This document shows positions 1 through 64,000 of a stretch of 64,000 nucleotides of DNA, piece by piece (within the stretch, counting starts at the first letter, position 1; each line of letters starts with the position of its first letter). Source of the DNA: an uncultured Bacilli bacterium (GTDB taxonomy: Bacteria; Bacillota_I; Bacilli_A; RF39; UBA660); contig CAKORJ010000001.1 in NCBI GenBank assembly GCA_934101575.1, positions 541,972-605,971 on the forward strand. Reading direction: 5' to 3'. The notes under the pieces are model-generated. The model saw only the letters and a list, made by a program, of their open reading frames with translations, was not told where the DNA came from and did no database searches. Made by a program: the position numbers and the translations under genes.

Positions 1-1157
1 TTTCTTGCTGCTTCTCTTGCTTGTTTACTTTTTAGTGATTTTTCTATAATTTCTGTGGCTATTTTTTTATTTTCTTCTAGGAAAAATAATAGTTTTTCTG
101 TTGTTACTGCTTCTACTGCTGTTCTTGCGGCAGGAGATCCTAATTTTGATTTTGTTTGTCCTTCAAATTGTAGTTTATCTTCTGGTATTTTTAGGGAGAT
201 TACTGCTGTTAATCCTTCTCTTACGTCACTTCCATCAAAGCCCTTTTCTTTATTCTTAAAATAGTTATTGTTTTTTGCATAGTCATTGAATACTTTTGTT
301 AGGGCTGTTTTGAATCCTACTTCATGCGTTCCTCCGTCGGTAGTTTTTACATTATTTACAAATGATACTATGTTTTCGTTATATGAATCTGTATATTGGA
401 ACGCTATATCTACTTCTATATTATTTTTTATTCCTTCAAATGTATATACGTTATGAAGTGTTTTTTTGTTTTCATTTATCATTTCTACAAATGATGATAA
501 GCCATCTTCATAACAGAATTTTTCGTCTTTTTTATCTTCTATGTCTTGAAGCTCTACTGTTAGACCTTTTAAAAGAAAAGCACTTTCTTGCATTCTTTCT
601 CTTATTGTTGTGTATGAAAAACTTGCTCCTTTAAATATTTCATAATCTGGCATGAATCTTACTGTTGTTCCATGTTTGTTTGTTGTTCCTATTTTTTTTA
701 GTGGTACTGCTACTCTACCACCATTTTCAAATTTTATATAGTATTCGTATCCATCTCTTTTTATTGTAACTTCACACCATTTTGAAAGAGCATTTACAAC
801 TGATGCACCTACTCCGTGTAATCCTCCGGATACTTTGTAGCCGCTTGTTTCGAATTTTCCTCCGGCGTGTAATACTGTAAATATTACTTCTGGAGTACTT
901 TTTCCACTTGAATGCATTCCTACTGGAAGGCCACGACCTCTATCTTCTACACTTACGCTTCCATCTTCATGAATAATAATTTTTATATAATCTCCAAAGC
1001 CATTTATTACTTCGTCTATGGAGTTATCTACTATTTCCCAAACTAGATGGTGAAGTCCTCTTTTATCTGTTGAACCTATGTACATACCAGGTCTTTTTCT
1101 TACTGCATCTAGTCCTTCTAATATTTTTATACTACTTTCATCGTATTTTAATGCCAT
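1..1157 (-). CDS. parE: DNA topoisomerase IV subunit B (ParE), N-terminal ~385 aa; 3' end truncated by window edge
   Basis: Minus-strand translation starts MALKYDESSIKILEGLDAVRKRPGMYIGSTDKRGLHHLVWEIVDNSIDE. Block KFENGGRVAVPLKKIGTTNKHGTTVRFMPD matches ParE rather than GyrB. GGAG RBS upstream of the ATG at 1155-1157. Not in a dnaA-gyrA context. Confidence 0.75.
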   Translation of the reverse strand, partial: MALKYDESSIKILEGLDAVRKRPGMYIGSTDKRGLHHLVWEIVDNSIDEVINGFGDYIKIIIHEDGSVSVEDRGRGLPVGMHSSGKSTPEVIFTVLHAGGKFETSGYKVSGGLHGVGASVVNALSKWCEVTIKRDGYEYYIKFENGGRVAVPLKKIGTTNKHGTTVRFMPDYEIFKGASFSYTTIRERMQESAFLLKGLTVELQDIEDKKDEKFCYEDGLSSFVEMINENKKTLHNVYTFEGIKNNIEVDIAFQYTDSYNENIVSFVNNVKTTDGGTHEVGFKTALTKVFNDYAKNNNYFKNKEKGFDGSDVREGLTAVISLKIPEDKLQFEGQTKSKLGSPAARTAVEAVTTEKLLFFLEENKKIATEIIEKSLKSKQAREAAR

Positions 1158-1253
1158 TACTATCATCTCCATTAACATTATAGCAGATATTTTTTGAATT
1201 TTGAAATAAGATTGTAAATATTTACATATTTCCCGACAAAAAAAGCGATTTGA

Positions 1254-2615
1254 TTATCGCTTATTTCCTTTAATACTTAGGTTTATATCTTTCTCATACT
1301 TATGATATTCTTTTAAATAATGATCTAGTAGTCTTAGTTTTAACATTATTTTTTCGTTGTTTTTTATCATTTTATCTGTGCTTATTGAATCTGGTAATAG
1401 TTGTCTTGAGTCTATTAATTCATATGAAACTATTTTTCCATCTTCATTTACTTCAAATGTTTTTACTAATTCTAATTTGTTTTGACCATTTTCTTCTCTT
1501 CTTTTATTTACTCTTTCTTGTTCTTTTAAAGCTCTTTCTGTTCCCATGCTACCTGGATTTGGCAAGAAGTTCCATGCTGAGTCTTTGTTGAATGCTGCAA
1601 ATACTTTTGTTGAACCTTGGATCATTGCTGTATCATTTGGAGTAGTTCTTCCGGCATATGTTGCATCCATTCCTTTTTCATGAGTTGTATATGTTGAGCC
1701 CATTATTCCTTTCATTGTTTTTATTCCATGTGTATAGGCATCACTTATGTTATGAACATTGTCATTATGGAATACTCCTTTTAATTTTAATAAGTCATCA
1801 CTTGATGCTAGGACTCCAGCATGTCCTGAGAACCCTCCAAGTATTACTGCTTTAGGATCATTTACTTTTCCTAAACTAGCATTTGGTGTTCCTGTTACTA
1901 GCTTTATTTTATCTGTTGGAACTATTAAATGTGTTTCTTTTAGATTTAATGGTTCTAATACATATCTTTTTAATAAATCTTCATATTTTTCTCCGGATAC
2001 TTTTTCCATCATTTCTTTTAGAAGCATTACTCCCATATCGTTGTAGTTATATTCTCCTGTTTGCACTACATTCATGTTATATAGAAGATCTATAGCTTCT
2101 TCTTTGTTATTTTTATCATCTATTCTTCCATCTGTTCTAAATGTTGTTGTGAATGTTGTTACATCTCCGACTGTTAAATCTCCGACATTTTTAAATCTTG
2201 GATCTAAGTCTTTTATTTTACTATCATAATCGAAATAACCGTCTCTTATCATATTATATGCAGTACATAGTGTGTAAAACTTTGAAGATGATGCTATATC
2301 GAATAAGGCATTTTCTGGCATTGGTTCTCCTAGAAAATTGATATTTCCTCCATATAGTTTTACATTTATATTGTTCATATTAAATCCTGCTGTATACCCA
2401 GGAGATGGATACTTTCTTCTCATTATATCAAGATCTTCTATTGCATCACGCATTATGTTTCCTATTAATTCTTCTATTGTTGCATCTTTATTTTGAGTTA
2501 TTTCTTCTACTCCTTCATCTAATATTGTTTCTATTTCTTCTCTAGTTGCATGTGTTCCTCTTTCTAATAATTCTTGACAAACTTCTTCTTTTATTTTTTG
2601 TAGTGATTTTTCCAT
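1254..2615 (-). CDS. serine hydrolase of beta-lactamase/transpeptidase superfamily (low-MW PBP-like)
   Basis: 453 aa. SxxK-like motif ASSSKFYT and YNYNDMG (YxN-like). Directly upstream of murF. Confidence 0.55.
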   Translation of the reverse strand: MEKSLQKIKEEVCQELLERGTHATREEIETILDEGVEEITQNKDATIEELIGNIMRDAIEDLDIMRRKYPSPGYTAGFNMNNINVKLYGGNINFLGEPMPENALFDIASSSKFYTLCTAYNMIRDGYFDYDSKIKDLDPRFKNVGDLTVGDVTTFTTTFRTDGRIDDKNNKEEAIDLLYNMNVVQTGEYNYNDMGVMLLKEMMEKVSGEKYEDLLKRYVLEPLNLKETHLIVPTDKIKLVTGTPNASLGKVNDPKAVILGGFSGHAGVLASSDDLLKLKGVFHNDNVHNISDAYTHGIKTMKGIMGSTYTTHEKGMDATYAGRTTPNDTAMIQGSTKVFAAFNKDSAWNFLPNPGSMGTERALKEQERVNKRREENGQNKLELVKTFEVNEDGKIVSYELIDSRQLLPDSISTDKMIKNNEKIMLKLRLLDHYLKEYHKYEKDINLSIKGNKR

Positions 2616-2628
2616 TTTTATTTCCCCC

Positions 2629-3975
2629 TTATTTTAATTTCTCTACTAATTTGTCTAATTCCATTCCTCTGGATGCTTTTACTAGAATTGTGTCTTCTGG
2701 TTTTAAAATTTGCTTTATTTTATCATAAAATTCTTCTTTTGTCAAAAAATAATATGCTTTTATACCTTTTTTTACTGCTTCTTCATATGTATATTTTGAT
2801 TCTTTTCCTATAGATATTAATAGATCACATGTTATATCTTTTCCTAGTTTCCTGTGTATTTCTTCACTATAGCCTCCTAGTTCTAGAATATCTCCTAGAA
2901 TTGCTACTTTTCTTGTTTTATAGTTATTAAGTACTGATATTGCACTCATTACTGAGTCATAGTTTGCATTATATGTATCATTTATTATTGTGTATTTGTC
3001 TGTTTTTACTAATTCTAATCTATTTTTAGTCATTTCTATGTTTAACAAACCTTCTTCTATTTGTTCTTTTGTTAAACCTAAATCTATTCCTAACATTATT
3101 GCTATTAAGGCATTACCTATATTATGTTTAGCTGGACTTGCTATTTTAAACTTGTATTCTTTGTCTTTGTATACACATGTGAATGAACTTGTTTCTTCTA
3201 TTTTGTAGTCTTTGCAGTAAATGTCATTGTTTTCTTCAAAGCCATATGTTAATAACTTATAATCGTGTTGTTTGTTTTTTAATGTTTTTAGATATTTATC
3301 ATCACCATTTACTATTAGTGTATCTTTAGAGGTTAAACTATTTGCTATTTCCATTTTTGAATAGAAGATTCCTTCTTGATTTTTAAAGTTCATTATATGA
3401 CTCATTCCTATATTTGTTATTATTGCTATGTTTGGATGAACTATATTGGTTAAATAATTTAAATCTCCTTTTTTATCCATGGCCATTTCTATTACTGCTA
3501 TTTGTGTTTTTTTATTTATATTTAATAGTGTTTTAGGAAGTCCTATTTCATTATTTTGGTTTCCTTGAGTTTTCAATGTGTTATACTTTTGGCTTAATAC
3601 TGAACTTATTATGTCTTTTGTTGAAGTTTTTCCTACGCTTCCGGTTATTCCTATTGTTGTTAGATTAAACTTTTCTTTGTAACCTTTTGCTATGTGACCT
3701 AATGCTATTTTTGTATCTTTTACTTTTATTAGATTTATATTTTCTTTGTTAAACTCATGATTTTCATCACATAAGAAGTTCCTACATCCTAAATTATAGG
3801 CACTTTCCATAAATGTGTGTCCATCAAATTTTTCTCCTATTATGGGGATAAATAATGTGTCTTGATCTACTTCTCTACTATCTATTGAAATTTTTGTTAT
3901 ATCTTGGTTTTTTGTTTCTTGTATTTTTATTCCTTTTGTAAAGGATATTATTTCTTGTATTTTTAATTTTTCCAT
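2629..3975 (-). CDS. murF: UDP-N-acetylmuramoyl-tripeptide--D-alanyl-D-alanine ligase MurF
   Basis: GITGSVGKTSTKDII P-loop, INDTYNANYDS motif, 448 aa. Confidence 0.85.
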   Translation of the reverse strand: MEKLKIQEIISFTKGIKIQETKNQDITKISIDSREVDQDTLFIPIIGEKFDGHTFMESAYNLGCRNFLCDENHEFNKENINLIKVKDTKIALGHIAKGYKEKFNLTTIGITGSVGKTSTKDIISSVLSQKYNTLKTQGNQNNEIGLPKTLLNINKKTQIAVIEMAMDKKGDLNYLTNIVHPNIAIITNIGMSHIMNFKNQEGIFYSKMEIANSLTSKDTLIVNGDDKYLKTLKNKQHDYKLLTYGFEENNDIYCKDYKIEETSSFTCVYKDKEYKFKIASPAKHNIGNALIAIMLGIDLGLTKEQIEEGLLNIEMTKNRLELVKTDKYTIINDTYNANYDSVMSAISVLNNYKTRKVAILGDILELGGYSEEIHRKLGKDITCDLLISIGKESKYTYEEAVKKGIKAYYFLTKEEFYDKIKQILKPEDTILVKASRGMELDKLVEKLK

Positions 3976-5436
3976 CTATTGATCCTTTCTTTTACTTAAT
4001 TCATCTTGAGCTATTTTCATATCTGTTTTATATGGTTTGTAATCATTTCCTATTATAATGAAATCTTCATCACCTTTTCCTAAAATTGCTAACACATCGT
4101 TTTCTGTTAGATTTTTTACTGCGGTTCTTATTGCTGTTTCTCTGTCTTCAATTATTTCATAGTTGTTATGATATTTTTTTATATGCTCTGCTATGTCATT
4201 GCAAATATCTATTGCTTTATGATTTCCTGGGTCGTCTTCAGTTAGATAAACATAGTCTGCATATTTTCCTGCTAGGTTACCCATTCCTTTTTTTCTTGTA
4301 GCCCCTTTATCTCCGGTTGCACCGAATACTACTTTTATTTTTTTATCTGGGTAATCTTTTTTTAGTGTTTCATATACTTTTTCAGTGCTTAATTCATTAT
4401 GGGCATAATCTATTATTATAGGAAATTTGTCATTATCAATTATATTCATTCTGCCGGGAATTATTGTCTCTTCTAATCCTTTTTGGATATCTTGTTTTGT
4501 TACTTTTAGAATTTTGCTTATTACTATAGCACATGTTGCATTTTCAATATTGAATCTTCCTGGGATATTTATATGATAATTTTCTGTTTTATCTTCGTGT
4601 TCTACGCCAAATGTTAGATTTTTGTCTTTTGTAATATTTTTAATTTGATAGTCACAGTCATTTGTGTAGCCATATGTTATTATATTTTTATCTTTTATAC
4701 TATTATATATAGTGCTATAATGATCAGTTTGTTTAAACAATATAATTGTTTGACATTTTTTAAGAAACTCTATTTTACAGTTTAAGTACTCTTCGAAGTT
4801 TTTATGTTCAAGCGGAGAAATGTGATCTTCTCCTATGTTGAGAAATGCTCCTAGATTGAATGTCATACCATAATCTCTTTTGTGATATTCAGCTTGACTT
4901 GATACTTCCATTGTTACATATTTAATATGTTGTTCTTGCATTTCATGCAAATACTTGTGAAGTTCTAAACTTTCAGGAGTAGTCAAATGAGTTGGGCCAC
5001 TTGTTTTACCTGTGTAAAAATAATGCGTTGCGAATATTCCTGGTTTATAGTGTAAGTGATTTTTTAATATGTTATGTAAGAAATAGTTAGTTGTGGTTTT
5101 TCCTTTTGTTCCTGTTAATCCTATTTTATATAGATTATCTGGATAGAAAAGATTTGCTATTACTGCTAGGGATATTCTTTCATCTTTTACTATTATTTTA
5201 GGGATGTCTACATTATAATCTTTATTGCTTATGTATGCTGTTGCACCTTTATTAATTGCTTCTAGTAGATACTCTTTTTTAAAACTTGTTCCTTTACAAA
5301 TAAATAGTGTTTTATCTTTTACTTCTTTTGAGTTATATGTTATGTATGAAAAACTTATATCTTTACTATCATATTCTATTAGTTGATTTTCTTCTTTTAA
5401 TTTATTTATTATTTGTTTATAATTCATTTTCATCAA
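3976..5436 (-). CDS. murE: UDP-N-acetylmuramoyl-L-alanyl-D-glutamate--diamino-acid ligase MurE
   Basis: GLTGTKGKTTT P-loop, DYAHN motif, 486 aa, contiguous with murF. Confidence 0.85.
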   Translation of the reverse strand: MMKMNYKQIINKLKEENQLIEYDSKDISFSYITYNSKEVKDKTLFICKGTSFKKEYLLEAINKGATAYISNKDYNVDIPKIIVKDERISLAVIANLFYPDNLYKIGLTGTKGKTTTNYFLHNILKNHLHYKPGIFATHYFYTGKTSGPTHLTTPESLELHKYLHEMQEQHIKYVTMEVSSQAEYHKRDYGMTFNLGAFLNIGEDHISPLEHKNFEEYLNCKIEFLKKCQTIILFKQTDHYSTIYNSIKDKNIITYGYTNDCDYQIKNITKDKNLTFGVEHEDKTENYHINIPGRFNIENATCAIVISKILKVTKQDIQKGLEETIIPGRMNIIDNDKFPIIIDYAHNELSTEKVYETLKKDYPDKKIKVVFGATGDKGATRKKGMGNLAGKYADYVYLTEDDPGNHKAIDICNDIAEHIKKYHNNYEIIEDRETAIRTAVKNLTENDVLAILGKGDEDFIIIGNDYKPYKTDMKIAQDELSKRKDQ

Positions 5437-6322
5437 TCCTTTTTTTATTTCTAGGATGTGTTTTTAGATACACATCTTTTAATCTATCATTTGTTACATG
5501 AGTATATACTTGAGTTGCTCTTAGGGATTCATGTCCTAATAGTTCTTGAACACTTAATAGATCACATCCTTCGTTTAACATATGTGTTGCAAAAGTATGT
5601 CTTAACATATGAGGAGATATTTTTGTTTCTATGCTTGTTTTTGCTATTATTTTATTTAATATATATCTTATTCCTCTGGATGTTAACCTTTCTTTATGAT
5701 TATTTATTAATAGATACTCATTTTTATCTGTTCTTTGTTTTAAATATAAGTCTAATATTTCTCTTGTATATTCGCCAAAGTATACTATTCTTTCTTTATT
5801 TCCTTTTCCTAGAATTTTTATTTTGTTTTCATAGAGGTTTATGTCTTTTATTTTCATATATTCTAGTTCTCCGACTCTTATTCCTGTTGCGTATAGTATT
5901 TCTAATATTAATCTGTCTCTTAGTCCATAAAAGGTTGTTGTATCACAGATATTAAACATTTCTTCTAGTTCATTATAATATAGAAATTTTGGTAATAGTT
6001 TGTCTTTTTTGGGACCTTTTGTTAGAGAAAAGGGATTATATTTTATGTAATTATTTCTTGCTAAGTATTTATAAAAGTTTCTTAATGAGCTTATCTTTCT
6101 TGAGATTGTATTTTTTGATAGTTTTAAACTATCCATGTAATTAAAGAATTGTCTTATGTCTTTGTACTCTACTTCTAGAAAGTTATAGCTATTTTTATCT
6201 AGAAATTTCTTAAAGAATTCTATGTCTTCTTCATAGCCTTCTATTGTGTTTATTGAGTAGTTCTTTTGGATTTTTAAATATTCTAGATATTTTTCTATAT
6301 AAGTATCCATTGGTATCACCAA
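5417..6322 (-). CDS. tyrosine recombinase XerC/XerD family
   Basis: 301 aa. C-terminal HxxR...LLGHESLRATQVYTHV catalytic-Tyr region typical of Xer recombinases. Overlaps murE start by 20 nt. Confidence 0.7.
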   Translation of the reverse strand: MVIPMDTYIEKYLEYLKIQKNYSINTIEGYEEDIEFFKKFLDKNSYNFLEVEYKDIRQFFNYMDSLKLSKNTISRKISSLRNFYKYLARNNYIKYNPFSLTKGPKKDKLLPKFLYYNELEEMFNICDTTTFYGLRDRLILEILYATGIRVGELEYMKIKDINLYENKIKILGKGNKERIVYFGEYTREILDLYLKQRTDKNEYLLINNHKERLTSRGIRYILNKIIAKTSIETKISPHMLRHTFATHMLNEGCDLLSVQELLGHESLRATQVYTHVTNDRLKDVYLKTHPRNKKRIDENEL

Positions 6323-6390
6323 TACTAGTTTATCACAATTTTATCTCTATATCAAAAGTGCATAATAAAATAGACACATATTTACAGTGT

Positions 6391-8106
6391 CTATTCGTCT
6401 TTATATAAGTTTAACATTTTTTTATGAATATCTGGTTCTATTATATTGATTGCTGCTATTGCAGTTTCTAATGATTTTTTATAATTTCCTTTAAAGAAAA
6501 ACTTACTTGCCATATCTAAACCATTTTCTATATCTTTATCTATTGGTTTATATCTATTTCCATATATTATTGTCATTTCACTTAGTTTAGCTGTTTTTAT
6601 CATTTCATTTGTGGTGCTATATAGTTTTAATGATAAGTCTCTGGCTGTATCTACTCTTATATTTAATGTTTTTATTGTTATTGGAGTTTTATCTAGTTCT
6701 TTTATTATTTCATATATAGCGTCATTTGCTTCACTTAATTCTACAAAATAATTATTTGATATTATTGGAAGTGGATTTTTTCTTATTTTTAATCTACATT
6801 TTTTTAATAGTTCAGTTATTTCTTCTAGTTGTTCACGGGCTCTCATCTCATCTTCATGCATACTTCCTAATGATTTTAGACATAAATTTAAGTTTTCTTC
6901 AATTGTTCCAAAATTGTTTGATAGTTTAGCTATTCTATCTTTTAATTTTGAATACGGAGATTTTTTATTTTTTAGGTCTCCGATTATTGTATTGAACTCA
7001 TTATTGGCTTTATATAAATCTTTATTTACTGCTTCTAGGTCTTTCAAATCCTCTTCATTTAAGTCATACATGTTTTTTATATCGTCTAATTGATCATATA
7101 TGTCCGTTACTACTCTATTTACTTTTTCTAGTTTTATTTTAAATGCTTTAGCAGTTTCATCGAATACTTTTTTAGATCTTTTTTCTATTTCAAAATCATT
7201 TAATAGATTGTCTAAGTAATCTAAAAATGTTTTTAATTCAAACATACTGTCTTCTAGATTTAATATTTTTATTCTTGTTTTTATGTCGTTTAATTTTTTT
7301 TCTATTTGTAGTATATTGTATGGTACTTTCATGTAGTCTAATGGATAATCTCTGGCTGTTAGTCTGTCATATGTATCATTAACTTCTTTTATTCTGTTTG
7401 GCAATATTTTGTCAGTAAGTAGTATTAAATCTGGCATTTCTTCTATTACTACACCCATGTGGGCAATCATTTCATCTATTACTTTTACTATTCCTACGAC
7501 TTCGTCGTACTCATTGTTTTCCATGACTTCTTCAAAATCAGAGAATTTTTTTTCTATATTTTCAAATTGAAGTTCAATGTTTGTTACTATGTCTCCATAT
7601 GCAGATTTATTGTTATTTAGTGTTCTTTCTAATTCTCTAAATCTTGATTTTAATTTTGTTACAATAGCTCTATTTCTTTCTTCACTCATTGTAACTTCTC
7701 TTATTTCGTCTAATAAATTATCTGTACTTACTCTTAATTTATATATTTCCATTTCTAGATTTATAACTTTTTCTTTAGCTTCGTTATAGTCTCTATTTTC
7801 GATTAAATTATCTACATCTAATAATTTATCTGTTATTTCACTATATCTTTCATTTTTAATTATGTCATATCTTTTTTGCCATTCATTATATTTGTCTTCT
7901 AGTTGATCATTTTTTACTATTACTTTGATTTTATCTAGTTCTGTCATAACGGGAGTGGCTACTATTAGGTTTCTTTGTCTTTCTAACTCTTCTAGTTTTT
8001 CTCTTAAAGTCTTATATTTTTTTTGTTTATACACTATGAAAAATACTGCGACGAGTATTAGAGATATTATAATAATTGATGATAAATATAACATTTTTAT
8101 ATCCAT
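6391..8106 (-). CDS. ezrA: septation ring formation regulator EzrA
   Basis: 571 aa. N-terminal TM helix then long coiled-coil. C-terminal IIYGNRYKP resembles the EzrA QNR patch. Confidence 0.7.
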   Translation of the reverse strand: MDIKMLYLSSIIIISLILVAVFFIVYKQKKYKTLREKLEELERQRNLIVATPVMTELDKIKVIVKNDQLEDKYNEWQKRYDIIKNERYSEITDKLLDVDNLIENRDYNEAKEKVINLEMEIYKLRVSTDNLLDEIREVTMSEERNRAIVTKLKSRFRELERTLNNNKSAYGDIVTNIELQFENIEKKFSDFEEVMENNEYDEVVGIVKVIDEMIAHMGVVIEEMPDLILLTDKILPNRIKEVNDTYDRLTARDYPLDYMKVPYNILQIEKKLNDIKTRIKILNLEDSMFELKTFLDYLDNLLNDFEIEKRSKKVFDETAKAFKIKLEKVNRVVTDIYDQLDDIKNMYDLNEEDLKDLEAVNKDLYKANNEFNTIIGDLKNKKSPYSKLKDRIAKLSNNFGTIEENLNLCLKSLGSMHEDEMRAREQLEEITELLKKCRLKIRKNPLPIISNNYFVELSEANDAIYEIIKELDKTPITIKTLNIRVDTARDLSLKLYSTTNEMIKTAKLSEMTIIYGNRYKPIDKDIENGLDMASKFFFKGNYKKSLETAIAAINIIEPDIHKKMLNLYKDE

Positions 8107-8236
8107 ATAATCACCTACTATGTTAATTTTAACACAATTTATGTTCTTTAGAAATAGAAATAGTAAAAATAGTTTGTTTTTATGAAAAGAATTTACGTTT
8201 TAGTGTTGTAAAGTTGTTGTAAAAAGTAGTTTTATA

Positions 8237-8270
8237 TAAAAAAGAAGAAGTCTTATTTGGCTTCTTCTGT
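8237..8270 (-). terminator. rho-independent terminator of rny (overlaps stop codon)
   Basis: mRNA stem AGAAGAAG / loop CCAAAUAAGA / stem CUUCUUCU followed by UUUUUU. Confidence 0.6.
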
Positions 8271-9818
8271 TACTCTTGTTTCGCGTATTACTGTTACTTT
8301 GATAGTACCTGGATACTGCATTGTGTTTTCTATTTTTTCTTTTATTTCTCTTGCTATTTTATGACTTGTTTTATCATCTATTTCTTCTGGTTTTACAAGT
8401 ACTCTTAGTTCTCTTCCGGCTTGAAGAGCATAACTTTTATCTACGCCTTTTATTTCTTTTGATATTCCTTCTAGTTGTTCTAATCTTTTTATATAGTTTT
8501 CTAATGAATCATTACGTGCGCCTGGGCGTGATGCTGATAACGAATCTGCTATTTGAACTAGATTAGATATTATACTTGTTGCTTCATGATCTCCATGATG
8601 TGATGCTATAGCGTTTATAACTACTTCATTTTCTTTGTGTTTCTTTGCTATATTCACTCCTATTTCTACATGGCTTCCTTCTACTTCATGATCTATCGCT
8701 TTACCTATATCATGAAGCAATCCTGCTCTTTTTGCTAGTGTTACATTTTCTCCTAGCTCTGAGGCCATTATTCCTGTTAGGTGTGCTACTTCAAGGGAAT
8801 GACTTAAAGCATTTTGTCCATAACTGGTTCTAAAATGTAATTTACCTATTGTTTCTATAAGCTCATTATCTACTTTAGTAATTCCTAATTCAAATAAGGC
8901 ATTGTTACCATATTCAATTATTTTTTCTTTCATGTCTCGTACTGTTTTGTCATAAACTTCTTCTATTCTAGTTGGATGGATTCTACCATCTTTTATAAGG
9001 GTTTCAATAGTTATTTTTGCTATTTCTCTTCTTAATGGATCAAACGAAGATATTACAATTGCTTCTGGAGTATCGTCTATTATAAGATCTACCCCTGTTA
9101 TTGCTTCAATTGTTCTTATATTTCTTCCTTCTCTTCCTATTATTCTTCCTTTCATTTCGTTGTTTGGAAGTTCAATTGTTGATACTGTTTGTTCATTACT
9201 TACTTCGGAAGAATATCTTTGCATTGAATTAACTAATAAATCTTTGGCGCTTTTATCTGCTGTTAATTTTGCTTCATCTTCTCTTTCTTTGATATAATTA
9301 GCTATTTCAATATTCATGTCCTCTTCGACTTTTTTCATTATAAGTTCTCTTGCTTTATTTTTTTCAAGACCACTTATTTTTGAAAGCATGTCTATTTGTT
9401 CTTGTTTTAACTTTTCCATTTCAACTTGATCATTTTGAATTTTTTTAAGTTTATCTTGTAATTTTTCTTCACGATCATCTAAAAGTTGTTCTCTTTTTTG
9501 GTAATTTTCATCTCTCTTATCCATATTTTTTTCTCTTTGGATAAGTCTTTCTTCTGATTCTTTTATCTCTGATTTTTTTTCTTTTATTTCTTTATCTAAA
9601 TCTAATTTTAGTTTATGTGCTTCTTCTTTTGCTTCGAAAAGCATATCTCTTTTAACTTTTTCAGATTCTTTTTGGGCTTTTTCTGATAAAGTTCTTATTT
9701 TTGATTCAGCGTTATTAACTCTAAAATGATTTATTAAAAAAGTAAAACCAATTCCTAGGAATAATCCAATTATGACCAGTAAAATGGAGAAAACTGTACT
9801 ATCCATATTTACCTCCAT
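8253..9818 (-). CDS. rny: ribonuclease Y
   Basis: N-terminal TM helix, coiled-coil, KH domain ([15 protein letters not shown]), HD domain ([21 protein letters not shown]). 521 aa. Confidence 0.9.
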
Positions 9819-9909
9819 TTCTTTTATGTTAAATTTTGTTTAACACTATCTTTATTTTAAAGTCAATTTATGAAAAAGTCAATAATAAGAAAACTACCAA
9901 AATGGTAGT

Positions 9910-12513
9910 TTAATTTATTTTTATGTGTTGTTGGTCGTATTTATAGTTGTGTAATACTTCTTCGGATGTTAATGCTTTTGTGTAAACTTTAGCACTATAA
10001 GTATTCATGTTTATTGCGCTTGTTGTACCACTTCCACTATAAATTTGTGCTTTATTTATACCTAGGTTTCCTATGTTCGAGGTATATTCATAAGATCCTC
10101 CTATTGAGGTTGACTCTTTTACTTTTATTCCGTTTATGTATGATGTTAATTTATTGTTTGTTACGTCATTTACCATTGTAAAGTTTATTATTTTAGTTGG
10201 TGCTGTGTGTTCATTAAAGTCAGCCCCTGCTAGCCCTGAAGTTGTTCTTATGCCGGCATAGACTTTCATTTGATTTGCTTTACTGTTTTGCCAGAATATT
10301 GCTTGACCACTATAGTATGCTCCTCCTATAAGGACTCCTGTGTTACCGTATGTGGTATTAGTGTATGGGACACTGTTTGCCATCATTGTTATTGATAATG
10401 TACTATTTGTTGTAGGAGTTAGTACTGATGAAAGTGGCATGCTTGATGTTACTGTTGTACTTGGAAGTAATAAATTATTTGTTTTCCATGTTCCAGATGA
10501 TATTGTTCCATTGTATCCTGTTCCGCTTAAATCTTTCCAAGAGGATAATACTGTTAAATGATTACTTCCTGAGTTTGCATAACCATCATACCAAAGTTTT
10601 AGATTTTCTTGGACATAACCGTTTATGTTTTCTGTATAAGCATTTATTCTTCGACCATTTGAATCTTGAATATTTGCTTCATCTATTACTTGAGTAAATG
10701 TTTTATTATCACTTGATACGGATGTTACTGAATCATAATATGTTCTTACATCTCCAAAATAGTTCCATACTGCTATTTCATCTAAATCATATGTCTCTTC
10801 TAAATCTATTGTTACACACTGATTATTTGTGTATGAACTGGCATTGGCCCAACTAGAATAAGTTATATCTCCATCTGTTATTCTTGAATATGGGTGTGTA
10901 CTACTTTCTGCGGTTGTTCCTGTTGCTGTTTTGCCTTTTGCTACGTTTACTCCGTCTTTTATGGCTTGTATTTCAAGCCAATGATTTTGATTATTAGCAG
11001 TATTATAACTAATACAATCTTTTATATATCTGACATTGTTTAATTTTGTTGTTCTTTTTTTAGGTTTTGTATCTACATATGTGATTTTTGCATAACCATC
11101 TCCGGTATTTTCTCCTTCTAGCATTTTTCCTCCGACAAAGTATTTGCCACTATAATGAATTGTTTGATTAGTATGAGTTATAGTAGTACTTTCCTTAACA
11201 GAATTTACTCCGGCATATCCACTTATGTAGGAAGACCCTCCGGATGCTGACCATGTTCCGTTTGAAAGTCCAGATGATCCTGATGCTCCATAATATCCTG
11301 ATCCTCCGCCTGAACCACTTCCTGTTGTAGCACTTGCGTTTGATGCTCCTCCAGCCCCACCTTTTCCAAATGATCCAGCTTCGCCATTTGATTGGGCACC
11401 ACTATATTTTGTTGGCGCTGCTCCTCCACTTGTTTGTGTTCCTGGATTACTTAAGTATTGTTGGTAAGTGGAAAATATGGTTTTCGTTCCATATAATGTA
11501 CCACCATATCCTAATGTATAACCACTACCGCTATCTCCTTCTGCACCGCCTCCGGCTACCATTATTCTACTTATAAGAGATTCTGTGTTATCCCAAGATC
11601 CTCCTTTTAATCTTATATCTGTAGCACTTCCACCTGTTCCACCACAAATTCCACTTTTTGCAGGTTTTGCTACTCCTCCACCATTAAATTCATACCCACT
11701 TGTTCTACAATTTGTATCTGGTCTTGTGCCTTTTCCTCCGACGTAAATATATATCTTTTCTCCGGCTTTTAAGTATATATAACCACTTGTTTTAGCTCCT
11801 CCACTATCATATCCTCCGGTTGTTTGTTCATATCCTGCACCACCACCTAGTTCTACATAATAGTAACCATTTCTTGGAACTGTATACTCTTGTGGTTCTC
11901 CTGTATAATTGAAAGTTTTTGCACTATCTTTTGTTTCCATGCTTTCTGGTCTTTGTTCTGCTTCTATTCTTAGTTTTAAAAATGCCTTATAATCCTCAAG
12001 TTTTGATATCTCTTCTTCTTTTGATTTATCTAACCATATTCTAAGTTTATAATTTAAAACTTCGTTTTTATATATGATATCACTATCAATTATATTCTTT
12101 ACTTTTTCTAAGGACATTGGTCCATATTCTTCACCATTTATTTCAAGTCCTACTTTTATATATTTTGTGTCTAATACTTTTCCTGTATAAGTACTTGGTA
12201 CTTCATTTAGTAACTTTAAATCGTATTTTGCTGGGTAGCTACCGGTGTTTTCTATTTTAAATTCATAGATATCTTCTTGTAACAAGCCTTCTTCATCACC
12301 CATAATAGATATTTTTTTATTGATTGTTTCGTAGTTTTCGGTTAGTTTTAACTCTATGCTTCCTGTTTTTATTATTTGTTCATTTGTATCTTGATTATTT
12401 CCTTTTAATAGAGCAAATGATGTTCCGGTTATTAAAGATAAGATTCCTATTAGGACTATACTTAGACTTATTATATATTTCTTTTTATTTATTTCTTTTT
12501 TTATCTTAATCAT
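9910..12513 (-). CDS. large secreted multidomain surface protein with four parts: SipW-cognate-like signal plus TasA/camelysin-like N-domain, Gly_rich domain, F5/8 type C (discoidin) domain, and LamG/ConA-like lectin domain
   Basis: 867 aa. Signal ...LSLITGTSFALLKGN. N-domain paralogous to that of the 38227-41412 protein (SIELKL.., MGDEEGLLQE, YKLRIWLD). FNYTGEPQEYTVPRNGYYYVELGGGAGY... Gly-rich block. Discoidin-like WLEIQAIKDG...CVTIDLEETYDLDEIAVWNYFGD. C-terminal LTSEEVLHNY LamG-type ending. Confidence 0.6.
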   Translation of the reverse strand: MIKIKKEINKKKYIISLSIVLIGILSLITGTSFALLKGNNQDTNEQIIKTGSIELKLTENYETINKKISIMGDEEGLLQEDIYEFKIENTGSYPAKYDLKLLNEVPSTYTGKVLDTKYIKVGLEINGEEYGPMSLEKVKNIIDSDIIYKNEVLNYKLRIWLDKSKEEEISKLEDYKAFLKLRIEAEQRPESMETKDSAKTFNYTGEPQEYTVPRNGYYYVELGGGAGYEQTTGGYDSGGAKTSGYIYLKAGEKIYIYVGGKGTRPDTNCRTSGYEFNGGGVAKPAKSGICGGTGGSATDIRLKGGSWDNTESLISRIMVAGGGAEGDSGSGYTLGYGGTLYGTKTIFSTYQQYLSNPGTQTSGGAAPTKYSGAQSNGEAGSFGKGGAGGASNASATTGSGSGGGSGYYGASGSSGLSNGTWSASGGSSYISGYAGVNSVKESTTITHTNQTIHYSGKYFVGGKMLEGENTGDGYAKITYVDTKPKKRTTKLNNVRYIKDCISYNTANNQNHWLEIQAIKDGVNVAKGKTATGTTAESSTHPYSRITDGDITYSSWANASSYTNNQCVTIDLEETYDLDEIAVWNYFGDVRTYYDSVTSVSSDNKTFTQVIDEANIQDSNGRRINAYTENINGYVQENLKLWYDGYANSGSNHLTVLSSWKDLSGTGYNGTISSGTWKTNNLLLPSTTVTSSMPLSSVLTPTTNSTLSITMMANSVPYTNTTYGNTGVLIGGAYYSGQAIFWQNSKANQMKVYAGIRTTSGLAGADFNEHTAPTKIINFTMVNDVTNNKLTSYINGIKVKESTSIGGSYEYTSNIGNLGINKAQIYSGSGTTSAINMNTYSAKVYTKALTSEEVLHNYKYDQQHIKIN

Positions 12514-12726
12514 CTCTTTTGCTCCTTTTTATTATACATAAATATTTTATAATAAAAATTATAGTTTTTCAAGAAGAAAAGACAAGATAAAACTTATCCT
12601 GTCTAGAGAAATCAATCATATGTCACACTTTTGTTATAAAAATACCATTTTATATATTTACATAATTGAGCTTATATTCTTCTACTATTTGATTTGAGCT
12701 TTAAAAATCTAGAACTTTCCTATAAG

Positions 12727-12756
12727 ATAAAAAAAGCAGCAAATATTATTTGCTAA
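12727..12756 (-). terminator. rho-independent terminator of recA (hairpin AGCAAATA-TATTTGCT plus U-run, overlaps stop)
   Basis: Inverted repeat agcagcaaatattatttgct with A-run 12727-12735 on the plus strand. Confidence 0.55.
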
Positions 12757-13750
12757 CTTTACAGTATTCTGCTCTTACTTTTTTTTCTAGTTCATCACAT
12801 AGTTTTTTATTTTCTCTTAGCAAGGCTTTTACATTTTCTTTTCCTTGACCTATTTTTTCTCCGTTATATGAATACCATGCCCCGCTTTTATCTACTATAC
12901 CCGCTTCTACTGCAAGGTCTATTATTTCACTTTCTTTTGATATTCCTAGTCCATACATTATTTCTACTACTGCTGTTTTAAATGGTGGGGCTACTTTATT
13001 TTTTACTACTTTTATTACTGTTTTATTTCCTATTACACTGTCACTTGTTTTTAATTGTTCTCCTCTTCTTACATCTAGTCTTATTGAAGAATAAAACTTA
13101 AGTGCTCTTCCTCCTGGTGTTGTTTCTGGATTTCCAAACATTACACCAACTTTTTCACGAAGTTGATTTATGAATATACATGTAGTTTTTGTTTTATTTA
13201 CTGTTCCTGATAGTTTTCTTAGGGCTTGTGACATTAGTCTAGCTTGAAGTCCTACGTGTGAATCTCCCATTTCTCCTTCTATTTCTGCTTTTGGTACTAA
13301 GGCTGCTACTGAATCTATTACCACTATATCTACTGCTTCGCTTCTTACTAGTGCTTCACAAATTTCTAATGCTTGTTCCCCTGTATCTGGTTGTGATATT
13401 AAAAGTTCATCTATATTCACTCCAAGTCTTTTAGCATAAACTGGGTCTAAGGCATGTTCTGCATCTATAAATGCTGCTCTTCCTCCTTTTTTTTGCACTT
13501 CTGCTATCGCATGTAATGCTACTGTTGTTTTACCACTTGATTCTGGTCCAAATATTTCTATTATTCTCCCTTTTGGAAAGCCATTTACACCTAATGCTAA
13601 ATCTAAGGCTAACGAACCACTTGAAGTAGTTTCAACTTCCATATTATTATTTTCCCCTAATTTCATTATTGATCCTTTTCCAAATTGTTTTTCAATATCT
13701 GCTAAGACTTGATCTAAAGTTTTATCACTTTTTGTTTCTTTTTTTGCCAT
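12746..13750 (-). CDS. recA: recombinase RecA
   Basis: 334 aa. GPESSGKTT Walker [23 protein letters not shown] and other canonical RecA blocks. Confidence 0.95.
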
Positions 13751-13774
13751 GTGTAATCCTCCCTATCTGTATCC

Positions 13775-13803
13775 ATCATACAACAAGTTTTAGGACTTGT
13801 CAA
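13775..13803 (-). promoter_or_regulatory. sigma-A-type promoter of recA (-35 TTGACA, 17 bp, -10 TATGAT)
   Basis: Minus-strand sequence TTGACAagtcctaaaacttgttgTATGAT about 25 nt upstream of the AGGGAGG RBS. Confidence 0.6.
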
Positions 13804-13812
13804 TAGTTTTTG

Positions 13813-13826
13813 CAAACATTTGTTTG
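13813..13826 (-). promoter_or_regulatory. putative LexA/SOS (Cheo-like) box upstream of recA
   Basis: 14-bp palindrome CAAACAAATGTTTG (AAAC-N4-GTTT) just upstream of the -35. One mismatch per half-site versus GAAC-N4-GTTC. Confidence 0.3.
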
Positions 13827-13861
13827 TTTTAAATTTAACTTGTTTTCCTTTATAAAATATA

Positions 13862-13904
13862 AAAAATCCCCTTAGTGAAAACTAATTTTTCGGGGGATTT
13901 TTTT
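13862..13904. terminator. bidirectional hairpin terminator (pgsA 3' end)
   Basis: AAAAAATCCCC...GGGGGATTTTTTT inverted repeat flanked by A and T runs. Confidence 0.6.
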
Positions 13905-13913
13905 AGTTGAAAT

Positions 13914-14525
13914 TTATTTTTTTGGGTCAAATTCTGAGTATAATAATTTTTTATTAAGATTGTAATACTCTATCATCGAAACTAGAGACATCAAAGTTCC
14001 AAAATATAAGAAGAATTTAGATACTTGAAATCCTAATAATTCGAATGGTAAATTATAGAAAAATGTTAAGATGATTCCTATCATAAGACTTGCTGTTTTT
14101 ATCTTACCACTCATTTTTGCAGCTTGTACTACTCCTTTTTCTGCTACATTCATTCTTATTGCATCTACTACTATATCTCTTACTATGATTACTACTGGTA
14201 CTATTGCTGGAATAAATCCTTGTGATGCAAATATTATAAGTACTGAATTAACTAGAACTTTATCTGCTATGGCATCTGAGAATTTTCCAAAGTTTGTTAC
14301 TTGTTTTTTCTTTCTTGCTATATACCCATCTAAGTAATCAGTAAATGAAGCTATTATGAATATTAAACCACACAGAATATATCTTACATCTATTAAAATA
14401 CTGTGATATAAGAATGTTTTAAACTCAAAACCAATTCTATAAAATGGAAATAATAATAATATTATAATTAAAAGAGCTAGTATTAATCTTAAAAATGTTA
14501 ATTTTGTTGGTACATTAAACTTCAT
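13914..14525 (-). CDS. pgsA: CDP-diacylglycerol--glycerol-3-phosphate 3-phosphatidyltransferase
   Basis: 203 aa. DYLDGYIAR and GKFSDAIADK CDP-alcohol phosphatidyltransferase motifs. Multi-TM. Confidence 0.85.
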   Translation of the reverse strand: MKFNVPTKLTFLRLILALLIIILLLFPFYRIGFEFKTFLYHSILIDVRYILCGLIFIIASFTDYLDGYIARKKKQVTNFGKFSDAIADKVLVNSVLIIFASQGFIPAIVPVVIIVRDIVVDAIRMNVAEKGVVQAAKMSGKIKTASLMIGIILTFFYNLPFELLGFQVSKFFLYFGTLMSLVSMIEYYNLNKKLLYSEFDPKK

Positions 14526-14534
14526 AAGTTCCTC

Positions 14535-14969
14535 CTATAAATATATTTTTTTTAGTAATATGTAAAATACTACTAATATTACAACAACAATAGTTAAGAT
14601 AATAACTAAAGTTAAACTCTTTTTGTTTTCAAATTCTATTGTATATGGAGTTCTAACTTTTTTTTCATTTTTCTTTTTTTCTTGTTCTTGTTTTAGTCTT
14701 TCTTTGATATCTTCGATACTTATTTTTGACGTTTTTTCAAATAGAAAGTCATCTAGTTCTCCTAATAGTTTCTCATCATCTAATCCTAGATATTTAGCAT
14801 ATGCTTTTACCATATCTTTTAGTTCTAGTATATCTTTAAATACTTTATGATTACCATTTTCTAGGCTTTCTATTAGTAGTGTGTCTTTGTTTAAATCATT
14901 TGCTACTTCTTCTATCGTTATTCCTATTTCTTCTCTTTTTTCTTTAAACTCTTCGCCTATTTCTTTCAT
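14535..14969 (-). CDS. RodZ/YmfM-like HTH (XRE) domain membrane protein
   Basis: 144 aa. N-terminal HTH, C-terminal single TM helix. Position upstream of pgsA-recA matches B. subtilis ymfM-pgsA-cinA-recA. Confidence 0.55.
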   Translation of the reverse strand: MKEIGEEFKEKREEIGITIEEVANDLNKDTLLIESLENGNHKVFKDILELKDMVKAYAKYLGLDDEKLLGELDDFLFEKTSKISIEDIKERLKQEQEKKKNEKKVRTPYTIEFENKKSLTLVIILTIVVVILVVFYILLKKIYL

Positions 14970-14995
14970 AAAACACCTTCTTGTAATAAAAAAAA

Positions 14996-15343
14996 TAACA
15001 TTTAATAAGCCATGTTCTGTACCTATTTCTAGGTGGCAAACATTTATCTATCTTTCGATCCTTGACTAAAGTTCATTTTCCTTGTCAAAGCTCCCCTACC
15101 ATAATTTGGGTTTCTCACTTGTGGGGTTTACCACGTTCCACTCATATTATTTCTAATATGCATCGTCACTATGGCACTTTTATATCTAATCAAACCATAT
15201 TTAAAACTTAGGTTTTTTCGAAGCCGTAGGATTACTCCTCCTAAGGTTATTTTTTTCCTTAGCACAAACACTAAAAGCATCTCAGCTTTTGTGAGCATGG
15301 ACTTTCCTCTACAACTAGTTGCAGCGTTTGCCTAAAATGTTCT
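14996..15343 (-). ncRNA. rnpB: RNase P RNA (rnpB), type B (Firmicutes)
   Basis: Minus-strand sequence contains GAGGAAAGTCCATGCTCAC, AGTGCCATAGTGACGA, AGTGGAACGTGGTAAACCCC, GAGAAACCCAAATTATGGTAGGGGA, and ACAGAACATGGCTTA. Collinear with B. subtilis rnpB. GC-rich island in an AT-rich genome. Sits directly downstream of gpsB as in Bacillus. Ends are within a few nt. Confidence 0.9.
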
Positions 15344-15358
15344 TTTTTTTATATTTTA

Positions 15359-15691
15359 TTATTCATTTTTTCCAAAAATAACTTTTTCTAGATTAGAAAT
15401 TCTTTTTAGAAGATCTACGTTGTTAACAACTTGATTATTTCCTGTTGAGGCTTTGGCTATTTCAGCATTTACACTTGCATCTCTAAGTTCTTTTTTTAAT
15501 CTTATTACTTCTTCTGTTAACCTGTCTTTTTCCATTTCTTGTTTCTTTATTATATCTATAAATGTTCCATAATCTGCTATTATTAAATCAAGAAATTGAT
15601 CTACCTCTTTTAGTCTATAACCTCTTGTGTCTATTTTGAATTCTTTTTCTAGAATATCTTCTTGGGTTAAATTAAGATTTCCTGGGTTCAC
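15359..15691 (-). CDS. gpsB: cell-cycle protein GpsB (DivIVA-domain)
   Basis: 110 aa. DILEKEFKIDTRGYRLKEVDQFLDLI DivIVA N-domain. Conserved gpsB-rnpB adjacency. Confidence 0.75.
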   Translation of the reverse strand: MNPGNLNLTQEDILEKEFKIDTRGYRLKEVDQFLDLIIADYGTFIDIIKKQEMEKDRLTEEVIRLKKELRDASVNAEIAKASTGNNQVVNNVDLLKRISNLEKVIFGKNE

Positions 15692-15969
15692 TATACTCCA
15701 CCAACCTTTACTACATATATTTTAAGAAAAAAAATGGTTTTTGTCAATCACTATTATTCTTTAGAAAATAGGTTGTTGTTTTTAGTTTTATATATTTTGT
15801 CTCTTTTATCATATTATTAAAAATATAAGTTAAATCATCTCTATTCATTTTATCACCTTTTACATTATATTATAAAACTGTAAATCTTGTCTTATATTCG
15901 ACAAAAATATATAAAAAATGATAGAAAAAATTATATAATTATAGTATAATCTTAATATGGTGATGTAGT

Positions 15970-16518
15970 TTGATAAAATATCCTAATAAGATTAGTAAAA
16001 TGAGTAGTTTTAAAAACTATGCTAACAGAGGGATGACTTTAGAATCAGAGATTAATGACTCTAATAGATATTATTTAGAAAATGATATTGCTGTAGTTTA
16101 TAAAAAGCCTACTCCTATAAAGGTAGTAAAACAGGTTAATGAAAAGATAATTAATGCTTATTTTGAGAAACCTTCTACTACTGATTATAATGGTCTATAT
16201 AAAGGAAAATATATCGATTTTGAGGCTAAGGAAACTAAAGGGGTATCTTTTCCTCTTAAAAATATTCATCCTCACCAGATAAGACATTTAGAAAACATAG
16301 AGCGTCATGGAGGTATTTGTTTTTTAATTGTGAGATTTGTTAATGTTAATGAGACTTATCTTTTATTTGAAAAGGATTTTGATTATTTTATTAAGAATAA
16401 TACTAGAAAGTCTATTCCTATTGATTATTTTAAAGAAAAAGGATATTTAATTAAAGATAAGTTGAGGCCTATGGTTGATTACATTGAAATTATTGATAAA
16501 TATGGAGGTATATTATGA
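15970..16518 (+). CDS. recU: Holliday junction resolvase RecU (TTG start)
   Basis: 182 aa. MIKYPNKISK parallels B. subtilis MIRYPNGKTF. Stop overlaps the ponA ATG (recU-ponA operon). GGTGA RBS. Confidence 0.8.
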   Translation: MIKYPNKISKMSSFKNYANRGMTLESEINDSNRYYLENDIAVVYKKPTPIKVVKQVNEKIINAYFEKPSTTDYNGLYKGKYIDFEAKETKGVSFPLKNIHPHQIRHLENIERHGGICFLIVRFVNVNETYLLFEKDFDYFIKNNTRKSIPIDYFKEKGYLIKDKLRPMVDYIEIIDKYGGIL

Positions 16519-19325
16519 AACTTAAAAAGATTAAATTAAAGAAAAAACCTAGTGTTAATGAAAGTAATATTAAGCCTAAACAGACTTCTAAGCTTATGAT
16601 GGGATTCATAATTGTTACTGCTTTACTGTTCTTAGTAGTCGGATTTTTAGTATTTGGTGTTTGGGTTGCTATTCCTTTTACTATTTTGTATTTACTTATG
16701 TTATGGCTGGTTAGAACTATTGATCGGTATCCTGTTGGAAGCAGAAAAAGGAAAAAAGCTAAAAATGCTTTTATGATTATACTTCTTATTGGTATTGTTG
16801 GTATTTTAGCTTTTATTGTTTTCTTTATAATTATTATTATTTCTTCTCCTTCGTTTGATGTTGATAAACTAGAGAGAAATGAAACAACTATAATATATGA
16901 TAGTAATAATGAGACCATTGCTACTCTTGGTAATGAAAAGAGAGAAAAACTCGAGTATGATGAACTTCCTAATGTTTTAGTAGATGCTATTGTTGCTACT
17001 GAAGATTCTAGATTCTTTCAACATAATGGTTTAGATGCTCCTAGATTTGCAAAAGCTGTTTTGGGGCAACTTGCTGGAGCTAGTGATGCTGGTGGTGGTT
17101 CTACTCTTACAATGCAAGTTGCTAAGAATAACTTTACTTCTCGTGAAGCTAGTGGTATTCAAGGTATTATAAGAAAGTTTACTGATATTTATTTATCTGT
17201 ATTTAAAATTGAAAGGGCTTTTACTAAACAAGAAATTATTGAGTACTATGTTAATGAACCTTTCTTAGGAAGTAATTCTTATGGGGTTGAGCAAGCTGCA
17301 CAAACTTATTTTGGTAAACATGCTAAACAACTTAATTTAGCTGAGGCTTCTTTGATAGCTGGACTTTTCCAAGCTCCTGGTGCATATGATCCTTTCTCTG
17401 ATTCTGATGCTGCTACTCAAAGAAGATCTACTGTTCTTTCTTTAATGGTTAGACATGGTTATATTACTGAAGAAGAAAAAAATATTGCTGAATCTATGAA
17501 GGTTAAAGACTTACTTGTTGATTCTAAATCTTCTAATACTAGTATTTATCAAGGTTATATAGATTTAGCTGTTGAAGAAATTGTTAATAAAACTGGTATG
17601 GACCCTTATGTAGTTCCAATGCAAATATATACTAATATGGATACTAAGAAACAAGAGGCTTTAAATAAAGTATTTGATGGAAAAACTTATACATGGGTTA
17701 ATAAAACAGTTCAAGGTAGTGCTGTTGCTGTTGATAGTGCTACTGGCAAAATTATAGCTGTTGGTGCTGGTAGAAATAGAGTTGGTGAAAGAACATTTAA
17801 TTATGCTACTGATATTTCTAGACAAATAGGTTCTACTGCTAAACCACTATTTGATTATGGTCCTGCCATTGAATATAAAAACTACTCTACTGCTCATATA
17901 TTTAATGATAAACCTATTACTTATACTGGTACTACTCAAAAGATTGTTAACTATGATGGTAGATATTTAGGTAATATTTCTTTAAGATATGCTTTATCTG
18001 ATTCTAGAAATGTTCCTGCTGTTGAAGCTTATCAATCTGTTGATAATGAAAAAGTTAAGAAATTTGTAACTAGTCTTGGTATAAAACCTGAAATTGATTC
18101 TTCTGGTTATATGCATGAGGCACATGCTCTTGGAGCATTTAATGGGGCTTCTCCTTTACAACTTGCTGGTGCATATGCAGCATTTAGTAATGGCGGTACT
18201 TATTATGAACCATATTCTGTTAATAAAGTTATATTAAGAGATTCTGATGAAAAGATTGATTTTAAATCAGATGGAGAAAAAGTAATGAGTGAAGCTACTG
18301 CTTATATGGTAACAGATGTATTAAGAGATGTTCCTGGAAGAAATAATATGCCTACTCTTACTTCTGATCAATTTGCTATGAAAACTGGTACTACAAACTA
18401 TGATAAAGAAACAATAAGTAGATTTGGTTATTCTTCTGAAGCTGTTCCAGATGGATGGCTTGTTGGTTACACTCCTGATATTAGTTTGGCAATGTGGACT
18501 GGATATGTTGAAAATAAACAAGGTGTTTATCTTACAATGTCTCAAATGTATTCTCATAAGAATAATTTATATGCTGCATGTGCTAAAGCAATATTTAATA
18601 ATAATGGTTCTAAATGGACTAAACCTTCTACTGTAGTTAGAGCAAAAGTTGTTAAAGGTACTGAAGAACTTGCTAGTTCTACTACTCCTAGTAGTATGGT
18701 AACTACTGAATTATTCAAACGTGGTTATACTCCTAAGAAAACATCTAATAAATATAATGTTTTACCTAATCCTTCTGGACTGACAGTTGAATACTCTGGT
18801 GGTAAAGTTTATATTTCATGGGCTGCTGCTAAGAAACCTGATGATAGTGATGACAGTTTAGGAGCATTTGGATATAATGTTTACTTAAATGGACAACTTT
18901 TAGGATTTACTACTAGCATTTCATATACTTATTCTGGAGCTAATCCATTTGGTACTTATACAGTTAAAACTACTTATAAAAATTCTAGTTCTAATATGAG
19001 TTCTGGAGTTAGTAAGAGTCTTAGTCAAAACATAGATATTAAGAGTAATGTTGAAGGTACAGTTAATCTTAATGTTGGAGGTCCTTCATTCTCTCCTTCT
19101 ACTAGACCATTTACAGTTTATGAAAATGGTGTAGATGTTACATCTTCTGCATCTATTACTACTACTATTACTGATTCAAAAGGCGCTGTTGTTTCTTCTA
19201 TTAGTACAGCAGAAGCTAATACATATACAATTACTTATATAGTTAAATATGATGGTAAGACTAGTAAAGCTCAAACAATTGTTAATGTTTTAGGAAATGA
19301 CTCTGGTGATAAAGATAGCGAATAA
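16515..19325 (+). CDS. ponA: class A penicillin-binding protein PBP1A (transglycosylase/transpeptidase) with a C-terminal Ig/FN3-like extension
   Basis: 936 aa. N-terminal TM. GT51 motifs EDSRFFQHNGLD and RKFTDIY. Transpeptidase STAKP-like GSTAKPL, SDSRN, KTGTT. C-terminal ~250 aa beta-rich repeats. Confidence 0.85.
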   Translation: MKLKKIKLKKKPSVNESNIKPKQTSKLMMGFIIVTALLFLVVGFLVFGVWVAIPFTILYLLMLWLVRTIDRYPVGSRKRKKAKNAFMIILLIGIVGILAFIVFFIIIIISSPSFDVDKLERNETTIIYDSNNETIATLGNEKREKLEYDELPNVLVDAIVATEDSRFFQHNGLDAPRFAKAVLGQLAGASDAGGGSTLTMQVAKNNFTSREASGIQGIIRKFTDIYLSVFKIERAFTKQEIIEYYVNEPFLGSNSYGVEQAAQTYFGKHAKQLNLAEASLIAGLFQAPGAYDPFSDSDAATQRRSTVLSLMVRHGYITEEEKNIAESMKVKDLLVDSKSSNTSIYQGYIDLAVEEIVNKTGMDPYVVPMQIYTNMDTKKQEALNKVFDGKTYTWVNKTVQGSAVAVDSATGKIIAVGAGRNRVGERTFNYATDISRQIGSTAKPLFDYGPAIEYKNYSTAHIFNDKPITYTGTTQKIVNYDGRYLGNISLRYALSDSRNVPAVEAYQSVDNEKVKKFVTSLGIKPEIDSSGYMHEAHALGAFNGASPLQLAGAYAAFSNGGTYYEPYSVNKVILRDSDEKIDFKSDGEKVMSEATAYMVTDVLRDVPGRNNMPTLTSDQFAMKTGTTNYDKETISRFGYSSEAVPDGWLVGYTPDISLAMWTGYVENKQGVYLTMSQMYSHKNNLYAACAKAIFNNNGSKWTKPSTVVRAKVVKGTEELASSTTPSSMVTTELFKRGYTPKKTSNKYNVLPNPSGLTVEYSGGKVYISWAAAKKPDDSDDSLGAFGYNVYLNGQLLGFTTSISYTYSGANPFGTYTVKTTYKNSSSNMSSGVSKSLSQNIDIKSNVEGTVNLNVGGPSFSPSTRPFTVYENGVDVTSSASITTTITDSKGAVVSSISTAEANTYTITYIVKYDGKTSKAQTIVNVLGNDSGDKDSE

Positions 19326-19394
19326 GCTATCTTTTTTCTTGAATTCTTATTTCATATATTATATAATATTACTATCATAGAGGAGGCTTTACTT

Positions 19395-21452
19395 ATGGAT
19401 GAAAACAATTCATTTGATGACTTAAAAAGAAAAAAAATTAGTGGTAGGAAACTTGTTTTAAATATTATAACCATCATCACCCTACTTGCTTCTTGTTGTT
19501 TGATTGGTTCTGTGTATATGATAAGTGGTGTTGAAAATACTTTAAGATATATTGGTATGGGTGTTATTTTTGTTATTAATATATTACTTATACTTTTATG
19601 TAGAAAGCTTTTTAATAAGAGAAAAAAATCTAGTGTGATTATTAGTATTATTATTAGTGTTATTATGATTGCTTCTCAGTTATTTATTGGGTACTTTATA
19701 TTTAAGACTTATAGCTCTCTTAATAATATGAATAAGAGTAAGATTACTTATACTACTGTTATTGCTACTAAGAGTGATTCTAAGATTAATACTGTTAGTG
19801 ATTTAAAAAATAAGAAAGTTGGTATTGTAGTTGATAAGACTTCTATTGATGGATATGTTATTGGTCTTGAAGTTATAGATGAACAAGGTTTGGATAAGAA
19901 TAGTAATGTTATTGAATATAATGATTTTTCTAATTTAGTCAAAGATTTATATGCTAAAAAGATTGATGCTATGATTATTGGTAAGAATTATCCTAGTATG
20001 TTTAAGGCTACTAGTAGTTATAAGAATATTGAAAGTGATACTAAGATTATTTATGAAAAGTCTAAGACTTTATCTAAAGATGAAATTGCTAAGCATACTG
20101 GTGAAGAAATGGTTAATTTTAATACTTCGGATAAGATTGATAAACCATTTACTATGCTTGTGATGGGAATTGATTCTACAGCGGAAACTTTAGCTAAGAA
20201 TGCTACTGGTAATGGTGATGCTCTTATGCTTGTTACTTTTAATCCTAAGACTTTAAATGCTACTATATTTAGTATTCCTAGAGATACTTATGTACCTATT
20301 GCTTGTTTTGATAATCAAAAAGAAAATAAAATTACTCATGCAGCTTGGAATGGTGAAAGTTGTATGATTAAGACTATTGAAAATTTTACTGGTATTAATA
20401 TAGATTATTATGTAAAGATTAATTTTAAAGGTGTTATTAAGTTAGTTGAGGCTCTTGATGGTATTGATGTAGATGTTCCTCTTGACTTCTGTGAATCTAA
20501 TTCTAAAAGGTCTACTAAAACTAAAAATTTAGTTTGTCTTAAGAAAGGTAAACATACTTTAAATGGTGAAGAGGCATTAGCTCTTGCAAGACATAGAAAA
20601 ACTCTTTTAACCGGGGATCTTCAAAGGGGTGTTAATCAACAACTTGTTGTTCAAGGTATTTTAAATAAATTAAAGAGTGTTAAGAGTGCTAATCAAATGC
20701 TTACTATTCTTGATACTGTTAGTAAAAGTATGGATACTAATTTTACTACTAAACAAATATTATCTTTCTATGATATTGCTAAACAACTATTTATGACTAG
20801 TACTACTGATAATTTAATAAATATGCAACAACTTTATTTACAGGGTTCTAGTCAAATGATTTATGATGAGGGAATGGGACTTGTTTTATATGATTATATT
20901 CCTAATCAAGAGAGTTTGAAACTTGTTGTTAGTACTATGAAACAGAATTTAGGTCTTGAAGATGTTAAAAATGTTAAGAAAATGAGTTTTAGTATAAAGA
21001 AACCTTTTAAACTTACTACTATTGGTAATGAAGTTAACAGTGCTACTAAGACTTATACCCTACTTCCTAATTTTGTTGGTAATAGTGAAAGTTATGCTAG
21101 AAGTTGGCTTGCTAGTAATGGTCTTTCTGCTAGTGTTAGTACTAAGGAAGTTAGTTCAGGATATTATGATGGTCAAGTTATTTCACAAAGTTATCCTTCT
21201 AATAAAAGAACCGATTTGATATCGGGTTCAGTTGGATTAACTGTTGCTAAAGTTATAAAAACTACTACTCCTAGTACTAGTTCTAGTAATAATAATTCAA
21301 GTTCTAATAGTAATTCTTCTAATAAGAATACTGATAAATCTAGTAGTTCTAATAGTAATAATACAAATAAAGATAACAATAATAAAAGTGATAGTAGCAG
21401 TAGTGGATCAGATAACAAAGATACTACTCTTCCACCAGAAATTATAGATTAA
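19395..21452 (+). CDS. LytR-CpsA-Psr (LCP) family cell-wall polymer transferase with extra N-terminal domain, PASTA-like domain and Ser/Asn-rich tail
   Basis: 685 aa. TM anchor. LCP core (FSIPRDTYVPI, INIDYYVKINFKGVIKLVEALDGIDVDVP, LNGEEALALARHRK). C-terminal low-complexity SSSNNNSSSNSNSSNKN. Confidence 0.8.
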   Translation: MDENNSFDDLKRKKISGRKLVLNIITIITLLASCCLIGSVYMISGVENTLRYIGMGVIFVINILLILLCRKLFNKRKKSSVIISIIISVIMIASQLFIGYFIFKTYSSLNNMNKSKITYTTVIATKSDSKINTVSDLKNKKVGIVVDKTSIDGYVIGLEVIDEQGLDKNSNVIEYNDFSNLVKDLYAKKIDAMIIGKNYPSMFKATSSYKNIESDTKIIYEKSKTLSKDEIAKHTGEEMVNFNTSDKIDKPFTMLVMGIDSTAETLAKNATGNGDALMLVTFNPKTLNATIFSIPRDTYVPIACFDNQKENKITHAAWNGESCMIKTIENFTGINIDYYVKINFKGVIKLVEALDGIDVDVPLDFCESNSKRSTKTKNLVCLKKGKHTLNGEEALALARHRKTLLTGDLQRGVNQQLVVQGILNKLKSVKSANQMLTILDTVSKSMDTNFTTKQILSFYDIAKQLFMTSTTDNLINMQQLYLQGSSQMIYDEGMGLVLYDYIPNQESLKLVVSTMKQNLGLEDVKNVKKMSFSIKKPFKLTTIGNEVNSATKTYTLLPNFVGNSESYARSWLASNGLSASVSTKEVSSGYYDGQVISQSYPSNKRTDLISGSVGLTVAKVIKTTTPSTSSSNNNSSSNSNSSNKNTDKSSSSNSNNTNKDNNNKSDSSSSGSDNKDTTLPPEIID

Positions 21453-21465
21453 AAAATATATTATA

Positions 21466-21492
21466 AAGAGAATAATTGATTCTCTTTTTTAT
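21466..21492 (+). terminator. rho-independent terminator of the LCP gene
   Basis: AAGAGAAT-aattg-ATTCTCTT followed by TTTTTT. Confidence 0.55.
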
Positions 21493-21505
21493 TTAGTTTA
21501 AGGTA

Positions 21506-21532
21506 TAATAAAAAAGTCTTATTTAAGACTTC
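21506..21532 (-). terminator. rho-independent terminator of the DUF4116 protein gene
   Basis: AGTCTTAAATAAGACT hairpin plus U-run on the minus strand, overlapping the stop. Confidence 0.5.
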
Positions 21533-23762
21533 TTACTTTGTGATATATCTTTTGTATTAAGTTTTTTTTTGGTTTTGGATCATTATTATCACTAGTTGCT
21601 TGTGTTTGTGATAATTCTTGTGTTATCTCTTCTTTTAGTTTTTCTGGTATATAATTTATTGCACGTGCATCTTTTTCTAAGGCTGCTAATGCTATTTCTT
21701 TATCTATTATCTCTTCTGGTATGTATTGTATAGTCATTAGCCAAAATTCATGTTTAATTGCTGCTTTAGCTATTTCCTTATCTATTATTTCTTTAGGAAT
21801 GAATTCTAATGCATCTCCATATCTTTGTACTGCTGTTAAAGCTACTTCTTTGTCTATTAGCTCTTTTGGAGCATATTTTATAGCAAATCCCCTATTTTTA
21901 ACTGCAATTAATACTATGTCTTTATTTATTAGATTTTTTGGAACGTATTCTAGTGCTCTTCCATCTTCCTTAAGTGCTGCTATAATTATGTCTTGATCCA
22001 TTAATTTTCTTGGTACATATTTTAATGTAAGTCCATATCTTTCTACTGCTGTTAGAGCTATTTCTTTATCCATTATCTCTTTTGGTACATATTTTATGGC
22101 TTCTGATTCTTTTTTAATTGCTTCTAATGCTAATTGTTTAGTTATTAGTTCTTTTGGTACATATTCTAAGGCGGTACCACGTTGTTTAATTGTTGCAAAT
22201 AATATATCTTTATCTATTAGTTCTTTGGGAATAAATTTTATTGTTTCCATATATGATTCTATTGCTGTTAGAGCTATATCTTTGTTTATTAGTTTTTTTG
22301 GAAAAAATTCTATTGCACCTTTATTTTGATTTAGTGCTTCAAGAGCTATTTCTTTATCTATTAACTCTTCTGGTACATATTCTAATGCTCGGCCACTTTT
22401 CTTTACTGCTATTAAGGCCATTTCTTTATCTATTATTTCTTTTGAAACGCACTTTAAAAACCAGCTTCTTTCTCTTACTAAATTCATTGCTAATTCTTTG
22501 TCTTCTATTGCTCCTTCTGCTAGATAACTAATTCCAGGGCTTCCTATTTTATTGAAGAATAGTATTAATTTTTTATCCTTAAGATTTGGTGTTGTTCTTT
22601 TTAATTTATTCTCTTTCATTTCTGTTAATCTTGGATCTCTTTGCCATCCCATCGGCCATACGGGGTCATCAATTTCATATATAAATTTTATATCTTCTTG
22701 TGTTAATTGTTTATTACTTTCATACTTTGTATATACGTATGTTATCATTTGGGCATCTTTTACTCTTCTTTTATAATGTCCTGCATCTTTAAAGTTTTCT
22801 AACTTTTTAGCAATTACATCTTCAAAATGTGGTTCTATATTTTGATCATTGGCTACTCCTCTTATTTCTGCTATTTTATTTTTGCCTTCCATTCTTATTG
22901 CAAGTCTTGGAATTGTAGCTTTACCTTCTTCGTCATAAGTATAGTATACATAAAAGTCTCCGTCTTTAACTTGCTTTTTACAAGTTTCTTCCCCGGCTGT
23001 ACACCATCCTGTATTTTTACCTTGAAGTGATTTATATAATTCTTGGTAATTATCTCCTTGTTCATACTTTATCCATTTTCCTTTTGTTTCTTCGCCAAAG
23101 TTGTTTTCTCTTTTATCTTTTAACTGAATTGTGTAAAGTTTGAAGAAATTACCATTCTTTACTAATTGTTCTAGTTGTTTGTCATCTATTTCTTCTTTAT
23201 TTATTTCTTTTATTACTAAATCTATTGATTTAGAAAGTACTTCTCTATCAAGTTCTGGGAATGGTGCAATTGTTGTTTTGCTTCTTTTGTTATAAATTCC
23301 TTTATTTGTATCATAATTTCCTATAGTTAACATTCCTTGAAATGCCCAATATTTCGCCCAGGTTGGATAAAACTTAGCATCTTCACTTGTAAAGTAGTCA
23401 ATCCATTCATCTAGAGATTTCCTTTGGTCTTCTATTATTAAGTTTTTTTGTTCTTCTTTTTGGAATTCAGTCATATGAATACCATATTGATCGAACTGTA
23501 CTTTATCTAAATAATTTATGTAACTTTCTGGAATATCTTCTTCTTTTATTACATATTTATCATAATAAAAATCTTTTAAAACATTTATTCCTGTATCTGT
23601 CTTATGATTTATTGCCTTTTCATGTACTCTTTCAAGTCTATCAATATATTTCTTTACTGCCTCATATTTATTATCACTTTTTGTACTTGAATGTTTTACA
23701 CTTTCTTCGTTATATAATTCTTTATATAGTTTTAATAAAAACTTTTCTCCTTCATAGTTCAT
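21519..23762 (-). CDS. hypothetical protein with unknown ~390-aa N-domain and about 12 tandem DUF4116-type repeats
   Basis: 747 aa. C-terminal half is 22-aa units of the form (I/L)DKEIAL.A(V/L)K..G.AL.YVP..L. N-domain contains NTGWCTAGEE and has no recognised fold. No signal peptide. Confidence 0.55.
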   Translation of the reverse strand: MNYEGEKFLLKLYKELYNEESVKHSSTKSDNKYEAVKKYIDRLERVHEKAINHKTDTGINVLKDFYYDKYVIKEEDIPESYINYLDKVQFDQYGIHMTEFQKEEQKNLIIEDQRKSLDEWIDYFTSEDAKFYPTWAKYWAFQGMLTIGNYDTNKGIYNKRSKTTIAPFPELDREVLSKSIDLVIKEINKEEIDDKQLEQLVKNGNFFKLYTIQLKDKRENNFGEETKGKWIKYEQGDNYQELYKSLQGKNTGWCTAGEETCKKQVKDGDFYVYYTYDEEGKATIPRLAIRMEGKNKIAEIRGVANDQNIEPHFEDVIAKKLENFKDAGHYKRRVKDAQMITYVYTKYESNKQLTQEDIKFIYEIDDPVWPMGWQRDPRLTEMKENKLKRTTPNLKDKKLILFFNKIGSPGISYLAEGAIEDKELAMNLVRERSWFLKCVSKEIIDKEMALIAVKKSGRALEYVPEELIDKEIALEALNQNKGAIEFFPKKLINKDIALTAIESYMETIKFIPKELIDKDILFATIKQRGTALEYVPKELITKQLALEAIKKESEAIKYVPKEIMDKEIALTAVERYGLTLKYVPRKLMDQDIIIAALKEDGRALEYVPKNLINKDIVLIAVKNRGFAIKYAPKELIDKEVALTAVQRYGDALEFIPKEIIDKEIAKAAIKHEFWLMTIQYIPEEIIDKEIALAALEKDARAINYIPEKLKEEITQELSQTQATSDNNDPKPKKNLIQKIYHKVRSLK
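21600..22565 (-). repeat. ~66-bp tandem coding repeats (DUF4116 units), divergent copies
   Basis: Periodic atctattat / ttttggtacatat motifs at the DNA level, matching the 22-aa protein periodicity. Confidence 0.6.
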
Positions 23763-23804
23763 ATAACATACCTTCTTTTATTTATCTATATATTAATTTT
23801 ATAA

Positions 23805-23835
23805 TAAAAAAAAGCTTGTAACAAGCTTTTTAAAT
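23805..23835. terminator. bidirectional hairpin terminator
   Basis: A-run-AAGCTTGT-a-ACAAGCTT-T-run. Confidence 0.55.
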
Positions 23836-23852
23836 ACTTTTTATTGTAAATA

Positions 23853-24641
23853 CTATTTTCTTGCTCTTCTACTTCCACTTTCGCTTTGATTACTATTAGC
23901 ATTTACATAATCTATATAGTTTTGATGTTTTTGATAGTGGAATGGGCTTAGGTATATCCTATCTCCTTCGACTATCATTCCATGATCTTGGGCATAAACA
24001 TCGGTTGGTTTTTCTTTTTTTGTTAAATCTAGCTTTTTTATTGTTTTTTGACTTTCTGGACTTCCTTGCCACTTATCATATTTGTTAAAATAATCTAGTT
24101 GTTCTTCTAAACTTTTAGTCTCTACTTCCCATGGTAATTCCATTTCATAATAATTTGGATTTTCACATTCTTGATAGCAACCACAGTAATTTAACAAAAA
24201 TTCATCTTCTGTTACATAGGCCTTATTGTGTGGTACATCTTGCATTTTAAATTTTTGTGCTAATTCTAACAATTTTTGTTGTCCTTCTTTTCCAACACAG
24301 TTTACTCCAAAGTTTATACACCCTTTATGATATGAAAATTTTGTTATTCCTTCGCCTGATAAGTTTTTATATATTTGTTTATTTTCTTCGGAAAGTGATT
24401 TTTCTTCTATTTCTATCCAACATTCTCCCTCATTTAAATGATCACTAACCATGAATGTATAAATATTTTTATTCCATAATTCTTCACATGCTGGTAAACA
24501 TTCCTGAATAATATATCTTGTTGGGTTGTTTTCTACTATTTCTTGTGATTCTCTACTTACTTCATTATAATCATCATTTTCTGGCAAAAATCCTTTTTGT
24601 TCTAGTTCGATTGCCCATTCACTTTTTTTATTTTGTCCCAT
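23853..24641 (-). CDS. hypothetical Cys-rich protein (12 Cys), no recognised domain
   Basis: 262 aa. Long ORF with AT-rich but coding-like composition. CxxC-like pairs (CLPACEE, CGCYQEC). Confidence 0.4.
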   Translation of the reverse strand: MGQNKKSEWAIELEQKGFLPENDDYNEVSRESQEIVENNPTRYIIQECLPACEELWNKNIYTFMVSDHLNEGECWIEIEEKSLSEENKQIYKNLSGEGITKFSYHKGCINFGVNCVGKEGQQKLLELAQKFKMQDVPHNKAYVTEDEFLLNYCGCYQECENPNYYEMELPWEVETKSLEEQLDYFNKYDKWQGSPESQKTIKKLDLTKKEKPTDVYAQDHGMIVEGDRIYLSPFHYQKHQNYIDYVNANSNQSESGSRRARK

Positions 24642-24671
24642 GTTATTTAACCTTTCATTATTTTTATATAA

Positions 24672-26318
24672 TTATATTTCTAAGATAACTGTAATGATCA
24701 TAGGAACTGATCCTGTTTCTTCATTAAAGTAAGCACTTAGTCTTTCTCTTATTTTTACTTTTATTCCTGTGAAGTCTACTTTCTTTCCTTTTATACATTC
24801 TTCTATTACTTCTTTTGATATTGCTTCTGTTTTTTCTACTATGTCTAAATTATCTTTTACATAGATGAAACCTCTTGTTAGTATTTGAGGATCTGCTATT
24901 ATTTTTTTTGTTTTTCTATCTATTGTAGCACTTACTATTACTATACCATTTTTTGATAATAGCTCTCTATCTTTTAATACTAAATTCCCTATATCATCTG
25001 AACTATTTCCATCTATTAATATTTCGTCAGCATTTATGTGTTCTGGTTTATCTACTAGTTTTCCATTTACAAAATTTACAACATCACCGTTTTGTTTTAA
25101 TAAAACTTTATCTTTGTCTAGTCCGGCTTGTTCTGCTACGGCAGCATTCATATATTGATAACGATATTCTCCTTTTATTGGAAAGTAGTATTTTGGATTC
25201 ATTAAATTAATCATTTGCATTAAGTCTTCACTTGATGGATGATGTAATACATGATTTTTAAATGGTAATGTCACTACATCTACATCTAATCTTGATAAAT
25301 CATCCATTATTTTTGCTACTTTCTTTTCATTTCCTGGATAGATTGGTTCTGCTATAAATACTGTATCTCCTTCTTTTAAAGTTATGTATTTGTCATATCT
25401 GCTTATTATTTTTTCTAGGGATGCAAATGATTTTTCTTTATCATCTGCAGTTAGTATTACTACATCTTTATCATTTATATTAGATAAATCTCCGATCATG
25501 TTTTCATCATAATGTAAATAGTTAAACTCTTTTGCATAGTTTACTAATCTTTGAAGTTTTCTTCCCATTAGAACTATTTTTCTTTTTGTTCTTGCTACAC
25601 TATCGAATATTTCTTGAATACGATATACATGTTCTGGGAAGATGCTTATTATTACTCTTTCATCTGTTTGATTTAGTAAATCCCAGACTTCTTTAGAAAT
25701 TCTATGTTTTGGACTTGTATGGCCTTCTCTATATGCATAACTTGATTCGGCAAGTAGACATAACACCCCTTGTTTTCCTACATAGGCTAATTTTCCTATA
25801 TCTGTTTTGTATGCTCCTAACATTGTTGAATCGAATACAAAGTCTGTGGCATATACTATTGCTCCATCATTTGTATATAAAACAAATGCTACTGTTTCTG
25901 GTATTGAATGTGTAACAGTTATTGGAAAAATTGAGAAGTTTGCTATATCTAGTTTTGAATGAGGTCTTATTTCTTTTAAATTTGTTGCTTCTATATTGTA
26001 TTTTTCTAATTCCATTTTTAAGACTGTCATTGTAAACTTTGTTGCATATACTGGAACATCGGGTAATTCTTTCATTATATCTGGCATTGCTCCAATGTTT
26101 CCATCATGGGCATGTGTTAAAAATATACCTTTTATTTTCTTTTTATTTTCTATTAAATAATCAAATTTTGGGATTATATAGTCTACTCCTAACATGTTTG
26201 CTGTTGGATATTTTAATCCCGCATCAAAAACAAATATGTTGTCATCTACATTTACAACATACATGTTCTTACCGTTTTCGTTAAGCCCTCCAAGGGCAAA
26301 AATTTTTATTTTACTCAT
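24672..26318 (-). CDS. ribonuclease J family protein (RNase J2-like paralog) with degenerate catalytic motifs
   Basis: Collinear with RNase J1 (GGLNENGKNMYVVNVDDNIFVFDAGLKYP, beta-CASP, C-terminal domain). HxHxDH motif is THAHDGN and later His residues are replaced (IKGEY for IHGEY). Start ATG at 26318 with AAAGGAGA RBS. An upstream in-frame ATG lies inside the RBS. Confidence 0.7.
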   Translation of the reverse strand: MSKIKIFALGGLNENGKNMYVVNVDDNIFVFDAGLKYPTANMLGVDYIIPKFDYLIENKKKIKGIFLTHAHDGNIGAMPDIMKELPDVPVYATKFTMTVLKMELEKYNIEATNLKEIRPHSKLDIANFSIFPITVTHSIPETVAFVLYTNDGAIVYATDFVFDSTMLGAYKTDIGKLAYVGKQGVLCLLAESSYAYREGHTSPKHRISKEVWDLLNQTDERVIISIFPEHVYRIQEIFDSVARTKRKIVLMGRKLQRLVNYAKEFNYLHYDENMIGDLSNINDKDVVILTADDKEKSFASLEKIISRYDKYITLKEGDTVFIAEPIYPGNEKKVAKIMDDLSRLDVDVVTLPFKNHVLHHPSSEDLMQMINLMNPKYYFPIKGEYRYQYMNAAVAEQAGLDKDKVLLKQNGDVVNFVNGKLVDKPEHINADEILIDGNSSDDIGNLVLKDRELLSKNGIVIVSATIDRKTKKIIADPQILTRGFIYVKDNLDIVEKTEAISKEVIEECIKGKKVDFTGIKVKIRERLSAYFNEETGSVPMIITVILEI

Positions 26319-26385
26319 ATTATCTCCTTTCATAATTTTACTACATAGTAAGCAACATATAGATTATATCATACTTTTATAAAAA

Positions 26386-27084
26386 TTACAAAGGTTTGCT
26401 GTTGCTGTCCCACTCTTCGTGTTTTAATCCATTGAAAAATTTTATTATTTGTTTTTCGCAAAGCTTCATTTGTTTATCTAATTCCTCTTGTGTCATGACT
26501 TTGTATTCGTTTGTTAACTGTTTGTAGAACTCTCCTTTTTTAGCTTTATCTATATCAAGGTTTGCATTTTCTATATATTTTTTTATTAATTCTTTATCAT
26601 ATTTTGCGTCTTCAGTGTTTTTTATATTTTTTACACAGTCTGTGCTTTTAATTTTTTTTACTTTATTGTGTTCAACTAGATATTTATCATATACATAAAA
26701 GTCTCTATGTTTTTCATATCTTATTTTTTCTATTGGCATTAGTACTTGTTCATCATGAAATTTTATTCCTATTAAATGGGTGTTTTCGTCATATATATAA
26801 TAATTTTGAAATACATAACTGTTAAAATATCTATCTGTTAAGAGATGAATTAAATAACCTACCATTACTGGATTTTTTAAATCTTTTTTATATTTTAATA
26901 AGAACTTATATGGATTGGCTGTTCCTTCTATTCCTTCTTCACCATTTTTGAAGTGGCTTGCTCTATGTCTTTTATCTATTGTTAAATCTGGAAGAACACT
27001 TCCTATCATTACCATATCTTCGTCTAATTTTAAATATTTATTTACTTCATTTGCTATTGACATATGCATTTTATGAGTGGGCAT
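26386..27084 (-). CDS. hypothetical metal-dependent hydrolase (zinc phospholipase C / P1 nuclease-like motifs); assignment tentative
   Basis: 232 aa. His-rich N-terminus HKMHMSIANE, LPD, SHFKN, HLLTDRY. AGGAGG RBS. Confidence 0.3.
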   Translation of the reverse strand: MPTHKMHMSIANEVNKYLKLDEDMVMIGSVLPDLTIDKRHRASHFKNGEEGIEGTANPYKFLLKYKKDLKNPVMVGYLIHLLTDRYFNSYVFQNYYIYDENTHLIGIKFHDEQVLMPIEKIRYEKHRDFYVYDKYLVEHNKVKKIKSTDCVKNIKNTEDAKYDKELIKKYIENANLDIDKAKKGEFYKQLTNEYKVMTQEELDKQMKLCEKQIIKFFNGLKHEEWDSNSKPL

Positions 27085-27251
27085 TTTATCTTCCTCCTAA
27101 TTAATTATAGTTTAACAAATTTGTATGAAAAAATCTATATTATTTGTTTTATTTACGTTTTAACGCAATCTAAATGCATTTTTTATATTTTTGTTTACTC
27201 GAAATTTAATTTGCTATATACTTTATTTACTTTACGTATTTGGGAGGATTT

Positions 27252-27959
27252 ATGGTGAATTTTATAATTTATGAAAAACAAGCAGACTTTAGAGAAGAGT
27301 ACGAAATAGCAATTTTAAACTTTTTAGGATGTAGAGAAGAAAAATTTAAGATGTTTGATTATGATAACTTTGTTGGAGATAAACATGATAGAAATATATA
27401 TATAATTAGTTCAGAAGATGATTGTGAACTTTTAAGAATTGCTAGTGATATTAGAAAAGATGACTGGTTTAGTCAAATAATTTTTGTAGGTTCTTTTAAA
27501 AATACAGATGTTAGTTTTTATAAGAATAAACTTTTGATACTTGACTATATTGAAAAAGATGATAAAGTTTCTGATAATCTTAAGAGTGCTTTTTTTACTT
27601 CTTATGGTATTCTTAGTAAAGATAAGACTTTGAGTTTTACTTTAAGTGCTGAAATATATAGAATTCCTTATAATGATATTTTATATATTGAAAAAAGCAA
27701 CAATCAAAATTTTTGTGTTATTCATACTGAGAATAATGAATATAATATAAAAGATACAATTAATAATTTAGAAGAGATACTTGATCCGGCTTTCTTTATG
27801 AAAACTCATAGGAGTTGTATTGTTAATCTTAGTGCTATTAGGTGTTATAACTGTTCTGAAAATACTATTTATTTTGAGGATAAAAGTACTGATATGATCT
27901 CTAGAGAAAAGAGAAATATTTTAAAGTTTAGGTTGATTGATGAAAAGATTTCATATTAA
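27252..27959 (+). CDS. LytTR-family DNA-binding protein with non-canonical N-terminal domain
   Basis: C-terminal HRSCIVNLSAI...IYFED LytTR signature. N-terminal ~130 aa has no recognisable receiver Asp signature. GGGAGG RBS 5 nt upstream of the ATG. ORF track starts 12 nt earlier at TTG. Confidence 0.6.
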   Translation: MVNFIIYEKQADFREEYEIAILNFLGCREEKFKMFDYDNFVGDKHDRNIYIISSEDDCELLRIASDIRKDDWFSQIIFVGSFKNTDVSFYKNKLLILDYIEKDDKVSDNLKSAFFTSYGILSKDKTLSFTLSAEIYRIPYNDILYIEKSNNQNFCVIHTENNEYNIKDTINNLEEILDPAFFMKTHRSCIVNLSAIRCYNCSENTIYFEDKSTDMISREKRNILKFRLIDEKISY

Positions 27960-27986
27960 AAACTTCCTTTGTGGAAGTTTTTTTGT
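27958..27986. terminator. bidirectional terminator between the LytTR gene and xfp
   Basis: AACTTCC-tttgt-GGAAGTT followed by TTTTTTG. Confidence 0.6.
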
Positions 27987-30295
27987 TAGATTAATTTTTC
28001 TACGTCTTTCATATCTATGCCATGTTCTCTTATATATTTGTGGTGTTTATCTAATTGTTTGTTACAGTATTCTGTTATATTTTTTTTGTCTTCTTTTGGT
28101 AGTTTTAGATATTTTAATGCATTTAACACTAAGTGATATCTATCTAATTCATTTTGTACTCTCATATCAAATGGTGTTGTTATAGTTCCTTCTTCTTTAT
28201 AGCCATGTACGTGTAAGTTTTTATTTTTTCTTTTATATGTTAATAGATGTATTAATGTTGGATATCCATGAAATGCAAATATTATTGGTTTGTTTTTGGT
28301 AAATAATTTATTATATTCTTCATCTGTTAGTCCATGAGGATGTTCTATATTTGATTGTAGTTTCATTAGATCTATTACATTTATTACTCTTGTTTTTATA
28401 TGTAAGAATTTATCTATTATATGTTTTGCAGCGACTATTTCTGTTGTTGGTGTGTCCCCACTTGATGCTAATACTAAGTCTGGTTCTTCACATTTATCAC
28501 TTATGAATTCTAATTCGCCTATTCCTTTTTTACAGTGTTCTATGGCTTTGTCCATTGGTAACCATTGGAACCTTTGGTGTTTAGATGCTACTATGACGTT
28601 TATATAGTTTTTTGTTTTTATACAATGATCGAACGTTGATAGTAAGGTGTTGGCATCTATTGGCAGATATATTCTTGATATAGAGGCTTTTTTTGTTACT
28701 ACATGATTTAAGAAGCCTGGATCTTGATGAGTAAATCCATTATGATCTTGTTGCCAGATATGCGATGTTAATATGTAATTCAATGAAGATATAGGGGCAC
28801 GCCATGGTAAGTCTTTTGTTATTTTTAGCCATTTTGCGTGTTGACTTGTCATTGAATCTATTATTCTTATAAAGGCTTCATAGGAATGCATTAGTCCATG
28901 TCTTCCTGTTAAGAGATATCCTTCTAACATTCCTTCGCATACGTGTTCTGAGAGAATTGAATCTATTACTGTTCCATTTTTATCTAAGAATTCATCTGTT
29001 TTTAATATTTTACTATTCCATTTTCTATTTGTTATTTCAAATACATGATTAAGTCTATTTGATAAGGCTTCATCTGGGCCAAATACTTTAAAGTTATTAC
29101 TGTTTAATTTTATTAAGTCTCTTATGTATCCTCCTAGAATGGTCATATCACTTTCTCTTGTTTTTCCTGGTTTTACTTCTATTTGATAGTTTTTAAAATC
29201 TGGACAATTTAGTTCTTCTAGAAGAAGTCCTCCATTAGCATGTTTATTAATACTCATTCTTTTTTCATATCTTGGTAAAGTATCTTTTAATTTTTGTTTT
29301 AGTTGTCCATCTTCATCAAATAGTTTATCTGGTTTATATGATAAAAGCCATTGTTCTAATTGTTTTAGGTCTTTTTCTGTTTCTATTGTTATTGGTACTT
29401 GATGAGATCTAAAGGATCCTTCTATTTGCTTGCCGTGGAATTTTTTAGGGCCTCCCCAGCCTTTTGGGCTTCGCAAAACTATTAATGGGAAGTTTGGTTT
29501 GGCTCCTTTTTTTATTTTTTCTATGTCTTTTAAGACTTTTTCTAAAGTTAGAGCCATTTTTTCATGCATTTTTTTAGGGTTGTCTCCGGATACAATGTAT
29601 GGTTTATATCCATATCCTGTAAATAGACTTATTATTTCTTTATCTTCCATTCTTCCTAGGATTGTAGGATTTGATATTTTATAACCATTTAAATGAATTA
29701 TTGGTAGGACTGTTCCATCTTTTTTGGGATTTATTAATTTATTTATATTCCAAGATGCTGATAGTGGTCCTGTTTCTGCTTCGCCATCTCCTATTACACA
29801 TGCTACTATTAAGTCTCTGTTATCTAGTACAGCACCATATGAATGGGATAAGCTATAACCTAGTTCTCCGCCTTCATTTATTGAGCCTGGTACATCTGGG
29901 GCTACATGAGAAGAGACCCCTCCTGGGAAGCTAAATCTACGGCATAGTTTTGTCATTCCTTCTTCGTCTTCAGTTATTTCTTTATATATTTTTGAATATA
30001 CTCCTTCTAAATAAGAGTTTGCTATCATAGCTTGGCCTCCATGACCTGGTCCAGATACATACATCATATTTAAATCATATTTTTTAATTATTCTGTTTAG
30101 GTGAGCATAGATAAAGTTTTGACCAGGTGCTGTTCCCCAATGACCTATTATTTTTGGTTTTATATCTTTCATTGTTAATGGCTTTTTTAATAAAACATTG
30201 TCCCATAAGTATAATTGACATGCAGATAAATAATTAGTAGCCATCCAATAGTAATTTAAGTTTTGTAATTCATTTTCAGTAAGTGCTCTTCCCAT
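27986..30295 (-). CDS. xfp: xylulose-5-phosphate/fructose-6-phosphate phosphoketolase
   Basis: 769 aa. N-terminus LNYYWMATNYLSACQLYLWDN...HWGTAPGQNFIYAHLNR. ThDP-binding GDGE motif. Confidence 0.9.
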   Translation of the reverse strand: MGRALTENELQNLNYYWMATNYLSACQLYLWDNVLLKKPLTMKDIKPKIIGHWGTAPGQNFIYAHLNRIIKKYDLNMMYVSGPGHGGQAMIANSYLEGVYSKIYKEITEDEEGMTKLCRRFSFPGGVSSHVAPDVPGSINEGGELGYSLSHSYGAVLDNRDLIVACVIGDGEAETGPLSASWNINKLINPKKDGTVLPIIHLNGYKISNPTILGRMEDKEIISLFTGYGYKPYIVSGDNPKKMHEKMALTLEKVLKDIEKIKKGAKPNFPLIVLRSPKGWGGPKKFHGKQIEGSFRSHQVPITIETEKDLKQLEQWLLSYKPDKLFDEDGQLKQKLKDTLPRYEKRMSINKHANGGLLLEELNCPDFKNYQIEVKPGKTRESDMTILGGYIRDLIKLNSNNFKVFGPDEALSNRLNHVFEITNRKWNSKILKTDEFLDKNGTVIDSILSEHVCEGMLEGYLLTGRHGLMHSYEAFIRIIDSMTSQHAKWLKITKDLPWRAPISSLNYILTSHIWQQDHNGFTHQDPGFLNHVVTKKASISRIYLPIDANTLLSTFDHCIKTKNYINVIVASKHQRFQWLPMDKAIEHCKKGIGELEFISDKCEEPDLVLASSGDTPTTEIVAAKHIIDKFLHIKTRVINVIDLMKLQSNIEHPHGLTDEEYNKLFTKNKPIIFAFHGYPTLIHLLTYKRKNKNLHVHGYKEEGTITTPFDMRVQNELDRYHLVLNALKYLKLPKEDKKNITEYCNKQLDKHHKYIREHGIDMKDVEKLI

Positions 30296-30374
30296 TTTAT
30301 TCCTCCTTATTATATATGATAATTATATCTTATATTTAGTTTTTTAACAATATTGTTTTTAAGAAAAGAAAAAT

Positions 30375-30406
30375 CTTATAAAATTACTTATTTGTAATTT
30401 TATAAG
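30375..30406 (-). terminator. perfect 13-bp inverted repeat (CTTATAAAATTAC-ttattt-GTAATTTTATAAG) downstream of 30428-32044; likely rho-independent terminator
   Basis: Seen directly. U-rich tract follows on the minus strand. Confidence 0.5.
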
Positions 30407-30427
30407 ACTGTTATTTTTTTATCATGT

Positions 30428-32044
30428 TTATGTGGTTATTATGAGGCGAGAGGACTTGTCAGAACCAGCATTACCATTGCTGCAATTTGAGTAAAACGCC
30501 CCGGCATTTGCACCATTGCTATAGCCACAACTATGTAGGAACCAAGGGTAAGTCGAGTCCGCAAGGTAGGAGTAATCGCTATACCATCCAGCTAAACCTT
30601 TGTACACTTCTTTGATTCCATCACCCAATTTGCTTCTTGTTAATTCATAACTTGTACCATAACTATATTTATCATAGTATTTATTATTTGGATATGCTAC
30701 TCCTGTATATGATGTATAATTACCAGAGTCATATACTTTTCCTGTGTATCCAGAATTAGATGAAGTTTTATATCCACTCATCATTGTTGTTCCATCATTA
30801 CTTACAATATTTGCCATTGTATATTCATCTGCTCCTCCACTCATATCATATACTCCATATATATTATGCGTTGTTGAGGCAACTTTACTCATATCTTTTG
30901 TTGTACTTTTTGTATTAGTATTATAATCAAGTAAATATCCATCATATGTGTAAAACCCATAAGTATTATATTGTGTTGTTGATGTCTGATCTGTATATAC
31001 TGTATTTATTGCTGTTTTTCCTCCTGGTGCTCCTCCACTTCTTCCTGTATAATAACTAGAACTATTGTTTATATTAACTTCACTACAAGTACCATCTGTA
31101 CATGTTCCATATTTAGAGTGTGATAAGTAGGCTACTGCTCCCCATTCACTATTCTTTATCATATGAGTATCTGTATTCGTACTAAATCCATAGCTATTAC
31201 CACTATTTTTCATGCTTATTATATTTGTTTCAAAACTACTTACTTTTTGATTTCTTAAACTACTTAAATTTGGTTTTGTTGTAATACTGCTTATTGTTCC
31301 TGTTAGTTCAAATTTACCTACCCAGAATCCTTTTATTTCTTCGTTACCAAATGTAAATGCTGGATGTGTATATGTTTTATTATTACAAGTACTATCTGTA
31401 CAAGTTTCATTTGTTTCTTTTAATTTACATGTTTCTGAAGGGTCCCCTTTTGTTCCACTTATTGCATCTTCACATATTATTTCTCCGGTTTTATCTGTAC
31501 TGCTTTCCCATGTTATTTCTATTTCTTGCTCATTACTAGTTTTTGTACCATTCTCATTATAATTCCATACTTTATATTTATATCTTGGTATCCAAACCTC
31601 CATTGTAAGTATATCATCCATTGGTATTTCTGTCCCTACACTTGCTGATTGATATTTGCTTCTATTAGTAGAGCTAACTGTTACACTATTCGCCCATTTC
31701 TTTTCACAATAATCATACCAATTATTACTTTTATTAGTACTATCTGCTTTTTTCCATGTTTCTGTATTTTCATCATAATATACTGGTATCATAGCACTAT
31801 CAAGTACTGGTGCATTTGGTTTGTTTTGATTACATGTATCTACTGTAGCTTCTATTGTTTTTGTTCCTATTATTTTGTCTGTGAATAGTGCAAATGATGA
31901 GTTTATTTTATATGATATGAATCCTACTGCTATGAGGAATACTATACATATAATTGATAACTTTACTTTATTAAAATCTTTTATATTTTTGTTTAAGAGT
32001 CTATAGATCGCCTCCCCCTTCAGGCGAATATTTGTCCGTTTCAC
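30428..32044 (-). CDS. secreted Cys/Ser/Thr/Tyr-rich protein with SipW-cognate-like signal and C-terminal FGE-sulfatase/C-type-lectin-like domain ending in a DGR-variable-region-like segment
   Basis: 538 aa. GTG start with AAGGAG RBS. Signal ...ISYKINSSFALFTDK. FGE-like motifs GFWVGKFELTG and SEWGAVAYLSHSKYG. C-terminus HSCGYSNGANAGAFYSNCSNGNAGSDKSSRL. Both gene ends are GC-rich relative to the genome. Confidence 0.6.
   Translation of the reverse strand: MKRTNIRLKGEAIYRLLNKNIKDFNKVKLSIICIVFLIAVGFISYKINSSFALFTDKIIGTKTIEATVDTCNQNKPNAPVLDSAMIPVYYDENTETWKKADSTNKSNNWYDYCEKKWANSVTVSSTNRSKYQSASVGTEIPMDDILTMEVWIPRYKYKVWNYNENGTKTSNEQEIEITWESSTDKTGEIICEDAISGTKGDPSETCKLKETNETCTDSTCNNKTYTHPAFTFGNEEIKGFWVGKFELTGTISSITTKPNLSSLRNQKVSSFETNIISMKNSGNSYGFSTNTDTHMIKNSEWGAVAYLSHSKYGTCTDGTCSEVNINNSSSYYTGRSGGAPGGKTAINTVYTDQTSTTQYNTYGFYTYDGYLLDYNTNTKSTTKDMSKVASTTHNIYGVYDMSGGADEYTMANIVSNDGTTMMSGYKTSSNSGYTGKVYDSGNYTSYTGVAYPNNKYYDKYSYGTSYELTRSKLGDGIKEVYKGLAGWYSDYSYLADSTYPWFLHSCGYSNGANAGAFYSNCSNGNAGSDKSSRLIITT
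30431..30600 (-). other. candidate diversity-generating-retroelement variable region (VR)-like segment, GC-rich, at the 3' end of the CDS
   Basis: About 45-50 % GC versus about 25 % background. C/G-ending codons, multiple AAT Asn codons. Protein motif matches the CLec-fold DGR VR consensus (GGSW..NGANAG.F..N.N....N.G.RL). Confidence 0.4.
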
Positions 32045-32109
32045 TTTTGATCACTCCTTGGTATTTTACATATTAATAATACATTAAAAAAATTACTTTT
32101 TCAAGTAAT

Positions 32110-35100
32110 TTAGTTTATTTCTTTTATAAGATCTTGACTTATAGAATATAAATATGTTTTTGCTTTTTTATGTGTCTTTGCTTCTATGTAATCTTTATAA
32201 CCTTTTAATTGTTTTTTGTAGTTTTGATCACTTATATCTGATAACTTATAATCTATTATGTCTATATTATTTTCATGTTCTAACATTAAGTCTATTATTC
32301 CATGATATGTACTACTTTCTTGTTCATAGAAGAATTCATGTTCTTTTATTATCTTTGCTTGTTTTATATTTTGAAAAAGATCATGTTTTAATAGTTTTTT
32401 TATGTGGTGGTTCTCTGATATTAAGAAATCTTCTGTTTCAAATAGATAATGAATATATGTACCATATTGCATGTTTTCTAATTCTTCTTTTGTTTTTAAT
32501 TTAGTATTTATTTTTGAGAATTTACTTTCTGTTATAGGATTATTTGGTATTTCTATACTTTTATGTTTTACTTTTTCTACTTTGTCTGTTAGATTTTTTA
32601 AATTTTTTGATTTGAATAGATTATAGTCTTTGGATAGGTTCATTTCTTCTTGATCTATATTTTTTATATTTATATCAAACTCATCTTTTACTGTATTTAT
32701 TATATCTAAGAATGATTTATATTTTAATCTTGTATCACTGTTTACTAATTGTTCGTCATTATATATATCTTCGTTTAATGGACTTACAAATATCATTTTT
32801 TCTTTAGCTCTTGTTACTGCGACGTATAATAATCTTATTTTTTCTGATATTTCTTCTTGCATGTATTCTTTTTTCATTAGATTTTGGGTAAATAATGTGC
32901 CTACTCCTTCTTTGTAATATGGTGTCATTATTCCATATTTGTTATCATACTTAAATTTTTCTGTAATATCCCTTATATTAAATGTTTTGTATAGTCCGGA
33001 GTAATAACATACTGGGAACTCTAAACCTTTTGATTTATGGATATTCATTATTTTTACTGAGACGTTATCTTTAGTATTTGTTTTATATTTTATTTCTTCA
33101 TCACTTTCTATCATTTCTGTTAAATATTTTGCAAAGTCATATGGTGTGTATTTTAAATCTTCTAATGATGAGGATATTTGCATTAAATTTGCTATTCTTA
33201 TTAATGTTTTATCTATATCGTGATATGTAAGGCTTTTTTTATAAAAGTCAAAGTCTTTTATTATTCTTGTTAAGAATTCATGACATGAGATATTATCTAA
33301 ATCTTGTGCTATTTCTTTTGCTTTTTTATATAGCTCTGTTTCTTTAAATGTATTATTTTTAAATGTTTCTATTATTGTACTATCGGATTCATTATATAAG
33401 AAACTTCTTTTTATTGATGTGTAAAAATATTTGAATTCTTTATCTTGTTTATTCTGTTTTATTTTTATGATTAAATTTGCTACGTTTTTGATTATGAATA
33501 TGTCATATGATGTTGTTAATTTTTCATCTTGTAAGGCTAATAAAGGTATTTTTTCGTATTCAAATATTTTTTTGTACAGATCAAATTCTGACCCTCGGTC
33601 CATGATAATGCAGAAGTCTTTGGGTGTTACCTGTCTTAGTATTCCTGTTTCTTTATCTATTACCATGTAATTGTTATTTATTTTATTTTTTATATCTTGT
33701 GCTATTATAAATGCTTCTATTTCGTTTTTATTATAATCTTTTATATCTTGGGGATTATAATTATATATTTCTAAGTTATTATTTATTTCTTTTTTGTTTT
33801 GTTTTTCGTACATTAGATTACCAAATATCATTTGATGGGTCTTTTTATAGTCTGCTCCTCCTAGGAAGTTGTCCATTATTTTATTAAACATTTTATTTAT
33901 ATCTTCTAATACTTCACTTCTTGATCTAAAGTTTTTTAATAAATCTATTTTTATTCCTTTTTCTCCTTTGCTGTAGGTATTATATTTGTTTTTAAAGATT
34001 GTTGGATTAGCGTTTCTAAATCTATATATTGATTGTTTTATGTCTCCGACCATGTATACATTATTATTTTCTATTTGATTTATAAATATTTCTTGGAGGT
34101 CATTTGTATCTTGATATTCATCGACCATTATTTCATTATAATAATACTTTATTTCATCTCTTACTTCTTTGTTTTCTTTTACTATGTTTATGGCCATTTT
34201 TGATATATCTATGAATTCATATGATGAGTTTTCTTGTTTATAACTGTTTATTTTTTGATCTAGTTTTTCTATTATATCTATTATTACTTTTGCATATGTT
34301 TTTGTGCTTAAATATGTTTCTTTTAGTTCTTGTTCTGATCTATATTTTGTTAGGTTTTTTAGATCTTTTAGAAGTTCATTTATTTTTTCTCTTTCTTCTT
34401 TTGTATTTTTTACTATTCTTGGTAGTTTTACTTCTATGTTTTTCTTTATTTCATCATATGTTTTAGAATTTATTAGTTTTGATAGAGCTTCTATATATTC
34501 ATTTGCTTTTTTATCTTCTTCTTTTGTTAGGATTTCCTCATATAGATTTTTTATTTTTTGATGGATTTCTTTTATTTCTTTTAGATACTCTTGTATTATA
34601 TTATTTATATATGTTTCATTATAGAAGTCTTCTATATAACTTTTTAGATATTCTTGTTTGTTATATTTTTGTTCTAGACTATTGTTGATATTTAGTATTT
34701 GTTTTTTGATATCTTTATCGTCTTTTAAACAGAAATCATTTATTAGTTTTAGGAAGTCTTTGTTTTCTTCGTTGTATAAGTCTTCAAATATTTGATCTAG
34801 TTCTTCTTGTTTTTTTATATTTATTATTGATGATGAGACTATTCCTATGTTTTTTGATATGTTTAAGAGATAATGATATTTTTTTACTATTGATAAGGCA
34901 TAGCTATCAAATGTTGTTATGTAGGCACTATCGAGGTAATCTAGTTGTTTTGAGAGGCTTTCTTCTTTTTTGATTGCTTTTCTTATTCTATCTTTCATTT
35001 CTCCGGCTGCTTCGTTTGTGAATGTTAAGACTAGGAGTCTATTTACGTCTATTCCATCTTTTAGTTTTCTTATTACTCTGGCTGTTAATACTGCGGTTTT

Positions 35101-35190
35101 TCCTGAACCAGCGCCAGCGGATACTATTATGTTTTTTCCTTCTTTATCTATTGCTTCTTGTTGTTCTTTTGTCCAATTAGGCATTTTCAA
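32110..35190 (-). CDS. addA: ATP-dependent helicase/nuclease subunit A (AddA/RexA)
   Basis: 1026 aa. UvrD-type helicase motifs (AGAGSGKT, TFTNEAAGEM). C-terminal RecB-type PD-(D/E)xK nuclease (GIIDLM...IIDYKLS...QLKGY). Confidence 0.85.
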   Translation of the reverse strand: MKMPNWTKEQQEAIDKEGKNIIVSAGAGSGKTAVLTARVIRKLKDGIDVNRLLVLTFTNEAAGEMKDRIRKAIKKEESLSKQLDYLDSAYITTFDSYALSIVKKYHYLLNISKNIGIVSSSIINIKKQEELDQIFEDLYNEENKDFLKLINDFCLKDDKDIKKQILNINNSLEQKYNKQEYLKSYIEDFYNETYINNIIQEYLKEIKEIHQKIKNLYEEILTKEEDKKANEYIEALSKLINSKTYDEIKKNIEVKLPRIVKNTKEEREKINELLKDLKNLTKYRSEQELKETYLSTKTYAKVIIDIIEKLDQKINSYKQENSSYEFIDISKMAINIVKENKEVRDEIKYYYNEIMVDEYQDTNDLQEIFINQIENNNVYMVGDIKQSIYRFRNANPTIFKNKYNTYSKGEKGIKIDLLKNFRSRSEVLEDINKMFNKIMDNFLGGADYKKTHQMIFGNLMYEKQNKKEINNNLEIYNYNPQDIKDYNKNEIEAFIIAQDIKNKINNNYMVIDKETGILRQVTPKDFCIIMDRGSEFDLYKKIFEYEKIPLLALQDEKLTTSYDIFIIKNVANLIIKIKQNKQDKEFKYFYTSIKRSFLYNESDSTIIETFKNNTFKETELYKKAKEIAQDLDNISCHEFLTRIIKDFDFYKKSLTYHDIDKTLIRIANLMQISSSLEDLKYTPYDFAKYLTEMIESDEEIKYKTNTKDNVSVKIMNIHKSKGLEFPVCYYSGLYKTFNIRDITEKFKYDNKYGIMTPYYKEGVGTLFTQNLMKKEYMQEEISEKIRLLYVAVTRAKEKMIFVSPLNEDIYNDEQLVNSDTRLKYKSFLDIINTVKDEFDINIKNIDQEEMNLSKDYNLFKSKNLKNLTDKVEKVKHKSIEIPNNPITESKFSKINTKLKTKEELENMQYGTYIHYLFETEDFLISENHHIKKLLKHDLFQNIKQAKIIKEHEFFYEQESSTYHGIIDLMLEHENNIDIIDYKLSDISDQNYKKQLKGYKDYIEAKTHKKAKTYLYSISQDLIKEIN

Positions 35191-37558
35191 TCCCCCTTAA
35201 ATAAGATAGATCTTTATCTTCTTTTATTAGTATTTCGTCTTTTGTTTCTTTGAAACATATATCACTATAAGAACAGAACTTACATCCTAAATTTGCTTTT
35301 TCTGTTCTCTTTGGTGATATGTTAAAGTTACATTCTGTTATTTCTTTTATTGCTTCATTTATTTTTTGATCTGTTATGTCTATTAGTGTATTTATTTCTT
35401 CACTGTTTAATATTTTTGCGAATCTGTTAAAATGTCCATCTTTTGTTAGTTTCATTGATTTTATAAATTTACTTTCTTTATATGTTTTATCAAATTTATG
35501 TAATACTTCTTCATCATTATTTGAGTATCCATATAAAAGGAGGCTTTCTTTTTTTTGTTCTTCTAAGGTCTTTTTTTCGTCTATTTGATATGGTCCTGAT
35601 AATATTCTTTGGAGATAGAATCCTGCAAATTCTATGTTTTCTAGTTTTTTGCTTTTTTCTGCTAAGTACAGATATACTGGTAATTGCATAGATAATCCAT
35701 AAGGAACAAATCCTAAGTTTATGTCTGTTTGTCCTGTTTTATAATCTATTATTGCTACGACTGTTTTATTATTTTCTTTTTTATACATTACTTTATCTAT
35801 AAAGCCTTTAAATGTTACTGTTATGTCTCCTTTTTTTACTACTTCGACTCTTTCTTCAAATAACATATCTGTTAATTCAGTGTTTTCTAAATGATTTAGT
35901 ATTGTTTTATGAATAAAGAATAATTCTTTTGATAGTTTGTTTATGAAGAATCTTTCTTTTTTTGATAGGTTTCTTTCGTTTGTATTAATGAATTTTGTTA
36001 TTAAATCATTTATATTTTCTTTGTCTTTTAATGATTTTTCTAATACATAATGGAACATACTTCCTATATAAGCTTCAAATTTTTCTTCATATATATCTAG
36101 TTTTAAAATATGGGATAAATAGTATCTAAATGGGCATTTATAGAAGGAATCCATACTTGAATATGATAGATTGAATTTATTATCTAGATATTCTTTTAAG
36201 ATGTTTTTATCTACTTTTTTATATTTATTATCATATGTATTGTATTCTATATCATTATAGCTGTTATATAACAATTTTAAGTTTTTGTCTATTTCTCCGG
36301 TTTTAGAATATTTATCTAAGTATTTTGTTAAGTTTATTTTATCAGAAACAGTGCTATAACTTGTAGTGTAATCTATTTCTTTTTTTTCTACTTCTAGTTT
36401 TAAATCACTTATTAGGTTTGAGGGATAATAAGTATTTGTTATAGATGTATTTTTATATGTTATTATTAAGTTCTTTATACTTTCTATGGCTTTTATTGTA
36501 TCTTGTTTTTCTCTTTTATTCTTTTCTAGTGTTGTATCTAATATTAGGTTTTCTTTAATACTATCTGTTATAAAATCTTCATCTTTATGTATTTTTGGTA
36601 TTTTATTTTGATTAAATGAGGGCATAAATACATAAGTACTTTCTGATATATAATCTTCTAGGTAATCTATTATTTCTATTTCATTTTGATAAGTATCTTT
36701 TTTTAGATAAGTGTTTTTAAAATCATATGTTATCATTTCTTTTACTATTTTTTGATCAGAAAAATCTATATATTTATTTACTATTTTTGTTATCTGGTCT
36801 AGTATTTTGTTATTTTTGTACTTTTCTGTTAATTTGTTTATTATTTCTTCTATAGATCCTGTTTCATTTAAGTAATCCTTGGCTATTTGTGTTGAAATTA
36901 GTTTACTATCTTTTAGGGATACTCTTAGATTATACATTTCAAATACTCTAGTTAATGTATCATAATAGTCTCCGTCTATATTAGTTAGTTTTATGTCTTT
37001 TATACTTATATTTTGTTCTAATAATTTTATAATGCTTCTAGCTATAAATTCTACTTCTTCTTCTAGGGTGTTAAATTCATAAACTTTGTGTTTATAGTTT
37101 TGTTTTGGTTTTTCTATTATTTCTACTTCAGTATATTTTTTTAGACTTTCTATTAGATTCTTTTCTAATTTTGAAAAACTACTATATCTATAAAATATTA
37201 TTTTTTTATTTTGTATGTATTTTATAAATAAATCATCTTTTATTAAAAGGTTGTTACTTTCTAAATCTTGTTTTAGTTTTGATAATGTATTTAGTTTATC
37301 ACTTTTATATTCTTTGCTTTCTACATAGTACATGTTTTTTAAATAGATTCCTGCTATTTCTCTATTTAAATTATAATTTTTCATTAAATAATATATTGCT
37401 TTTTCATCATATGTAAAATAATATTTTTTTATTAGTTCTTGTTTATCTAAAAAGTTAATTTTTAATAATCTATTTTCTTTATTTAACTTTTTTAATATAT
37501 TTATTTTATTACTATAATTTGTAATTATTAGTGTATTATCTTTTAAAAATGTTTCCAT
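35177..37558 (-). CDS. addB: ATP-dependent helicase/nuclease subunit B, RexB-type (no Walker A) with C-terminal nuclease and 4-Cys Fe-S motif
   Basis: 793 aa. Overlaps addA by 14 nt. C-terminal CPFRYYLSHILKL ... ECNFNISPKRTEKANLGCKFCSYSDIC. N-terminus lacks a P-loop. Confidence 0.75.
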   Translation of the reverse strand: METFLKDNTLIITNYSNKINILKKLNKENRLLKINFLDKQELIKKYYFTYDEKAIYYLMKNYNLNREIAGIYLKNMYYVESKEYKSDKLNTLSKLKQDLESNNLLIKDDLFIKYIQNKKIIFYRYSSFSKLEKNLIESLKKYTEVEIIEKPKQNYKHKVYEFNTLEEEVEFIARSIIKLLEQNISIKDIKLTNIDGDYYDTLTRVFEMYNLRVSLKDSKLISTQIAKDYLNETGSIEEIINKLTEKYKNNKILDQITKIVNKYIDFSDQKIVKEMITYDFKNTYLKKDTYQNEIEIIDYLEDYISESTYVFMPSFNQNKIPKIHKDEDFITDSIKENLILDTTLEKNKREKQDTIKAIESIKNLIITYKNTSITNTYYPSNLISDLKLEVEKKEIDYTTSYSTVSDKINLTKYLDKYSKTGEIDKNLKLLYNSYNDIEYNTYDNKYKKVDKNILKEYLDNKFNLSYSSMDSFYKCPFRYYLSHILKLDIYEEKFEAYIGSMFHYVLEKSLKDKENINDLITKFINTNERNLSKKERFFINKLSKELFFIHKTILNHLENTELTDMLFEERVEVVKKGDITVTFKGFIDKVMYKKENNKTVVAIIDYKTGQTDINLGFVPYGLSMQLPVYLYLAEKSKKLENIEFAGFYLQRILSGPYQIDEKKTLEEQKKESLLLYGYSNNDEEVLHKFDKTYKESKFIKSMKLTKDGHFNRFAKILNSEEINTLIDITDQKINEAIKEITECNFNISPKRTEKANLGCKFCSYSDICFKETKDEILIKEDKDLSYLRGIENA

Positions 37559-37611
37559 AAATCATACTCCTTATAGATATTATATCATTTTGTTTTTAAG
37601 AAAAAAAGAAT

Positions 37612-38208
37612 TTAAGCTTCTTTGCTTGAATTCTTTTTGGTTTCTTTTGTTTTATTTTCTGTTGTTTGTTTTTCTTTATTTTTGTATGGAATTCCTTCTT
37701 TTTTAGTATCTTTTTTAGGTTTTTGGGAGTTTATTTTTAGAGTTCCTGTGAAACTATTACTATCAACTTGTTTTCCGTTATAGGTTATTGTTATTTTATA
37801 TGTATGAGTTTTTCCTGCTTGGATTGCTACGGAATTAAAGATTTTAGAATCTGCGGCGGGAACTTGAGATTTTCCTAAGGATGCGGCTCTATCTCCTTCA
37901 CCTTTTATTGTATATAATAATTTGTTTTGTTCTGTGAATGTATTTGATACTTTTAACCAAGATAGACTATATGTTTTTAAGTCTTTAGTTGGATTAGTAA
38001 CAGTTATTTCTTTTTCTGTGGTGTAAGATCCAGATGGGTTTTTAATTGTTATTTGATCTCCATCTTTATAAGTTATTTTTAAAGAGTTTACTTCAGTACT
38101 AGTATCTTTAGTACAGAAATAGATTCCTAATGCTATAGCAATAATTAATACTATAGTAATAATTATTAATAATATTTTATGTTTTTTAATAAAATTCATT
38201 TTAATCAT
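37612..38208 (-). CDS. small membrane-anchored beta-rich protein, possibly a TasA/camelysin-like domain paralog; co-oriented 18 nt downstream of 38227-41412
   Basis: 198 aa. N-terminal TM. Weak similarity of KNPSGSYTTEKEITVTNPT to ENTGSYPAKYDLKL of the larger paralogs. Lys-rich tail. Confidence 0.4.
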   Translation of the reverse strand: MIKMNFIKKHKILLIIITIVLIIAIALGIYFCTKDTSTEVNSLKITYKDGDQITIKNPSGSYTTEKEITVTNPTKDLKTYSLSWLKVSNTFTEQNKLLYTIKGEGDRAASLGKSQVPAADSKIFNSVAIQAGKTHTYKITITYNGKQVDSNSFTGTLKINSQKPKKDTKKEGIPYKNKEKQTTENKTKETKKNSSKEA

Positions 38209-38226
38209 TTCCTTTCTTTTTATATT

Positions 38227-41200
38227 TTAACTGGCTAGTGTGAATGATTTGCCATAATTAGGAGAAGCATATGTACTTGAGGAAGAACCATACCATTTAT
38301 ATGTTTCATTTGTTAGAGAACCTGTTGTTTTTGGTATAGTTACTGACCAGGTTGTAGCTTTAGAGCCTGCTGAATCAAACATATAACTCATATTTGTTAC
38401 ACTTGATGTATTCCAGTTTGATAAGTTTAAATTAAAGGTTGTGGAATTATAGCCTGCAGAATAAAACATATACTCCATATTTGTTACACTTGATACATCC
38501 CAGTTTGACAAATCTCCTATACTCCAGGTTGTGACTTTAAAGCCTGCTGAATGGAACATATGACTCATACTTACTACACTTGATGTGTTCCAGTTGGATA
38601 TATCTCCTATATTCCAGGTTGTGGCACTATTGCCTGCATAATAAAACATTTCGCTCATACTTACTACACTTGATGTGTTCCAGGTTGACAAATCTCCTAT
38701 ACTCCAGGTTGTGGCATTAGAGCCTGCTTTAAAAAACATCCTACTCATATCCGTAACATTTGATGTATTCCAGTTGGATATATTTCCTATATTCCAGGTT
38801 GTGGCACTATTGCCTGCATAATAAAACATATACTCCATATTTGTTACACTTGATACATCCCATTTTGACAAATCTCCTATACTCCAGGTTGTGGCATTAG
38901 AGCCTGCAGAATTAAACATTCCATACATATTTGTTACACTTGATGTATTCCAGTTTGATAAGTTTAAATTAAAGGTTGTGGAATTATAGCCTGCTTCACC
39001 AAACATATACCTCATATTTATTACGTTTGATACATCCCATTTTGATATGTCTCCTATTGTCCAGGTTGTGGCATCAGAGCCTGCATAATAAAACATCTCA
39101 CTCATATCTGTTACACTTGAGGTATTCCAATTTGATAAGTCTCCTATACTCCAGGTTGTGGTATTATTACCTGCAAAACCAAACATATAACTCATATTTG
39201 TTACACTTGATGTATTCCAGTTTGATAAACCTCCTATACTCCAGGTTGTGGCATTAGAGCCTGCAGAATAAAACATTCTATACATATTTGTTACTTTTGA
39301 TGCATCTAAATTTGTAAAATCTCCTTTTTCCATATTAGTTAAATTGGAAAACCAATCTGCTGTTGATATAGGAGTTATTTTCCGTCCTATTTCTACACTT
39401 TTTATTGAATATCGCTCATTTTCCCATAATTGTGTATTAGACATAACATATGAATTACTTTCACTCATAGCTTCATATTCATATGTTATTGCTCCATGTT
39501 TTTCTATATTACTATCTCTATTACCTAATGTTTCATTTATTATTAGTGTTCCATCTGTATATAAAGTTGTTACTGAATCTACAAATTTAACTGTACATGT
39601 TGTGTCATTTGTTACATTGCTTATTGTTAATATATTATTGTTTATTGTTCCATTTTGATTATTTGTGCAAGTTACTTTACCTATTGTATCTGATTTGGTT
39701 GGCACTAAATTAAATGTTCCATTTTTATTGTATTCAATTTGTTTCGTTGCATCTCCATTTATTGTTCCGTTTTGTACTATAACATTCACATTATATTTAT
39801 TTGTTTCCCATATTGCATATAAGTCTATTTGATCTTGTTCTTTTACTGTTTTTTCTAAATTTGTTAAATCACTTTCATCTTGATATTTTATATTTGTTTC
39901 ATTTTTATTTGTATTCCAACCTTTAAATGTGTAATGCTTTTTTATCCAATTATTTTTCTTTAATTTATTATTTTGCCCTACTGTGAATGTTGAGGTTTTT
40001 ATTCCGTTATTGTCATTTGATATTAGTTTTATATTTTTTATATAGGCTTTGTTTACTGCTGTAGTAGTTTCTAGTTTTTTTGTTATTGGAGAATTTTCAT
40101 CATCTTCTTGATAAGCAGCTGGTGCTCCGCTATTTGGATTATCAGTATAGGCAAATTCTATATAACGAGTTTCTTTTGGCAATGTTATTACTATTGGATT
40201 ATATTCCCCCTCAATTAACTCATTATGATTGATGGTTACAGAATCTAAATATTTAAACCCTTCTCCTGCTATAGTGATTTCTAATATTCCATATGTCATA
40301 GCACAATCAAATTCTAGCTGTTTTTCCTCAGATAAACTAATTTCTTTATACATCATTGATTTTATATATTCGTTTGCTAGTGATTTTGTATTTGATGTTT
40401 TTGAATATGATTGAGGTTCCCCTGATGAGGATGGTATATCTGAACTTTCATATACACCATTATTTAGTTGCCATTTATAAGGATTTTCACCATCCCCTGG
40501 ATAATAATCTACATCGATTGTTACATCTTCTTCTGTTCTTATTTCTTTGGTATTTGGATGATACTTAACTGTATATGTATTTGGATTCCATACTGCATAT
40601 AATGTTTTGTTTTGATCGTTTTGATTTTGTGTTAGATTGGTTGCTGTATTTTGATCTTGGTACTCTACTTCTCCATTATTTGTTGTTGACCAACCTTTGA
40701 ATGTGTATCCTCCTCTGGTAAAGGTATTTTTTCTTAAATTATTTGTTGTATTTTGATTGTATATGCTTGCTGCCATTTGTCCTTCTCCACCATTTGGACT
40801 ATAAGTTATAATATAACTTCCTTCGTTTTCTGTTGATCCTACTCCTATTTTGAATTTATATTGTTGTTTAGTGTTTTCATCCCATTCTTTTACTTGAACA
40901 TCTTGATCTATCCATACTCTTATTCTGTACTTATCTACTTGTGTATTATTTGTTTCGCTATGAATATTTACATCTTCATATAGGTTATAATTATCTAACT
41001 CACTTATTTTTAATGGTCCTAATATTTTGTTATTATCTGTATCTGTTAAATATATTTTTATTTGATCATCTGTTAGACTTGTGTATCCTGTATCTGTTTG
41101 TAGTTTTTCTATACTTAGTTTGTACCCTAGTTTCATATTAGAGCTTGATTTTGTTTCTACGGCAAAGTCAAATACATTACCTGTTCCTTCTTGAACCATT

Positions 41201-41412
41201 CCTTGTTCATCTGATATAGGTAATTGATTTTCTAAAGTTATTATTTCTTTGTTTGATTCTAATAGTTTTATTGATACATCTGTAGTACTTATGGTGTTAT
41301 CTTTTCCTATAAATGAATAATCAAAATATGCATAACTTGCTCCGACCAAAACTAATAACGCTACTAAAAGCATGGTTAGTCTTGGTAGCTTTGATTTATT
41401 TTTTATTTCCAT
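38227..41412 (-). CDS. large surface protein with three parts: SipW-cognate-like signal plus TasA/camelysin-like N-domain, two Listeria-Bacteroides (Flg_new) repeats, and about 11 tandem DUF285 (Mycoplasma/Listeria 26-30-aa surface repeat) units
   Basis: 1061 aa. Signal ...VGASYAYFDYSFIG. GYTFKGWSTTNNGEVEY and HYTFKGWNTNKNE motifs. C-terminal repeats TTWSIGDLSNWNTSSVTNMSYMF.AG.N. N-domain paralogous to the 9910-12513 protein. Confidence 0.65.
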   Translation of the reverse strand: MEIKNKSKLPRLTMLLVALLVLVGASYAYFDYSFIGKDNTISTTDVSIKLLESNKEIITLENQLPISDEQGMVQEGTGNVFDFAVETKSSSNMKLGYKLSIEKLQTDTGYTSLTDDQIKIYLTDTDNNKILGPLKISELDNYNLYEDVNIHSETNNTQVDKYRIRVWIDQDVQVKEWDENTKQQYKFKIGVGSTENEGSYIITYSPNGGEGQMAASIYNQNTTNNLRKNTFTRGGYTFKGWSTTNNGEVEYQDQNTATNLTQNQNDQNKTLYAVWNPNTYTVKYHPNTKEIRTEEDVTIDVDYYPGDGENPYKWQLNNGVYESSDIPSSSGEPQSYSKTSNTKSLANEYIKSMMYKEISLSEEKQLEFDCAMTYGILEITIAGEGFKYLDSVTINHNELIEGEYNPIVITLPKETRYIEFAYTDNPNSGAPAAYQEDDENSPITKKLETTTAVNKAYIKNIKLISNDNNGIKTSTFTVGQNNKLKKNNWIKKHYTFKGWNTNKNETNIKYQDESDLTNLEKTVKEQDQIDLYAIWETNKYNVNVIVQNGTINGDATKQIEYNKNGTFNLVPTKSDTIGKVTCTNNQNGTINNNILTISNVTNDTTCTVKFVDSVTTLYTDGTLIINETLGNRDSNIEKHGAITYEYEAMSESNSYVMSNTQLWENERYSIKSVEIGRKITPISTADWFSNLTNMEKGDFTNLDASKVTNMYRMFYSAGSNATTWSIGGLSNWNTSSVTNMSYMFGFAGNNTTTWSIGDLSNWNTSSVTDMSEMFYYAGSDATTWTIGDISKWDVSNVINMRYMFGEAGYNSTTFNLNLSNWNTSSVTNMYGMFNSAGSNATTWSIGDLSKWDVSSVTNMEYMFYYAGNSATTWNIGNISNWNTSNVTDMSRMFFKAGSNATTWSIGDLSTWNTSSVVSMSEMFYYAGNSATTWNIGDISNWNTSSVVSMSHMFHSAGFKVTTWSIGDLSNWDVSSVTNMEYMFYSAGYNSTTFNLNLSNWNTSSVTNMSYMFDSAGSKATTWSVTIPKTTGSLTNETYKWYGSSSSTYASPNYGKSFTLAS
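38295..39315 (-). repeat. near-identical 78-90-bp tandem coding repeats (DUF285 units)
   Basis: Recurring strings such as atactccaggttgtggcattagagcctgc at multiple positions (about 38520, 38700, 38880, 39150, 39238). Confidence 0.7.
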
Positions 41413-41520
41413 ATCTATGTACTCCTTTTAGTATATATAAGAATATTTTACTATTATTTTGTTTTTTTTACAATAGAAAAAGAAGATTTTTTGTCTTCTC
41501 TATGTTTTAATACTACTACT

Positions 41521-42546
41521 TTATTTTTTTAATAGTTTTTTTAGTGTTACTAATTTATAATAGCTATATGGTTTATAAATTTTATTTATTTTACCTATAT
41601 ATTCTTCTATTCCTTGTTTTTTACAGAATCCTGTTTTAAATCTATATAATCCATTACTTTTTTCCATATAAACTATTCCACCAAAGTTATACACTTTGCA
41701 CTTTTCTTTTAATCCCCATTTTATCATTTCCATCTGCATTTTATAATTTGGCATTAGATTTCTATGATTATTTGAACTTGCTCCATACACATAATATAGT
41801 TCATTTCCATAACAAGTTGCTATTGCCGCGGATAATGGCTCTTTATTATACTCTACTATGTATATTCTTAACTGATGTTTATCATAGGCTTCTAACATTC
41901 TTTCAAAATATTCATAAGGACGAAATCCTATTTTATCTCTTTCTGTTGTTATTTTATATATGTCATAGAATATTTTTAAATCTTTTTTATTGTGAGAATA
42001 TCTTACTTTTAGTCCGTGTCTATCTGCTAGTTTTATGTTATATCTTGTTTTTTGAGAAAATTCTTTTAGTAAGTCTTCTTCTGTTTTCCCTTCTAGATAA
42101 AGTTTAGCCTCAAACTTTGGATTTATCATATCTTTAGGATCAGAATTTCTTTTTTGAGTTTTGTAACCATTTTTTCTTAAAACCTTTTTTAGGTTCTCAT
42201 CGTTTTTTATACATGGATCACATGTAAACATATATGCATTATATTTTTTAGCAATTTTATCTACCTCAGACATTAATTCATTTAATGTTTTTATATCATA
42301 AATATCACATACTGGTCCTCTTGGAGAGTATAAAAAAGATACTTTTGTACCCGGAACTTTTTGTATTAATATTAGCATTCCTGCATATATTCTATTATTT
42401 TTTTCTAAGTACACGCACTCTTTATCCCAATTATTTTTTACGATACTCCAGTTCAAATTTTGAGTAAAACTTACTAAATTATTGTTTTCTAAAAATTTAT
42501 TATATTTTTTCACTTCGTTTTTGTTATTGAAATCAAGTATTGCCAT
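41521..42546 (-). CDS. FemAB-family peptidoglycan cross-bridge aminoacyltransferase (FemX/MurM-like)
   Basis: 341 aa. FemAB-type N- and C-domains (LNWSIVKNNWDKE..., YNFGGI). Size typical of FemX. Confidence 0.75.
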   Translation of the reverse strand: MAILDFNNKNEVKKYNKFLENNNLVSFTQNLNWSIVKNNWDKECVYLEKNNRIYAGMLILIQKVPGTKVSFLYSPRGPVCDIYDIKTLNELMSEVDKIAKKYNAYMFTCDPCIKNDENLKKVLRKNGYKTQKRNSDPKDMINPKFEAKLYLEGKTEEDLLKEFSQKTRYNIKLADRHGLKVRYSHNKKDLKIFYDIYKITTERDKIGFRPYEYFERMLEAYDKHQLRIYIVEYNKEPLSAAIATCYGNELYYVYGASSNNHRNLMPNYKMQMEMIKWGLKEKCKVYNFGGIVYMEKSNGLYRFKTGFCKKQGIEEYIGKINKIYKPYSYYKLVTLKKLLKK

Positions 42547-42591
42547 ATTATTACTCCTAACCTACATTAGGTATTATATCATTTATTAGTT

Positions 42592-43608
42592 TTATTTCAA
42601 GACATTTGTAGCTATTTTGTTTATTAATTCATCATAGCTTATTCCACTTGCTTTGGCCTCTTGTGGTAATAGGCTTATGTTTGTTAACCCTGGTAATGAA
42701 TTAGCTTCTAAAAAATAGATTTTATTTTGTTGTGTTAGAATGAAGTCTACTCTTGAATAGTAATCTAGTTTCAGACATTTGTGGATTTTTAAAGCAGTTT
42801 GGCAAAGGTCATTTTTAATTTTATCTGGTATATCTGCCGGACATATTTCTGTGGTGTTACCTGTTTGATATTTATTTTCATAATCATAGAACCCTGTTTT
42901 CGGTATTATTTCTATTGGTTCTAGGGCTTTGTTATTTAGGATTCCTACTGAGAATTCTCTTCCTTTTATTAGGTCTTCTACTATTACTTTGTTTTCATAT
43001 TCTTTGGCATAGTTTATTGCTTTGTCTAATTGATTTTTTTCTGTTACTAGGGATACTCCAACACTTGATCCTTCACTTATTGGTTTTATTACACATGGTA
43101 AGGTTATTTCTTCTTTTTTGATGTCTTTTATGTTTAATACTTTCCATTTTGGTGTTAGGATATTATTTTCTTTTACTAGTATTTTAGCTAATTCTTTGTT
43201 CATTGATAGTAAACTTCCTTCATAGTTTGTCCCTGTATGTTTTATGCCGTATATATCAAATAATGCTTGTATTTTACCATTTTCTCCGTCTGCTCCATGT
43301 AAGGCTATAAAGACTAAGTCTGCTTCTTTACAGAGTTCTAGCACTCCTTTTCCTATTAGTTCTGTTTGTTTTTTTATTTTTATTTTATTTAAATCTGGCT
43401 CATGTTTTGGTATTTTATAAGTATATATATTCTTATCATCTTTGGTTTTGTATTCTGGTTTTATATCTTTGTTATTTATTCCTAAATATAAATCTAATAA
43501 CATAACAGTGTGTCCACTTTTTATTAGTGAGTTTGCTACTAGGGTTCCTGTTTTTAGTGATACATCTCGTTCTGTTGATAAACCTCCGGCTAGGACTATT
43601 ATTTTCAT
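42592..43608 (-). CDS. ddl: D-alanine--D-alanine ligase
   Basis: 338 aa. MKIIVLAGGLSTERDVSLKTG N-terminus. ATP-grasp motifs. Confidence 0.85.
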   Translation of the reverse strand: MKIIVLAGGLSTERDVSLKTGTLVANSLIKSGHTVMLLDLYLGINNKDIKPEYKTKDDKNIYTYKIPKHEPDLNKIKIKKQTELIGKGVLELCKEADLVFIALHGADGENGKIQALFDIYGIKHTGTNYEGSLLSMNKELAKILVKENNILTPKWKVLNIKDIKKEEITLPCVIKPISEGSSVGVSLVTEKNQLDKAINYAKEYENKVIVEDLIKGREFSVGILNNKALEPIEIIPKTGFYDYENKYQTGNTTEICPADIPDKIKNDLCQTALKIHKCLKLDYYSRVDFILTQQNKIYFLEANSLPGLTNISLLPQEAKASGISYDELINKIATNVLK

Positions 43609-43665
43609 TTTATTTCCTCCTTTGTTTTATTATATGCTTTTATATTATATCATTTTTTTCATAAT

Positions 43666-43692
43666 AAAAACACTCTTTGAAGAGTGCTTTTG
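43666..43692. terminator. hairpin terminator downstream of the SASP gene
   Basis: CACTCTT-tga-AGAGTG flanked by A and T runs. Confidence 0.55.
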
Positions 43693-43703
43693 ATTTATAT
43701 TAA

Positions 43704-43913
43704 CTATTTGTTAGAATAACCACTTAATTGTGACATTCCTCTTTCAACTAAACGTTTTGTGATTTCTCCTCCTACAGAACCGTTTGCTCTTGAAGTTGCA
43801 TCTGGTCCTAGGTTAACACCAAATTCTCTAGCTATTTCGTATTTCATACCATCGATAGCTTGTTTAGCTCCAGGAACAACTAGTTTTTTATTGTTGCTGT
43901 TTCCTTGATTCAT
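43704..43913 (-). CDS. small acid-soluble spore protein, alpha/beta type
   Basis: [56 protein letters not shown], a canonical alpha/beta SASP signature. AGGAGG RBS 8 nt before this ATG. ORF track starts 9 nt earlier at GTG. Confidence 0.85.
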
Positions 43914-43936
43914 TATTTTCACCTCCTATACATTTA

Positions 43937-43965
43937 TAGAATGTGAAAATATTGTCATTTCATAC
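43937..43965 (-). promoter_or_regulatory. putative forespore (sigma-F/G-type) promoter of the SASP gene
   Basis: -35 GTATG, 17 bp, -10 CATTCTA (CATNNTA-like), about 20 nt upstream of the RBS. Confidence 0.35.
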
Positions 43966-44008
43966 ATTATTTATATTGGTAATTTATACCTGTATAGTCT
44001 TTTATTTT

Positions 44009-45190
44009 TTAAAGTATGTTTTCAAATTCATTTTTGTCTTCTATTTTTATTATTTTTGTATTTTCTATTGTTTCTTTTATTAATTCTTCATAATTTATTT
44101 TTTGTTCATATTCTACACATTTATCTTGTTTAGGATTAATTACTGGATGTTTTGGTACAAATATTGTACAACAATCTTCATATGGTAAAATACTTGTTTC
44201 ATAAGTGTTTATTTTTTTTGCTATATCTATTATTTCTAATTTATCAAAACATGCGACTGGTCTTATAACTGGTATTTTTACTACTTCATTAATAGCATTC
44301 ATGCTTGTTAATGTTTGGGACGCTACTTGCCCTATTGATTCCCCATTTATTAAAATTAAATCTTTGTGTTTTCTTGCTATTTGTTCGCTTATTCTGTACA
44401 TCATTCTTCTTAATATTGTTATTATGTAGGTACTGTCTATTTTTTGATAAATTTCTTCTTGAAGTTTAGTAATTGGTACTATATATAAATTAAAACTTGA
44501 AGAATATTTTAATAGTTCTTTTGCTAGGTTTATTACTTTTTCTCTAGCATTTAAACTTGTATGAGGAATTGCTTCAAAATAAATTGCTTCTATTTTTACT
44601 CCTCTTTTTAATGAGAGATATCCGGCGACTGGAGAATCTATTCCTCCGGATAGCATTAATAAGCCTTTTCCTGCTACTCCGACTGGGTATCCTCCTAGTC
44701 CTTTTATTTCGTTAAAATATATATATGTTTCGTCTTTGTTAATTTCTATATTTATATATATATCTGGATTATGTACGTCTACTTTTATATCTTTTATATT
44801 TTTTAAAATAGAAGTTGCTATGACTTTATTAAACTCCATGCTTGATATAGGAAAAGATTTATCTCTTCTTTTAGATACTACTTTGAAAGTTTTAAAATTT
44901 GTTTTTTGTAGGTTTTCTAGTGTTACCGTACATATATCTTCTTTATTAGTATTTGCTTTATGAGCGATATTAAACGCATGAATTCCAAATGTATTTTTTA
45001 GGACTTTTATTATTTCTTTTTGATATTTGTCTTCAAATGTTATATACATTCTTGAACGATCTTTTATTATTTTGGCATCATATTTTTTTATTTTTTCATT
45101 TATATTTTTTGATAATATATTTATAAATTCTTTTCTGTTATCTTTTTTGGTTGTTAATTCTCCATATTTTATTAATATAATACTTTCCAT
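44009..45190 (-). CDS. thiI: tRNA 4-thiouridine synthase ThiI
   Basis: 393 aa. THUMP N-domain. PP-loop LLMLSGGIDSPVAG. Confidence 0.85.
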   Translation of the reverse strand: MESIILIKYGELTTKKDNRKEFINILSKNINEKIKKYDAKIIKDRSRMYITFEDKYQKEIIKVLKNTFGIHAFNIAHKANTNKEDICTVTLENLQKTNFKTFKVVSKRRDKSFPISSMEFNKVIATSILKNIKDIKVDVHNPDIYINIEINKDETYIYFNEIKGLGGYPVGVAGKGLLMLSGGIDSPVAGYLSLKRGVKIEAIYFEAIPHTSLNAREKVINLAKELLKYSSSFNLYIVPITKLQEEIYQKIDSTYIITILRRMMYRISEQIARKHKDLILINGESIGQVASQTLTSMNAINEVVKIPVIRPVACFDKLEIIDIAKKINTYETSILPYEDCCTIFVPKHPVINPKQDKCVEYEQKINYEELIKETIENTKIIKIEDKNEFENIL

Positions 45191-45229
45191 AATGCATACC
45201 TCTTTTTATTAAAAAATAAGCTTAAAAGC

Positions 45230-46486
45230 TTATTTTTCGTTTTCTTTCATTAATAGTTCTAATACTTTTTTAACTTCTAATTCGTACTTTAACATTTCTT
45301 TTTCACCATACATGTTTAAGAATTCTTCTTTTGAAACGTTATATTGTTTTGATAATTTTTCTAATTCTTCATCTGTTTCTTTATCTGTTACTTTTATTTT
45401 TTCTAGGTCTTTTACTGTTTCTAGAATTATTCTATATAGTACATGTTTTTGTGCTTCTTCTTTCATTTGTTCTTTTAGTTTTTCTTCATTTGATTTTGTC
45501 ATTTCATAGAATACTTCTAAAGATAAACCTTGCATTCTTATTTGTTCTTCGAAGTTTTTAAGCATATGGGCTAATTCATCTTCTATTAGTTCTTCTGGAA
45601 TATCTACTTTTGTATTTTCTGCTACTTTTGCTAATATTTCTTCGACAAAAGCATTTTCTGCATCTCTTTCTTTAGATACTTTTATATTTTCTTTTATTTC
45701 TTCTCTTAGTTTTTCTTCAGAATCTATTCCTTCTAAACCTAAATCTTCGAAGAAGTCTTCATCTAATTCTCTTGCTTTCTTTTCTTTTATTTCATGTACT
45801 TTTACTTTAAATGTTACTTCTTGTCCTTTTAAGTCTTCTTGATGATAATCTTCTGGGAATGTTACTTTTATTTCTTTTTCTTCGCCTTTTTTCATTTTGA
45901 TTACTTGGTCTTCAAATCCTGGAATGAATGTGTTTGATCCTATTTCTAATGAATAGTTTTCTCCTTTTCCTCCGTCAAATGGTTTTCCATCTTTGAATCC
46001 TTCGAAGTCTATTACTGCGACATTTCCAAGTTCTACTTCTCCGTCTTCTTTTATAACAAGTTCTGTAAATCTTTCTACTACATGTCCTAATTCATGATCT
46101 ATTTCTTCTTCTGTTACTTCTACTTCTGGTCTTTTGATATTAAGTCCTTTGTATTTTTTTATTTCTACTTTTGGCATAGTAGTGATTGTGAATTTTAGTT
46201 CTACTCCATCTTCACTTATACTATTTATTTCTACTTTTGGATCTATTATTGGTTTATAATTTGCCATTACTTTATCGTAGGCATTTGGTAATATTATATC
46301 TAATGCATCCATGTATAAGCTTTCTTTTCCTACTTTTTTAAAGTATACATCTTTTGGTACTTTTCCTTTTCTAAAACCATCCATTTTTAATTCTGGTTTT
46401 TTCTTTTCAAATGCTTTATCTATTGCATTTTGGAATTCTTTTTTTTCTATTTTTACTATTTCTTCAAAAACGTTATCTTTTTTCAT
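45230..46486 (-). CDS. tig: trigger factor
   Basis: 418 aa. N-terminal ribosome-binding GFRKGKVPKDVY motif. PPIase middle domain. Acidic C-domain. Confidence 0.9.
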   Translation of the reverse strand: MKKDNVFEEIVKIEKKEFQNAIDKAFEKKKPELKMDGFRKGKVPKDVYFKKVGKESLYMDALDIILPNAYDKVMANYKPIIDPKVEINSISEDGVELKFTITTMPKVEIKKYKGLNIKRPEVEVTEEEIDHELGHVVERFTELVIKEDGEVELGNVAVIDFEGFKDGKPFDGGKGENYSLEIGSNTFIPGFEDQVIKMKKGEEKEIKVTFPEDYHQEDLKGQEVTFKVKVHEIKEKKARELDEDFFEDLGLEGIDSEEKLREEIKENIKVSKERDAENAFVEEILAKVAENTKVDIPEELIEDELAHMLKNFEEQIRMQGLSLEVFYEMTKSNEEKLKEQMKEEAQKHVLYRIILETVKDLEKIKVTDKETDEELEKLSKQYNVSKEEFLNMYGEKEMLKYELEVKKVLELLMKENEK

Positions 46487-46597
46487 ATATATCTCTCCTT
46501 CTCAGGGTTTATTATATAATATTTTTTGTTTTTATACAAGGGTAATTTTTATATTTGTTGCTTATGTTAGATTAAAAAAAACAATACAAAAAGTGTA

Positions 46598-46900
46598 TTA
46601 TTTCTTCTTTATTAAGTACTTTATTAAATAAACTAAGAACATTATAAATACTATTACTAGGAGCCATGATAATATATCACATATTACTCCATTTGTATAT
46701 TTTGTTATTATACTAAATAGTGATGATGGGATATATTTATTTATGAATGGATTAATATTTATTACTGGTATATTATCTCCTATATAATGGATTAATCTAA
46801 AGAATATTTCTAGTATTCCTATTAGATATGTTACGAATTTTATGTCTTTGTAGAGTACTACTACTCCGACTATTAATATTATTATTATTACTAAGTCCAT
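46598..46900 (-). CDS. small hypothetical membrane protein
   Basis: 100 aa, 3 predicted TM segments. No similarity recognised. Confidence 0.35.
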   Translation of the reverse strand: MDLVIIIILIVGVVVLYKDIKFVTYLIGILEIFFRLIHYIGDNIPVININPFINKYIPSSLFSIITKYTNGVICDILSWLLVIVFIMFLVYLIKYLIKKK

Positions 46901-46909
46901 ATTTCCTCC

Positions 46910-47719
46910 TTATAAATATTTATCTATGAAGACTGCTACTCCATTTTTATCATTTGTGTCTGTTATGTAGTCTGCTTTTTCTTTTAGTTCTTGACAGGCA
47001 TTTCCCATGGCTACTTTTATTCCACTTTCTTTAAACATATCTATATCATTATAGTAATCTCCAAAACAGATGCTTTCTTCTTTTTTTATATTTAAATAAT
47101 CTAATAATATTTTTATACCATGTCCTTTTGATACATCTTTATTATTTATATCTAGACTATATCTATCTGATATTGTTGTATCTAAGAAACTATTTGAGTA
47201 ATGATTTATTGATAAGTCTAAATCTTGTATAAAGCTTTTTGCACTTAAGATCTGTTCTATATCATTACTTATAAATATTATTTGGGTTACTTGTTGGTCT
47301 TTTAGCTCTTTTTTATTTGTTATTAGTATTCCATTTTCTTTATCTTTTCCTATTAGATATTTGTTTATAAATTTCCCTTCTAGGGTTTTTATCATTACTC
47401 CTATTTGTTTTTTATTACAATAGTCCCATATTTTATTTACTTTGTTTTTTGATATTTCACTTGTGTATATTTTTTCATTTGTTTTATAATTATATATTTC
47501 TGAACCATTTGAGGATATTATTATATTTGAGGCCAGGGCTTTTCTTGATTTATCTATTGTATGAAGGATGTCTCTTCCTGATACTAGTACTACATATATA
47601 TTTTTATCTACTAATCTTTTTACCATTTTTCTTGTTTTCATTGTTACTCTTTTTCTTTTATTTACCAGAGTTCCATCTATATCTATAAATACTATTTTTA
47701 TGTTTTTTAGATTTTTCAT
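46910..47719 (-). CDS. HAD-superfamily Cof-type phosphatase
   Basis: 269 aa. FIDIDGTL motif I. Cof/YidA-like architecture. Confidence 0.75.
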   Translation of the reverse strand: MKNLKNIKIVFIDIDGTLVNKRKRVTMKTRKMVKRLVDKNIYVVLVSGRDILHTIDKSRKALASNIIISSNGSEIYNYKTNEKIYTSEISKNKVNKIWDYCNKKQIGVMIKTLEGKFINKYLIGKDKENGILITNKKELKDQQVTQIIFISNDIEQILSAKSFIQDLDLSINHYSNSFLDTTISDRYSLDINNKDVSKGHGIKILLDYLNIKKEESICFGDYYNDIDMFKESGIKVAMGNACQELKEKADYITDTNDKNGVAVFIDKYL

Positions 47720-47799
47720 ACTACATTACTCCTAGTGTCAATTATATCATATTTTTTTTATTTAAGAAAAAAAACTCTATATTTTTTTAGAGTTTTACA

Positions 47800-48936
47800 T
47801 TATTTATAAAAGAAGTTCATGAATATTAAGAATCCAAATAATAATATAGTTATTATTATTCCATTTATTCTATCTTGTTTATCAGTTCTTGTTATGAAGC
47901 CTGTAGCCATGGCTGTAGTTAATCCTCCGACTAATCCTCCTATATGGGCATAGTTATCTACTCCTGTTATGGCAAAGCCAAATGCTAGGTTTATTAATAT
48001 AATTGGTAATATTTCTTTTATTAGGGTATTTCCTAGATATACTCTATAGTTAAATCCAAAGTATAGAAGTGCTCCTAGTATACCAAATATTGCTCCACTT
48101 GCTCCGACTGATACTGCACCTTGATTTAATAATATTGAAAGTAAGCTTCCTGATAAGCCACTTAGTATATATATTGTTAGGAATTTTGTTTTTCCAAAGA
48201 ATCCTTCGGCTTGAGATCCTAATAGATATAATGCATACATATTAAATGCTATGTGTAAGAAGTTTGCATGCATAAACATTGATGTAAATAGTCTGTAATA
48301 TTGATGGTTTTCTGTTACTAATGGTCCATAGTTTGCAAATAAGTTTATTAATGCATCTTGCATGTTGAAAATAATTCCTAATAAGAATATTAGTATATTT
48401 ATTGCAATTAATGTATATGTTACTACTGGAGTTTTGGGTTTGAATAGTTCATCTACTCTTTTGGCTTCTTCCATATTTTTTTTATTTATATCCTCGGTTA
48501 TTTTCAAGAATAAATTCATTCCTTTCTCAGTGAATTTTAGTTTTTTATCTATATTGGGAAAGTATTTATAAAGAAAGTCATATTTTTTGATGTCTTTTAT
48601 GTTGTTTATTGAAACAAAGTCTATATCTTTTTCTTTGTTTAAACTCACGTTGTCTCCTAGATCTATAAATATACTTAATACTGGCATATTTATATTTAGA
48701 GTTTTTCTTTTTATATTTTTTACTATTTTTCTTGTTTTGAATGTATCGAATTCTAGTTGTTCATTGTTATGAATGTATCCGGATACTATTCTTACTATTT
48801 TGTACTCACTGTGCATATTTTCTAACCATATTTCATTTTGTGCTCCATGGAGTACAACTGGACTATAATTTTGTTCTGTTATAAAGTAATGGAGTAGTTT
48901 CATTGTTATGACATCTTTTTTATTTAGTTCTTCCAC
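47800..48936 (-). CDS. rhomboid-family intramembrane serine protease with N-terminal cytoplasmic domain
   Basis: 378 aa. GASGAIFGILGA (GxSG) and AHIGGLVGGL (catalytic His) in a multi-TM C-terminal half. Confidence 0.75.
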   Translation of the reverse strand: MEELNKKDVITMKLLHYFITEQNYSPVVLHGAQNEIWLENMHSEYKIVRIVSGYIHNNEQLEFDTFKTRKIVKNIKRKTLNINMPVLSIFIDLGDNVSLNKEKDIDFVSINNIKDIKKYDFLYKYFPNIDKKLKFTEKGMNLFLKITEDINKKNMEEAKRVDELFKPKTPVVTYTLIAINILIFLLGIIFNMQDALINLFANYGPLVTENHQYYRLFTSMFMHANFLHIAFNMYALYLLGSQAEGFFGKTKFLTIYILSGLSGSLLSILLNQGAVSVGASGAIFGILGALLYFGFNYRVYLGNTLIKEILPIILINLAFGFAITGVDNYAHIGGLVGGLTTAMATGFITRTDKQDRINGIIITILLFGFLIFMNFFYK

Positions 48937-48986
48937 TATTTCACCTTCTTTACTACTTTTTTAAGAAAAAGAACTATTTCTAGTTC

Positions 48987-49460
48987 TTATGCTATTCCTA
49001 TTATTTTTATTTCGTAATTACCATTTGGGCTTTCTACAGAAACAACGTCTCCTTTTTTATGGCCTAATAGGGCTCTTGCTATTGGAGATTCATTTGATAT
49101 TTTGCTTTCAAATGGGTCTGCTTCTTGACTACCTACTATTTTATATTCATCTATATCATCTTCGTCATCTACGTAAGATATTTTAACTGTGTTCCCTAAG
49201 CCTACTACATCTGTAGATACTTCTTCAATTATTTCAACATTTTCTACTATTGCTTCTAGTTTTTTTATTCTTGCTTCTATTTCTGCTTGTTCATTTCTTG
49301 CAGCATCATAATCGGCATTTTCAGAAAGATCTCCTAGAGCTCTAGCTTCTTTTATTGCTATTATATTTTCTGGTCTTTTTGTATTAATTAAATATTCTAA
49401 TTCTTCTTTTATTTCATCATATCCTTCTTGAGTTAAAAATATTTTTTTTCTCTCAGACAT
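48987..49460 (-). CDS. greA: transcription elongation factor GreA
   Basis: MSERKKIFLTQEGYDEIKEELEYL...LGDLSENADYDAARNEQAEIEARI. GAGGTGA RBS. ORF track start lies 60 nt upstream and is unlikely to be used. Confidence 0.9.
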   Translation of the reverse strand: MSERKKIFLTQEGYDEIKEELEYLINTKRPENIIAIKEARALGDLSENADYDAARNEQAEIEARIKKLEAIVENVEIIEEVSTDVVGLGNTVKISYVDDEDDIDEYKIVGSQEADPFESKISNESPIARALLGHKKGDVVSVESPNGNYEIKIIGIA

Positions 49461-49528
49461 GTTTATCACCTCACAAATTAAACTATTTAAAAGGATACTA
49501 TTTTTTTTATGTTTTGTCAAGGTCTTGA

Positions 49529-50704
49529 CTAAAATTTAACTCTTATCATTGAGTTTTTTGGATATTTATTATTTGTTTTTATTTTTATTATTTGTTTTGG
49601 ATGTCTAGCGCAGTCTATTTCGTTTAAATCTTCATCATATATGTTCTTAAATACTATGTTATGTTCTTTTCCATCTGGTGTGAATACTACGGCTTCATCT
49701 TCTTTTTTAAAGTAGTTTCTTTGTTCTAATACTAATATATGTTCTTTGTTGTCATAGTCTATTACTACTGCTAAGAAGTCTTGATTTGATGCTTCGTCTC
49801 TTCCATTATAGTACTGATCGTTTTCATCTGTTGTTCCTTTAAAGTACTGAGATGTTGACTCTCTATTTGCTACTCTTGTTAGTATTTTATTATTTTTTTC
49901 TAGTAACTCTTTAGTGAAGCTATTATTATAATATGCATCTATTAGTTTTCGATAACAACTTATTACTGTTGCAACGTAATAACTACTTCTCATTCTACCT
50001 TCTATTTTTAATGATTTTACTCCTATTTCTATTAACTCTGGAATGTGATTACTCAAGTTTAGATCTTTGGTTGCAATAGAATATTTTGTTTTTCTTTCTT
50101 TATCTAAGTCAAATATGAATCTACATACTTGGGCACATCCTCCTCTATTTGAGTCTCTATTTGTGAAATAGTTTGATAGGACACATCTTCCTGAATAACA
50201 TGTACACATTGCACCGTGAAGGAAGACTTCTATTTCGGCATTTGTTTCTTTTATTATTTCTTCTATTTGTTTTTTATTTGTTTCTCTTGCTAAGACTACT
50301 CTTTCTACTCCTTGTTCTAACCAGTATTTTACACTTTCTTTGTTTGTTGTTGAGTTTTGAGTACTTATATGAATATTTAAGTTTATATTTTCTTGTTTTA
50401 CTATATCTATTATTAAGGGATCACTTACTATTATTGCATCTATATTACATTTTTCTAGTTCTTTTAAGTACTCTGTTAAGCCTTCTAAATCTTCATTATG
50501 AAATATTATATTTACTGTTACATATAACTTTTTATTTAATTTATGAGCGTATTCTGAAGCTTTTTTTATGCCTTCTAAGGAGAAGTTATTAGCATTTGCC
50601 CTAAGGCTGTAATTTTGTCCTCCTATGTAACAAGCATCTGCACCATATAAATATGCTATTTTTAATTTTTCTAAATCTCCGGCTGGAGCTAATAATTCTA
50701 TCAT
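49529..50704 (-). CDS. peptidase U32 family protein (YrrO-like; tRNA ho5U synthesis partner)
   Basis: 391 aa. MIELLAPAGDLEKLKIAYLYGADA. Conserved Cys cluster CTCYSGRC. Confidence 0.8.
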   Translation of the reverse strand: MIELLAPAGDLEKLKIAYLYGADACYIGGQNYSLRANANNFSLEGIKKASEYAHKLNKKLYVTVNIIFHNEDLEGLTEYLKELEKCNIDAIIVSDPLIIDIVKQENINLNIHISTQNSTTNKESVKYWLEQGVERVVLARETNKKQIEEIIKETNAEIEVFLHGAMCTCYSGRCVLSNYFTNRDSNRGGCAQVCRFIFDLDKERKTKYSIATKDLNLSNHIPELIEIGVKSLKIEGRMRSSYYVATVISCYRKLIDAYYNNSFTKELLEKNNKILTRVANRESTSQYFKGTTDENDQYYNGRDEASNQDFLAVVIDYDNKEHILVLEQRNYFKKEDEAVVFTPDGKEHNIVFKNIYDEDLNEIDCARHPKQIIKIKTNNKYPKNSMIRVKF

Positions 50705-51543
50705 TTTCTTTTCACCTTATATATTGTTTTTTTATCTAGAAATAATGTACTTGTATTATTTATTATATTTTTTATTTGCTTTTCTCTTTCTAATAGTTCT
50801 TGATCTGTTTCATTTTTATTTAATGCTTCTTCATAGATTTTTGCTACTTTGTTAAATTTTTCTTCATCTAATAAGATATCATTTAATATTATGTATTTTA
50901 TTCCAGCTTGTTTTAATCTATTTAAGTATTTTATCCCATTTAGTACTTCTTTTGTATATATTTTTGTACATGTTTTATTTTCTATTATAGGATAACTATT
51001 TTCTTTTTCTATCATTTTGTGTACTTTTTCTTGATTTTTTTCTTTTGTATGATTAAAGTAATTTGTTATTAGTTTTCTTTTTGATATAGCCATTAGTTGA
51101 TATCCAAATGCATTTATATATAGATCAATTTTTGTATTTTTTGCTAACTGTTCTATTTCTTCTATTGTTATTTCCCCGGATATTACTGCACCTTTTATAT
51201 TTTGTTTTTCATAGAAGTTACATGTTTTATAGTTTGTTACTAAAAAGTTTTGGTTCCATATTAATGGTGTTTTTAGATTTAGTCTTTTTGATATATGGAG
51301 TACTGCTAAATCATAGAATAGTATTCCTTTAATATTTAGTTTATCTATTTCTTTCAATGATTCTTCTAGTTTTGGTAAGTCTTCATTAAACATGTTTTTA
51401 TCTAGAGCTAGATATATTTCTTTATCTTTATATTTATTTAGTTCTTCTAATGATATTTCATTTTCATATGTTGATAAGTCTTTTAAACCAAAAAGAAGAG
51501 TTTTTGCTCCCTTATAGTTTTTTGTATTATATATAATTTTCAT
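50701..51543 (-). CDS. peptidase U32 family protein (YrrN-like)
   Basis: 280 aa. Paired with the preceding U32 gene and the O-methyltransferase, as in the B. subtilis yrrMNO cluster. Confidence 0.65.
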   Translation of the reverse strand: MKIIYNTKNYKGAKTLLFGLKDLSTYENEISLEELNKYKDKEIYLALDKNMFNEDLPKLEESLKEIDKLNIKGILFYDLAVLHISKRLNLKTPLIWNQNFLVTNYKTCNFYEKQNIKGAVISGEITIEEIEQLAKNTKIDLYINAFGYQLMAISKRKLITNYFNHTKEKNQEKVHKMIEKENSYPIIENKTCTKIYTKEVLNGIKYLNRLKQAGIKYIILNDILLDEEKFNKVAKIYEEALNKNETDQELLEREKQIKNIINNTSTLFLDKKTIYKVKRK

Positions 51544-52145
51544 TATTTTAACCTTCTTTCGGTAACAGATATTCCATCTCCTAATTCATAGAATTTTGTT
51601 TTATATTTTATATTGTTATTTAAGAATTCTATATAGCTTCTTATTTTTTTGACTAGTCCTCTTATATTTCTACTGGTTATGTCTTTTAAATCTTTTTTTA
51701 CATATCCATGAAAGCTTAAATTATCTGTTATGATTGCTCCGGTTATTTCTAAATTGTTTTCAAATTTATTGAAGAATTCTTTGTTTTTACTTTTTGCTGC
51801 GTCTATTATTATTAGATCGAATTTTTCTTTTAGTTTTACTTCTAAGGCATCGTTATAAATTAATGTTATTCTATCTTCTAGGTTCATTTTTTTTACGTTT
51901 TTTAGAGCTTTTATATATCTGTCTTTATCTTTTTCTATTGTTGTTACTGTTACTAGTGGTGAAGATAAGGCCATCATTATTGATGAGTATCCTACGGCTG
52001 TTCCTATTTCAAGAATTTTTTTTACTCTGTTATCTGCGATATAATCTGTTATAAAATCTATTGTTTCATCTTGCATTATTGGTATGTTTTCATCTAATGC
52101 TTCTTGTTTTATTTCTTCTAAATCTTTATAAATTTCTTTTACCAT
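51543..52145 (-). CDS. class I SAM-dependent O-methyltransferase (YrrM/TrmR-like)
   Basis: 200 aa. LEIGTAVGYSSIMMA SAM-binding motif. yrrM position. Confidence 0.75.
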   Translation of the reverse strand: MVKEIYKDLEEIKQEALDENIPIMQDETIDFITDYIADNRVKKILEIGTAVGYSSIMMALSSPLVTVTTIEKDKDRYIKALKNVKKMNLEDRITLIYNDALEVKLKEKFDLIIIDAAKSKNKEFFNKFENNLEITGAIITDNLSFHGYVKKDLKDITSRNIRGLVKKIRSYIEFLNNNIKYKTKFYELGDGISVTERRLK

Positions 52146-53236
52146 TCAAACCACAATCCCTTATTTTTTAGTTCTAATATTACTTTATTATGTGTTTCAT
52201 AATCTTTTGTTAAGTAAACTTTTCCATTTTTGTCTGTGACGAAATAATAGTATTCGTGTTTACTTGGGTTTATTGCTGCGTCTATTGCTCCTAGTGAAGG
52301 ATTACATATTGGTCCTACTGGGAGTTTTCCTGCTAGACTTGTACTTCTTGTATTATATGGATTTGCTTCATCGTACTCTGATTGATAAAGTTCTCCGTTC
52401 ATTTCTTTTTTTGCTCCATAGTAACTTGTTGGGTCGCTTCCTAAATTCATTTTTGCTTTTAGTCTGTTATAGAATAGTCCAGCTATATCTTTTCTACTGT
52501 CTTGTTTTACTTCTAGTTCTACAATTGAAGCCATTGTTAATATTTGATGAGTAGTATAACCACTTTTTTCTATTTGTTTTTGATATTTACTTAGTTTTTT
52601 ATCCATGTGAGTAATCATTTCATTAAATATTTCTTTAGTACTTACATTTTTTGAATTAAAATTATATGAATCTGGGAATAAGTAACCTTCTAATTTATAA
52701 TATATGTTTTTGTTTTTTATATCTTTTGTTATGAACCAGTATTTTTTTATTAATTCATTTATATATGTTTCATCATTTGATAAGTTTATTACATCTTCAT
52801 AGGAGTTATTTGTATTTTTTGCTATTTCTTTTGCTATTTGTCTTATGTTTTGTCCTTCTTTAAATGTTAGTGTTATCTCATCTTTATTTACTCCGCCTTT
52901 TTTTAGTTTTGATACTATTTCTCCTAGTGTCATGTTGCTATTTAAATCATATTTTGCGGCATATATTTGTTTTGCATCTTTTACTACGACATATGCTAGA
53001 AACACTTTTTCATTTTTTATTAGTCCTTCTTTTTTTAAATTTTGTCCTATTTGACTAAGTGATTCGCCTTCTTTTACTATGAAGTCTACTTCTTTTCCTT
53101 TTAGGGATACAGGACTTAGAAAATATATTACTAGTACTATTCCTATTAGACAAATACCTAGTATTATACTTAAAAATATATTTGCTTTTTTATATTTATT
53201 TTTATGCTTGCTCTTCATTATTCTTTCCACTTTCAT
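52139..53236 (-). CDS. mltG: endolytic murein transglycosylase MltG (YceG family)
   Basis: 365 aa. N-terminal TM, LysM-like region, YceG core with GLPVGPICNPS. Confidence 0.85.
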   Translation of the reverse strand: MKVERIMKSKHKNKYKKANIFLSIILGICLIGIVLVIYFLSPVSLKGKEVDFIVKEGESLSQIGQNLKKEGLIKNEKVFLAYVVVKDAKQIYAAKYDLNSNMTLGEIVSKLKKGGVNKDEITLTFKEGQNIRQIAKEIAKNTNNSYEDVINLSNDETYINELIKKYWFITKDIKNKNIYYKLEGYLFPDSYNFNSKNVSTKEIFNEMITHMDKKLSKYQKQIEKSGYTTHQILTMASIVELEVKQDSRKDIAGLFYNRLKAKMNLGSDPTSYYGAKKEMNGELYQSEYDEANPYNTRSTSLAGKLPVGPICNPSLGAIDAAINPSKHEYYYFVTDKNGKVYLTKDYETHNKVILELKNKGLWFEW

Positions 53237-53540
53237 CTATTGTTCTTAATGTTGTCTCTATTACTTTCCAAACTTTTTCTGAAGTAATGCTTTGTAGTTT
53301 CGTATAACCGTTTTCTTCTTGTATTTCAGAACCATATACTATGTTACTTCCATTTTCATCTTTTTCATAAGCAGTATAAGCCCTATATCTTTTTTGTGTT
53401 TCTTGATCGTCAAATTCCAGTAACTTATAAAATACTTTGCTTTCACCTTTTTCATTAAAGATTATAAATGAATTTTCACTTAACTCTTGAACATTATTTT
53501 TTATTTGTTCATCTATCATCTTTTTTATTTCTTCACTCAT
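53202..53540 (-). CDS. DUF1292 / UPF0473 family protein (YrzB-like)
   Basis: 112 aa, acidic. Conserved position between ruvX and mltG. Confidence 0.65.
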   Translation of the reverse strand: MSEEIKKMIDEQIKNNVQELSENSFIIFNEKGESKVFYKLLEFDDQETQKRYRAYTAYEKDENGSNIVYGSEIQEENGYTKLQSITSEKVWKVIETTLRTIDESGKNNEEQA

Positions 53541-53544
53541 ACTA

Positions 53545-53958
53545 TCACTTTTCCTTTCTGTCCAAGTAAGCTTTTAGTATTACTACGGCAGATAAGCCAT
53601 CTATTACTTTTTTTCTTTTTTTTCTTGATAAATCTGCGTCTATTAGGACACTTTCTGCCATTCTTGTTGATAGCCTTTCATCTTGTAAAATTATTTCTTT
53701 ATCTATTTGCTTTTCTAACTTTTGTTTGAACTCTTTTGTTTCTTTTGTTCTAAAGCCTTCGGAGTTATCCATGTTTTTTGGATATCCTAATACTAATTTA
53801 TCTATATTTTCTTTGTTTATTATTTCTATTAATTCTTTTATTAGATTTTCTTCATTTTCATATCTGATATTTTTGTAGAATGTTGCAATTGTTCCTGTTC
53901 TATCTGATATTGCAAGTCCTAGTGATTTTTTTCCTAAATCTAATCCTAAATATCTCAT
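53545..53958 (-). CDS. ruvX: putative pre-16S rRNA nuclease / Holliday junction resolvase-like YqgF (RuvX)
   Basis: 137 aa. MRYLGLDLGKKSLGLAISD N-terminus. Confidence 0.85.
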   Translation of the reverse strand: MRYLGLDLGKKSLGLAISDRTGTIATFYKNIRYENEENLIKELIEIINKENIDKLVLGYPKNMDNSEGFRTKETKEFKQKLEKQIDKEIILQDERLSTRMAESVLIDADLSRKKRKKVIDGLSAVVILKAYLDRKEK

Positions 53959-54203
53959 TTTACATCCTTTAAGTAGTATTTAAGAAGTGCTTCTAATATT
54001 TTTTCTCTTTCTAATTTTTGAATTTTTTTTCTTGAATCTTTATAGCTTGATATATATCCTAAATCGCCACTCATTAGGTATCCTACTATTTGATTAATTC
54101 CATTGTATCCTTTTTCATTTAGAGCATTGTTTACGTGGGATAATGTTTCTGTTATCATGTAATTTTCTAATTCGTCTACTCTAAATATCATTGTATTTTC
54201 CAT
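53955..54203 (-). CDS. ireB: UPF0297 protein IreB (YrzL-like)
   Basis: 82 aa. NALNEKGYNGINQIVGYLMSGD matches the YrzL/IreB core. Confidence 0.75.
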   Translation of the reverse strand: MENTMIFRVDELENYMITETLSHVNNALNEKGYNGINQIVGYLMSGDLGYISSYKDSRKKIQKLEREKILEALLKYYLKDVK

Positions 54204-54293
54204 AATTCACCTCATTTTTTTCATATTTATTTTATCATTTTTAGTAATAATAAGCAAGTAATGTTTTGAAAGTAATAAAAAAAGGAGAACTTT

Positions 54294-55235
54294 TTATAGT
54301 TTTCTTGTTCTACCTTTTTCTACTGTATATTGTGGAAGTGAGTCTTCATAGTATGCCCCAACTAAATATTTTCCGTCTATTACTGGCTCATGTAACATTT
54401 TTGATTTTGTACTTGAATATAAAGTCGCTTCTGTATAAGTGTTTTTCTTGTTTACAGTTATGTTTTCTTCTGGGATTCCTCTATTTGTTATCATGTTTAT
54501 TATTGCTTGTTCTTGATCTATGTTACTACATATTAATCCTATAGATAAGTTTATTAGTTTTTGGATAGTATTTTGTCCTTGATAGAAAGTAAACCTCTTT
54601 TTTATGCAACCTTTCCATAATTCAGGATTATTTTTTATTGCTTTTGGTTTTAGTATTATTCTATTGCTTTCTTGTTTTAAATTAGAACTTATGTATACTT
54701 TTATGTCATCTAGACTTGAACCTGCTTCTTTTTTTAAAGCATTTATCATGTGTAATGGAATTCTATCTCCTATTTGTCTTAATCCACAATGTGCTAATGC
54801 TGTTATTCCTTTTTTTTGATCTTCCATTATTACTACTGGATCATCTGAGACAGGATAACCTATTGTTATTCCTGGATTATCTTTTTTTAATAATACTATA
54901 TCTCCGGGTGTTTTTACTTTTTTAAGATTTTTATCTTTTTGATATATTTTTTCGTCTGCAATGAAGTACTCACCTGGTCTGTACTTTATACCATTATCAT
55001 ATGGTACAACTAGTTTTTCTCCATCAAAGCCGTATTCTTTTCCTACTTTTCGCATGTTTTCTTCATATTTTTCTTTTGTTTCTTTAATTGCTTTTTCTTT
55101 TGAAGAAAAGTCCATTTGATCAAAGTCTTTTACTGCATCTTGTAGATAGTATTTAAATGACATTTGTCCATCTATTATTCCTGTTTCTATTATTGATACT
55201 TTTTTCCTCTTTTCCATATTTATTGCCCCCTTCAT
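54294..55235 (-). CDS. YfiH/PgeF (DUF152, laccase-domain) family protein, divergent
   Basis: 313 aa. ITALAHCGLRQIG resembles AAAHAGWRGL. NTYTEATLYS resembles CTYTENETFFSY. The conserved Cys of ADC is replaced (SDDP). Confidence 0.45.
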   Translation of the reverse strand: MKGAINMEKRKKVSIIETGIIDGQMSFKYYLQDAVKDFDQMDFSSKEKAIKETKEKYEENMRKVGKEYGFDGEKLVVPYDNGIKYRPGEYFIADEKIYQKDKNLKKVKTPGDIVLLKKDNPGITIGYPVSDDPVVIMEDQKKGITALAHCGLRQIGDRIPLHMINALKKEAGSSLDDIKVYISSNLKQESNRIILKPKAIKNNPELWKGCIKKRFTFYQGQNTIQKLINLSIGLICSNIDQEQAIINMITNRGIPEENITVNKKNTYTEATLYSSTKSKMLHEPVIDGKYLVGAYYEDSLPQYTVEKGRTRKL

Positions 55236-55297
55236 TTAATCGTACAGATTATACCACTTTTCAGTAAAAAAAGCAAGGCTTTTCACTTACTTTTCAC

Positions 55298-56608
55298 TTA
55301 TTTTTGGTTTTTTGTAATTTGCGTTTTGATTCTATTAATTTGTTCTAATCTAACTTTTACATTTTTTTCATTACCTGATTGACTAGGAAAATAAAATTTT
55401 TGATTAAGCAGGCTATCTGGTAAACATTTCATGTCTGTCATTTTGTATTTATAATCTTGTGAATATTCATATCCTTTTCCATAGCCCATTTCTTCATCTA
55501 ACTTAGTTACAGCATTTTTTAATCTATTAGGAACTTTTACATGAGGAGTTTTTTTTGCTACTTCTTTTGCTTTTTCATATGCTGTGTAAAGTGAATTTGA
55601 TTTTGGAGATGTTGCTAGGTACACTACTGCCTGGGCTAAATTAACATTGCATTCTGGAGAACCTATATATTTACAAGCATCAAAGACTGCTACTGCTTGA
55701 ACTAGTGCATTTGAATTTGCAAGACCTATGTCTTCGGAAGCAAATCTAATGAGCCTCCTGGCAATATAGAGTGGGTCTTCTCCGGTTTCAAACATTCGTG
55801 CTAAATAATATAAGGATGCGTCTACATCACTATTTCTTAATGATTTATGTAAAGCACTTATTAAATTATAGTGTTCTTCTCCATTTTTATCATAGAGGAA
55901 TGTTGTTTCGCTCATTATTGTTTCTAATAATTGTTTTGTTATTTTTGTTTTGGTTTTGGGCAAGCATTTGATCGTGTTTTCTAATGTATTCAGTAGGCTT
56001 CTAGCATCTCCATTTGAAGAGTTTACTATTATATCACTTGCTTCTTTTTCTATTTTTATATTTGGATAATAGTCTTTTAAGGCTTTGTTTAATATATCTT
56101 TTAAATTATCATTTGATAGTCCATGTAATACATAAACTTTACTTCTTGAAAGAAGTGCTGAATTAATTTCAAATGATGGGTTTTCTGTCGTAGCTCCAAT
56201 TAGAATAATATCTCCATTTTCAACATAAGGAAGTAATGTATCTTGTTGTTGTTTATTGAATCTGTGAATTTCATCTATAAATAATATAGTATTTTTCTTG
56301 TTAGACTTATTCATTTTGGCAAGTGCTGCTATTTGTTTTATATCTTTTACTCCACTTTCTACTGCACTTAGTTGATGAAAGCTAGATGAAGTTGTGTTGG
56401 CTATTATTTTGGCAAGTGTTGTTTTTCCTGTTCCTGGAGGACCATAAAAGATTATAGAGGAAATGTTGTCGTTTTCTATTGTTTTTCTAAGAAGAGAATT
56501 TTTACCAACTATGTCTTCTTGTCCAACAAAATCTTCTAATTTCTGGGGTCTTGCCTTTTCTGCTAATGGCTTTAAATTAGTATTTTCATTATAATCAAAC
56601 AAGTTCAT
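55298..56608 (-). CDS. rarA: replication-associated recombination protein A (RarA/MgsA AAA+ ATPase)
   Basis: FYGPPGTGKTTLAKIIA Walker A. MgsA C-terminal domain. Start MNLFDY with AAGGAGG RBS. ORF track start lies 54 nt upstream. Confidence 0.85.
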   Translation of the reverse strand: MNLFDYNENTNLKPLAEKARPQKLEDFVGQEDIVGKNSLLRKTIENDNISSIIFYGPPGTGKTTLAKIIANTTSSSFHQLSAVESGVKDIKQIAALAKMNKSNKKNTILFIDEIHRFNKQQQDTLLPYVENGDIILIGATTENPSFEINSALLSRSKVYVLHGLSNDNLKDILNKALKDYYPNIKIEKEASDIIVNSSNGDARSLLNTLENTIKCLPKTKTKITKQLLETIMSETTFLYDKNGEEHYNLISALHKSLRNSDVDASLYYLARMFETGEDPLYIARRLIRFASEDIGLANSNALVQAVAVFDACKYIGSPECNVNLAQAVVYLATSPKSNSLYTAYEKAKEVAKKTPHVKVPNRLKNAVTKLDEEMGYGKGYEYSQDYKYKMTDMKCLPDSLLNQKFYFPSQSGNEKNVKVRLEQINRIKTQITKNQK

Positions 56609-56702
56609 AGATAATCCTCCTTTTGGGTTTATTATAGCAATTATAACCATTAAATACAACAAATTAAAAAAGACCTAATATTTTAGCAAGGTCTTTGTTT
56701 GA

Positions 56703-57161
56703 TTATTGTTTTCTTGTTTTTTGTTTACGTGTTTCTTTTTGATATTCTTCTCTGGTTTTTATACTACGAACTTTTTTTCTTAACTGTTTTTGATATTCTT
56801 CTATATTTTTGAAGTCTATGGTTTCTTCATCTGTTTCACTTAGGACTTCTGATAAGGTAAATACTGTGTTTTGATCGCTTATATATCCTATGTTATATTT
56901 TTTATCTTGGTGTTTTATATAAAATCTTTTTATTAAAAATGTGTTTCCTTCACTTATTATTGGTTCTATTTGATTTTTTTCGGCATAGGCTTCGGTCAAT
57001 CTATAAAAATATTCTAAATTTTTCACATTTCTTATATCTTCTTGTGTTGCTCCTTCTGTGTTGTATTTATAGAAATCACTTCCAAAACCTGCTTTATCAT
57101 TTAGAAATTTTTGTACCCAATTCATATACTCTTCATTTATTAGTTCTTTGTTATTGCTCAT
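56703..57161 (-). CDS. hypothetical protein
   Basis: 152 aa. No recognised domain. Lys/Glu-rich C-terminus. Confidence 0.35.
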   Translation of the reverse strand: MSNNKELINEEYMNWVQKFLNDKAGFGSDFYKYNTEGATQEDIRNVKNLEYFYRLTEAYAEKNQIEPIISEGNTFLIKRFYIKHQDKKYNIGYISDQNTVFTLSEVLSETDEETIDFKNIEEYQKQLRKKVRSIKTREEYQKETRKQKTRKQ

Positions 57162-57185
57162 ATTTTCCCCCTTTAATATGAAATA

Positions 57186-57205
57186 AAAAACCCCTTAGGG
57201 GTTTA
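57186..57205 (-). terminator. terminator of the tRNA cluster (CCCC-TAAG-GGGG plus U-run)
   Basis: Plus-strand AAAAACCCCTTAGGGGTTT immediately 3' of tRNA-Glu. Confidence 0.6.
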
Positions 57206-57215
57206 CTTTTATATT

Positions 57216-57292
57216 TGGTGACCAGTACGGGATTTGAACCCGTGAATGCTGCCGTGAAAGGGCAGTGTGTTCAACCGCTTCACCAACTGGCC
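57216..57292 (-). tRNA. tRNA-Glu (anticodon TTC), CCA encoded
   Basis: GGCCAGTTGGTGAAGCGGTTGAACACACTGCCCTTTCACGGCAGCATTCACGGGTTCAAATCCCGTACTGGTCACCA. Near-identical in layout to B. subtilis tRNA-Glu. Confidence 0.9.
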
Positions 57293-57301
57293 ATTTAAAA
57301 A

Positions 57302-57378
57302 TGGCGCCTCAACTAGGACTCGAACCTAGGACCCCTTGATTAACAGTCAAGTGCTCTAACCGACTGAGCTATTGAGGC
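57302..57378 (-). tRNA. tRNA-Asn (anticodon GTT), CCA encoded
   Basis: GCCTCAATAGCTCAGTCGGTTAGAGCACTTGACTGTTAATCAAGGGGTCCTAGGTTCGAGTCCTAGTTGAGGCGCCA. Confidence 0.9.
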
Positions 57379-57384
57379 ATAAAA

Positions 57385-57461
<77 letters not shown>

Positions 57462-57490
57462 ATTTGCTCTCTCTTCACTAAGCAATATAA

Positions 57491-57519
57491 ATGTTACTAT
57501 ATATTTTTAGTTTTGGCAA
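57491..57519 (-). promoter_or_regulatory. putative sigma-A promoter of the tRNA cluster (-35 TTGCCA, 17 bp, -10 TAACAT)
   Basis: Minus-strand TTGCCAaaactaaaaatatatagTAACAT about 30 nt upstream of the tRNA-Ile 5' end. Confidence 0.35.
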
Positions 57520-57553
57520 GTATTTTTAGAAAATTTTTTTTATTTTTTTGTTT

Positions 57554-58558
57554 TTAACTAAATTTTGCTCCAGAATTTGCATTTATTTCTATATCACTTG
57601 TTCTTCCTTCTTTGTATAAATAATACCCTGCCGCGGCTACCATTGTTGCATTATCTGTACAATATTTTATGCTAGGATAAGAAAATTTAAAACCATTTTC
57701 TTCTTTTAGTTTATTAAATTCTTCTCTTATTCCAGTATTTGCTGCGACTCCTCCGGCTAATATTAGGTTTTTAACATTATATTTTTTCATTGCTTTTATT
57801 GTTTTTGTTGTTAGTGATTCTACTACTATTTTTTGAAATGATGCTGCTAGATCTTCTTTTTTTAATGGTTCATTTTTTTGATCTAGATTATGTACTAAGT
57901 TTATTACTGCACTTTTTAGACCACTGAAACTAAAATTAAAGCTATCGTCATTTAGTGGAAGAGGCAATTCATAACTTGCTATTCCTTGATGTGCTAGTTT
58001 ATCTATAACAGGTCCTCCTGGATATGGAACATTTATTACTCTTCCTACTTTGTCATAACATTCTCCAACGGCATCATCTAGTGTTTGTCCTACTACTTTA
58101 TAATCAAAGTGATCTTTCATATATAACAATTCTGTGTGTCCTCCGCTTATTATTAGAGCCATAAGTGGAAATTTTAGTTCTTGTTCTATGCTATTTGCAT
58201 ATATATGGCTTCTTATGTGATGAACTGGTACTAATGGTTTGTCATAGATATATGCAAGAGTTTTTGCGGCTTCTAGCCCTACTAGAAGTGATCCTACAAG
58301 TCCTGGTCCGTGGGTTACTGCTATCGCTGATATATCTTTCATTTCAAGTTTTGAATCTTTTAGACATTTATCTATTACAAACACTATATCTTTCACATGA
58401 TTTCTACTCGCTATTTCTGGTACTACTCCGCCATATAGTGTATGTATATCTATTTGACTTAATATTACTGTATTTATCTCTTCTGTTCCATTTTTTACTA
58501 TAGAGCATGATGTTTCATCACAACTTGATTCTATTCCTAATATATATGTATCTTTCAT
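57554..58558 (-). CDS. tsaD: tRNA N6-adenosine threonylcarbamoyltransferase TsaD
   Basis: 334 aa. ILGIESSCDETSCSIV, HxxxH metal site, Kae1/YgjD family. Confidence 0.9.
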   Translation of the reverse strand: MKDTYILGIESSCDETSCSIVKNGTEEINTVILSQIDIHTLYGGVVPEIASRNHVKDIVFVIDKCLKDSKLEMKDISAIAVTHGPGLVGSLLVGLEAAKTLAYIYDKPLVPVHHIRSHIYANSIEQELKFPLMALIISGGHTELLYMKDHFDYKVVGQTLDDAVGECYDKVGRVINVPYPGGPVIDKLAHQGIASYELPLPLNDDSFNFSFSGLKSAVINLVHNLDQKNEPLKKEDLAASFQKIVVESLTTKTIKAMKKYNVKNLILAGGVAANTGIREEFNKLKEENGFKFSYPSIKYCTDNATMVAAAGYYLYKEGRTSDIEINANSGAKFS

Positions 58559-58562
58559 TTTT

Positions 58563-58955
58563 TCACTTCTTTCTTTCCATTAGAACTCCATCTATTCCAT
58601 TATAATATCCTTTTCTTATAGCTTGTTTTTTGAAGTTAAACTTTTTATATAAATTTATTGCTATTTCATTTGTTATTTTTACTTCTAGTGTTATATCTTT
58701 GTTTTCTTTTATTAGATTTTCTAACAGCTTTGTTCCTATTTTATTATTTCTATAATTTTTATCTACTTCTATGTTATTTATTTCTATTCTGTCATATATA
58801 TCACTATAGTATATATATCCTTTTACTATATTTTCTTCTATATATATTTTTATTATTGCAAATGGATTATTATTTAATTCATGTTTTATTGTTTCTTTTT
58901 TTATAAATGAGTCTTCTAATAGATATATATTACTATTTGTTATCTTTATTATCAT
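58563..58955 (-). CDS. rimI: ribosomal-protein-alanine N-acetyltransferase (GNAT, RimI-like)
   Basis: 130 aa GNAT between tsaB and tsaD. NNKIGTKLLENL acetyl-CoA site. Confidence 0.7.
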   Translation of the reverse strand: MIIKITNSNIYLLEDSFIKKETIKHELNNNPFAIIKIYIEENIVKGYIYYSDIYDRIEINNIEVDKNYRNNKIGTKLLENLIKENKDITLEVKITNEIAINLYKKFNFKKQAIRKGYYNGIDGVLMERKK

Positions 58956-59565
58956 TTAATTTTTCCTCGGCTTCTGTCTTTTTTAAATAGTTTGGTACAA
59001 ATGACATTGGATTTTCTTTTGTTTTTGTTCCATACTTATAGAATCTATTTAGATCTGGTTTATATTTTTTTACTTCAAATTCAAATGTATTATTTGATAT
59101 GTATGTTGTTTTTTTATTTAGTTCTTTTACTTTTTCTTGTAGTTCTTCCAATTTTATATACTTTTCTTCCATTATTATATTATAATCTTTGTCATATATC
59201 TTGGCATATACATATCCTCTTCTGGCATCTATTAACGGAACTATTATGTCATTTTGCTTAGAAGTTGCCATTACATCTAGACTTGATGTGCTATATAAAT
59301 TTTTATCTAAAAAGTATGCCATTGTTTTTGCTATTGTTACTCCGACTCTTAGTCCTGTAAATGAGCCTGGCCCTTTTACACATATTATTTCATCTATGTC
59401 ATTTGGTGTTAGATTTTCTTCATCTAATAGACTTTTTATTAGATATAAGGTTTCTTTTGATAGATCTTTATCTAACTGTTTATATATTTCTTTTGTTATT
59501 TTGTTATTCTTTGCTAATCCTATATTTAGAAAGTTTGAGGAAGTATTTAAAAAAAGACTTATCAT
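58933..59565 (-). CDS. tsaB: tRNA threonylcarbamoyladenosine biosynthesis protein TsaB
   Basis: 210 aa. LNTSSNFLNIGL...CVKGPGSFTGLRVGVTIAK. Confidence 0.8.
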   Translation of the reverse strand: MISLFLNTSSNFLNIGLAKNNKITKEIYKQLDKDLSKETLYLIKSLLDEENLTPNDIDEIICVKGPGSFTGLRVGVTIAKTMAYFLDKNLYSTSSLDVMATSKQNDIIVPLIDARRGYVYAKIYDKDYNIIMEEKYIKLEELQEKVKELNKKTTYISNNTFEFEVKKYKPDLNRFYKYGTKTKENPMSFVPNYLKKTEAEEKLNDNKDNK

Positions 59566-60014
59566 AGTACTGCCTCACATAAGTCTTCATATTTTTTACC
59601 ATATGGCTTAATAATTAACATTCTTTTATTTTCTCCTAGTATTTTGAAAGAAATTTCTAATCTTTCATTTGGTAGTTCATCTTTTATCATATCTGACCAT
59701 TCTATGATTGATACTCCTTTTTTTACAAAATACTCTGGAAAATCTATTTGGACATTTGCTTCATCTATTCTGTAAACGTCCATATGAAACAATGGCATTT
59801 CTCCGCCATAATATTCTTTTACTATATTAAATGTTGGCGAAGTTATGGTATCTGTTATTCCTAAAGCGTTTGCAAATCCTTTAGTGAATACTGTTTTTCC
59901 ACTTCCTAAATCTCCTTTTAAACATATTACCATGTTTGGAAATTTTTCACTTTCTAAATTTTCTGCTAATTCGATAGTTTCTCGCTCATCTAGCGATGTT
60001 ATTTTATATTCCAC
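59562..60014 (-). CDS. tsaE: tRNA threonylcarbamoyladenosine biosynthesis ATPase TsaE
   Basis: 150 aa. GDLGSGKTVFTKG Walker A. Confidence 0.85.
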   Translation of the reverse strand: MEYKITSLDERETIELAENLESEKFPNMVICLKGDLGSGKTVFTKGFANALGITDTITSPTFNIVKEYYGGEMPLFHMDVYRIDEANVQIDFPEYFVKKGVSIIEWSDMIKDELPNERLEISFKILGENKRMLIIKPYGKKYEDLCEAVL

Positions 60015-60068
60015 TTATATCACCAAAATCATTTTATCATAAAGAAAAGATGTTATTCAACACCTTTT

Positions 60069-60587
60069 TTATTTTTTTACTTTTACTTTGTAAATAACTT
60101 CTTCATTTTTTTCATTTGTTATTGTGGAGATTCCTGATAGGATTAATACTATTCCTAGAAAAATCCCTGCTCCTACAACTGGTATTATTGGTAAGGCAAA
60201 CGCTATTACCCCTAGTATTATTCTGGTTATTGGTCCTATTAGAGATCTTGTGTCTTTTGTTACTTTAGTTGTAAATATTAGACTTGTTAGTCCGGATATA
60301 AATAACCAAATTCCTAGCACTACTGGTACTACTTTCACTGCGGCATCTGTGTTATTTACTAATATTATACCAAATATTAGTCCTAGAATTGATCCTCCTA
60401 TTGTATATGATGCATATGGATTTTTACTAGCTATTGCTGTTATTATTCCTACACTTGCGTATACTATTAAGATTACTCCTGCTATTAGTACTATTGTTGC
60501 AAATGTATCTTTTGGACTTATTAGAAACACTACTCCAAATAGTATTAATAGTATTCCAAATATGTATGTCCATGTCTTTTTACTCAT
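60069..60587 (-). CDS. DUF308 (HdeD-like) membrane protein
   Basis: 172 aa. Repeated paired TM helices with Gly-rich faces. The antisense plus-strand ORF 60124-60693 is rejected. Confidence 0.55.
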   Translation of the reverse strand: MSKKTWTYIFGILLILFGVVFLISPKDTFATIVLIAGVILIVYASVGIITAIASKNPYASYTIGGSILGLIFGIILVNNTDAAVKVVPVVLGIWLFISGLTSLIFTTKVTKDTRSLIGPITRIILGVIAFALPIIPVVGAGIFLGIVLILSGISTITNEKNEEVIYKVKVKK

Positions 60588-60598
60588 AATATCCTCCT

Positions 60599-60994
60599 TT
60601 AATAGTCTAAGTATTCATCTTCTTCCCATACTTTGTTTTTATAAGAAGAGTTGTATACTTTATAATCATATTTCTTGCCTTTTTCTTTTATAAACACTGT
60701 ATATACTTTTATTGTACTGTTTTTAGATAGTGGAATAACTGTTTCTCCTTTTTCTTTGTAGACTATTTCACATGAGAAAACGTATTTATTTCCTTTGCTT
60801 TCCACAAATGTACAATTTTTGGATACTAATTCGTCTATATTTTCTATTTCTTTTCGTTTTTCTCCTAGTGTTTTGTCATTAAACCAAGCATCTATGGCCA
60901 TTTCACCATATTTTGGATTTTGGTATGGATCGAAGGAGCATCCTGTTAAAATAATTGTCATTACTATTGTTAATAAAAAAAGCCTTATTTTCAT
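60599..60994 (-). CDS. lipoprotein (lipobox LTGC), hypothetical
   Basis: MKIRLFLLTIVMTIILTGCSFD signal. ORF track start lies 27 nt upstream. Confidence 0.5.
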   Translation of the reverse strand: MKIRLFLLTIVMTIILTGCSFDPYQNPKYGEMAIDAWFNDKTLGEKRKEIENIDELVSKNCTFVESKGNKYVFSCEIVYKEKGETVIPLSKNSTIKVYTVFIKEKGKKYDYKVYNSSYKNKVWEEDEYLDY

Positions 60995-61042
60995 ATGATT
61001 ACCTCGTGTTAATGATAACATATTTTATCTTCTTTTACAAGA

Positions 61043-61762
61043 CTACTCTAGGACATCTGTTGCTTTATGGCTTGTTTGTTCATATAGATTTAAATTGTTT
61101 TGTTTGTCTAATGTTGCTAAAAATATATCCTGTGCTTTTTTGTTTTGTTTTTTTAATTCTTTTTCCAGCCAAGTTTTTGTTTTATCATATTTTTTTAAGT
61201 TTTCTTCCATTATGTTACCATCTATAATTACATTGGCTAGTAAACATGCTTTTTCTTTTTTGATTTTCATATCTTTATTTGTTACTGGGTTGTATTCGCT
61301 TTTGGGCATGATACTTATTTTTCCACTTGCTTCCATTACTGCATAGGCTATTTCATTTATGTCGAAATATCCTTGTTCTCGTGCTTGTTCTAAGAAATCA
61401 TTTATATCGAATTTTACTTTTTTTAAGCCTTCTTTTAGAAATTTTCCATCTTCTATTAGGATTGTTGGCACTCCAGAAAAAAATCTTCTTAAAAAAATAC
61501 TTTTCATGGTTCCTATTGATATTATGTAAGCAATTACTCCGAATAGTACTACTGCTAGGGTACCGTGTAAAATATTTGAATCTAAGTTTATTGTCATTTC
61601 TGCGGCAAAGTTACCTATTGATATTCCTATTACATAATCAAATAGACTTAGCTGAGAAACTTGTTTTTTACCTAACATTTTTGTTATTAAAAATAATGTT
61701 ACTAAGGAAAGTATAGCTCTTCCTGTTACGTTTAATATTTCTCCTAACATATTTATCACCAT
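61043..61762 (-). CDS. DUF421 (YetF/YdfS-family) membrane protein
   Basis: 239 aa. N-terminal TM region with LGKKQVSQLSLFDYVIGISIGN motif. C-terminal soluble domain. Confidence 0.7.
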   Translation of the reverse strand: MVINMLGEILNVTGRAILSLVTLFLITKMLGKKQVSQLSLFDYVIGISIGNFAAEMTINLDSNILHGTLAVVLFGVIAYIISIGTMKSIFLRRFFSGVPTILIEDGKFLKEGLKKVKFDINDFLEQAREQGYFDINEIAYAVMEASGKISIMPKSEYNPVTNKDMKIKKEKACLLANVIIDGNIMEENLKKYDKTKTWLEKELKKQNKKAQDIFLATLDKQNNLNLYEQTSHKATDVLE

Positions 61763-61817
61763 ACTTATTGTGGATTTTTATATTTTTTTTATTCAAAAAG
61801 AAAAGGACTTTTTGTCC

Positions 61818-63764
61818 TTATTCTATGTTTGTTATTTGAAATTGATAGCCATCACTTATGTTTCCAGCTGTATCTTTTGCAAAGGCATAATATGTTCCGT
61901 TATATGTTGCTGTATATGATACTACTGGGCTTAGTGCTGTTTGGATAGTAGTCCATTTACATGTGTTTGAACTGTCTACTGTAGTTACACACCATCTTTG
62001 TACTAGGCTTGTTGAGTCTTGCATGGCTATTTTTACAACATCTTGTTTAGTTGCTGTTGTATCTATACCTGCGACTGTTTGTATTTTTGGTTTTGTTGCA
62101 TCTAGTTTTGATATGTATTTTACTGTGCTACTACAAACATTATTTTTACAAGCTTTTACATAATATGTTGCTTTTTCATCTTGTTTGATTGTTACTCTTG
62201 AACCTTTATTATTCATTTGACTTTCAGTTTTTCCGTAATAATATGATACTCCATTTTCTGATCCTGTGAAGTTCAATACATATGCTCTGTTATGCCACTG
62301 GTTAGTGTCTATGTTGTCGCTTGCTGTTATCATCGGAGGTCTCATCTTTGCTACTTTTACTCTTACTGTCTTAGAAATATTGTTGTTTGCTGTTACTGTT
62401 ACATCTGCTGTTCCTTCTTTTTTAGCTAAGACTACTCCATTTCCTGTTATGCTAACTACACTTTCATCTGAGCTTTTCCATGATACTTTTTTATTTTTGG
62501 CATTGTCTGGTGTTAAGGTTACTAGTATTTTTTCTGTTTCTCCCTGAGTCATATTTAGTTCGTTTTTATTTAAAGTTATTTCTGTTACTTCTGTCCCTTC
62601 GGAAGAAACTTCTTTTGCTACTACTACTTTTATTTCTTTATACATAGTTGTGTTTAGTGGATGAACAGTTATTGTTACTTCACCTGGCTTTAAGGCTGTT
62701 ATTAGTCCTCCATCACTTATTGTTGCAACTGTATCATCGGTAGTAGTGAAATACATACTAGTAGAGGTTGAATTTATTGGATTGTATCCTATTTTTATTC
62801 TTATATTTTCTCCTGGTGTTAATTGAACTTTTTCTGGAGTAACTGTAAATGATTTCATTTCTATATGTTCTTTTGTTATTGCTACATTTACTGAGATACT
62901 TCTTGCTCCTTTTTTAATGGTTAAAATAGCATTTCCTGCTTTTACTCCCATTATTCTTCCGGCATCGTTTACTGTCATGATACTTTCATCACTTGATTCA
63001 TATATTATATCTTTAGAGCATTCTCCTTCGCCAAAGTCTATTTTTAAGTCATATGCTGTTCCTTCTACTACAGAGATGTTTTCATTTAACAACAGATCAT
63101 TATTAAATGCAGGACATACTATTATTTGTTTTTTTTCTTTTGCCATATTTTTTCCGTTTAATGTTGAAACTATTTCTATTGTTGATTTGCCTTCTTGAAT
63201 TGGCACTAGTGTGTTTACTGTTTCTTTTCCTTTTACCTCTTCATTTAATACTGTTAAGACTTTTGGGTTTTTTGATGTAAATTTTGTTACTGTTTGGTCT
63301 AAATCTTTTTTACCATTTGCTATTACTGAAACTGCTCCTGTTTCTCCCATATATACTACTTTTGGAACTATTATATTTGTATAATATGAAGCTCTATCTT
63401 TTGAAATGTATGCAAATATCACTAATAATGTTACTAGTATTAATAATAAAATTCCTGCTATTACTATTACAACTTGTTTATTGATTGAACTTAGAAAATC
63501 TTTTACTCTTTCTTCTGGTGTTAAATCTGATTTATCTTCAAAAACAACATTTGAATTATCTATATAATTTAAATCTTTATTAACTCCAATGTTACTGAAA
63601 TCAGAATTTTCTCCATAATCTTGACGATATAAATCTGTTGGTGTTGTTTTTTTTGGTTCTTGTTTTACTGTTTCTTCGGAGTTTTTATCAAGATTATCTT
63701 CGGAAATAGATTCATCATCTGCGTAGTAATCTGGTTCTTCAATATTGAAATCACCTTTAGCCAT
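61818..63764 (-). CDS. single-pass membrane protein with acidic cytoplasmic N-domain and extracellular tandem Big_2 (bacterial Ig-like) domains
   Basis: 648 aa. TM at about aa 100-125. Big_2 signatures ESSDESIMTVNDAGRIMGVKAGNAILTI, TTTDDTVATISDGGLITALKPGEVTITV, KSSDESVVSITGNGVVLAKKEGTADVTVTA. Confidence 0.6.
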   Translation of the reverse strand: MAKGDFNIEEPDYYADDESISEDNLDKNSEETVKQEPKKTTPTDLYRQDYGENSDFSNIGVNKDLNYIDNSNVVFEDKSDLTPEERVKDFLSSINKQVVIVIAGILLLILVTLLVIFAYISKDRASYYTNIIVPKVVYMGETGAVSVIANGKKDLDQTVTKFTSKNPKVLTVLNEEVKGKETVNTLVPIQEGKSTIEIVSTLNGKNMAKEKKQIIVCPAFNNDLLLNENISVVEGTAYDLKIDFGEGECSKDIIYESSDESIMTVNDAGRIMGVKAGNAILTIKKGARSISVNVAITKEHIEMKSFTVTPEKVQLTPGENIRIKIGYNPINSTSTSMYFTTTDDTVATISDGGLITALKPGEVTITVHPLNTTMYKEIKVVVAKEVSSEGTEVTEITLNKNELNMTQGETEKILVTLTPDNAKNKKVSWKSSDESVVSITGNGVVLAKKEGTADVTVTANNNISKTVRVKVAKMRPPMITASDNIDTNQWHNRAYVLNFTGSENGVSYYYGKTESQMNNKGSRVTIKQDEKATYYVKACKNNVCSSTVKYISKLDATKPKIQTVAGIDTTATKQDVVKIAMQDSTSLVQRWCVTTVDSSNTCKWTTIQTALSPVVSYTATYNGTYYAFAKDTAGNISDGYQFQITNIE

Positions 63765-63849
63765 GATATCACCCCTATTCTATATAAATGATATACTAAT
63801 TTTGGTTAAAAAGCAATAAAAATTTTGTTTTTAGATAAAACATGTAATG

Positions 63850-64000
63850 TTATTGTAGATTTTCTATTTCTTTCACTGATAATCCTGTGCATTCTGATAC
63901 TAGTTTTATATCTAGCTTTTTATTTAACATGTTTTTAGCAGTTTCTAATGCTTTAGTGTGTTTTCCCTCTTTTAATGTTTCTTTTCTTACTTCTTTTATA
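63850..64000 (-). CDS. partial ORF: C-terminus of an Rpn/YhgA-like PD-(D/E)xK nuclease-family putative transposase (5' part outside window)
   Basis: ...KEVRKETLKEGKHTKALETAKNMLNKKLDIKLVSECTGLSVKEIENLQ*. C-terminal HTH tail typical of that family. Only about 50 aa visible. Confidence 0.3.
   Translation of the reverse strand, partial: IKEVRKETLKEGKHTKALETAKNMLNKKLDIKLVSECTGLSVKEIENLQ

Follow-up and report, generated by a model that had tools for sequence, protein, structure and literature searches.

Does the window, the whole 64,000-nucleotide stretch of DNA analysed here, encode a surface-fibre system of the TasA/camelysin type, as an earlier note proposed, or secreted proteins that share a modular plan and no more? 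The four minus-strand open reading frames (ORFs) in that proposal are present, here named P1 (9910..12513; 867 aa), P2 (30428..32044; 538 aa), P4 (37612..38208; 198 aa) and P3 (38227..41412; 1061 aa), and the strings quoted from them, GTSFALL, SSFALFTD, ASYAYFDY and the pairs MGDEEGLLQE/ISDEQGMVQE and YKLRIWLD/YRIRVWID, are exact in the sequence. P1 and P3 are full members of one family (family HMM E 1.8e-69 and 1.9e-64, respectively) and, judged from their sequences, appear to be secreted surface proteins of modular build, from a low-GC, Mollicutes-related lineage of uncultured gut Bacilli. The family had been described as bracketing addAB. P3 and its neighbour P4 do lie upstream, and P2 downstream, of an addB-like gene (PD-(D/E)XK; 35177-37558) and an addA-like gene (UvrD-type; 32110-35190), but P1 is 18 kb away, flanked by recA and the RNase Y gene. 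An identical P1 protein was found on 23 gut-metagenome contigs. In the window and in related loci, family genes stand singly amid housekeeping genes.

The N-terminal modules of P1 and P3 are homologous, as had been claimed: they share 28% identity over 134 aa (BLASTP, E 2e-6) and a single family profile matches both (E<1e-60). When this profile was used as a query, 4,326 cluster representatives were returned, every one of them unnamed and of metagenome or MAG origin. The N-domain is always N-terminal in these proteins, which are 180-1,700 aa long, and Pfam, NCBIfam and PDB-sequence searches returned no match over this module of the window proteins. The common layout is a signal peptide, an Ig-like beta-sandwich of approximately 160 aa and then lineage-variable C-terminal modules, predicted to bind ligands, that include ALK_LTK_GRD, DUF285/PARCEL, Flg_new, BspA-type LRR, F5/8C, LamG, Ig-like and FGE-like domains. 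With this many representatives, and with the body of P2 reused in at least 25 members, the conclusion that a common N-terminal module is combined with exchangeable C-terminal ones is strongly supported. Paralogues are numerous within the same genomes and include tandem arrays of short proteins consisting of the N-domain only, which in sister MAGs sit downstream of polC. Two short types alternate in these arrays, A (VA[LI]A↓xYTWxYTS; arrows mark the predicted cleavage site) and B (TSYA↓MFSAN…TTGYVTL…FSFKLKIGATQ). As an LPXTG signal is absent from all 110 long members and a hydrophobic segment at the C-terminus occurs in just one, where it may be an ORF-fusion artefact, the sole shared attachment candidate is the N-terminus.

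The signal peptide of P1 (residues 1-34; 12412..12513, minus strand, as are all P1, P2 and P3 parts below) has a K-rich n-region, a 17-residue h-region and the c-region TGTSFA, and the -3/-1 rule predicts cleavage after A34. It is followed by the N-domain (residues 35-195; 11929..12411), a beta-sandwich of approximately 10 strands in the AF2 model (pLDDT 89.4, pTM 0.83). The earlier note gave P1 a glycine-rich, a discoidin and a LamG module. The first is solid (ALK_LTK_GRD, PF12810; residues 214-479; 11077..11874; E 5.2e-31, 108.9 bits), but the discoidin-like (F5/8 type C-like) region (PF22633; residues 545-625; 10639..10881) falls below the Pfam threshold (E 1.5e-4, 22.7 bits against a cutoff of 27.8) and P1 ends in an unassigned C-terminal region, where relaxing the search to E<=1 gave no LamG match.

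In P3, the signal peptide (residues 1-28; 41329..41412) ends in GASYA, and its predicted cleavage site precedes the alternating-aromatic segment YFDYSFIG. The N-domain (residues 29-198; 40819..41328), identified by homology to P1 and by the family HMM, is followed by a first Flg_new (Listeria-Bacteroides repeat) domain (40594..40815; domain search, Flg_new E 3e-10) and by a DUF285/PARCEL array (38347..39302; DUF285 E 3.4e-93) made up of 10.7 copies of a 90-bp (30-aa) tandem repeat. Strain variants of this array have in-frame deletions of 30, 60 and 179 aa. The closest known counterparts of the C-terminal modules of P3 and of many relatives are the DUF285/PARCEL-repeat lipoproteins on the surface of Mycoplasma and Listeria (PF03382, TIGR02167) and the BspA-type LRR adhesins, whose repeats these modules consist of. 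In Mycoplasma, proteins of this repeat family are lipoproteins, while P3 starts with the family signal and N-domain, with the repeats exported downstream of both.

The modularity is thus real, and a TasA-like role in fibres is plausible and unproven. Our preferred, tentative reading is that these are secreted modular proteins, remotely related to TasA, that form a donor-strand-linked surface fibre or lattice displaying adhesins. A type I signal peptidase, either SipW-type or housekeeping, would cut the signal after S-[YF]-A, and the N-domain would be a very remote TasA/camelysin relative. The hydrophobic N-terminal segment freed by cleavage would then act as a donor strand, by analogy with TasA, where residues 28-38, immediately after the cleavage site, form this strand and F29, I32 and F39 are used (PMC9674648). 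Donor strands might so link N-domains into a fibre or lattice, with the short paralogues as scaffold and long paralogues such as P1 and P3 displaying different adhesin modules on it. Also in favour, processing of the archaeal TasA-like AbpA takes place with no dedicated peptidase adjacent (PMC9245690).

The family resembles TasA/CalY (PF12389, Peptidase_M73) in the length and layout of the signal, in a similar cleavage region ([ST]-aromatic-A↓x-aromatic), in a first strand G-x-[VL]-x-L approximately 15 residues past the cleavage site, in a strand F-x-[FVL]-x-N-x-G and a last strand ending A-x-Q within an all-beta domain, and in having several paralogues per genome, including short tandem ones. 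However, adhesin-like modules of 200-1,500 aa usually follow the approximately 160-aa domain in the same protein, while the TasA/CalY homologues retrieved are approximately 190-375 aa, and the family has no tapA-sipW operon and is hosted by uncultured Mollicutes-related gut Bacilli. The sequence similarity is also sub-threshold. None of P1, P2 and P3 matched PF12389 with the cutoff relaxed to E<=10, though five of 10 selected relatives gave matches (E 5e-4 to 2e-2; 15-20 bits against a cutoff of 22.5) that keep one register, with protein residues ~10-120 on profile positions 3-88 (P0143: 17-75). When the family was compared with a TasA/CalY alignment using hhalign, the probability was 87.6% with the signal included, with colinear blocks comprising the signal, the cleavage motif, TGxVxL/AGTLDL, alPmsD/nLKPGD and FxFxVxNxG/kEFxlxNxG, and 1.7% (P 0.03) when only the mature parts were compared. 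The mature-only score of 21.0 exceeded 149 of 150 column shuffles (null 11.0 +/- 2.2), and was 23.2 for subgroup B. The F-x-V-x-N-x-G pattern is common in many Ig-like domains.

Foldseek searches with the N-domain model returned nothing at E<=1e-3, all TM-scores were <0.5 and TasA was absent from the top 50. The top matches are weak and enriched in donor-strand pilin domains, namely the PapG pilin domain, FimF, PapA and, at rank six, AbpA (7UEG; prob 0.98, TMq 0.40), which is processed by a generic signal peptidase. All four polymerise by donor-strand complementation. However, TM-scores to them are 0.28-0.40 with E >=1e-3, no sequence similarity is detectable, and usher and chaperone genes are lacking. 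Taken together, the fold matches are generic, to Ig-like, PapD-like or ASH domains. The resemblance of the N-domain to TasA/camelysin, which the earlier note had put forward, is therefore weakly supported and in the twilight zone, with sub-threshold matches in relatives but none for the window proteins.

A somewhat less likely alternative is that the proteins are ordinary secreted adhesins, cleaved by a housekeeping type I peptidase, with an Ig-like N-domain that is unrelated to TasA and forms no fibre. The N-domain would instead hold the protein non-covalently via a wall polymer, a lipid or a partner, as CWB2, SLH and GW modules do in other Firmicutes. Wall-anchoring modules are classically recognised by just such a pairing of a conserved domain with variable functional domains, and no other anchor was seen. 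The CWB2 cell-wall proteins of Clostridioides difficile likewise combine a conserved anchoring domain with a variable functional domain in many paralogues, though they have no sequence or HMM relation to the family, whose module directly follows the signal peptide. The failure of every TasA and SipW HMM test on the window proteins, the generic fold matches and a cleavage site that follows the ordinary -3/-1 rule and would suit any type I signal peptidase also fit this explanation. It does not account for the colinear sub-threshold PF12389 and TasA/CalY matches. Moreover, conservation extends past the site to positions +1 to +6 with alternating aromatics, which is unexpected of a mere spacer, and the tandem N-domain-only arrays suggest a structural, self-associating role.

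It is unlikely that the signals are uncleaved anchors, with the G-x-S-Y-A and aromatic residues forming a membrane-interface motif and the N-domain a juxtamembrane stalk holding the adhesin modules away from the cell. No hydrophobic segment or anchor candidate is present other than at the N-terminus, a first AF2 model shows residues 2-28 as one helix, and Mollicutes-related lineages often display proteins via N-terminal or lipid anchors. However, at a median of 15 residues the h-region is short, and that of P3, at approximately 12, is too short to serve as a stable anchor in the membrane. The signal is of the classical tripartite Sec type with TasA/CalY geometry (uncharged span median 20 against 21 residues; n-region net charge +3), and its site, G-x-[ST]-[YF]-A↓[IAVL]-[FLWY]-x-[YG]-[ST]-[FI], is unusually conserved in thousands of relatives. 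[ST][YFW]A follows the hydrophobic segment in 133/147 family representatives, and 119 of the 133 have G at position -5, two residues ahead of this motif. As only P1 and P3 fit a strict pattern among 239 ORF segments from the window, the motif does not occur by chance. With a helix-breaking G at -5 and small residues at -3 and -1, the site is a textbook one of TasA/CalY length, and the near-invariant S/T at -3 and A at -1 are best explained by recognition by a peptidase.

The signals had been assigned to the SipW-cognate class (TIGR04088), which they resemble in having a tripartite signal and then a conserved motif spanning the cleavage site. P2 (SFALFTD) and P3 (SYAYFDY) fit T-x-A-x-F-x-D, which we take to be the pattern of this class, while P1-type members read A↓ILKG and lack F-x-D. 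The assignment is not supported as proposed, as the TIGR04088 HMM found none of P1, P2 and P3, weakly matched 3/103 relatives and matched 0/10 further relatives that included the most TasA-like short paralogues. No signal peptidase was found in the window, in agreement with the earlier note, or in approximately 21 related loci. It is accordingly very improbable that these are strict SipW-dependent matrix proteins, bona fide members of TIGR04088/PF12389 with SipW encoded elsewhere, as the resemblance of SFA↓LFTD and SYA↓YFDY to camelysin TFA↓FFSD and TasA TWA↓AFND and the few weak HMM matches among relatives are set against defining HMMs that miss the window proteins, the lack of a SipW-like ORF in the window or in approximately 340 kb of related loci, and genes that at the examined loci lie outside any tapA-sipW-tasA-like operon.

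The remaining two proteins differ from P1 and P3. P2 has the family-type signal, with its hydrophobic segment and the cleavage motif SSFALFTD, in its N-terminal region (residues 1-52; 31889..32044), but the N-domain HMM does not match it. Its signal (…NSSFA↓LFTD) is almost directly joined to PNAPVLDSAMIPVYYDE…WKKAD and an FGE-like module, which had been called an FGE/CLec domain and matches FGE-sulfatase below the Pfam cutoff (19.4-19.8 against 23.3 bits). As at least 25 members with an N-domain have a C-terminal module to which P2 residues 50-538 align (e.g. P0065, 70% identity), P2 probably arose by deletion from a full family member. For P4, suggested as a possible fourth member, membership is not demonstrable: it lacks the SYA motif, and its link to the family runs only through its hydrophobic N-terminal segment, which precedes a small beta-rich domain and a Lys-rich tail. 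The sole clear P4 homologue (L012, 804-1337) likewise adjoins a family member.

The four ORFs P1 (9910–12513, 867 aa), P2 (30428–32044, 538 aa), P3 (38227–41412, 1061 aa) and P4 (37612–38208, 198 aa) lie on the minus strand of the window, where an earlier note had placed them, and every peptide string quoted there is present in their translations. The window has a GC content of approximately 28% and consists mostly of the housekeeping genes of a Bacilli-type organism, among them those for RNase Y, RecA, RecU, PBP1, a LytR-type protein, RNase J, phosphoketolase, an AddAB-like helicase and nuclease, FemX, Ddl, trigger factor, GreA and TsaBDE. P1 is flanked by recA and the RNase Y gene. The addB/addA-like pair has P3 and P4 upstream and P2 downstream. 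This pair (32110–37558, genes overlapping by 14 bp) encodes an AddA-like protein of 1026 aa with UvrD helicase domains and an AddB-like protein of 793 aa with a PD-(D/E)XK nuclease, both markedly shorter than AddA and AddB of Bacillus. A promoter and terminator scan of 29.8–42.8 kb could not be distinguished from shuffled sequence, the AT-rich DNA making such a scan uninformative.

As proposed in the earlier note, P1 and P3 begin with homologous domains. Their first ~200 residues align, with 28% identity over 134 aa (BLASTP, E 2e-6), and neither P2 nor P4 shows significant BLASTP similarity to them. When the module that follows the signal peptide in P1 and P3, here called the N-domain, was used to query Pfam-A and NCBIfam, no match was returned, and relatives gave only scattered weak ones; two family profiles run against the PDB sequences also found nothing. 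A word-indexed search returned only 28 and 4 close metagenomic relatives, all without names. When a profile from an alignment built on those relatives (A1) was run against 1.84 billion cluster representatives, 4326 proteins matched at E ≤ 1e-3 and 1726 at E ≤ 1e-10. Among the best 150 of the 4326, the match is N-terminal in nearly all, starting at or before residue ~30 in all but two, and the proteins range from 83 to 1710 aa. P1 and P3 each carry a signal, a cleavage motif and a ~160-aa N-domain matching the HMM of alignments A1 and A2, and the family HMM of 155 members finds them with E-values of 1.8e-69 and 1.9e-64, respectively; P2 and P4 are not matched by it. No source gave a name to any of the ten family clusters examined. 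In the libraries searched, this large N-domain family has no description, and the modular family proposed from the window is well supported and far more extensive than could be seen there.

An identical P1 was found on 23 human-gut metagenome contigs, some of Hadza origin. When species-representative genomes were scanned with a further family alignment (A3), relatives were found in MAGs with records titled uncultured Bacilli, uncultured Tenericutes, Mycoplasma sp. CAG:611 and uncultured Erysipelotrichaceae, and in two more records titled Bacteroidaceae and Lachnospiraceae. The loci under the last two titles (L007, L009 and L011) encode relatives of the P1 N-domain at 60–72% identity, and their contigs are probably mis-binned from the Bacilli lineage. 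As far as seen, the family is confined to uncultured Mollicutes-related gut Bacilli.

Long members are placed singly amid conserved housekeeping genes, not in operons or islands. Besides P1 at 9910–12513 of the window, between recA and rny, they are found between rnj and rplU (L030, 7399–8376), between feoAB and an AI-2E transporter gene (L001, 10001–10588) and between hup and a DUF1292 gene (L003, 10001–10975), the L numbers denoting related loci in other MAGs. At least 10 family members are present in MAG GCA_947628535.1, including five short genes that encode only an N-domain, arranged in tandem directly downstream of polC with two types alternating. Type A has the motif VA[LI]A|xYTWxYTS, and type B has TSYA|MFSANLTG…TTGYVTL…FSFKLKIGATQ and a Cys-containing insert. 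The order in this array (L001, 16914–20586) is A, B, A, B, A, and a pair in the order A, B (L003, 5638–7085) occupies the same place in a second genome.

The C-termini of family members are diverse and include ALK/LTK glycine-rich, DUF285/PARCEL, Flg_new, BspA-type LRR, discoidin, LamG and Ig-like domains. Of the adhesive modules that the earlier note had assigned, the glycine-rich domain of P1 (residues 214–479; PF12810, E 5.2e-31, 108.9 bits, above threshold) and the DUF285 array of P3 stand. P3 contains Flg_new repeats and a DUF285 array that matches PF03382 (E 3.4e-93, 308 bits) and TIGR02167 (E 2e-42). The remaining assignments do not stand as made: the discoidin-like region of P1 (PF22633, 22.7 bits) falls under the 27.8-bit cutoff, the FGE-sulfatase/C-type-lectin-like region of P2 (PF03781, 19.4–19.8 bits) falls under a cutoff of 23.3 bits, and the C-terminus of P1 has no LamG match at E ≤ 1. 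A Laminin_G_3 domain is present in the relative P0041 (E 2.1e-36). The DUF285/PARCEL array of P3 corresponds to a 90-bp tandem repeat (38347–39302, 10.7 copies, 76% matches). Within this array, near-identical strain variants of P3 lack 30, 60 or 179 aa through in-frame deletions, which suggests variation in repeat number or assembly collapse. The local GC content at 10001–12000 is 0.36, compared with ~0.28 elsewhere, just where the glycine-rich domain of P1 is encoded; the rise is probably an effect of codon composition rather than foreign DNA.

The earlier note had counted P2 among the paralogues, and the BLASTP and family HMM results rule it out as a bearer of the N-domain. All that P2 has in common with the family is the signal motif and a C-terminal module. 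At least 25 proteins with an N-domain upstream carry a C-terminal module to which residues ~50–538 of P2 align, among them P0065 (70% identical), P0041, P0048 and P0050. In these relatives the last strand of the N-domain is followed by the junction PNAPVLD..MIPVYYDE..WKKAD. In P2, a family-type signal (…NSSFA|LFTD) is followed by ~20 residues (KIIGTKTIEATVDTCNQNK) and then by the same junction. P2 is best read as the descendant of a full-length member from which the N-domain core was lost.

P4, suggested as a possible fourth member, is not counted as one because it lacks the SYA motif and is linked to the family only through its hydrophobic segment: BLASTP and the family HMM find no similarity, and jackhmmer connects P4 with family members only at model positions 4–60, which are that segment. 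In this small protein the hydrophobic N-terminal segment leads into a beta-rich domain, and the tail is rich in Lys; P4 lies 18 bp downstream of P3. Its sole clear homologue, in another MAG (L012, 804–1337), adjoins a family member that bears a P2-type module. P4 could be an accessory or anchoring partner. A Pilin_N match in P4 (E 0.0028) is sub-threshold and spans hydrophobic N-terminal residues 12–71. A type IV prepilin reading was rejected, as the conserved motif sits after the hydrophobic segment, not before it.

The hydrophobic segment is closed by [ST]-[YFW]-A in 133 of 147 family representatives, and in 119 of those 133 there is a G at position -5, two residues before the motif. Across the 147 representatives, the six positions after the motif are also conserved ([IAVL]-[LFWY]-x-[YG]-[ST]-[FI]), giving a family consensus site of G-x-[ST]-[YF]-A|[IAVL]-[FLWY]. 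Many members have aromatic residues at +2, +4 and +6, as in YFDYSFIG of P3. The n-region of the signal has a net charge of ~+3, and the uncharged stretch that ends at the A is 20 residues long in the median (5–95%, 18–23), essentially as in TasA/CalY with 21. The h-region has a median length of 15 residues in the family and is only ~12 residues long in P3. A short h-region, small residues at -3 and -1 and a residue at -5 that breaks the helix make a textbook type I signal-peptidase site under the von Heijne rule. With these features combined, P1 is likely to be cut after A34 and P3 after A28, as predicted from the sequences. With the signal helix included, AlphaFold2 gave a mediocre model (pLDDT 75) whose fold matches were only weak. 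The mature domain of P1 (residues 35–195; 66 sequences) gave a confident model of a beta-sandwich of ~10 strands (pLDDT 89.4, pTM 0.83).

The earlier note had assigned these signals to the SipW-cognate class and the N-domains to a TasA/camelysin-like fold. The first assignment is unsupported. TIGR04088 did not match P1, P2 or P3 at E ≤ 10, either at full length or in the N-terminal 50–200 aa, and no adjacent S26B peptidase was found in the window or in the related loci searched. Weak TIGR04088 matches in 3 of 103 relatives (best E 0.0023) confirm that the model was in the library, and at E ≤ 1 it matched none of ten further relatives, the most TasA-like type-B proteins included. The SipW-cognate motif, which we take from TasA and CalY to be [GT]-[ST]-x-A|x-F-x-D, fits P2 (SSFA|LFTD) and P3 (ASYA|YFDY), and P1 (TSFA|LLKG) is without the F-x-D. 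The P2 and P3 sites fit, yet they also satisfy the general -3/-1 rule. The statement that sipW is absent from the window was borne out, as no S24/S26 peptidase was found there by Pfam in the main ORFs of ~8–62 kb or by phmmer in all ORFs. Nor was one found among the Pfam-annotated neighbours of six relatives, and regex searches, together with phmmer searches using SipS and SipW queries, found no signal peptidase in the window or in 19 related genome loci. The related loci covered by these searches, read with flanks of up to 20 kb, amount to ~340 kb.

The second assignment fared better in part. Even at E ≤ 10, PF12389 (gathering score 22.5 bits) found none of P1, P2 and P3, and P4 matched neither it nor TIGR04088 at that threshold. 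Among relatives, PF12389 matched 2 of 103 at E ≤ 1e-3, and in five of ten chosen ones (P0164, P0177, P0155, P0143 and P0167) there were sub-threshold matches (E 5e-4 to 2e-2, 15–20 bits) of residues ~10–120 to profile positions 3–88 of 196 (17–75 for P0143). The family was also compared by hhalign with 120 TasA/CalY proteins collected with a query alignment of TasA and CalY, a query confirmed by the names TasA and CalY that the matches have in their sources. With signals included, the probability was 87.6% (E 3.5e-6), and the alignment paired the signal, the cleavage motif, TGxVxLxL with AGTLDL, nalPmsD with nLKPGD, and FdFxVxNxG with kEFxlxNxG (family first). With mature parts only, the register was the same and the score was 21.0 (P 0.03, probability 1.7%); column shuffles gave 11.0 ± 2.2, and 1 of 150 reached 21. 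The type-B subgroup scored 23.2. By eye, the final strands of TasA (LQFSFEATQ) and CalY (LEWTFNANQ) end like those of the family (FLKLRIEAEQ, FKLKIGATQ). A Foldseek search of the PDB with the N-domain model returned nothing at E ≤ 1e-3 and no TM-score ≥ 0.5, with TasA outside the top 50. The weak top matches were ASH/PapD-like/MSP domains and chaperone-usher pilin domains (the PapG pilin domain, FimF and PapA), and the TasA-like archaeal bundling pilin AbpA ranked sixth (7UEG, E 0.012, probability 0.98, TMq 0.40).

The family does not belong to TIGR04088 or PF12389 in the strict sense. Its resemblance to TasA/camelysin, much of which lies in the signal peptide and up to mature residue ~55, is colinear and repeatable yet sub-threshold, and a remote relationship is plausible. 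Overall, the observation of the earlier note was largely correct, and its TasA-like assignment, though unproven, makes a reasonable lead.

Established features of the family are a conserved, signal-peptide-like N-terminus, an equally conserved beta-sandwich right behind it, swappable C-termini, many paralogues in one genome including tandem short ones, and no other anchor. The closest mechanistic precedent is the donor-strand assembly of TasA, in which residues 28–38, directly after the cleavage site, form the donor strand into the next subunit via F29, I32 and F39, and TapA supplies a similar strand (PMC9674648). By analogy, we tentatively favour a TasA-like working: after Sec export, the predicted cleavage at S-[YF]-A would expose a new N-terminus, N-domain would associate with N-domain, the short paralogues of types A and B would form a scaffold, and P1 and P3 would decorate it with different binding modules. 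The missing adjacent sipW is not decisive, since the archaeal TasA-like AbpA shows that such a system can use a generic signal peptidase (PMC9245690).

A serious, if doubtful, alternative is that the N-domain is a non-polymerising anchoring or stalk domain in proteins that undergo ordinary cleavage. An LPXTG-like signal was found in none of 110 long members and a C-terminal hydrophobic segment in one, possibly an ORF-fusion artefact, so the N-terminal module is the only shared candidate for retention at the cell. Retention would suit such a domain; the tandem A and B paralogues, which encode nothing but N-domains, fit a scaffold more readily. That the signal stays uncleaved as a membrane anchor would also account for retention, and is quite unlikely given the textbook site that closes the h-region. 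The strict SipW/TasA-family reading, which falls under the TasA-like one, agrees with the P2 and P3 motifs and is very improbable in view of the TIGR04088 and PF12389 results.

The TasA-like working can be carried further, to SipW-independent, chaperone-free donor-strand fibres in which A and B short paralogues would build the shaft and dozens of scattered long paralogues would plug in via their N-domains as mix-and-match adhesins. Each long paralogue would present another adhesin module (Gly-rich/discoidin, PARCEL, LRR or lectin-like), producing an 'adhesin on a fibre' surface in bacteria without LPXTG on these proteins. In this full form we consider it unlikely.

The carrier lineages on record (uncultured Bacilli, 'Tenericutes' and Mycoplasma sp. 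CAG:611) are common, uncultured, reduced-genome members of human and animal gut communities, and we know of no account of their attachment to hosts, to mucus or to other microbes. The family is classed here with secreted modular adhesins and may fall within the TasA superfamily, and the N-domain module, which occurs in more than 4000 protein clusters at 50% identity and is fused to many kinds of adhesin-like domain, is probably the main surface-display route of its carriers. Current domain databases are blind to the N-domain, and a definition of it would open these proteins to annotation. Should the distant link to TasA and the assembly by donor strand both be true, TasA-type fibres would reach a new branch of the Firmicutes, with a new architecture in which a fibre subunit is fused to an adhesin. 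Should they be false, the N-domain is still a new candidate surface-anchoring domain.

Two further ORFs in the window were noted. One (21519–23762) encodes a cytoplasmic-looking protein of 747 aa in which a long N-terminal region with no assigned domain precedes at least eight DUF4116 repeats (E 6.6e-71). The other (23853–24641), downstream of the RNase J gene, encodes an acidic, Cys-containing protein of 262 aa with neither a Pfam match nor a signal peptide; an N-domain family member takes the position behind rnj in another genome (L030).

Follow-up and report, generated by a model that had tools for sequence, protein, structure and literature searches.

TaqVP is the variable protein of a diversity-generating retroelement (DGR) in a Thermus aquaticus prophage (PDB 5VF4; PMC6328139). 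Remote paralogous targets have been described for 45 of 372 DGRs, and the TvpA DGR of Treponema denticola possesses seven of them (PMC5758913). In the same survey, an active non-adjacent target is recognised by A-to-N differences only, and DGRs containing a MutS-like (MSL) gene are classified as Architecture D, exemplified by the Legionella DGR (PMC5758913). Remote paralogous targets, MutS-like accessory genes, and C-terminal variable regions (VRs) on a C-type-lectin (CLec) fold are all already described, while the uncultured low-GC gut Bacillota host, the large unannotated target family, and the decay series of VRs within one genome are new here.

The protein analysed in this study is encoded in a 64,000-nucleotide stretch of DNA (hereafter the window). 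Like TaqVP, it has a CLec fold of the FGE type, its VR lies at the very C-terminus, and its last beta-strand is invariant and serves at the same time as the IMH; the two sequences are only 14–17% identical. Unlike TaqVP, the window protein carries an N-terminal signal-anchor and a Cys-rich domain of ~150 aa, and its gene is chromosomal and apart from its cassette, whereas TaqVP is prophage-borne. The template repeat (TR) of the window's species contains ~20 AAY-type codons, compared with nine variable residues in TaqVP. With the Treponema TvpA system, the window system shares a single cellular, non-phage DGR, scattered paralogous surface targets with the CLec fold, and a TR that matches remote VRs. 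The two systems differ in the accessory genes, HRDC in Treponema versus a MutS-like ORF and Avd in the window's species, and the window genome, unlike that of Treponema, contains a graded decay series of paralogues. With 10 mismatches at non-adenine TR positions (non-A mismatches), the window VR would also fail the published rule for a live remote target (PMC5758913). Architecture D is resembled in the order target-MSL-TR-avd-RT at two loci (L153 and L155), in the presence of Avd, and in the small MSL ORF (136 aa, Pfam MutS_I); unlike the described examples, the present element belongs to an uncultured low-GC gut Bacillota, and the N-termini of its targets are SipW-like or pilin-like.

The window protein and its C-terminal domain

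The target gene (30428–32044, minus strand) encodes a surface protein of 538 aa, secreted or anchored, that is exactly identical to the database protein P0122. Its translation ends in ...WFLHSCGYSNGANAGAFYSNCSNGNAGSDKSSRLIITT, and the motifs GFWVGKFELTG and SEWGAVAYLSHSKYG are located upstream of this tail in the same protein, as reported in an earlier reading made from the DNA letters (the sequence-only reading). A hydrophobic N-terminal signal-anchor at aa 28–47 (31904–31963, minus strand) is followed by SSFALFTD, together read from the translation as a putative SipW/TasA-like signal. The resemblance of SSFALFTD after the transmembrane segment to a SipW-type motif is the sole basis of the label "SipW-type" for the window copy, and no signal-peptide or camelysin model of NCBIfam or Pfam matched the window protein. 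Among 48 relatives, a type IV pilin N_methyl terminus was detected in 11 and a camelysin domain (Peptidase_M73) in one, so the C-terminal domain is displayed on secreted or fibre-anchored proteins. Besides the CLec domain, the window protein contains an extra conserved Cys-rich domain of ~150 aa, and it may function as an adhesin.

The TaqVP-like CLec/FGE-fold domain occupies the C-terminal aa 222–538 (30431–31381, minus strand), with the VR at its end and the variable residues on an exposed face. The sequence-only reading had proposed a CLec/FGE fold; the fold is supported, while membership of the Pfam family is not. The FGE-sulfatase model (PF03781) scored 19.4 bits on the full-length protein and 20.2 bits on the domain, both below the gathering threshold of 23.3, and gave only weak matches in 14 of the 48 relatives, so the link to FGE rests on fold rather than on sequence membership. 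Compared with the FGE/SUMF family, the window protein shows no evidence of catalytic residues, and its C-terminal segment is probably a hypervariable binding surface. A sequence-profile search of the PDB returned only 5VF4 at E=0.86, an NCBIfam search of the window protein gave nothing meaningful, and a first AF2 model built from a shallow alignment (A1) had a pLDDT of 49 and was unusable. More than 8000 homologues share words with the window protein, all from gut and other metagenomes, and the family is unannotated. The C-terminal domain is represented by 2943 clusters at 50% identity and is almost always positioned at the C-terminus. A very large gut-Bacillota surface-protein family lacking a Pfam assignment is tied to the diversification of ligand binding by DGRs.

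Compositional footprint and 3' elements of the variable region

The VR (codons ~489–535; 30440–30579, minus strand) was delimited by blastn alignment to the TR of the species, with 80% identity over 140 nt (E 1e-33), and falls inside the interval 30431–30600 that the sequence-only reading had marked as a GC-rich, DGR-like 3' island. The island itself was confirmed: 100-nt windows across 30450–30599 have a GC content of 0.47–0.49, and the 150 nt at 30443–30592 reach 49.3% GC compared with 27.8% across the 64 kb, forming the third-highest peak after a tRNA cluster and a Gly-rich ORF. As a null model, synonymous codons were resampled 200,000 times according to their usage in the long ORFs of the window itself (GC3 0.158, A3 0.534). 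In codons 489–534, 23 third positions are G or C (8.9±2.5 expected) and three are A (14.7 expected), each with P<5e-6, and the observed GC3 or A3 was reached in none of the 200,000 resamples. The 59 codons just upstream are typical (GC3 9 versus 9.6 expected), leaving a sharp 5' boundary at codon 489. The GC anomaly is therefore one of synonymous codon choice, not of amino-acid content, and it is a depletion of adenine rather than a general enrichment of GC.

Alignment of 82 distinct tails of the family revealed a scaffold that alternates with variable positions, with the consensus GWYSD.S.LA.S..PWF.RGG.Y..G..AG.F.S.....G......SSRLIITP. The residues K, E, Q, M, and W account for 4.2% at the variable tail columns versus 24.2% at the variable body columns, and the variable tail columns are dominated by S, Y, N, D, and G, which is the spectrum expected of AAY mutagenesis. 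Tail GC3 is bimodal across the family, at 0.43–0.55 (the window gene included) or at the background level of 0.08–0.21. The scaffold codons of high-GC3 tails are CGT/CGC, CTT/CTC, GCG/GCC, GGT/GGC/GGG, and TCC/TCT/TCG, while those of low-GC3 tails are AGA, TTA, GGA, GCA, and TCA; codons containing A make up 19% of the scaffold in the former and 63% in the latter. The variable columns of high-GC3 tails are NNC/NNT, and third-position T is still 0.36–0.46 among these tails. A DGR VR can thus be recognised in raw sequence by adenine-free scaffold codons and a local jump in GC3, even with the retroelement tens of kb or more away, and the sequence-only reading called this one correctly.

The 3' end of the VR is formed by an invariant IMH-like segment, TCCTCTCGCCTCATAATAAC (30435–30454, minus strand), which encodes SSRLIIT and is identical to the VR end of the target adjoining the species' cassette (the cis target). 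The TR counterpart reads CGCCCCTTAGAAC and differs from TCCTCTCGCCTCATAATAAC at two positions, and the segment is kept across "fresh" VRs. Further downstream, a conserved hairpin with a 14-bp stem, TCTTATAAAATTAC-N6-GTAATTTTATAAGA, is followed by a T-run (30374–30407, minus strand; DNA fold -11.1 kcal/mol, z -5.35). Among the loci scanned, this motif was found only 3' of DGR-linked or high-GC3 VRs (the window, L001, L148, and L153–L157); variant copies at L134 and L136 escaped the regular expression. The window VR thus appears to combine an IMH that differs from the IMH* of the TR with a predicted downstream stem-loop, and both the hairpin and the IMH-like end agree with their counterparts at the cis target. 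The hairpin is predicted to be a terminator and is likely also the stem-loop for DGR target recognition; together with the IMH-like end, it may act as a recognition element.

Retroelement cassettes in relatives and in the window's species

We looked for pairs of genes whose bodies are nearly identical while their tails diverge. In P0034, P0035, and P0051, the 250 aa preceding the tail are 97–100% identical and the tails 64%, and near-identical bodies with divergent tails were also found between P0029 and P0100–P0112. Between P0035 and P0458, the bodies are identical, and the 21 differing positions all lie within residues 475–540. The relative located beside a complete cassette is 66% identical to the window protein. 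Downstream of the target at L153 (P0035) and L154 (P0051) lie a 136-aa MutS_I-like ORF, a VR repeat of 139 nt (the TR), bAvd (PF22296), and an RVT_1 reverse transcriptase (RT). The RT is followed by addB, addA, and, at a greater distance, xfp, so that the surrounding genes are those of the window. At L153, 21 of 24 VR/TR mismatches are located at TR adenines, and at L154, 25 of 29, with A making up 31% of the TR. VR alleles in the related species are stable across several strains yet rewritten, and this relative, whose strains carry rewritten VRs on identical gene bodies, has an active DGR. The earlier proposal that the window gene is a DGR target is accordingly borne out by family members that adjoin complete cassettes with adenine-specific VR/TR mismatches.

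At another family locus (L148), MutS-like pseudogene fragments are accompanied by an orphan tail copy at the TR position (L148:3154–3306) with the TR 5' flank, and neither avd nor RT was found at this locus. The mismatches of the copy to the neighbouring VR are not A-specific. Since the copy retains the TR 5' flank and follows the MutS-like pseudogene, it represents a dead TR in a decayed DGR cassette, and the locus illustrates how the decay of such an element ends. A silent-cassette or gene-conversion origin of the tails was considered and rejected: an orphan copy occurs in only one of ~30 loci, namely this decayed cassette.

Within the 64-kb window, we found no TR-like copy and no Avd, RT, or MutS-like ORF, in agreement with the sequence-only reading, and an RT-motif regular expression had no match in the window and 32 family loci. 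That reading had suggested a search of the genome for an RT and a template. With the L153 RT as query, we identified P0335, a 338-aa protein of 77% identity recorded on 40 contigs, which matches RVT_1 and has intact IGNYSSQ and YMDD motifs. Directly upstream of it are bAvd (PF22296, 111 aa) and a MutS_I-like ORF (136 aa). For P0335, the 1232-aa cis target P0451, P0122, and two paralogues alike, the longest recorded contig measures 706,636 bp. The RT, Avd, and TR thus probably lie outside the window in the same genome, an assignment made by matching the 706,636-bp records and not by reading the contig itself; on the same assignment, the genome holds a DGR-type RT with its accessory protein and a TR homologous to the VR. 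At the P0335 loci of three samples (L155–L157), a T2SSF/prepilin-peptidase neighbourhood is followed by the 1232-aa target, MSL, TR, bAvd, and RT. The TR (L155:9385–9523) has the same sequence in L155, L156, and L157, and the TR compared with the window VR is taken from these other samples of the species, in all three of which it is identical. It contains 41 adenines.

Mismatches between VR and TR were counted over a 134-nt core and evaluated by one-sided Fisher tests. In the cis target, 17 of 40 TR-adenine sites and three of 94 other sites are changed (p=3.9e-8); in the window VR, the counts are 16/40 and 10/94 (p=1.8e-4). Of the paralogous VRs, that of L003 has 25/40 changed adenine sites and 18/94 others (p=1.7e-6), and that of L002 has 22/40 and 37/94 (p=0.07). 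Comparison of the window gene with the cis target revealed that amino-acid identity is lowest in the VR (0.54), where synonymous third-position identity is highest (0.92, n=25), versus 0.59 just upstream of the VR and 0.76–0.83 in the body. This combination is expected if one TR templated both VRs after the paralogues diverged. A single TR, common to all paralogues and unchanged, was ruled out by the differences between paralogues at synonymous non-A sites.

A degenerate pattern allowing each VR base or A was also run against the genome contigs, and the 120 matches listed were all uninformative poly-A runs. Viral contigs contained no relatives by the family profile and no match to two VR/TR DNA patterns, and tblastn against GenBank phages and PLSDB plasmids gave one irrelevant partial match only. 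The family members P0002 and P0004 sit at loci other than the addA|xfp junction.

State of the variable region and competing explanations

The sequence-only reading had suggested testing whether variation is confined to positions that correspond to template adenines. The VR/TR mismatches are adenine-biased, but the VR does not vary among strains and non-A mismatches are present. In the assemblies of the 90% cluster, no hypervariability of the VR was observed. The VR is invariant in all 16 members, except that P0127 departs at two residues and that the last residue is T or P, and the exact window protein is on 34 contigs. The cluster has 111 variable columns, of which three fall within the last 60 aa, and the N-terminal half varies freely. 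The differences from the TR are not restricted to adenines, as would strictly be expected of a live target; including the two IMH-boundary positions, the non-A differences number 12, seven of them G>A or C>T, which is the direction of AT-biased drift. The window VR has HSC where the near-universal scaffold is RGG, and its non-A mismatches are kept in all cluster members. A single round of homing from the present TR would have removed these mismatches.

The cis VR is likewise the same in three samples and on 34 contigs and has three mismatches of the non-A kind; the element in its entirety therefore seems dormant in the species. Within the genome, non-A mismatch to the TR increases from the cis target (3%) through the window (11%) and L003 (19%) to L002 (39%), and tail GC3 of the window, L003, and L002 is 0.47, 0.38, and 0.30; the cis VR, measured separately, has a GC3 of 0.54. 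The sequence-only reading had left the choice between a cassette acting in trans and a relic, and with no cassette in the window, the invariant VR and its 10 non-A mismatches lean toward a quiescent remote target or a relic. Our preferred reading is a quiescent remote target on its way to becoming a relic, and possibly already an ex-target.

The best explanation, to which we assign a probability of about 0.8, is that window positions 30440–30579 are a DGR VR forming the binding tip of a TaqVP-like CLec domain in a non-adjacent target, written from the TR and now quiescent. The fold, the codon footprint, the DGRs in relatives, the TR match with its adenine bias, and the invariance across strains are the demonstrated parts of this explanation. 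In the proposed mechanism, the genome would have one DGR of the MutS-like type, outside the window, comprising the 1232-aa cis target, the MutS-like ORF, TR, bAvd, and RT. Reverse transcription of the TR RNA would misincorporate nucleotides at adenines, and the resulting cDNA would take the place of a VR, with the IMH-like 3' end and the hairpin downstream of it directing the exchange. In this scheme, the window gene would be a non-adjacent paralogous target, its VR written from the present TR or its immediate ancestor; since the last writing, it would have been rewritten in none of the sampled strains and would have drifted by AT-biased point mutation. Writing from the TR would explain the adenine-free scaffold codons, the NNC/NNT at variable positions, and the 49% GC in a 28% GC genome. 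We infer that homing in trans occurred at the window locus. The paralogues duplicated fairly recently, so a VR that was already written may have been inherited.

Three other explanations were weighed against this quiescent, TR-written target. Continuing low-frequency rewriting of 30440–30579, with assemblies displaying the dominant allele only, would be compatible with the match of the hairpin and IMH-like end to those of the cis target and with the intact RT, Avd, and TR; the 10 non-A mismatches, including HSC for RGG in every cluster member, argue against it, as does the lack of VR allele diversity, although as many as 111 columns vary elsewhere in the cluster. The two changes of P0127 (G507S and C521G) do lie at first-codon positions templated by TR adenines, strain-stable VR alleles of the related species nonetheless get rewritten, and non-phage DGRs with remote targets are documented (PMC5758913), but we consider ongoing rewriting unlikely. 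It is somewhat less improbable that the VR was written when the ancestor was the cis target and that the gene was then copied to the addA|xfp junction and never homed in trans. The third-position identity of the VR to the cis target (0.92, compared with 0.59 upstream and 0.76–0.83 in the body) suggests instead TR templating after divergence, and the IMH and hairpin are still intact, although the two genes share 75–86% nucleotide identity over aligned domains, the presence of family genes at differing housekeeping junctions in related genomes implies that copies move, and the same-genome paralogues form a decay series in which non-A mismatch rises as tail GC3 falls.

The remaining explanation invokes no DGR: a fast-evolving binding loop would owe its composition to selection for Tyr, Ser, Asn, and Gly, to gene conversion between paralogues, or to horizontal transfer from a GC-richer donor. 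The synonymous C/T and G/C differences between same-genome paralogue tails could be read in this way, as could the L148 copy with its non-A-specific mismatches, but the latter is a dead TR and not a silent cassette. The depletion is of adenine and not of A+T, as third-position T shows, a TR with adenine-biased mismatches was found, and the phage, plasmid, and viral collections yielded no relatives. The cassette, TR, and mismatch data already largely refute this explanation, which we regard as very improbable.

Returning to the quiescent target, we tentatively suggest, as a possible but doubtful extension, a "diversify-then-freeze" course in which the single MutS-like-type DGR writes the binding tips of adhesin copies one after another and the copies then relocate to housekeeping junctions and escape homing. 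If this were true, genomes would gather fixed specificities whose age could be read from the re-accumulation of adenine and the decay of GC3, DGR footprints would serve as a molecular clock, and a large share of the at least 2,900 domain clusters at 50% identity in gut Bacillota would be ex-DGR products. The VRs at several stages of decay in one genome, together with the dead TR in a relative, provide a natural series of the recruitment, release, and fossilisation of DGR targets. The host is placed as a low-GC gut Bacillota by its class B RNase P and by a SASP gene in the relative.

A conserved hairpin and variation in the variable region

Analysis of the sequence downstream of the window gene revealed a hairpin at 30374–30407 (TCTTATAAAATTAC-N6-GTAATTTTATAAGA), which is conserved 3' of the variable regions (VRs) in two further family loci (L001 and L148), in the relatives with complete cassettes of the diversity-generating retroelement (DGR; L153 and L154), and in the cassette loci of the window's own species (L155–L157). 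The VRs followed by this conserved hairpin are either DGR-linked or compositionally "fresh", and the terminators of the same-genome paralogues with decayed VRs (L002 and L003) are unrelated to it. The hairpin may play a dual role, as a terminator and as a DGR target-recognition element.

Within the 90% cluster of the window protein, P0127 is the sole VR variant, with the changes G507S and C521G, both of which fall at the first codon position and at sites templated by adenines of the template repeat (TR). The non-A "HSC" mismatches are still present in P0127. These changes could represent point mutation under selection or the trace of partial homing.

A decayed cassette and the pilus genes

L148 contains a decayed DGR cassette (2871–3306), which lies 3' of a 684-aa family gene and consists of MutS-like pseudogene fragments (59–74% identity) followed by a copy at the TR position, in which the 5' flank is of the TR type (92%), the body is diversified and VR-like, and the 3' end is of the VR type. 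Neither avd nor a reverse transcriptase gene was found 3' of this copy in L148, where Tad/Flp pilus genes come next.

At L155:704–2837 and 4978–8676, the 1232-aa cis DGR target of the window's species follows closely behind genes for T2SSF (PilC-like) and prepilin peptidase, and in a set of 48 diverse domain relatives, 11 carry type IV pilin N-termini; together, these observations hint at a pilus-tip adhesin role for part of the family.

Genomic placement and other features of the window

The family genes take the form of single-gene insertions, and their housekeeping junctions differ between related genomes (window, L002, L158, L160, and L153). The window gene (30428–32044) occupies the addA–xfp junction, pheT–PBP5 is the site of both P0046, which belongs to the window's genome, and P0002, an 81%-identical protein from elsewhere, P0004 occupies rny–ezrA, and the family gene of L153 occupies ddl–DGR-addB. 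After the window rny gene (8253–9818, minus strand), no family gene with the family tail motif at its end was found.

The 52% GC peak at 11236–11385 arises from the Gly-rich ALK_LTK_GRD-type region of an 867-aa ORF (9910–12513, minus strand), whose N-terminal signal (…TGTSFALLKG) is similar to that of the DGR-target family; in L160, the same pair, made up of this ORF and the RNase Y gene, sits ahead of a family gene. The top GC peak in the window is a cluster of three tRNAs (57219–57461, minus strand), and the class B bacterial RNase P RNA (15001–15339, minus strand; 284 bits) fits a Bacillota host.
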